From contig JBCCQQ010000075.1 of the NCBI GenBank assembly GCA_039024555.1, positions 1-27,787 of the forward strand: DNA of 27,787 nt, written 5' to 3'. Shown one piece after another: positions 1 to 27,787 of this stretch. Positions within the stretch are counted from its first letter, which is position 1, and the number at the start of each line of letters is the position of its first letter. Position numbers and translations under genes: made by a program. The stretch is from Cyanobacteria bacterium P01_D01_bin.156 (GTDB lineage: Bacteria > Cyanobacteriota > Cyanobacteriia > Phormidesmidales > Phormidesmidaceae). The notes under the pieces are model-generated. The model worked only from the letters and a program-made list of their open reading frames with translations, did no database searches and had not been told where the DNA came from.

Positions 1-120
1 CGAAATGTCTTAGAGTACATGACCGAGGCCTGTCGTGCTGCTCGTGAGGGCAAACCAGCCCCGCCTTTGCTACCGCAACAACAACCTCTTGAGCAAGCTC
101 AGGACTCACCTGCTGCCTGA
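1..120 (+). CDS. IS66-family transposase, C-terminal fragment (runs in from window edge)
   Basis: Frame 1 reads RNVLEYMTEACRAAREGKPAPPLLPQQQPLEQAQDSPAA* (TGA 118-120). This matches the 'RNVLE...A...G.PAPSLLP' tail typical of cyanobacterial IS66 transposases. It is not in the ORF track because its start lies outside the window. Confidence 0.8.
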   Translation, partial: RNVLEYMTEACRAAREGKPAPPLLPQQQPLEQAQDSPAA

Positions 121-137
121 CCCCCGTGGTCGGTTAC
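1..137 (+). mobile_element. Right end of IS66-family IS, terminal inverted repeat ending ...GGTTAC at 137
   Basis: CCCCCGTGGTCGGTTAC (121-137) directly follows the stop. Its reverse complement begins GTAA, the usual IS66 terminus. The left end is not visible, so the target duplication cannot be verified. Confidence 0.7.
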
Positions 138-196
138 GAAATATCAGGTACACCTGCAAAATTGGCCTGTGCTTGCTTTTTAGCAACGCATAACCC

Positions 197-2914
197 TTAC
201 TCGCTCTCACCAATGAGGGTGAATGCCGCCCAATCCTTTGGATCGGGATAGGTTTTTAGGGTTTCTAGCATGGCCTGACGTAGTGCTTGGGCTTTATTGT
301 GCCCTTTTGAACGCATTTGCCGATAGAACTCAGTCATCAGCTCTGCAGTAGGCGCATCTGGTACCGACCATAGTGATACGATCACGCTAGGCACGCCTGC
401 ACTGATAAGCGATCGCGACAGGCCAATCACACCGTCACCACGGATTGCCCCTTGCCCAGTATCACAGGCACTGAGCACAACTAAGTCAGCAACCAGCTCC
501 ATTTCTAAAAGTTCGCTAGCAGTCAGCAAGCCATCTTCATCCTCACCAGGGGTTAGGGCGATGGCTCCTGGAATTTCTTGGGAGTCTGTCGCTTGTCCAA
601 ATTCTAGCAATCCGTGGGTTGCTAGATGAATTAGCCGCATCCGGGCAATAGCTTGTTTGACCCTTGCCTCTGTGGCGTCGGGACCAATGTAAGCTTGAGT
701 TCCAAAACTTGAGGCAATCTCTATAGCCTCAGTTTCTGCCCCTGGTAGCTTAGCTAAATTACGTAGAGACTCATTTTCGGCAAATTCAATTTCAGAGGTA
801 TCTGGGTTGCCTATTACTAGCACCTCATTGCCATTCATTTCCCCGCGATTGCCATGGGACAATCGTTTCTGATAGGTCAAATCTAATACCTGGATAGCAG
901 GTGCTGTTAAGACAGTATGATGCTGGATCAAATAGCTACCATCTGATGCTTTCAGGGCAGGGAAAGGTACGAGCGACAGCTGGCCCTGAGGAATAAAAAT
1001 GATTTGTTCTGTCTCATCAGAGGGTAGGTGTCGCTTAATAGGATCGATCAGCAGGTCATAGAGCTTATCTAAGTTATCAGCTTCAAGGATAGGATTATAG
1101 GATGTTGCAGGTACCAAGCCACCTCGACTACGGCTCCCCAATGCTTGCCGACTTGATGTGATCAACTCGCTGATCGAAGATGATGTGTTGTTGAGGTATA
1201 TTTTCTCAAACTTGATATCATCTGCGGTAACGACCCAGATCAGCAGAAGTTGCTCATCATAAATGAGAGAGTATTCCACTAACGTTGCTTTGTGAAGACG
1301 AGCAACGTTTTGCATTTGGGCCGCAGATAGAGGTGTAGCTACTCTGCCCTCGATTTGTTCAGGAGATAGCCGCTGAGATAGTAAATCCACAAAAGCACGG
1401 GCACGACTGCGTTCGGCAACTTCCAAAGCAGCGGCTTCCTTATCTTGTCGGATTAGGACATCTTGAAGGGTTTCGTAAGCATTGCCTTGGGTGTCAAAGA
1501 TGGAAATTTTATCTTGATCAGTTAGGCCACCTCTCAGGGTGTCTTGAATGGCAATAGATTCGTAGAGTACTTGCTCGGCATCGGCAAGGCGATTCATATC
1601 CCGATAGGTAAAGCCCATACCACCATATGCAGCGGCTTCAGACCGCTTTTCGCCAATATTCTTGAAGCGATTAGCTGCTTGTTCATAATACTGAACAGCT
1701 TGAGTGTAATTGTCTTGCTGATAATAGTGATAGCCGAGTTGCATCAAGGCCCAGCCTTCTTTAGAGGGATCATTAATGGCACGGGCATGATCTAAAGATT
1801 GTCTCAAACCTACAAGGGCTTCTTCAGGCGTTTGTAGGAGAGAGCGATTACTAAGAATCAACGACATCAACGACCGGTTATTTATAGATTCGGCGATGTC
1901 ATAGCTCTGGCTGTACATCTGATAGGCTAGTTCAATCTCATCTTGCTCAGCTGCGATTAATCCCAGGGACATCAAAACTGAAGATTCACCTGATTTGTTA
2001 TTTGTACTACGCATTAACGGTAAACTTTCTTCTAAAGTTTGCTGAGCCCGCTCGTAATTACCCAGGTAAAAGTATGTGCCTGCAACGTTAAGCAAAGCAA
2101 TACTAATGCTACCAGGATTATCGCTAGTACGTGCGAGTTCCAAATTGCGTTGGTGTACTTCTAGGGCTGTAGGATAGTTGCCCAAGTCGGCATAGACACT
2201 TCCAAGCCGTTGTAGGACAAACCCCTGGGAATCAATATCATTAAGTTCCTCTGCAATTGCAAGGCTATCCTCGAGAATACGAATGGCCTCAGTATCTTGC
2301 CCAAGATTACTGTAGGCCGATCCTAAATTCCACAATGCTTTCATTTCAGCTTTACGATCTTGATTTTGACGAGCGATTTCAAGGCTACGATTTAGGACAC
2401 TGATAGCCTCCTCATTCCGGTTTGCTCTTTCATAGGCGAAACCTAATGTGTTAAGGACATTGGTTAAAGCATCCAGGTCATCAACTTGTGTAGCAAGGTC
2501 AGCAGCATGATTCAATCTGGTGATTGCGTCATCATGTCTGTCTAAACTTGCGTAGTTACTACCCAGATTGTTTAGCGCTAGGACTTCCCAGTCTGTTTCA
2601 CCCGCAGAATGAGAAAGTTGAACGGCCTGTTCTAAGTATTCAACTGCTGTAATGTGGCCACCTAAATTACCGTAAATGGTTCCCATATTTAAGAGTGTTA
2701 AAGCTTCACCGCCAACATCATTTAACTGTTGAAACTTATGCAGCACAGTCTCATAACAAGAGAGTGCTTCTGTATAGTTGCGATTTGATGACATTTCATA
2801 ACAGTCACGATGCTCTTCCCAAACAGCGTGTGATGAGTCTTGAGCTTTTGCGACAGAGATAAAGGTTGTGAATAAAAGACTAATAGCTATAGGCGTAAAT
2901 AGGCCCGATCGCAT
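197..2914 (-). CDS. Exported TPR-CHAT protease (clan CD), 905 aa
   Basis: Sec-like signal (MRSGLFTPIAISLLFTTFISVAKA-QD), roughly 10-11 TPR repeats, ERSRARAFVDLL linker, CHAT motifs IHLATHG and VVLSACDTG, C-terminal WAAFTLIG. Confidence 0.93.
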   Translation of the reverse strand: MRSGLFTPIAISLLFTTFISVAKAQDSSHAVWEEHRDCYEMSSNRNYTEALSCYETVLHKFQQLNDVGGEALTLLNMGTIYGNLGGHITAVEYLEQAVQLSHSAGETDWEVLALNNLGSNYASLDRHDDAITRLNHAADLATQVDDLDALTNVLNTLGFAYERANRNEEAISVLNRSLEIARQNQDRKAEMKALWNLGSAYSNLGQDTEAIRILEDSLAIAEELNDIDSQGFVLQRLGSVYADLGNYPTALEVHQRNLELARTSDNPGSISIALLNVAGTYFYLGNYERAQQTLEESLPLMRSTNNKSGESSVLMSLGLIAAEQDEIELAYQMYSQSYDIAESINNRSLMSLILSNRSLLQTPEEALVGLRQSLDHARAINDPSKEGWALMQLGYHYYQQDNYTQAVQYYEQAANRFKNIGEKRSEAAAYGGMGFTYRDMNRLADAEQVLYESIAIQDTLRGGLTDQDKISIFDTQGNAYETLQDVLIRQDKEAAALEVAERSRARAFVDLLSQRLSPEQIEGRVATPLSAAQMQNVARLHKATLVEYSLIYDEQLLLIWVVTADDIKFEKIYLNNTSSSISELITSSRQALGSRSRGGLVPATSYNPILEADNLDKLYDLLIDPIKRHLPSDETEQIIFIPQGQLSLVPFPALKASDGSYLIQHHTVLTAPAIQVLDLTYQKRLSHGNRGEMNGNEVLVIGNPDTSEIEFAENESLRNLAKLPGAETEAIEIASSFGTQAYIGPDATEARVKQAIARMRLIHLATHGLLEFGQATDSQEIPGAIALTPGEDEDGLLTASELLEMELVADLVVLSACDTGQGAIRGDGVIGLSRSLISAGVPSVIVSLWSVPDAPTAELMTEFYRQMRSKGHNKAQALRQAMLETLKTYPDPKDWAAFTLIGESE
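409..416. repeat. HIP1 octamer GCGATCGC (first of at least 7 copies)
   Basis: Copies read at 409, 4864, 6266, 16344, 16511, 25277 and 25687. Fewer than one would be expected by chance for an 8-mer in 27.8 kb. Hallmark of cyanobacterial genomes. Confidence 0.8.
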
Positions 2915-3258
2915 GAATTTGACTCCAATCTAGCTTTATTTAAGACTAATCCTTAAATCAAGACAAGATTTCACACAATTAATTCACTTGATATAAAATT
3001 TACGGATTGGTGCAGAAAAGATGATTAGATGACAGATAGACTAATGAGAAACTCATGAAGTTATCTAAAGCATTAAATGTTGCACCTTCAGAGACTTATC
3101 ATTTAATGGAGAAGGTTTATTAGATCTAATACATGCGTCGTAGTCTGCTTTGGATCGAGCCTTTTACGTTAGTACTTTGGAATTTACCTGTGAGTGTAAA
3201 GGTCAGACTTGACAGAGAGGAATCCGCAGGACTCTCTAACTGGAGTAGTGGAATAAAT

Positions 3259-3939
3259 ATGTTTGGGGGTTTTGTGCCTGCCTTAATCTTAATGGGTTCA
3301 TTGGTTTTGATGTCCTGTTCTAGTCAAGCAGTCGATTCTGAGCAGGTAGTTCAGGAAGCTGATCCCCGTGATAACTTTGAAAAGTCTATACCTGTGGCTC
3401 TTTCAACAAATAAACAATCTGTCAAGTCAAACGATATTACAATCCCAAGCACTTATCAAATAACGATTCAGGGAGAAACTGAAGCAGGTGCTTTTAATGA
3501 AATAGAGGCTACTTTAGAACTGAAGCCCACGGATGACCCAGATTCCAATCCGATTTTAGTAGAGCTTTACCCGAGCAATTTTAACCAGGACAGTTTGACG
3601 AATGGTCATCTATTTTGGCAGTCTTACACCCCTGAGCTGCCCACCGCGGATGAACATTTCAGTCGAGTGACGGTGGAGGGTAATCAAGTCAGTTTAGAGG
3701 TGAATCCAAGTGAGACATTCCGCAGTGATGTGATGTGGTTTACCCAATTGACGGGCACGTTAGCCGAGCTCCCTGGAATGCAAAGGGAATCAACAAGATT
3801 GGGGGCTATGGCTGAAACGGGTACATTGACTTTTCAAGTTCAAGGTTCTCGCATAATGGGCGAAGTAGCCATTACTGGAATATCGGATTTAGGCACTCCG
3901 AGTACTTACACGGCAACTTTTTCAGGACAGGTTCTGTAG
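3259..3939 (+). CDS. Putative lipoprotein, beta-rich, unknown function (ORF open from 3133)
   Basis: In-frame ATG at 3259 gives a hydrophobic stretch ending in lipobox-like LMS-C (MFGGFVPALILMGSLVLMSC). The remainder has alternating beta-strand-like patterns. It ends 14 bp before the next gene. Start choice is inferred. Confidence 0.7.
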   Translation: MFGGFVPALILMGSLVLMSCSSQAVDSEQVVQEADPRDNFEKSIPVALSTNKQSVKSNDITIPSTYQITIQGETEAGAFNEIEATLELKPTDDPDSNPILVELYPSNFNQDSLTNGHLFWQSYTPELPTADEHFSRVTVEGNQVSLEVNPSETFRSDVMWFTQLTGTLAELPGMQRESTRLGAMAETGTLTFQVQGSRIMGEVAITGISDLGTPSTYTATFSGQVL

Positions 3940-3953
3940 CATTAGGCTGGGAG

Positions 3954-6482
3954 ATGCAATCTAAGGTTAAGGTCTTAGTTATTGGGCTATTGATAGGACT
4001 GGCGCTAAGCGGGTTTATTGGTATCGTACAAACGCGCTTAAATGCTATGAGCGCTAACGATAGCATGGTCAATGTTTCTGCTCAATATCAGTTTTTAGGG
4101 GACGACTCACCCCGGATTGAGGCCTTAGAGGGCAATCCTAATTGGAGCACTGACAGAGTTTTTAAGATGTTTAGCAGCGGACAGTGGCAGCTTTTTTCTA
4201 ATGGACAGTTTGTATTCCAGCCTGGACCTACAGCCTCTGTTCGAAGGGATTTATTCCCAATTAGAGGAACCTACACGACAGGAGATGGGGAAATACTGTT
4301 TCAGGCCGAACGTCGGTCAGAGAGTACCAGTGCAGTAGCTTCTGTGGATGGCATGCTGATGCTAAACGGAGAGCAGGCGACGGTTGAAATCATTTACACG
4401 GTTGTTGCGTTAGACTCACAGCGTGTAGTTCATGTTTCGCAAGCACTTTTGCCGGTATCAAACGATGAACTGATTGAGAACGTTCCCTTCTCTTCCCCAA
4501 CTAACGAGCCCTTATTTGAGGGCACTTGGCAGCTACCCGATTTGGAAACGCTCGAACTGCAGCAACGTGGGCAACAGGTAGAAGGAACCTATACCGGACG
4601 TGGCGGTGGACAGATATCAGGACAAGTAGAAGGGAGTTGGTTATCGTTTACTTGGCAAGATCCCCAGGAAATGGGTCGAGGTTTTTTGCGTGCTGTTTCC
4701 CAAGGAAGAACTTTAGCTGGTCTGTTAGAAACACGTGCAGGTGAGCTCAGTAATTTGCTTGCAACTCGAACCAGCGCTCCGGAAATTAATGAGGATGAGC
4801 TGGCTTCATTGAGTCGTGAAGGCTTGAGAGATCAGGGATACAGTTATGTCTTGGATAGTCAGTGCGATCGCGCGATCCCCTATCTTGATCGTGCCCTATC
4901 GCTATACAGGGCTGATAGGGATAATCCTGAAATTTGGGAGGTTATGCGAGATTCAGCCCTGATTGATGAAATCAATATTTCAACTCGCTTGATCCATTGC
5001 CATTTTCAGTTGAAGAATTACGAGCCACTATTGGATGCGCTTATCGATACAGTGGAAATTCGACGGATACTGAGTGACCGCCCCTATCTTTCTAATCTAG
5101 CCCAGGAGAATTTAGATAACTTAGCATCACGTTTGGAAAACTGGCGCTCCAGGCTGGCTGAAGATACAGCAAGAATTTCTGCCGTGGATCAGGGTCAGCG
5201 TTTTTTTGATACGCTGGTGCGAGTATTTGTGGAATTGAGTGATAGAAATTCGGATAGTTACGAAGCGGCATTAGTGGCTTCAGAGCAAAGTCGAGCACGG
5301 GCCTTTGCCGATTTGCTCTATCGTAAATTGTCAGCTGACCAGGCATCTGAATTTGTTACAGCCCAATCACTGTCTACAAGCGATATCAAGGAAATCGCTC
5401 GAGAGCAAAGTGCAACGTTGGTGGAATATTTCTATGCAGAGGATGTCCAGCAGCTCTACACCTGGGTTGTTCAGCCAACAGGGGATATCCATTTTCAAGC
5501 AACAACCGTTCAAGATAATTTAGATGAGCTGGTTCAGTTGACCCGATCTTCGTTTGAGCGACGGCGAGGAGGTTTTGAACTTGTGTCAGGGGCGGAAGTT
5601 ACTGCTGAGTTAGATTTGTTACCTGAGTTACATCGGTTACTGATTGAACCCATCACAACGCTTTTACCTAGTGATCCTATGGATCGAATCATCTTTATTC
5701 CCCAAGGCCAGCTGTTTTTGGTGCCTTTTCCGGCATTAAGATCTAAAGATGGAGCTTATCTGATTGAACAGCATACCGTGCAGACTGCACCTTCGATTCA
5801 GGCGATTGATTTGATCCACCAGCGATATGAGGGGGGGATCCAACAGCGCAACTGGCAGTCAGAGGATTTTTTAATTGTTGGGGATCCGGAAATGCCTGAA
5901 GTTCGTTTGCGTACTGATTCCGAACCTATACAGTTACCTAGTCTGGCAGGGGCTAAGAATGAGGCTGAGGCAATTGGTAAGCTGTTTGAAGCACCGTTTT
6001 TGACGGGGAATGTGGCAAGCGAGTTGCGGGTCACTGAGCAGATGGAGGTAGCCAGAGTTATCCACCTGGCTACTCATGGTCTGTTGGAATATGCAGAATC
6101 AGAGCAGATCCCTGGGGCGCTGGCATTTGCCCCCACGGAGGGGTTGGATGGTTTGTTGACATCAAGCGACATCTTAGAGCTAGAACTTAAAGCAGATTTA
6201 GTCGTACTGAGTGCTTGTGATACAGGGCGTGGCCAAATCACAGGGGATGGAGTCGTAGGGCTATCGCGATCGCTGTTGCAGGCAGGGGCAGCAAGTGTTG
6301 TCGTGTCGCTATGGGCAGTGCCTGATGCAGCAACGGCAGCGTTAATGATTGATTTTTATCAGCGGCTTAAGCAGGGTGAGGAAAAAACTCAAGCATTACG
6401 GCAGGCGATGCTGTCCACGATGGATGACTATCCTGAACCTGACAACTGGGCTGCATTTACATTAATTGGAGAAGCCCAGTAA
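3954..6482 (+). CDS. CHAT protease with N-terminal signal/TM anchor, beta-rich domains and a short helical/TPR-like region, 842 aa
   Basis: Hydrophobic N-terminus (VLVIGLLIGLALSGFIGIV), beta-rich segment FEGTW...VEGTY...ISGQVEG...FTW, SEQSRARAF linker, IHLATHG and VVLSACDTG, WAAFTLIG end. Confidence 0.92.
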   Translation: MQSKVKVLVIGLLIGLALSGFIGIVQTRLNAMSANDSMVNVSAQYQFLGDDSPRIEALEGNPNWSTDRVFKMFSSGQWQLFSNGQFVFQPGPTASVRRDLFPIRGTYTTGDGEILFQAERRSESTSAVASVDGMLMLNGEQATVEIIYTVVALDSQRVVHVSQALLPVSNDELIENVPFSSPTNEPLFEGTWQLPDLETLELQQRGQQVEGTYTGRGGGQISGQVEGSWLSFTWQDPQEMGRGFLRAVSQGRTLAGLLETRAGELSNLLATRTSAPEINEDELASLSREGLRDQGYSYVLDSQCDRAIPYLDRALSLYRADRDNPEIWEVMRDSALIDEINISTRLIHCHFQLKNYEPLLDALIDTVEIRRILSDRPYLSNLAQENLDNLASRLENWRSRLAEDTARISAVDQGQRFFDTLVRVFVELSDRNSDSYEAALVASEQSRARAFADLLYRKLSADQASEFVTAQSLSTSDIKEIAREQSATLVEYFYAEDVQQLYTWVVQPTGDIHFQATTVQDNLDELVQLTRSSFERRRGGFELVSGAEVTAELDLLPELHRLLIEPITTLLPSDPMDRIIFIPQGQLFLVPFPALRSKDGAYLIEQHTVQTAPSIQAIDLIHQRYEGGIQQRNWQSEDFLIVGDPEMPEVRLRTDSEPIQLPSLAGAKNEAEAIGKLFEAPFLTGNVASELRVTEQMEVARVIHLATHGLLEYAESEQIPGALAFAPTEGLDGLLTSSDILELELKADLVVLSACDTGRGQITGDGVVGLSRSLLQAGAASVVVSLWAVPDAATAALMIDFYQRLKQGEEKTQALRQAMLSTMDDYPEPDNWAAFTLIGEAQ

Positions 6483-6512
6483 GGATATTGACGCAAGGGT
6501 GTCTTGTAAAAA

Positions 6513-8297
6513 TTAATACTGGTAGTTCACGTTGAAGTAAAAGCCCTGGTCTTGAGCATTACCGCCTTCGTCATCTATCTCGACGATAGGAACAGCATAG
6601 TCCAAGCGTATGTTGAACCCATCAATAGGTTCGTAGAGAAAGCCTAAGCCTGCCCCAGCCAGGAAATTTTGATCGCCTAGCCTATTCGGATTATCTGCAT
6701 TATTCCAGATAGCTCCCATATCAATGAAGGGGGCAATTTGAATCACAGGTTCGTCATCCTCCTCATCTCGGGTGAGGGTAATGCGGTCTTCTATTGAAAA
6801 TCGAAAACCACTGTCGCCCGCGCGAACGTTTTGGCGATAGCCTCGCAAAGACTGACCGCCGCCAATGACAAACTGTTCTGATGGCAACAGACTATCGGGG
6901 GTAAGCTGTAAATCACCTTGAATAATTAAAAGATTATCATCACTAAGTCGCTGCACCCGCTGAACCTGGCCTAGCCAGCTAAAGAACTGGCTATCTGGTA
7001 CTGAACCCTCATTATTCGTCGCGTCGAAGAGGTCAGTGCCAATGTTGAACTGAGATCGCAATGCCCAGGCTCCTTGACTATCCCGGCGAATATAATCTTG
7101 ACCAAACCCAAAGACACTGGTACGACTAATGCCTGTATCTTTGTCAGGGCCAATCCCAAAGCTAAAAGGAACTTCTCCCAGGAAGGTTTGACCATCCCGA
7201 TAAGTAAACCCGGTAGACAGCGCCAACTCTTCACGCAGAGTGCGAATCAACGGCTGGCGAAAACTAACTTCATAGCGGTCAACCTCGCCATCGATTTCCC
7301 CTGCAAAAGCCCCCTGAGTGACTTCATTGTCATCAAAGACAGCTCGCAACGAAATAGTTCCATCCATGGCGTTGACGGGCAGTCGATAGCCCAGATCCCA
7401 AATGCTAGAGCCACCTGTCGTCGAGCGATAGTAGCTAGCCGATAGCGTATCGCCCCAACCCGATAGATTTTGGTAATCCAACGATACGCCTAAACGCTCT
7501 GATCCGATGCTTGGGGGGGAATAGTTATCAACACTGAGTCCAAATCGCCAGGGATCGACCTCCTGGGTCTCCACTCTCAAAATAGGCTCACCAGGGATTT
7601 CACTCGGCTGCAAGCGACCCCGAATGTTCTCTAACAGGGGATCGGCTCTGAGCAGACGTAGCTGTTCTTCTAGCCGATTGGCATTTAGGGGCGTGGTGAC
7701 TCCGCGTTGCAGGCGTGCTCTGACGTACCCAGATCGCAGCCGTTCCAGACCCTCGATCTGGATTTCACCTAAGCGACCCTCAATTATCTGAATTTGAATG
7801 ATCCCGTCTGTAATCTCTTGCTCTGGTAAAACTGCACGGGAAGTCACGTAACCTGCCTCTAGATAGAGCTGAGTAATGGCATCAGCTGCCTGAGCCAATT
7901 CTTCAACTGTGACCTCCTGACCTTCCAAAGGTTGGGTGATTAACAGTAGCGCTTCTGGATCGAGGACAGTATTACCAATGACCTCAATCCTTTCTACTAA
8001 AATCCTGGTTTGAGCGTCTGTCTCCAAAGGTGCTTCTATAGGGACGATCGGCTCTGACAGTTCTGTTTCTGAGTCTTCTGGGATTTGGGTTGGCAGCTCA
8101 GGATTAGGCGACAAAAACCGGTCTTGATTGGGATTAGGCTGCTGAGCAAGGGGTTGGCTTCCCAATTCATTGCCTAAAGAATGTGTAAAAGATGGCAAAG
8201 AAGCATATAAAAAACTCGCATCATACGCGATAGCAACAATGCTAGATGCAAGCGCCCTCAGGACCTTGGAACATATTCTGTTTTTATATAACCGCAT
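6513..8297 (-). CDS. ShlB/FhaC/HecB-family two-partner secretion outer-membrane transporter (TpsB, Omp85 superfamily)
   Basis: POTRA-like segments (VERIEVIGNTVL...ITQLYLEAGYVTSRA...IEGRL), DNYSPPSIGSER barrel start, GGGQSLRGY (VRGY-loop equivalent), aromatic C-terminus FNVNYQY. Confidence 0.93.
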   Translation of the reverse strand: MRLYKNRICSKVLRALASSIVAIAYDASFLYASLPSFTHSLGNELGSQPLAQQPNPNQDRFLSPNPELPTQIPEDSETELSEPIVPIEAPLETDAQTRILVERIEVIGNTVLDPEALLLITQPLEGQEVTVEELAQAADAITQLYLEAGYVTSRAVLPEQEITDGIIQIQIIEGRLGEIQIEGLERLRSGYVRARLQRGVTTPLNANRLEEQLRLLRADPLLENIRGRLQPSEIPGEPILRVETQEVDPWRFGLSVDNYSPPSIGSERLGVSLDYQNLSGWGDTLSASYYRSTTGGSSIWDLGYRLPVNAMDGTISLRAVFDDNEVTQGAFAGEIDGEVDRYEVSFRQPLIRTLREELALSTGFTYRDGQTFLGEVPFSFGIGPDKDTGISRTSVFGFGQDYIRRDSQGAWALRSQFNIGTDLFDATNNEGSVPDSQFFSWLGQVQRVQRLSDDNLLIIQGDLQLTPDSLLPSEQFVIGGGQSLRGYRQNVRAGDSGFRFSIEDRITLTRDEEDDEPVIQIAPFIDMGAIWNNADNPNRLGDQNFLAGAGLGFLYEPIDGFNIRLDYAVPIVEIDDEGGNAQDQGFYFNVNYQY

Positions 8298-8619
8298 CTG
8301 AACTATTTACAGGAACTTTATGAAAAATGAGAATTCTAAGGTGTGATCAGATGGATTGTCACTTTTCCAAGTAAGAGCTTGACAACTCAATACTTAGCTG
8401 TAATAAGTTTAGTATTAACGGAATGGAGCAAGAAAACAAGCATTTTTCGCTTCTGGAAGTCTTTTTTAACAATTGCTCAACCTTTTAAGCTTGAGTTTTT
8501 TCTTATTTTGATGGGGACACGCAAAAGTTTTTCTTGATCTTGAGTACCCATAAGGGTAATTGTCTCAAGACGGTAAAACGCGTATAACGTTGAAAACTAT
8601 GCTTTTATGTATTTTTGGC

Positions 8620-8640
8620 CTTGATTGAAATTCATTCAAG
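8620..8640. promoter_or_regulatory. Near-perfect 21-bp palindrome in the tpsB/tpsA divergent intergenic region (candidate operator)
   Basis: CTTGA-T-TGAA-A-TTCA-T-TCAAG has 9 of 10 dyad pairs matching. Function is inferred from position only. Confidence 0.3.
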
Positions 8641-8775
8641 CCTTTGTATCGTAAAAGTTTATACATGTGTTCAATCTTCCCGGAATTGAGTGTGTCTGCT
8701 AGATAAGTTTGAGAATCCTACACAGAGGATTCGTTGAAATAATTTACACACTACACAAGATTAGTATTTCTAAAA

Positions 8776-11700
8776 ATGACACAGTTAATGTTGCGATTAT
8801 GGGTAAAGCTGTATTGCTGCTTTTTGTTGCTCCTTACATTTGGGGCAAGGGCAGCTCATGCTCAATCAATTACACCGGCTAATGATGGCACTGGGACGGC
8901 TGTTAGTACATCCGATGATTCTGCTCAATATGACATCAGCGGCGGCACCCAGGCGGGTGGTAACCTTTTCCACAGCTTTGAGCAGTTTGGTTTGGATCAA
9001 GGTCAAATTGCTAACTTTCTCTCTAACCCTGACATTGACAATATCCTAAGTCGAGTCGTCGGTGGCGATGCCTCTGTAATCGATGGTCTGATTCAGGTGA
9101 CCGGAGGACAGTCAAATCTATTTTTGATGAACCCAGCCGGGGTTTTGTTTGGTCCCAACGCACGGCTTAATATCCCGGCTGATTTTACAGCGACTACTGC
9201 CAATGGCATCCAAATTGATGATTACTGGTTTAACGCCATAGGGTCTAACGACTATGCCAATCTGGTGGGTACGCCTAGTAGCTTTGCTTTTACCAGTGGT
9301 GAGCCTGGCGCTGTTATTAATGCAGGGGAACTGAGCGTTTCACACGGGGAAAGTGTGACTCTATTGGGAGGTTTTGTTGTAAATACAGGTACTATAGAAG
9401 CCCCCGGTGGCAATATCACAATTGCTTCGGTACCAGGAGAGGACTTAGTAAGCATTTCTCCTGAAGGGAGTCTGCTCAGTTTAGGGTTACCCATTGAGGA
9501 ACAAGCAGGGCTCAATACGTCATCTCAGACTCTTACGGCACAAGAAATTCCAGCATTACTTTCAGGGAGCGGTATTTCTCAAAATTTGGGATTGGTGGTG
9601 GAAGATGGTGTGGTGAAATTAGCTAGCACTGATACCACCATTCCAACAGACTCTGGCACAACTATTGTTTCTAATGAACTTAATGCGGTAGACACTGCAG
9701 CTGATGGAAGTGGTGGAACAATTGATGTGTTGGGAGAGCGAATTGGGTTACTAGATGCGGCATTGGATGCATCTGGGACAAATGGAGGTGGCGATATTCG
9801 AATTGGAGGAGAGTATCAAGGGGGTGGTCCGATTGCGAATGCGGAACATACCTATATTGATTCAGGTTCAACTATTGCTTCGGACGCTCTGATAAATGGT
9901 AATGGCGGGCGAGTGATTGTCTGGGCTGATGATACGACTCAGTTTTTAGGTAGTGTGACTGCTCGCGGAGGACCTGAGTCAGGTGATGGTGGTTTTGTAG
10001 AAGTTTCCGGCAGGGATCATCTCGCATTTAATGGCATTGTAGATGTCAGTGCCCCTGCGGGGCTTAATGGTGAACTGTTACTTGATCCACGCAATGTCGT
10101 CATTGGGTCAATTGGTACAGACAACCCAGCGCTGAATGATAGTCAGATATTTCCCGAGGATGGGGGGGGAGATACCTTTTTTATATCTGGTGCAAAAGTA
10201 GTTGAAATTTTAGAGAGCAGTAATGTCAATATTGCTGCAAGTGAAAGGATTACAGTCGGGGCAGAAATTGATGCATCTAACAATGCGGGTGAAAATGACC
10301 TAATGCTAAGCTCTGCATTAATTTTGCTGAATGACTCGATATTTTTGAATAATGGAGAAGTTGCCTTTGATGGCCCTATCTTTGTGGGTAACGATGTAAC
10401 AGTTAGCACCGGTTCAGAAGGTGGCGACATTGTTTTTCGAGCAACTCTGAATGGGGTTGATGGGAATCAGGCATTGACACTTTTTGCTGGGACTGGGGAT
10501 ATTGAGTTTTTAGATTCTGTAGGTGCCTATCGAAACATCCCTGGCAGCAATGCTTTAACATTTCAAGTTGCAGATGTAGATCCTAGCTTCAGCAGTACAT
10601 TCACAGTAGTTGGCAATCTAGTTTATTTTGCCGCTGATGATGGTTTAACTGGGATTGAGCTATGGCGCAGCAATGGAACGACTGAAGGCACTTCATTAGT
10701 TGAAGATATCAATCCAGGCAGTGAATCTTCATTCCCAAGTGGATTAACCAATGTAGATGGACTCTTGTTTTTCGCTGCGGATGATGGCACTAATGGAGGC
10801 GAACTCTGGCGTAGTGATGGGACTGAACCTGGAACCTTTCTAGTTGAAGATATTAATCCAGGCAGTGAATCCTCGTCTCCGAATAGGTTAACCAATGTAG
10901 ATGAATTCTTATTTTTTACCGCAGATAATGGCATCAATGGGCGAGAACTCTGGCGTAGTAATGGCACTGAACCTGGGACTTTTTTGGTTGAAGATATCAA
11001 CCCAGGTAATGAATCCTCATTTGAAGATGAATTCTCTTCATCTTCAAATGAGTTAACCAATGTAAATGAACTTTTATTTTTCGCTGCAGATGATGGCACT
11101 AATGGGAAAGAGCTCTGGCGTAGCAATGGTACTGAAGCTGGTACTTTCTTAGTTGAAGATATTAATTCAGGCAATGGTTCATCCAGTGATCCAGCTAACT
11201 TAACCAATGTAGATGGAATCTTATTCTTTACAGCAGATAATGGTATTAATGGGGAAGAACTCTGGCGTAGTAATGGCACTGAAGTTGGCACTTTCTTGGT
11301 TGAAGACATTGGGTCAGACAATTTTTCACTCAGTGCTCCAGCCAACTTGACTAATGTGGATGGAATCTTATTCTTTACTGCAGACGATGATATTAATGGC
11401 CGAGAACTCTGGCGTAGTGATGGTACTGAAAATGGCACTTTCTTGGTTAAAGATATTACACCAGGTGATTTTTCATTCAGTGCTCCAGCTAACTTAACCA
11501 ACGTAGATGGAATCTTATTTTTCACTGCAGATGATGGTATTAATGGGGAAGAACTCTGGCGTAGTGATGGCACTGAACTTGGTACCTCTCTGGTTACTGA
11601 CATTAACCTAGCTGATGATTCATCTAGTAATCCATCTAATTTGACAAATGTAGATGGAGTCTTATTTTTCACTGCAAACGATGGTATTAATGGGGAAGAA

Positions 11701-13488
11701 CTCTGGCGCAGTGATGGTACTGAACCTGGCACTTCTTTAGTTGCAAATATTAATCCAAGCAGTCGTCGCTTTGATGAGGGTCCGGGAAGTCTCACCAATT
11801 TCAGTGGTGAGCTTCTCTTCAGTGCAAATAATGGTCAAGATGGTCAAAATTTCAGGCAATTGTGGCGCAGCAATGGTATTCCTGTTCCATCAGTGCTAGG
11901 CTCAATTGAATTGATTATTAAAGGTGTCAATAATGTAAATTTTTCTGATTCAACTGAGCTAAACTCCTCTGATTCATTTTTTGTAGATAGTATCAACATT
12001 AATTCAACTGGTGATATCAACTTCTATGGAGATATCAACACCACTGATCAAGGTAGAGGCATCATACTTGATGCCAATGGAAATATCACAACCGGAGGTA
12101 TTAACACAGCTTTCCGAAATTTTGGGCCGGTTAATATATCAACTGGTGGTAATTTTCTCGCACGAAACAATGGTTCTCTAGTTGACATTGATGGTCAATC
12201 AGTGAATATCGTTGCAGAAAACAATATCACTACTGGCAATATTGTAACTTCTCCTAGTGATGATGAGATTGGCAACTCAACAGAAGAATTTGTCAATCTC
12301 ACTACTAGGACTGGCAATATTCGAGTCGGATATATTTTAGCTGGTGCAGGTGGAATCAATATTGATTCTGCTGGTTTGTTTCAATCTCTTAATGCCAGAC
12401 CTGCTTCAATAAATAGAACTGATAGTCCACCACCATCTTTACGAAACTTTATAAACGGGCTAGGGTATACAGACTTTCCTGCACTCCTTTTTATTGATAA
12501 CTTTTTGGTCAGCTTGGAATCAGTAGATGGCTCAATAACTATTCGCTATGGACAAAATAGAGAAACTCTGTTCCCGCTGCAAGATGGAATTCTAATTGAA
12601 GGCGATCCAAACCAGAGGTTTATCATTGGCCCAAACTACTCAGTGGCTAATCCATTTGAGCCCAGTAATTTTCAGGAGTTAGATATCTTTGACAATGACT
12701 CCAGACCTATAAACTTCGATCTGTTTGATTCGGCCTCAAACCCAAACGGTTATTTCCCAGATAATGATGGAGACAGTGTTTTCAGTGTCAGAGCTAATGG
12801 GGTACCACTAAATTTCCCTTCATCAGAGTTCCCCAATAATGTTAGTGGTCTTGTGGCTGGAATTTCTAGTACCAATACTGACAGTAGTTTACAAGGTTCT
12901 TTACAAAGTCGAGTATTCGGAAACGATAATGAGCAAGATAACATACCACCCGACCCCTCACAATTTGAGATAGCCAACGCGATTTGTGAAAATGAGCGAT
13001 CTACAGTTCCCCCCGATGAACCTGTTTTGACAATTGATGAATCACTGCTCCCCCCTGACGCTCAATTGATCGAGAGTTCTTCATTCGCCAACCCCTGTGG
13101 GGATTTGCCTGCTATCGATCATGGGGAGCCTGAACCGATAGATGACGATCAACCGCACTCCTTTATCCATCAACCTAATGAGGAGGATCATGTAGAGGAT
13201 GATGTTGAACCCTCTATCTATATTTCTGATAATGGAGCGCCTACAATTCAGATCTTCTCTCCTGATTTTGAAGAATCTACTCATGAGGAACAGGTAGTCG
13301 AGTCCGTAGTATTAGAACTCGATCCGCAAGTAGCCTTCAACTCAGATAATGATGGCTTGGAAAATAGCGAAACGCCTACGTCTGCCCTTATTGACAATGG
13401 ATTGCCAATCACACAAATCTTTTCACCTAAGGTGAAAAGATTAGCTGATGGAGAAAGTGGAGTGGTTCTACCTGTAAGTGTTCCTTAA
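8776..13488 (+). CDS. Filamentous-haemagglutinin-type TpsA exoprotein with ELWxxDGT repeat region and acidic C-terminus, 1570 aa
   Basis: Signal peptide (AHA-QSIT), TPS secretion domain (NLFHSFEQFGL, ILSRVVGG, LFLMNPAGVLFG), Gly-rich beta-helix repeats (ASGTNGGGDIRIGG, GDGGFVEVSG), ELWRS(D/N)GT repeats. Adjacent to a TpsB gene. Confidence 0.92.
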   Translation: MTQLMLRLWVKLYCCFLLLLTFGARAAHAQSITPANDGTGTAVSTSDDSAQYDISGGTQAGGNLFHSFEQFGLDQGQIANFLSNPDIDNILSRVVGGDASVIDGLIQVTGGQSNLFLMNPAGVLFGPNARLNIPADFTATTANGIQIDDYWFNAIGSNDYANLVGTPSSFAFTSGEPGAVINAGELSVSHGESVTLLGGFVVNTGTIEAPGGNITIASVPGEDLVSISPEGSLLSLGLPIEEQAGLNTSSQTLTAQEIPALLSGSGISQNLGLVVEDGVVKLASTDTTIPTDSGTTIVSNELNAVDTAADGSGGTIDVLGERIGLLDAALDASGTNGGGDIRIGGEYQGGGPIANAEHTYIDSGSTIASDALINGNGGRVIVWADDTTQFLGSVTARGGPESGDGGFVEVSGRDHLAFNGIVDVSAPAGLNGELLLDPRNVVIGSIGTDNPALNDSQIFPEDGGGDTFFISGAKVVEILESSNVNIAASERITVGAEIDASNNAGENDLMLSSALILLNDSIFLNNGEVAFDGPIFVGNDVTVSTGSEGGDIVFRATLNGVDGNQALTLFAGTGDIEFLDSVGAYRNIPGSNALTFQVADVDPSFSSTFTVVGNLVYFAADDGLTGIELWRSNGTTEGTSLVEDINPGSESSFPSGLTNVDGLLFFAADDGTNGGELWRSDGTEPGTFLVEDINPGSESSSPNRLTNVDEFLFFTADNGINGRELWRSNGTEPGTFLVEDINPGNESSFEDEFSSSSNELTNVNELLFFAADDGTNGKELWRSNGTEAGTFLVEDINSGNGSSSDPANLTNVDGILFFTADNGINGEELWRSNGTEVGTFLVEDIGSDNFSLSAPANLTNVDGILFFTADDDINGRELWRSDGTENGTFLVKDITPGDFSFSAPANLTNVDGILFFTADDGINGEELWRSDGTELGTSLVTDINLADDSSSNPSNLTNVDGVLFFTANDGINGEELWRSDGTEPGTSLVANINPSSRRFDEGPGSLTNFSGELLFSANNGQDGQNFRQLWRSNGIPVPSVLGSIELIIKGVNNVNFSDSTELNSSDSFFVDSININSTGDINFYGDINTTDQGRGIILDANGNITTGGINTAFRNFGPVNISTGGNFLARNNGSLVDIDGQSVNIVAENNITTGNIVTSPSDDEIGNSTEEFVNLTTRTGNIRVGYILAGAGGINIDSAGLFQSLNARPASINRTDSPPPSLRNFINGLGYTDFPALLFIDNFLVSLESVDGSITIRYGQNRETLFPLQDGILIEGDPNQRFIIGPNYSVANPFEPSNFQELDIFDNDSRPINFDLFDSASNPNGYFPDNDGDSVFSVRANGVPLNFPSSEFPNNVSGLVAGISSTNTDSSLQGSLQSRVFGNDNEQDNIPPDPSQFEIANAICENERSTVPPDEPVLTIDESLLPPDAQLIESSSFANPCGDLPAIDHGEPEPIDDDQPHSFIHQPNEEDHVEDDVEPSIYISDNGAPTIQIFSPDFEESTHEEQVVESVVLELDPQVAFNSDNDGLENSETPTSALIDNGLPITQIFSPKVKRLADGESGVVLPVSVP
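10600..11880 (+). repeat. Intragenic tandem ELWxxDGT repeats: 8 full plus 1 degenerate, unit mostly 144-147 bp
   Basis: ELWRS codons start at 10657, 10801, 10945, 11110, 11257, 11404, 11551 and 11698, with degenerate QLWRS at 11857. Consensus LTNVDGxLFFxAxxGxNGxELWRS(D/N)GTExGTxLVxDI. Confidence 0.92.
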
Positions 13489-13505
13489 GCTACACAGAAT
13501 GTCTA

Positions 13506-15854
13506 ATGAAACAACAAGGTTGGATATCTCCTGTTTTTGCACCTCTCATGATGCTTGGTCTAATTACAAGCTACGTATTGGCTACAATACCCCCTGCTCT
13601 AGCTCAAAATTCACAAAATGAATCCCTAACTCAATCTAATAGGGCCTTTGAACAAGGTTTAACAGCCTATCAAAATGGCCAAATGTTAGAAGCTATTCAA
13701 CACTGGCAAAATGCTTTAACGTTATATGAGATTCCTCTAAAACGTGCGCAAATATTGGGTAATCTAGCAATTGCCTACTATGAGACGGGTCAATATATCA
13801 ATGCTCTTGAAGTAAATCAAGAGGCATTGGACATCTTTGATGATCTAGACATGGAAGAAGCTGTTGGTCAAGTTCAAAGCAATTTAGCGAATGTCTATGT
13901 CAATTTAGGAGACTATAACAGTGCTATTGCAGCCTATCAAACCAGTTTAAGCGCTGCCCAGTTGTCAGGAGACCGTGTTGCTGAAGGCATCATTACAGGT
14001 AATCTTGGTTATATTTACGCTATTCAAGGTGAACAACTAATTGCTCTAGAAAAATATGAGCACAGTTTAGCCATTGCCAGAGAAATGAACGATCTCGAAG
14101 GCGAAAGCCATCGACTGTTAAACATTGGATTGGCCTATCATGCTCTTGAAAACATTCCTTATGCTATCTCGTACTATCAAATGAGCCTCGAGATTGCACA
14201 AGATCTTAATCATCGTTCTCTGCAGGCTAAGGCATTAGGGAATTTAGGAATGGCTATAGCTGATAACGATCAATATGACAATGCCATCTTACACTACGAA
14301 CAAAGCCTCACTATTGCCAAAACATTGCATGATCCAAACCTGACAGCAATGATACTTAATAATTTAGGGTATACCTTTTTAGCAGCTAATCGACTGGACG
14401 AGGCTGAAGAGAAACTAAGAGAAGCGATCTCAAACTTAGATAGTCTCCGTACGCAGCTTAACGATACCTACAATGTCTCAATTTTTGATACCCAAATTTA
14501 TACTTATAACCTGCTAGCGCAAATTTTAGTAGCACAGAATAAACCAGAAGCAGCTTTAGAAATTTCAGAAGCTGGACGGGCCAGGGCTATAGCTAAGCTC
14601 TTAACCAATCGATTTCAATCAACTGATATAGAACTTGCCGGTTCAGCTTCTGAGCACGTTGATAACTCCTTACCACCAACCATAAATGAAATTCGACAGT
14701 TGGCACAAGAGCGAAACGTTACCTTAATTGAATATTCTCTGGTTCCTGAAGAAGCTTTCCGGCAGCAGGGTAGGCAGCGAGGGCGCATATCCGAAATTCA
14801 TATTTGGGTAGTAAAACCAACAGGAGAAGTGAAATTTAATCAGGTCAAGTTATCTCCTGATGAGCCGTCTTTGCAAGACTTAGTGTCTAATAGTCGCCGG
14901 GCTATGGGGGTTTCTGATGGGCGTGGAGGATTAGTATTGGAGAATGATCTGCCTCAAAATCAACTGAAAACCTTACATCGTTTGTTGATTGAGCCAATTG
15001 CTGAGTGGTTGCCAACCAATCCTGCATCCCCAGTCGTCATTATTCCACAAGAAAGACTCTTCCTTGTACCATTTGCGGCTTTACAAAACGAAGCTGGTGA
15101 ATACCTAATCGAACAACACACTCTGTTAACAGCCCCATCAATCCGAACCCTATCGCTAACTCATGCAATGAGGCAAAATCAACGTATTAGCGTTTCACAG
15201 CAAAATTTAACTGAGAAAGAAGCATTAGTGATCGGTAATCCTGTAATGCCGAATATTTGGGTTTCACAGGAGGAACCTTCAAAACAACTTCCGACTTTGC
15301 CAAAAGCTGTAAATGAAGCAGAAACAATTGCTGGTATTTTTGGAACCGAACCTCTTATCGGACATGAGGCAACAGAAACCTTTGTCAAAGAGCGGATACA
15401 AACTGCGCAAATTGTTCATCTTGCAACTCATGGCTTACTGGAATATGGTCAGCCCAGAACTTATGGTATCCAAAATATCCCCGGTGCGGTAGCCCTTGCA
15501 CCTAGTCAGGATGATGATGGTCTATTAACTGCCAATGAGATCCAAGCCTTTGAGTTAAGTGCTGAATTAGTTGTTCTGAGCGCCTGCGATACAGGGCTAG
15601 GGACCATTACAGGTGACGGTATCATTGGCCTTTCCCGTTCTCTTATCGCAGCCGGAGCACCCAGCGTTGTAGTGTCACTTTGGTCAGTCCCCGATGCCCC
15701 CACCGCTGACCTCATGATCAAATTCTATGAAGAACTTGAATTAGGAAAAGACAAAGCTCAAGCACTGCGGCAAGCGATGCTACAAATCATGGAAGAATAC
15801 CCTGATGAACCCCAAAACTGGGCTGCGTTCACCTTAATTGGAGAAGCCAATTAA
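13506..15854 (+). CDS. Exported TPR-CHAT protease, 782 aa
   Basis: Signal ending PPALA-QN, about 7 TPRs, SEAGRARA linker, VHLATHG and VVLSACDTG. Starts 17 bp after the tpsA stop. Confidence 0.93.
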   Translation: MKQQGWISPVFAPLMMLGLITSYVLATIPPALAQNSQNESLTQSNRAFEQGLTAYQNGQMLEAIQHWQNALTLYEIPLKRAQILGNLAIAYYETGQYINALEVNQEALDIFDDLDMEEAVGQVQSNLANVYVNLGDYNSAIAAYQTSLSAAQLSGDRVAEGIITGNLGYIYAIQGEQLIALEKYEHSLAIAREMNDLEGESHRLLNIGLAYHALENIPYAISYYQMSLEIAQDLNHRSLQAKALGNLGMAIADNDQYDNAILHYEQSLTIAKTLHDPNLTAMILNNLGYTFLAANRLDEAEEKLREAISNLDSLRTQLNDTYNVSIFDTQIYTYNLLAQILVAQNKPEAALEISEAGRARAIAKLLTNRFQSTDIELAGSASEHVDNSLPPTINEIRQLAQERNVTLIEYSLVPEEAFRQQGRQRGRISEIHIWVVKPTGEVKFNQVKLSPDEPSLQDLVSNSRRAMGVSDGRGGLVLENDLPQNQLKTLHRLLIEPIAEWLPTNPASPVVIIPQERLFLVPFAALQNEAGEYLIEQHTLLTAPSIRTLSLTHAMRQNQRISVSQQNLTEKEALVIGNPVMPNIWVSQEEPSKQLPTLPKAVNEAETIAGIFGTEPLIGHEATETFVKERIQTAQIVHLATHGLLEYGQPRTYGIQNIPGAVALAPSQDDDGLLTANEIQAFELSAELVVLSACDTGLGTITGDGIIGLSRSLIAAGAPSVVVSLWSVPDAPTADLMIKFYEELELGKDKAQALRQAMLQIMEEYPDEPQNWAAFTLIGEAN

Positions 15855-15884
15855 TCTAAGTTTATGGAGTTGTGATTATTACTA

Positions 15885-18164
15885 ATGGTTAACCTGAATC
15901 GTCGTCACTTTCTTCAAGGCACTGCCGGAGCCCTCGGTGCAATTGGCCTTAGTCAGTTAAGCTTAACCCACTCTGCCACCCGTTACGGTCAGGCTCTTGC
16001 CCAAGATACCTCTCGCAAGGTTGCCCTGCTCGTTGGCATTAATAGCTACCCTGGTGAAGCCCTGGGCGGCTCGCTGAACGATGTAGAGCTACAGCGACGA
16101 CTGCTAATCCATCGCTTTGGCTTTAATGATAGCGATATTCGTATTCTGCCAGAGCAACAAGCCTCACGTCATAACATTTTAGGTGCCTTTAACGAATACC
16201 TCTATGAACCTGCAAAGTCAGGTGATGTGGTTGTTTTTCACTTTTCTGGCCACGGTGACAGAGTGCGAGAAAGTGAACTTATGGGCGATTTTATAAATCG
16301 GTTAGACAGGAGTTGCATTAATCCTAACGAATGTCTGAACACCGCGATCGCACCCTACCGCTATGACGAAGACCTCGAAAACGGGGTACAAGAAATCATG
16401 GGTCATACGCTCCTGTTAATGCGGGCAGCTCTAGCCCAGAAGACCGAGAATGTCACATTTGTGCTCGACTGCTGCTATGCAGGCGGTGGCAAACGGGGCA
16501 ATGCCGTAATGCGATCGCTCAACCAGGCGTCGGTCACCCGATCCGGCCTGCGACAAATCTTTGACACGGAATGGGAATACCAGCGACAGCTCTTAGATCA
16601 GCTAGGCTGGGATGAAAATCAGTTTGTTGAGGCCATCCTTTCACCCCAGGGGCAGGGCTTTTTTATAGGGGCTGCTCAATATAATGAACTGGCCGCAGAC
16701 TATAGCTTTGATGGCTTCACCGCCGGGGCCTTCACCTATCTACTCACCCAGTACCTCTGGCAAGCCACGGGTCCCCTGTCAGAAACCATCCCCATGGTTA
16801 CTAGCAGTTCGACCCGGTTAGCGGAGCATAGCCAACAGCCCATCTACGATCCTGATCCAACTGCAGAACCCGCCGTTCGCACCAAGCCGATTTACCATAT
16901 TGACCCCGTTGCCCAACCGGCTGAGGCCCTGGTGCTAGGCCCGGTTCAAACCGAATCAGCCGCCGATAAATCAGAGGATGATCGGCTCCAACTCTGGCTG
17001 GGGGGGCTAGATCCTTGGTCATTAGACGCCTTCGATCAAGGTGCTATCTTCTCAGTCATTGATCACAAAACAGGGGAAGAGCTGGGCGAAGTCCAACAGA
17101 TTGATGGCACGAGAGATGGGCTCCTCACCGAAGGTCGATTTGTCAGCACAACTCGAGGCACCCGAGCAGCAGATACGTCTGCCCAATTTCTGCAAGAAAA
17201 GATTCGCGGCATCCCTAAGAACGTCACCCTCAAAGTCGCCCTGGATGAGACCCTGACGCCTGCCGAACGGCAGGTTGTCCTGGATGACCTGGGTCGATCT
17301 CCTGATTTTGAGGTCTTTCCTGTACAACCTGGCCAGTCAGCCCATGTGCTTTTAGGCCGTTACACTGACAGTATTGACCAACGTCTAGGGTTAAATTCTG
17401 TTGATATTCAGTTACGGCAAATCATTGGCAGCATTGGCCTATTCTCCCCTACCCAAAAACCTATCCTGGTTGGCTCCTTTGGGCAGACCGGTGAAACCAT
17501 AGAAGCCGCTCTTGATCGGCTCAGATCCCGGTTTGTGAGCTTATACCTTGGGCGTATGCTAGCCCTGATGGTTAACCAGCAAACCTCTCGCATTAATGTC
17601 AGTCTATCGGTCGATCATCGCGGCTCCCGCAGTGGGACCACCACCCGTGGCGGGAATCCCGATGACATTATCATTCCACAGCAGTCAGAGCGCGGGATTG
17701 ATCAAATCGTTGTGGGCAATGAAATTGCCGTCAAAGTCCAAAATAATGAATCCTACGATTTGCACTTTGGTGTCCTGGTGATTGACGCGGCGGGGGAGGT
17801 CAATGTCTTATTTCCCCCAGCTGTAGATGATCCTCAAATTGATTTGATTTCTAGTCGGCAGTCAGAAACGATCGGACTGAAAGGGGCAGAGCCTCACGGC
17901 ATTACGGAGTTGCTGGTCTTAGCGAGCCCCCAGTCCCTGGTCACCCCCCTCAAAAAATTAAGAGGCAGTGCGCCTAAGGTAAATCGACGGCTCAGGCGAG
18001 GTGCCGAAGCGGATACCGTCGCGGCAATGGACGATATCTTTGGCGCGATGGATACCCGTAGATCGGGGGGGACCGTTAGCTCAATTCAAGGCCCAAGGTT
18101 GCTAGATGTGCAAAACGTGGCTGTTTTATCTTTGCTCTTTGAGATCGTACCAACGGAATCATGA
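15885..18164 (+). CDS. Caspase-family (peptidase C14, orthocaspase-type) protein with Tat signal and C-terminal DUF4384-like Ig domain, 759 aa
   Basis: Twin-arginine NRRHFLQ, KVALLVGINSY, LNDV, VVVFHFSGHG (catalytic His), VLDCCYAGG (catalytic Cys), GAFTYLL, C-terminal VKVQNNE...LVIDAAGEVNVLFP. Confidence 0.9.
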   Translation: MVNLNRRHFLQGTAGALGAIGLSQLSLTHSATRYGQALAQDTSRKVALLVGINSYPGEALGGSLNDVELQRRLLIHRFGFNDSDIRILPEQQASRHNILGAFNEYLYEPAKSGDVVVFHFSGHGDRVRESELMGDFINRLDRSCINPNECLNTAIAPYRYDEDLENGVQEIMGHTLLLMRAALAQKTENVTFVLDCCYAGGGKRGNAVMRSLNQASVTRSGLRQIFDTEWEYQRQLLDQLGWDENQFVEAILSPQGQGFFIGAAQYNELAADYSFDGFTAGAFTYLLTQYLWQATGPLSETIPMVTSSSTRLAEHSQQPIYDPDPTAEPAVRTKPIYHIDPVAQPAEALVLGPVQTESAADKSEDDRLQLWLGGLDPWSLDAFDQGAIFSVIDHKTGEELGEVQQIDGTRDGLLTEGRFVSTTRGTRAADTSAQFLQEKIRGIPKNVTLKVALDETLTPAERQVVLDDLGRSPDFEVFPVQPGQSAHVLLGRYTDSIDQRLGLNSVDIQLRQIIGSIGLFSPTQKPILVGSFGQTGETIEAALDRLRSRFVSLYLGRMLALMVNQQTSRINVSLSVDHRGSRSGTTTRGGNPDDIIIPQQSERGIDQIVVGNEIAVKVQNNESYDLHFGVLVIDAAGEVNVLFPPAVDDPQIDLISSRQSETIGLKGAEPHGITELLVLASPQSLVTPLKKLRGSAPKVNRRLRRGAEADTVAAMDDIFGAMDTRRSGGTVSSIQGPRLLDVQNVAVLSLLFEIVPTES

Positions 18165-18210
18165 TTTCATAAATCTAGAGTCCCCATCCATCTAAACCAG
18201 TGCCAGGGCA

Positions 18211-19467
18211 ATGAGAGCAGCCGATTTACTACAAGATGCCTTCCATACCTACCATCAGCAGGTGGGGGTACTGGAACCTGAAAAAATGTGGTCAGATCAG
18301 CAGGCTCCCAAAAAGGTCCTGGCCTTGCTGCGCCAGCGAGATCGCATCCAACATCTGATCGATCAGCTGGCCAAGGAAACCGATACCCCTGAGATCTCCC
18401 CTCAGTTTTGGATGGACCTGTCTGAGGACGATGCGCAGGTGGACGAATGGAACGATCGATTGCTCAAGCTTGAGTCGCTGCCCACCTGGCGCAAAAGTCT
18501 TAAACCCCCTGAGCATCACTGGTGGTGGTATCCCCAACCAGCCAAGCCCAAACCCATTTTAGGATGGCTTTTGGGGGGGCTGACCATTGCCCTGCTCACG
18601 ATTACGTTAGCCCTGGCAAAAGATATTGCCACCCGATTTTTTACTGGGGCTCCGGGGATCTGGAGTTCGATTGGTGCGATCTCACCCGTCGCCTTAGCCC
18701 TATTTGCCACTGGCGGTGTGCTCACCAAAGTGGGTCAGCAGATTGTAGATGCTTATTTGAGTCAGCGGGTGCCCTATCCAAGATTCTGGCCGTTGATCAA
18801 ATTCTCGCTAGCGGTAGCCCTGCTGGCCCTCTTTTTCTGGGGGCACAGTGCCGGGTTGCCCTGGGCCGCAACGCAATATCACGCATTGGGGACTCAACAG
18901 TACTACGAAGAAGGCAAGCTGGCCGATGCCCAGGGCAATTTTGAGCGAGCGCTGCAGCTAAACCCTAACTTCCCGGCTGCGAACCACGATCTGGCAGTGA
19001 CCTATGAAGACCTGCAAGATTTTGAGCAGGCCAAAGCCGAATACGCTAAAGCGATCAAGGCAGGCTATCTAGAGTCGGTCAACAACCTGGCCCGGTTACA
19101 AATTAGCGAAGACGAAGACTTTGAATCAGCGGCGGTCTTGTTGAAAACTGCGTTGGATGATTATAGAAAGCGAGATATTGATGACCCCGAATTAAAATAT
19201 GGCCTTCACAAAAATCTCGGATGGGCCTGGTTCAGGCAAGAACGACTGTTAGAAGCCCAGGGAGAACTGATCAGGGCGATTCGTTTAGAAGAAACCCTGG
19301 AGGGCTCCCGACCAGATGCCCACTGCCTGCTGGCCCAGGTGCTAGAAGCGCAGGAAAAAACTACCGAGGCCCAAGCAGAATGGGAAACCTGCCTGCGCAA
19401 CATCAGTCGTCCAGAAGATGATGTTTGGAAAGGCATGGCGAATAAAGCCCTATCAACAAAGGAGTGA
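18211..19467 (+). CDS. Membrane TPR protein: N-terminal soluble domain, about 3 TM helices, C-terminal TPRs, 418 aa
   Basis: Hydrophobic segments ILGWLLGGLTIALLTITLALA, GIWSSIGAISPVALALFATGGVL and FWPLIKFSLAVALLALFFW. TPRs include FERALQLNPNFPAANHDLAVTYE and KNLGWAWF. Confidence 0.88.
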   Translation: MRAADLLQDAFHTYHQQVGVLEPEKMWSDQQAPKKVLALLRQRDRIQHLIDQLAKETDTPEISPQFWMDLSEDDAQVDEWNDRLLKLESLPTWRKSLKPPEHHWWWYPQPAKPKPILGWLLGGLTIALLTITLALAKDIATRFFTGAPGIWSSIGAISPVALALFATGGVLTKVGQQIVDAYLSQRVPYPRFWPLIKFSLAVALLALFFWGHSAGLPWAATQYHALGTQQYYEEGKLADAQGNFERALQLNPNFPAANHDLAVTYEDLQDFEQAKAEYAKAIKAGYLESVNNLARLQISEDEDFESAAVLLKTALDDYRKRDIDDPELKYGLHKNLGWAWFRQERLLEAQGELIRAIRLEETLEGSRPDAHCLLAQVLEAQEKTTEAQAEWETCLRNISRPEDDVWKGMANKALSTKE

Positions 19468-19601
19468 CCTGATAATGTTTTCAAAGTGCTCACTGAATAA
19501 TGGTAGTCACTCTTCTATGGCCCCCCTTTCTCAAGCGAGGTTGTGGGGATCTCGACGCCTTAAAGCAACTGAGCGATCTCCCTCAGTCCCCCTTAAAAAG
19601 G

Positions 19602-19767
19602 CTACGGTGTACACACAAGTCCTGAAAACTAGCATTTGCAGTTGCCTCACCCCCTCTAACTCCCCCTTGGTAAGGGGGAGAACTGGAGTTTCCCCCCTTA
19701 CCAAGGGGGGATTAAGGAGGGTAAGGCAGAACTTTGAATTCCCTGCCGAGATGTGTGTACACGGTAG
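19602..19767. mobile_element. 166-bp MITE with IS4/IS50-like 19-bp terminal inverted repeats and target-site duplication
   Basis: Left end CTACGGTGTACACACAAGT (19602-19620). Right end reverse complement CTACCGTGTACACACATCT (19749-19767). Direct repeat CCTTAAAAAGG at 19591-19601 and 19768-19778 (or 9-bp CTTAAAAAG if the TIR is extended by 1 bp). No transposase. Confidence 0.88.
19650..19722. repeat. GC-rich hairpin-type cyanobacterial short dispersed repeat inside the MITE
   Basis: TCCCCCTTGGTAAGGGGGA and TCCCCCCTTACCAAGGGGGGA are each self-complementary and inverted relative to each other. Related sequence lies at ~19520-19552 and at the insertion site (TCCCCCTTAAAAAGGGGGA). Confidence 0.7.
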
Positions 19768-19795
19768 CCTTAAAAAGGGGGATGTTCACTCTATC

Positions 19796-20890
19796 GTGAG
19801 ACATCGCCTCACTTGCAATCGACTGTTGCTTATTGGTGCCCTCTCCCTGGTGAGCTGGCTCACCTTCTCAACAGTGGCATGGGCTCGTCTGGCTCGCCTT
19901 CAATCCGTTGAGGGCGGTGTGGTCTATTTAAAGCGTTCGAACTGGTCTGATTTTTATCAGACCTATCCCCCCACGATGCTAAATGGGGATGATTTACTGA
20001 GAATTGAACCTGGCACATTGGTGACCTTGCTGTGTCCTGATAACACTGAAAGTGATACGGTCAGTGCGGGCGTCTCCAGCGTCACCGATGCCTGCCCAGA
20101 TACCCCCCGTCGGGTGCGGCCTGTGTTTGGGGTCAGCGATACCTGGAGCGCAACCGATCCAGAGATTCCCTACGTCATCACCCCTTGGTCAGGTCAGGTG
20201 TTAACGCCGACCCCCCATCTACGCTGGAATGCGGTGGCAGGAGCTCGGCAATATACGATTACGCTACAAAAGCGAGTCGGCGCTGACTGGTCTGATGTAT
20301 GGACGGTGATCAGCGATCAGACCGTGCTCTGCTACCCGGCCAATCAGCCAGCGTTGGAGTTGGGTGCAGAATATGCCTTGCGGGTTGTGGCGGGTACCGG
20401 CACTGCGTCATCCCAGGAGTGGATACCCACAGCGGTCTTTAGCTTAGTTGGGGGGCGAGAACTCGCCGATGCTGAAGCTGAGATCGCTGCTGTCAGGTCT
20501 ATAGAGGCCCCTGAAGCGTTCAAAACAGTGCTCCTGGCCGAAGAGGTGTATCCCAAATATAAGCTTTTTGCCCAGGGTATTGATGAGCTGCTGAGCTTGA
20601 TTGAGTCGGGGGCAGAGACGGCTCATATTTATCGACTTTTAGGGGATTATTACATCCGCAGCGGGCAGGCATTGCCCACCGAAGATAGCTATCTAAAAGC
20701 ACTGACATTAGCCGAAGCCGAAGACCATTTAGAAGAACAGGTCAAGGTACGCTGGGGGTTGGGAACGCTGTATAACCGGATAGGTCAACCAGAGCAGGCT
20801 CGAGAGCAGCTACTGACAGCCCAGCAAGGGGCAACTGAGCTAGGCGATACTGATTTAATTGCCAGCATCGAAGCAGAGCTGGAAAAATGA
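19796..20890 (+). CDS. Exported protein with beta/Ig-like (DUF928-like) middle region and C-terminal TPR; alternative in-frame start ATG 19475
   Basis: GTG 19796 gives a clean signal peptide (MRHRLTCNRLLLIGALSLVSWLTFSTVAWA-R). PYVITP...PHLRWNAVAGARQYTITL motif and C-terminal TPR helices (LLGDYY..., GLGTLY...). The upstream part of the track ORF runs through the MITE. Confidence 0.82.
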   Translation: MRHRLTCNRLLLIGALSLVSWLTFSTVAWARLARLQSVEGGVVYLKRSNWSDFYQTYPPTMLNGDDLLRIEPGTLVTLLCPDNTESDTVSAGVSSVTDACPDTPRRVRPVFGVSDTWSATDPEIPYVITPWSGQVLTPTPHLRWNAVAGARQYTITLQKRVGADWSDVWTVISDQTVLCYPANQPALELGAEYALRVVAGTGTASSQEWIPTAVFSLVGGRELADAEAEIAAVRSIEAPEAFKTVLLAEEVYPKYKLFAQGIDELLSLIESGAETAHIYRLLGDYYIRSGQALPTEDSYLKALTLAEAEDHLEEQVKVRWGLGTLYNRIGQPEQAREQLLTAQQGATELGDTDLIASIEAELEK

Positions 20891-21082
20891 TGTAATCACT
20901 CTGAAAACTTTCGGAATATCCAGCAAAATATGTGTAACTTAGGGGTATTCCCCACTAAATCAGTGAATAACAGAAAGTCTTGAATAAAGAACAACAGGTA
21001 ATTGGAGCTATCTCATTTTAGTAATCATGCTCCACACCCATTTCCTTCCACTAACCTAACAGTACATATAGGAAATCTTTCT

Positions 21083-23704
21083 ATGGTTGTCTTACGCAGG
21101 TCTGTAGCATCTTTAGTAACAGCTTTACTCATGCTGATACTGCCTGTTGTGATAGCTCCTAGGACGGGCTTAGCTATTCTTCTGGCCCAATCTATCGGGG
21201 AACAGATGGCTGATGCTTCGGATTTTCTAACAGAGGGACTTCATCACCGTAGTCTACTGAGATTCAATGATGCATTAAATTCATTTGAAAGAGCTCTGTC
21301 AATTTACCAAGCGATTCAATCTGCATCAAGAGTGCCTGACCGAACTCGACAGATTGCCAGACGGGGAGAAGCTGATACCCTCCGAGAAAGGGGGCGTTTA
21401 TTAATTGAGCTGGATGATTATGAGGCGGGTCTTGCAGACTACAATCAAAGCCTTGCCATCTATCGCGAACTTGAAAATAAGGCATATGAAGCAACAACTC
21501 TGAATAGCCTTGGCGTTGATCAGTATACTCAAAGAAAATATACTCAAGCTCGAGAAAGTTTTGAACAAAGCTTAGAGATTCATCGCCAGATTCCAAATAA
21601 TCCTATCTATCAACAAGCAAGTTTACTCAACAATATTGCCTTAACATATCAAGCAGAAGAAGACTACAACAATGCATCAATCACATACGAAAGAAGTCTT
21701 GAAATATATGAATCCTGTTTACCTCTTCCAAAATGTGAAGAAGGAATTGGTAATGTTTTTAGCAATATTGCCTCATTTTATAATGAGACCGGCAATCACG
21801 ATTCAGCAATATTTATCTATCAAAGGCTTTTCCCAATAGCTAGCTCAACACTTCAATTCGATATCCTGTACAGTTTAAGCACTATTTTCTACAATCAGGG
21901 TACCGATGCTTTAGAAGCACTGGAAGAGGATTCAGAAGAATATTACTTACAGGCTCTTGTATACTTCCAAGAATCCTTAGCTAGCATTCGAAAAGAAGTC
22001 TCCAACCGTGATAAGCGAGTAGATGAAGCTTTAGCACTTAATAGCATTGGAATCCTCTTAAATCACCTCGATGAAACAGAATTATCAATTATTTTCTTAA
22101 AGCAGACAGTCAATGTTTATGAGTCAATTCGTGCTGATAACCGCGACCTTTCAGAGGACTTACAAGAATCCTATTTCACCAAATTTGACGATGCTTATCG
22201 GTTGTTAGCCGAGCTATTGTTAAAACATGACCGTATTCTGGAAGCTCAGCATGTTTTAGACCTGCTGAAGGAGCAGGAACTCAATAACTACCTGCGGGGT
22301 GTGCGCAGTTCTGATAGTGCTCGAGAAGGTACAGAACTGGTGCTTGCTGAGACCATAATTGTCAGTGCCCACAACACCCTGATTGACCAGATTATTGCCA
22401 ATGGTAAACGCCTGAGTGAGTTGGAGGCTAAACCTACCCTCACCGATGCCGAGTCGAATGAACTCGTTGGCCTGCAAGCTGAACAGCGGCAAATTCTACA
22501 AGATTTTAATGCTTTCAAAGATAGCGAAATTGTACGAACGCAAGTTGCCTTACTCAGCCCGCAAGAACGTAGCCAGACTATCCCGATAGAACAGCTTCCC
22601 GCCCTACAGGATAACTTAAGTGAGATTCCCCAGGGGGCAGTGCTCCTATATCCCTTCATACTCGATAATAGTTTGGAACTTATTGTCACCTCTCCTTATT
22701 CACCTCCTGTTCGGCATACGGTAAATGTCTCTCACCTTGAAATCAACGATGCCGTCCAAGCCTTTCGCTACGCCTTAGAAGAGCCCACCCGCGATGCCCT
22801 TACCCCAGCCCAAACCTTGTATAACTGGCTGATCGCTCCTATCGAAGCTGACTTAAAAGCAGCTAGGGTCAACACCATCATCTACGCTCCCGACCGTTCT
22901 TTACGCTACATTCCCCTCGCCGCTCTCCACGATGGCGAGCAGTGGCTGGCCGAGCGCTATCGCATCAATCACATCACTGCCGCCAGCCTCACCGACCTCA
23001 ACACCCCGCCCAGGTCAACCCCCAGTCTCCTGGCCGGTGCCCTCACTGAGGGACCGCTGACCGTCAGCGTGGGTGACAATCAGTATCGGTTTAACCTGTT
23101 AGAGCATGTCGATGATGAAGTCAACCACATCGCCGAGCTATTTCCAGGTAGCACCCCACTATTAGATACTGATTTTAATCGTACCCGGATTGAGCGCGAT
23201 GCCAATTGCCACTCCATTCTCCATCTGGCTACCCACGCTAAGTTTCTAATCGGTCAACCGGAAGATTCTTTTATTCTCTTCAGCGATCAAGAACGCTGGA
23301 CCCTGCAAGATTTCAAAGAGGGTCTCCTTAACCTGACGCGAGTCGATTTGGTGGTGCTCAGCGCCTGCGAAACCGGCGTAGATAACACCTTTGGCAATGG
23401 GGAAGAAATACTCGGCTTTGGCTACCTGATGCAGACCGCTGGCGCAAGGGCTTCCATGGCTTCTTTATGGGCCGTTGACGACGGCGGTACCCAAATTCTG
23501 ATGACTGAGTTTTACGATGGCCTGGTGCGTGGCAACCTCGGCAAGGCCGAGGCATTGCAGCAGGCCCAAATGGCTCTGATTCGCCTGGGTGAGGAGCGTG
23601 ATCGGGGTGGGCTGGAGCTGGCCAATGCCATTGGTCTGGACCCCAATGATTTATCCCATCCCCACTATTGGGCACCGTTTATTCTGATTGGCAATGGGCT
23701 ATGA
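21083..23704 (+). CDS. Exported TPR-CHAT protease of a second CHAT subtype (coiled-coil linker), ~873 aa
   Basis: ATG 21083 preceded by AGGAA, hydrophobic leader, TPRs, LDLLKEQEL linker, LRYIPLAALHDG, ILHLATHA, VVLSACETG, HPHYWAPFILIGN. Confidence 0.92.
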   Translation: MVVLRRSVASLVTALLMLILPVVIAPRTGLAILLAQSIGEQMADASDFLTEGLHHRSLLRFNDALNSFERALSIYQAIQSASRVPDRTRQIARRGEADTLRERGRLLIELDDYEAGLADYNQSLAIYRELENKAYEATTLNSLGVDQYTQRKYTQARESFEQSLEIHRQIPNNPIYQQASLLNNIALTYQAEEDYNNASITYERSLEIYESCLPLPKCEEGIGNVFSNIASFYNETGNHDSAIFIYQRLFPIASSTLQFDILYSLSTIFYNQGTDALEALEEDSEEYYLQALVYFQESLASIRKEVSNRDKRVDEALALNSIGILLNHLDETELSIIFLKQTVNVYESIRADNRDLSEDLQESYFTKFDDAYRLLAELLLKHDRILEAQHVLDLLKEQELNNYLRGVRSSDSAREGTELVLAETIIVSAHNTLIDQIIANGKRLSELEAKPTLTDAESNELVGLQAEQRQILQDFNAFKDSEIVRTQVALLSPQERSQTIPIEQLPALQDNLSEIPQGAVLLYPFILDNSLELIVTSPYSPPVRHTVNVSHLEINDAVQAFRYALEEPTRDALTPAQTLYNWLIAPIEADLKAARVNTIIYAPDRSLRYIPLAALHDGEQWLAERYRINHITAASLTDLNTPPRSTPSLLAGALTEGPLTVSVGDNQYRFNLLEHVDDEVNHIAELFPGSTPLLDTDFNRTRIERDANCHSILHLATHAKFLIGQPEDSFILFSDQERWTLQDFKEGLLNLTRVDLVVLSACETGVDNTFGNGEEILGFGYLMQTAGARASMASLWAVDDGGTQILMTEFYDGLVRGNLGKAEALQQAQMALIRLGEERDRGGLELANAIGLDPNDLSHPHYWAPFILIGNGL

Positions 23705-26217
23705 CCATCCAGACCTTGGCAATCTGGCGATGGCTTTTGCTGGTGTCAGTGATGGGTTCTCCGGTTTTCTTTGAACTCATTGGGATTGATCCGGTGTTAC
23801 CCGAGATCGCCCAGGAACCCTCAAGACAGCTACAACTAGCCGAAGCCGATAGACTTTTGCTGCAGGGGCAAGATCAGTATAGAGCGAGAGAATTTCAAGC
23901 CGCACTGGCGTCTTTAGCTGCGGCACTCGAGCGCTATCACGAAATTGGTGACCAGTCAGGGGAAGCCGACGCTCTAGACAGTTTAGGTTATGTGCACTTT
24001 GTACAAGGCAATTATACGAGCGCGATAGATTTTTACACCCAACACGTCACCGTGATTCAGGCCTTGATTGATGCTGAAGGTCCGAGTGAACCTCTTATCA
24101 GGCAAGCCGCAGCGAGCCTATCTCAATTGGGTGATATCTATCGCTTCTTGGAAAAGTTTCATTTCTCAGTAGATTCATTTGAACAGGCTCTCAGCATCAT
24201 GCGGGATTTGGAGAGGCGAGATCGTCTAGCCGAGGCCTATCTGCTCAATTCACAAGGCGTCAGTTATCAAAAACTAGGTCAATTTTTACGGGCTCAGAAG
24301 AATCATGAGGAAGCCTTAGAAGTTGCCCGGACAATTGAGGCCCCAACCGTTGACAACCAAACTTCGGAGTCCGACCTTGAGGAACAAATTTTTATTTTGG
24401 AATCTACTGCTCTGGGGAATTTAGCAATTGTTTATAACGCCCTTGGCGAGCAGTCTTTAGCGTTATCGCTGCGCAGAGAACATTTAGATCTTGTGATCGA
24501 AATGGGAGATCTTGTAGCACAAGCAAAAGTATTCAATAACCTCGGGGTTGATTACTCACAGTTAGAGCAATACGCCGATGCCCTTGAGTATTTTAGGCAA
24601 GCCTTAGTCTTGGCCCAAGAAGTAGGTAGTGGCGAAACGGAGATTGCCGCATTGAACGGTTTGGGGCGTGGATATACACATCTTCGCCAATATGAAACTG
24701 CTTTTGACCACTTTCAACAGGCCTTGACGATCTCTCAACACAATCACTTTCGGGGAAGTGAAGTTGACGTCCTTACCGACATGGGTTATCTGCATCTATT
24801 TTTGGATGACGCCCCGAACGCTGAAACGGTTTTCTGGCAGGCTGTGCCAATTGCAGAGTCTCTCAGGGATGATGCTCTGCCAGATGTTTTTAAGGTCAGT
24901 CTGTTTGATCTGCAAAGCTCCACCTATGAAGGATTAGAACAGGCTCTAGTTCTTCAAGGTAAAGATGCACGGGCGCTTGAGATCTCAGAGCGCAAAAGAG
25001 CCAGAGCCTTTGTTGATTTGTTGTCTGCCAGCATATCCGAACAGCAGACGGCTCCTTTGCTGGCTGCCCCGCCTGATCTGAAGGCTATTCAGCGAATTGC
25101 GCAGCAAAATCAAAGTGTGCTGGTTGAGTATTCTCTGGTTGAAATCGGGGCAGATAGCCCAGCCATTTATATCTGGGTGGTTCAACCTGATGGACAATTG
25201 GACTTCCATAAAGTTGCTTTAGAAAATGATTCCCTTGATTTGTCCAGCCTAGTCATGAGCAGTCGGGCCGCGATCGGCGATCGCTCACGGGGAGGACTCG
25301 AGCTATCGGCGGATTACGCTGTCAATAACGATCATCTTCGTCAGTTGCACCAACTGCTGATTGAACCGATCGCGGATCTTCTACCCACCGATCCCGAGCA
25401 GCGGGTCGTCTTTATTCCTCAAGGGGAACTGTTCTTGGTGCCTTTTCCAGCACTAATAGATGAGGCCGATACCTACCTGATTGAAAAGCACACCATACTG
25501 ACAGCTCCCTCTATTCAAGTATTGGATTTAAGTTGGCAGCAACGTGAGGCCCAAGCGTTTTCCACAGTCATCAATCCCCAGAACTTACTTTTGGTGGGCA
25601 ACCCTGCCATGCCCGAAGTGTGGAATCCAGAGACCTCAACCACGCAGGCGTTATCCAACCTGCCCGGAGCTGAACAAGAAGCCAGGGCGATCGCGAGCTT
25701 CTTCAACACCACTGCCCTGCTCGGTTCCGCTGCTACTGAGACTGCTGTAAAAGACCAGATTGGTAATGCGCGGATCATTCACCTGGCGACCCATGGCCTT
25801 TTGGAATACGGCAATCCTCAAGATTCTGGAGTGCGGGATGTGCCCGGTGCCATTGCACTCACCCCAGGAGATGGCGAAGACGGCCTGCTCACTGCCGCCG
25901 AAATCATTGAAGAACTCGACCTGAATGCTGAACTGGTCGTTCTGAGTGCCTGTGATACGGGGTTAGGTCAGGTGACTGGCGATGGGGTGATTGGTCTTTC
26001 CCGCTCCTTGATTGCAGCGGGTGCTCCCAGCGTGATCGTTTCTTTATGGTCAGTGCCAGATGCACCCACCGCCGATTTGATGACGGAGTTTTATGACCAA
26101 ATGCGGCAAGGGCAAGACAAGGCCCAAGCCCTCCGACAAGCGATGTTGACGACAATGGCCAACTATCCAAATCCCCGAGGTTGGGCGGCGTTTACACTGA
26201 TCGGCACTGCTGACTAG
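23701..26217 (+). CDS. Exported TPR-CHAT protease, ~838 aa
   Basis: ATGA overlap (23701-23704) with the upstream stop, hydrophobic leader, about 8 TPRs, ERKRARAFVDLL, IHLATHG, VVLSACDTG, WAAFTLIG. Confidence 0.93.
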   Translation: MTIQTLAIWRWLLLVSVMGSPVFFELIGIDPVLPEIAQEPSRQLQLAEADRLLLQGQDQYRAREFQAALASLAAALERYHEIGDQSGEADALDSLGYVHFVQGNYTSAIDFYTQHVTVIQALIDAEGPSEPLIRQAAASLSQLGDIYRFLEKFHFSVDSFEQALSIMRDLERRDRLAEAYLLNSQGVSYQKLGQFLRAQKNHEEALEVARTIEAPTVDNQTSESDLEEQIFILESTALGNLAIVYNALGEQSLALSLRREHLDLVIEMGDLVAQAKVFNNLGVDYSQLEQYADALEYFRQALVLAQEVGSGETEIAALNGLGRGYTHLRQYETAFDHFQQALTISQHNHFRGSEVDVLTDMGYLHLFLDDAPNAETVFWQAVPIAESLRDDALPDVFKVSLFDLQSSTYEGLEQALVLQGKDARALEISERKRARAFVDLLSASISEQQTAPLLAAPPDLKAIQRIAQQNQSVLVEYSLVEIGADSPAIYIWVVQPDGQLDFHKVALENDSLDLSSLVMSSRAAIGDRSRGGLELSADYAVNNDHLRQLHQLLIEPIADLLPTDPEQRVVFIPQGELFLVPFPALIDEADTYLIEKHTILTAPSIQVLDLSWQQREAQAFSTVINPQNLLLVGNPAMPEVWNPETSTTQALSNLPGAEQEARAIASFFNTTALLGSAATETAVKDQIGNARIIHLATHGLLEYGNPQDSGVRDVPGAIALTPGDGEDGLLTAAEIIEELDLNAELVVLSACDTGLGQVTGDGVIGLSRSLIAAGAPSVIVSLWSVPDAPTADLMTEFYDQMRQGQDKAQALRQAMLTTMANYPNPRGWAAFTLIGTAD

Positions 26218-26501
26218 CCAACTTTTTGGGGAGTCTGCCATTAAGGCTAAATCAAATTCCTAGCACCCCGATAGCTTCATTTACGAGTCCTCAAATCCCA
26301 CCATTTTGTTCCGTAATCCCTCTTGGGTGCGGCTCTTTCGGAGTAAATATTTTTAACGTAGAAATAGATATCCAAGTCAATTCTGCTATGTATGAGACAT
26401 CCCAGTGAGGGACCTATGATTTCTAAAGAGGCTAGGTTCGAGTGCTTACCGCCCCTGGGTTGTCGATTGTCAATCCCTATTAACGATGTCGAATTCTCTA
26501 G

Positions 26502-27646
26502 CCTGGATTATTCACGAAGCGGTCAAAGAGGGGATAGAAAAAGAGCCTGAAACGTTTTAGAATCAGGCTCTTAAAAGAATTTATCGTCTCAATTGTGCCA
26601 TGACAGAGTGTGAAACGGAACTGGGTTTTGATTTTTATCAGGATCGTGAGCTGGTGGTTAAATTTTCAGCGCTTGAGCTGAGTTCAGATGCAGGGGTATT
26701 ACTGGCTCGCCAAGCCGAAGAACGGCTGCAAGTATGCCAAGGGATAGCGGATTGCATCGAAGAGTGGCGCGACCCCGACAAAGTTATCCATAGTGTGCAT
26801 CAATTAATCAGTCAACGGGTGTATCAGTTGGTGGGCGGATACGAAGATGCCAATGATAGCAATCAGATGCGCCACGACCCGATCTACAAAATTGCCTGTG
26901 GACGAGTGCCGGAGTCAGGGGAAGACTTATTGGCAAGTCAGCCGACCATCACCCGTTTGGAGAATCAGGTGAGCAAATCGGAAATCTCTGAGATGCGTCG
27001 TTTTTTTGTAGACCACTTCATCGCTAGCCATGAGGTTCCTCCCGAGACCGTGATTTTGGATATTGATGGTTGGGATGCGCCCACCCATGGTCAACAACAA
27101 CTGAGTATTTTCCATGGCTACTATGGTCATGCGATGTATTTCCCGGTGCTCATCAATGAGGCACTCAGTGGGTATCCGCTAGTGATGCAGTTACGGGCGG
27201 GCAATAGTCATCCAGGCAAAGGGGTGGCCGGTATCCTACGGTGGCTATTTTGGCGACTGAAACGAGCCTGGCCAGGGGTCAAGATTCGGTTTCGCGCGGA
27301 TGCCGGGTTTGCCTTGCCCGAAATCTTCAGGGTATGTGAACGAGCTGAGGTAGAGTATGCCATCGGCTTTTCGGGGAATGCAGTGGTCAAGCACAAGATT
27401 GAGGCCTTGCTTGAGCAAGCTCGAGTGCTCATGTGTCTGACTCAACACAAAGCCCGTCTGTTTGATGACGTCTACTATGCGGCCGGGAGTTGGGCCGCGC
27501 CTCGACGGCTGATCATGAAGGCAGAATGGCTCCCCAAAGGCCCCAATCCCCGATTTGTGATCACCAATCTCGACCGCCCAGCCCAGGACGTCTATGACAC
27601 CTTTTATGTCCAACGGGGGGCCGATAGTGAACATCGCATTAAAGAA
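26502..27646 (+). mobile_element. IS1380-family insertion sequence, left portion, interrupted
   Basis: Candidate left end CCTGGATTATTCAC at 26502 (CC-starting, as in IS1380 ends; not confirmable without the right end). Perfect 10-bp hairpin AAGAGCCTGA/TCAGGCTCTT (26541-26572) ahead of the transposase. Confidence 0.7.
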
Positions 27647-27709
27647 ATCGGGTATCAACTTAAGCCGCAAAAGTATTTGCGTATAAGGGCTTCAGCTGTT
27701 GTGCTTTAG
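26600..27709 (+). pseudogene. IS1380-family DDE transposase, C-terminally truncated after ...EHRIKE (~27646)
   Basis: Motifs SSDAG, GYEDAND, LASQPTITRLEN, LDID...HGQQQ...YFP, LRAGN, RADAGF, RG..EHRIKE. The last 20 aa (IGYQLKP...) lack the expected continuation and come from foreign sequence. Confidence 0.88.
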
Positions 27710-27787
27710 ATGACCTACGGGGCATCGGTAAATCACCGACATGATCTAGCATCCACTCAAACGGGTTGGGGAAAGCATACCCAAAAA
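27647..27787 (-). mobile_element. End of a second IS inserted in reverse orientation into the IS1380 transposase
   Basis: The minus strand is open from the window edge to TAA at 27662-27660: FGYAFPNPFEWMLDHVGDLPMPRRSSKAQQLKPLYANTFAA*. From recall this resembles C-termini of DUF6399-type putative transposases. The stop lies within GGTATCAACTTAAG, which resembles cyanobacterial IS4-like termini. Confidence 0.6.

Follow-up and report, generated by a model that had tools for sequence, protein, structure and literature searches.

The window analyzed here is an entire cyanobacterial contig of 27,787 nucleotides (Cyanobacteria bacterium P01_D01_bin.156). Its 12 long open reading frames (ORFs) were scanned with Pfam, and they include five CHAT proteins and one Peptidase_C14 protein, an orthocaspase (Table 1). 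The five CHAT domains (PF12770) score 200-248 bits against a Pfam cut-off of 24 and all carry the motifs H[LF]ATH and LSAC. The His/Cys dyad is intact in all six window proteases, and it is kept in 371 of 372 collected homologs. Pfam found no TPR match in the N-terminal part of ORF 3954-6482, and the N-terminus of ORF 197-2914, judged by eye, looks like a signal peptide. The caspase (Peptidase_C14 E value 7e-16) has a weak C-terminal DUF4384 match and a TAT match, both under the curated cut-offs, and a twin-Arg N-terminus, with RR in 112 of the 112 homologs that fill the column; it is flanked by TPR and membrane-TPR genes, here and in 16-20 related loci. No Cas7-11/Cas10, CRISPR or SAVED gene was detected with Pfam among the 12 long ORFs. 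The source genome has 34 TPR-CHAT genes and 38 CHAT/caspase proteins, and TPR-CHATs number 81,980 representatives at E values up to 1e-10. Despite this abundance, substrates or triggers are named for only a few TPR-CHATs in the literature we found.

Table 1. Protease genes of the window and their Arg sites
Feature	Positions	Strand	Remarks
TPR-CHAT protease, subfamily A	197..2914	-	905 aa; H767, C817
R597-G-G, loop A (SRS-R-GGLVP)	1118..1126	-	ORF 197-2914
CHAT protease, subfamily A	3954..6482	+	842 aa; H708, C755
R538-G-G, loop A (ERR-R-GGFEL)	5565..5573	+	ORF 3954-6482
TPR-CHAT protease, subfamily A	13506..15854	+	782 aa; H642, C694
R473-G-G, loop A (SDG-R-GGLVL)	14922..14930	+	ORF 13506-15854
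Orthocaspase (Peptidase_C14, PF00656)	15885..18164	+	759 aa; H123, C197
Caspase R204-G-N (GGGK-R-GN)	16494..16502	+	just past catalytic Cys; candidate second site, absent from the original prediction
Caspase R588-G-G (TTT-R-GGNP)	17646..17654	+	ORF 15885-18164
Caspase R726-S-G, C-terminal segment	18060..18068	+	equivalent segment bears the locus tag in other loci
TPR-CHAT protease, subfamily B	21002..23704	+	900 aa from first TTG; H745, C789
R868-G-G, loop B (ERD-R-GGLEL)	23603..23611	+	ORF 21002-23704
TPR-CHAT protease, subfamily A	23668..26217	+	849 aa from first TTG; H709, C762
R541-G-G, loop A (DRS-R-GGLEL)	25288..25296	+	ORF 23668-26217

According to the original prediction, the six proteases share an Arg-Gly-Gly (RGG) loop motif that is a candidate common site of cleavage or activation. 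All six triplets were found where it had placed them, each in frame within a protease ORF. Three more in-frame RGG triplets, which it did not list, occur in the window at 1526-1534, 4599-4607 and 9964-9972. In four CHATs the site lies in a loop (loop A) 13-18 residues ahead of the Pfam CHAT match. The site of the fifth CHAT lies in loop B, a C-terminal insertion with the last helix on one side and the HPxYW motif on the other. Loop B is not homologous to loop A, and the loop A of this protein lacks RGG. Caspase R588 is situated approximately 390 residues past the catalytic Cys, ahead of the weak DUF4384 match. The idea that the six RGGs represent one homologous linker motif was rejected, as they occupy three unrelated positions. 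DNA copying between loops A and B was also rejected, since the RGGLEL of loop A in ORF 23668-26217 and that of loop B differ in codon usage at 4 of 6 positions. The RGG pattern is well above chance in the 38 CHAT/caspase proteins of the genome (0.547 per 1000 aa for RGG versus 0.207 in ORFs away from CHAT/caspase genes, and 0.383 versus 0.046 for RGG[LFIVM]), in a count whose paralogs are not independent of one another.

Subfamilies A and B are separated by long, fully supported tree branches, and each of their members carries a single long insertion, placed at either site A or site B and not at both (median lengths at sites A and B are 28 and 12 aa in A proteins, and 17 and 35 aa in B proteins). 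Among loop A homologs, the Arg column holds R in 109 of 120, and R[GSA] is present within the loop in 114 of 120; for loop B, R[GSA] was found in 113 of 117 (3 of 120 sequences were unparsed). RGG itself is present in 43/120 loop A, 18/117 loop B and 61/119 caspase homologs, and in 19/121 members of a further homolog set (11/132 unparsed). An invariant RGG code was therefore ruled out, this form being in the minority in both loops. The proposed conserved motif in an otherwise variable linker thus survives for the Arg, which is conserved among variable neighbors in loops A and B and at caspase R588, and fails for RGG as a feature of the family. The family-wide signal is an Arg followed by a small residue, R-[G/S/A]-(x)-hydrophobic-x-hydrophobic, and RGG is the variant found in this module family. 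A scoring site is absent in 48 of 272 live loops, and the motif is missing from many other live CHATs, e.g., TPS-fused ones.

The structure of the C-terminal 471 residues of ORF 23668-26217 was modeled with AlphaFold (pLDDT 89 overall, pTM 0.91). The only segment with pLDDT below 50 is fragment residues 162-164, i.e., S540-R541-G542, in a coil between two helices. A low-confidence loop had been anticipated at the motif, and Ser-Arg-Gly is indeed the lowest-confidence spot of the model and is not buried. Loop A is predicted to be disordered in this subfamily A model, and the monomer model places it nowhere with confidence. The whole modeled fragment matches Csx29 (Z 28.6, rmsd 3.1, 377 residues aligned), and the model also matches separase (Z 27.2, rmsd 3.5, 400 aligned) and DdvA (Z 23.9); the last was the sole match, a weak one, in a sequence search of PDB. 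The CHATs have an invariant Asp in LWxVxD (D798 in ORF 23668-26217) and an invariant Glu (fragment E293), and, by position alone, the invariant acidic residue of CHATs may correspond to the S1 Asp of separase. A single-sequence AlphaFold model of the CHAT fragment (pLDDT 39) was discarded, and a complex prediction with the A (ORF 23668-26217) and B (ORF 21002-23704) fragments scored 0.00, which weighs neither way.

Within a single locus, the residues that follow the Arg, here called the tag, are alike in loops A and B although these are not homologous (z 5.1 over 18 loci, with composition controlled). A-B similarity within a locus was 10.9 versus 4.9 (0 of 10,000 permutations, 18 loci), and without the RGG[FL] loci the corresponding count was 3 of 10,000 (14 loci). 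Composition-preserving shuffles, run as a control, abolished the signal (6.38 versus 0.26+-0.66, 0/100). The match is confined to the prime side (z 5.6 versus z 1.2 on the non-prime side; 13 loci). The tag of the window is GG[LF], and other loci have RGIE, RSDIIV and RGNF. What stands of the predicted locus-wide code is that loops A and B of one locus have a tag in common; that the code is private to this locus was ruled out, as RGG[LF] is also found on contigs C6, C10 and C69. Specificity for the locus beyond lineage or genome was not significant in the controls: own-locus similarity did not significantly exceed similarity to the locus whose caspase was closest (p 0.36, 0.075 and 0.78), and in comparisons inside one genome, non-homologous pairs were more alike within than between loci in 7 of 11 genomes only, and B-B pairs in 5 of 10 only. 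Given these counts, the tag may follow the lineage or the genome, and there are few independent events. Non-protease neighbor genes carried the tag in 1 of 892 cases in 113 loci, where the null expectation is 1.15.

The caspase has three candidate Arg sites, R204, R588 and R726, all conserved among its homologs. R204 is followed by a small residue in 117 of 118 homologs, and R588 is Arg in 117 of 119. Covariation of R588 with the CHAT loops is weak, and the caspase segment that covaries best with them is the C-terminal one, around R726 (3 of 10,000 permutations against loop A, 49 loci). The best-covarying caspase segment is thus not the one around R588, the site named in the original prediction. 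Between loop B and the caspase, covariation is weak (60/10,000, and 354/10,000 without RGG loci).

Short, catalytically dead CHATs retain the tag and mostly have Lys in place of the Arg. KG is found in 27 of 35 dead loops and 9 of 272 live loops, and RG in 3 of 35 and 147 of 272, respectively, where 30 of the 35 dead loops belong to subfamily A, most of them obtained by searching one family specifically, and the 16 included in the tree group together as a single clade. The motif is therefore not equally common in dead homologs; equal frequencies would have spoken against a cleavage code. K[GSA] is present in 29 of 35 dead loops, and a scan blind to P1 gave R144/K2 for live and K18/R1 for dead loops. 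Dead CHATs arose at least twice, in subfamily A and in subfamily B. Exceptions to the Lys pattern are one of five dead B loops, which retains Arg, and two dead A loops that lack a site. By eye, dead-loop tags match those of their neighbors in several loci; when 178 loci were ranked by tag similarity, the own locus came at 10-30 for five of eight dead loops and at 90-144 for three. Around the additional dead CHATs, a live neighbor is present within ~1.5 kb in only 11 of 34 short DNA stretches, so that a tag match to neighbors is mostly putative for them. No orthologs of the dead kinase-fused CHAT P0258 were present among the loci returned, and no dead CHAT of this kind is encoded in the window.

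Several known systems resemble parts of this arrangement. HetF, a CHAT of Anabaena PCC 7120, cuts PatU3 at R117|S118 (PMC9457339), i.e., a cyanobacterial CHAT cleaves after Arg with a small P1' residue; its substrate is a separate protein, and the relevant passages of that paper mention neither a self-loop nor a paralog tag nor a dead paralog. Separase (clan CD, C50) has the same fold as the window CHATs, with a TPR-like region and a caspase-like protease, and, according to passages of PMC10317155, it cleaves after Arg and has unstructured internal loops with self-cleavage sites. In contrast to separase, the loops described here occur in many bacterial paralogs with signal-like N-termini and share a prime-side tag. 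SAVED-CHAT activates PCaspase by cleavage, and an encoded inhibitor, PCi, damps it (portions of 10.1101/2023.06.23.546230); there, as here, a CHAT is adjacent to a caspase-like protease, but that system is triggered by CRISPR/cA3 and has one CHAT, whereas the five CHATs of the window carry the site themselves. For the Arg sites of the caspase, the closest precedent is the orthocaspase MaOC1, a cyanobacterial, Arg-directed C14 protein activated by self-cleavage (autoprocessed at Arg219 according to the reviews PMC7475262 and PMC5756287), which, unlike the window caspase, lacks DUF4384 and CHAT partners. The substrate of bacterial LcCaspase, an alpha/beta-hydrolase zymogen, has conserved putative R|G cut sites (in the portion of 10.1101/2025.11.14.688446 that describes it); it is a separate death effector, whereas here no non-protease neighbor is tagged above chance. 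The best structural matches, the TPR-CHAT Csx29 (Craspase) and the periplasmic TPR-CHAT DdvA, are only 13-20% identical, and in the passages on them in PMC11506125 there is no equivalent tagged loop; DdvA is extracytoplasmic, and trans-autoproteolysis of its linker is proposed there, not observed.

In the reading that we consider somewhat probable, each loop is a tethered Arg-P1 bait, or zymogen loop, within an exported CHAT/orthocaspase protease network; it is cut in trans, and Lys-bearing pseudo-CHATs are decoy inhibitors. The proteases would be Arg-specific, like HetF, separase and MaOC1, and the bait loop would be cut after its Arg. It would be read in trans by the active sites of partners, because with a site that works only in cis there would be nothing to make unrelated loops converge or to keep Arg out of dead paralogs. 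Cleavage at the loop Arg may activate the window proteases, with each cut lifting inhibition and spreading activation through the network; a cut need not activate, since self-cleavage of separase leaves its activity unchanged. The Lys-bearing pseudo-CHATs would be matched decoys that are cleaved poorly and impose a threshold, much as securin acts on separase. Export of the network is putative, the N-termini having been judged by eye.

A cut could also serve a different end. Its purpose would be to free a new N-terminus (GGLEL...), to be bound as a tethered ligand or docking tag by a reader common to all partners (a TPR domain or membrane receptor, for example), while the active site reads only the Arg. 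Protease-activated receptors and the neo-N-terminus of caspase-9, which binds XIAP, are analogies. The information is shared on the prime side only, in contrast to separase, where it is the non-prime side of the motifs that is recognized; all partners would expose an identical N-terminus, and the TPR and membrane-TPR genes adjoining the caspase fit such a reader. The reader itself is only hypothetical, however, and the dead paralogs keep the tag behind Lys, so that, if Lys is uncut, the tag has to act while the loop is still whole; we regard this explanation as unlikely. An intact loop would suffice if it were an autoinhibitory or docking pseudo-substrate in its own or a partner's cleft, displaced by a signal, with cutting incidental or for turnover. 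The matched tag and the Arg/Lys switch fit docking as well. Separase relies on autoinhibitory loops, and after autocleavage its fragments remain associated, with activity unchanged (passages of PMC10317155), while self-cleavage of DdvA is a hypothesis in the part of PMC11506125 devoted to it. Yet one would not expect a cleavable P1 in a good inhibitor, and it is the live loops that have Arg and only the dead ones Lys; moreover, the monomer model gives the loop no confident placement. This explanation appears improbable too.

Inheritance combined with lineage bias would require no shared function: four recent paralogs would have inherited their RGG, and flexible-linker composition or DNA copying would account for its presence in loop B and in the caspase. 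Four of the six sites are indeed homologous, the lineage and genome controls are not significant, and this caspase family is rich in RG dipeptides. But loops A and B are at different positions of the fold in well-separated subfamilies, the signal does not survive composition-preserving shuffles, the codons of the shared RGGLEL mostly differ, and the parallel Arg-to-Lys switch in two dead lineages is left unexplained. We therefore view this as very unlikely.

If the bait loops are physiological cut sites, each enzyme brings its own named first substrate and predicted partners that can be read off the sequences, and some loci add a candidate inhibitor; activation in the family would therefore be directly testable by single-residue changes. 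The family would then also offer a counterpart in bacteria to securin and to the autocleavage of separase, its specificity being carried on the prime side. A wider scheme is tentative and falls slightly short of probable. It holds that filamentous cyanobacteria possess exported, separase-like cascades wired by an evolvable prime-side address, in which only proteases with the same tag activate one another, Arg-tag loops were placed independently in two CHAT loops and the caspase tail, and Lys-tag dead paralogs, of at least two origins, serve as matched inhibitors that separate parallel modules. In the literature consulted, mostly open and in main texts, we found no account of these loops, the shared tag or Lys-bearing pseudo-CHATs. 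Securin replaces the P1 Arg of the separase recognition motif (passages of PMC10317155), and dead CHATs likewise keep the motif and not the Arg; the candidate inhibitor here is an inactive copy of the protease whose P1 residue is Lys, whereas securin is disordered, unrelated to the protease and hydrophobic at P1.

The contig that makes up the whole window (C75) belongs to a genome of 6.6 Mb that contains 34 CHAT ORFs, and the close relatives that carry names are cyanobacterial proteins. A Pfam scan of the window ORFs identified five CHAT proteins and one Peptidase_C14 protein, the latter with weak DUF4384 and TAT matches; the His/Cys dyad is intact in all six proteases. As originally noted, each of them contains an RGG triplet, in frame and exactly at the position given. 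Because the background in genome ORFs away from CHAT and caspase genes is only 0.207 RGG per 1000 aa, the occurrence of six RGG in short loops is not due to chance, with the caveat that four of the proteins are paralogous.

Window features (nucleotide positions) and post-Arg tags of selected loci
Location	Feature	RGG triplet	Loop A	Loop B	Caspase tail
197-2914 (-)	subfamily A CHAT	1118-1126
3133-3939	lipoprotein-like ORF, 0 Pfam matches
3954-6482	subfamily A CHAT	5565-5573
6513-8297	ShlB transporter
8776-13488	TPS protein
13506-15854	subfamily A CHAT	14922-14930
15885-18164	caspase-DUF4384	17646-17654
18211-19467	membrane-TPR protein
19418-20890	Ig/DUF928-like TPR protein
21002-23704	subfamily B CHAT	23603-23611
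23668-26217	subfamily A CHAT	25288-25296
26600-27709	DDE transposase (PF13701), contig end
L094			RTDIIV	RSDIIV	RSDIVV
L102			RGVIKL	RSVIKL
L171			RGNFKI	RGNFDI
G327 C13			RGIEL	RG[IV] (six loops)
L129				RGGLNV	RGGLNV

The triplets do not share a single position and occupy three different ones. In the four subfamily A proteins, the motif is in loop A, 13-18 residues upstream of the Pfam CHAT match. In the subfamily B protein (ORF 21002), loop A is short and lacks the motif, and RGGLEL is located in loop B, a non-homologous insertion preceding the final HPxYW motif. Median lengths of loops A and B are 28 and 12 aa in 62 A proteins and 17 and 35 aa in 112 B proteins, i.e., the long insert is found at one site or the other. 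The caspase site, R588, is on the N-terminal side of DUF4384. An AlphaFold2 monomer model was built for the C-terminal 471 residues of ORF 23668 (95-row alignment, pLDDT 89, pTM 0.91). Its fold resembled that of Csx29 (Z 28.6 over 377 aligned residues at rmsd 3.1), human separase (Z 27.2 over 400 aligned residues at rmsd 3.5) and, with Z 23.9, DdvA. The model's sole segment with pLDDT under 50 (model residues 162-164, S540-R541-G542) is a coil between two helices that includes the Arg of RGG, in agreement with the predicted low-confidence loop. In some subfamily A homologs (P0299, P0305, P0315, P0320, P0340, P0347), the Arg site of loop A is immediately followed by an extra insertion of ~50 residues.

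Among homologs, Arg followed by a small residue is conserved; RGG itself is a minority form in CHAT loops. Of the best 120 matches of ORF 23668, counting the query itself, 114 had R[GSA] in loop A, 86 had RG and 43 had RGG. At the Arg column 109 had R, and from the third residue after it onward no residue exceeded 53. Further loop A representatives (121 parsed of 132) had RG in 89 and RGG in 19. Loop B of subfamily B (117 parsed, 3 not) had R[GSA] in 113, RG in 106 and RGG in 18, and loop A of this subfamily had R[GSA] in 4/116. In the caspase, R588 was Arg in 117 of 119 homologs, with RGG within the segment in 61, and R204, shortly after the catalytic Cys, was Arg plus a small residue in 117/118. 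The site can be generalized as R-[G/S/A]-(x)-hydrophobic-x-hydrophobic, with GG[LF] being one variant. A second Arg-small site, YLRxVR[GS], was present just past the TPRs (residues ~430-436 of ORF 21002) in all 112 parsed subfamily B homologs.

The residues following the loop Arg (tags) often agree between non-homologous loops within one locus. The comparison drew on 159 loci surrounding caspase relatives and 120 stretches that flank CHAT genes; duplicates (two loci, four loops) were removed before permutation. Similarity between loops A and B in 18 loci was 10.9 versus 4.9 when loci were permuted (0/10000, a significance inflated by kinship), and 3/10000 permutations reached the observed value in the 14 loci without RGG[FL]. 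Corresponding counts were 3/10000 for loop A versus the caspase tail (49 loci) and 60/10000 for loop B versus the tail (52 loci), the latter rising to 354/10000 once RGG loci were removed; covariation of the caspase R588 segment was weak (105-353/5000). Loop shuffling with Arg fixed abolished the signal (6.38 versus 0.26±0.66, 0/100), and agreement was limited to the prime side (z 5.6 versus 1.2 for the non-prime side; 13 loci in which both loops had a scored site). The two RGGLEL copies in the window differ at 4/6 codons.

A code private to this locus was not borne out, as RGG[LF] also occurs on contigs C6, C10 and C69 of the same genome. Within this genome, within-locus similarity (11.3) contrasted clearly with between-locus similarity (4.4). 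Inside individual genomes, it was higher within loci in 7/11 (non-homologous pairs) and 5/10 (B-B pairs), and similarity to the own locus did not significantly exceed that to the locus whose caspase was most similar (p 0.36, 0.075, 0.78). The tag is thus characteristic of a module family or lineage rather than of the C75 locus alone, and permutation p-values are inflated by kinship. Non-protease neighbors carried the tag in 1/892 genes (null 1.15). An RIIG tag was found on C15, C16 and C26 of the window's genome, where five subfamily B CHATs have RIIGQR in loop B.

We then consider CHATs lacking the catalytic His or Cys (dead). An initial set of 276 distinct loops, 9 of them dead, was enlarged by targeted searches to 35 dead and 272 live loops. 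Equal frequency of the motif in the two classes would have counted against the original prediction, and the frequencies differ: RG was at the loop center in 147/272 live and 3/35 dead loops, and KG in 9/272 and 27/35, respectively. For live loops, a P1-blind scan gave R144/K2, with 48 lacking a site and 78 having other letters; for dead loops it gave K18/R1, with 9 lacking a site and 7 having other letters. In several loci, the tag of a dead protein resembles, by eye, that of a live neighbor (KGAKFE/RGAKME, KGIEV/RGIEV, KSDISV/RSDISV, KASVMIE/RASISVE). They are short (median 477 versus 952 aa, stop to stop), and those printed in full consist of approximately the CHAT module alone with a hydrophobic N-terminus, the TPR array being absent by eye. 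Subfamily A accounts for 30/35, mostly one cyanobacterial family. In a quick IQ-TREE analysis with SH-aLRT (loop left out, 84 rows sampled), the 16 short dead A proteins sampled formed one clade nested in live A and 5 dead B proteins fell inside B; because these were placed separately, the Arg-to-Lys switch arose at least two times, in different loops. Exceptions are one dead B protein that kept Arg and two dead A proteins without a site; separately, P0258, a dead CHAT fused to a kinase, no longer has the site, and a dead caspase (P0492) lost R204 and kept R588. Dead A or B CHATs were absent from the window's genome. Short dead families with Lys at the loop site (L196, L244, L236, L084, L073, L315, L311-L344) have His replaced by N/T/M/Q and/or lost Cys, and LWxVxD was retained in 27/34 dead CHATs checked. 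A dead caspase-DUF4384 relative in the window's genome (C5:79634-81757; Tyr/Gly at the dyad) has one RG/RSG match versus 9-11 in four live ones.

Several precedents have been described. HetF, through its CHAT domain, cleaves PatU3 at R117|S118 (PMC9457339), MaOC1 is autoactivated at Arg219 (reviews PMC7475262, PMC5756287), PCaspase, whose inhibitor is PCi, is activated through cleavage by SAVED-CHAT (10.1101/2023.06.23.546230), and putative R|G sites are conserved in the substrate of a bacterial caspase (10.1101/2025.11.14.688446). Trans-autoproteolysis of DdvA is a proposal (PMC11506125), and Arg-P1 in orthocaspases is backed by docking only (PMC8283722). Separase requires P1 Arg and cleaves its own inserts with activity unchanged, and securin, with P1 Arg replaced, blocks it (PMC10317155, PMC4626109). 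The window enzymes belong to known families, and neither Arg-directed self-cleavage nor pseudosubstrate inhibition is new as a principle; the loops, tag matching and Arg/Lys switch were not described in the literature searched, which included few subscription papers and no supplements.

The Arg, tag and dead-paralog patterns support in part, and extend, the proposed scissile and activating role, with cleavage itself inferred and a single locus-wide RGG set aside. We somewhat favor a model in which the loop Arg would be a P1 bait recognized in trans by active sites of partner proteases, cutting of loops would spread activation, and pseudo-CHATs with a Lys loop would act as matched decoys. It is unlikely that the loops are a tethered neo-N-terminal ligand, a reading compatible with the prime-side agreement and less so with Lys in dead paralogs. 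Equally doubtful is a docking or inhibitory, non-activating role, which recalls the separase inserts and is harder to square with the cleavable P1 Arg kept by live enzymes. Inheritance of the motif alone is very improbable; kinship of the loci speaks for it, and tag agreement between non-homologous loops against it. The proteases may be exported, as predicted from hydrophobic N-termini (by eye) and a conserved twin Arg in the caspase.

Several neighboring genes deserve mention. The DDE transposase matches only model positions 5-344 of 435. The lipoprotein-like ORF, grouped with the N-terminal part of ORF 3954-6482, resembles beta-barrels only weakly (by query, TM is under 0.5), and a few loci have relatives as fusions with CHAT proteins. 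The three-gene module at 15885-20890 is present a second time on C69, and its membrane-TPR and Ig/DUF928-like partners had matches in 20 and 16 of 159 caspase loci. The latter protein has SDTWSATDP in the window versus GDLRGGSDP in six sister loci (L035, L037-L040, L154), possibly an R|GG substrate site lost in the window's lineage. A GRGG motif lies 83-102 residues from the C-terminus in 7/24 TPS-domain ORFs of the genome and is absent from the window TPS protein, which adjoins the transporter (region 6513-13488). DUF928 genes are found on C1, C4, C5, C6, C8, C10, C11, C18, C50 and C52, and their products are candidate substrates. In 11/12 of these proteins, the signal-like segment is followed right away by a G/A-rich motif with [ST]R at its end, with GGASR four times in the printed part of the C8 protein, and 7/12 of the genes are within ~4 kb of a CHAT gene.
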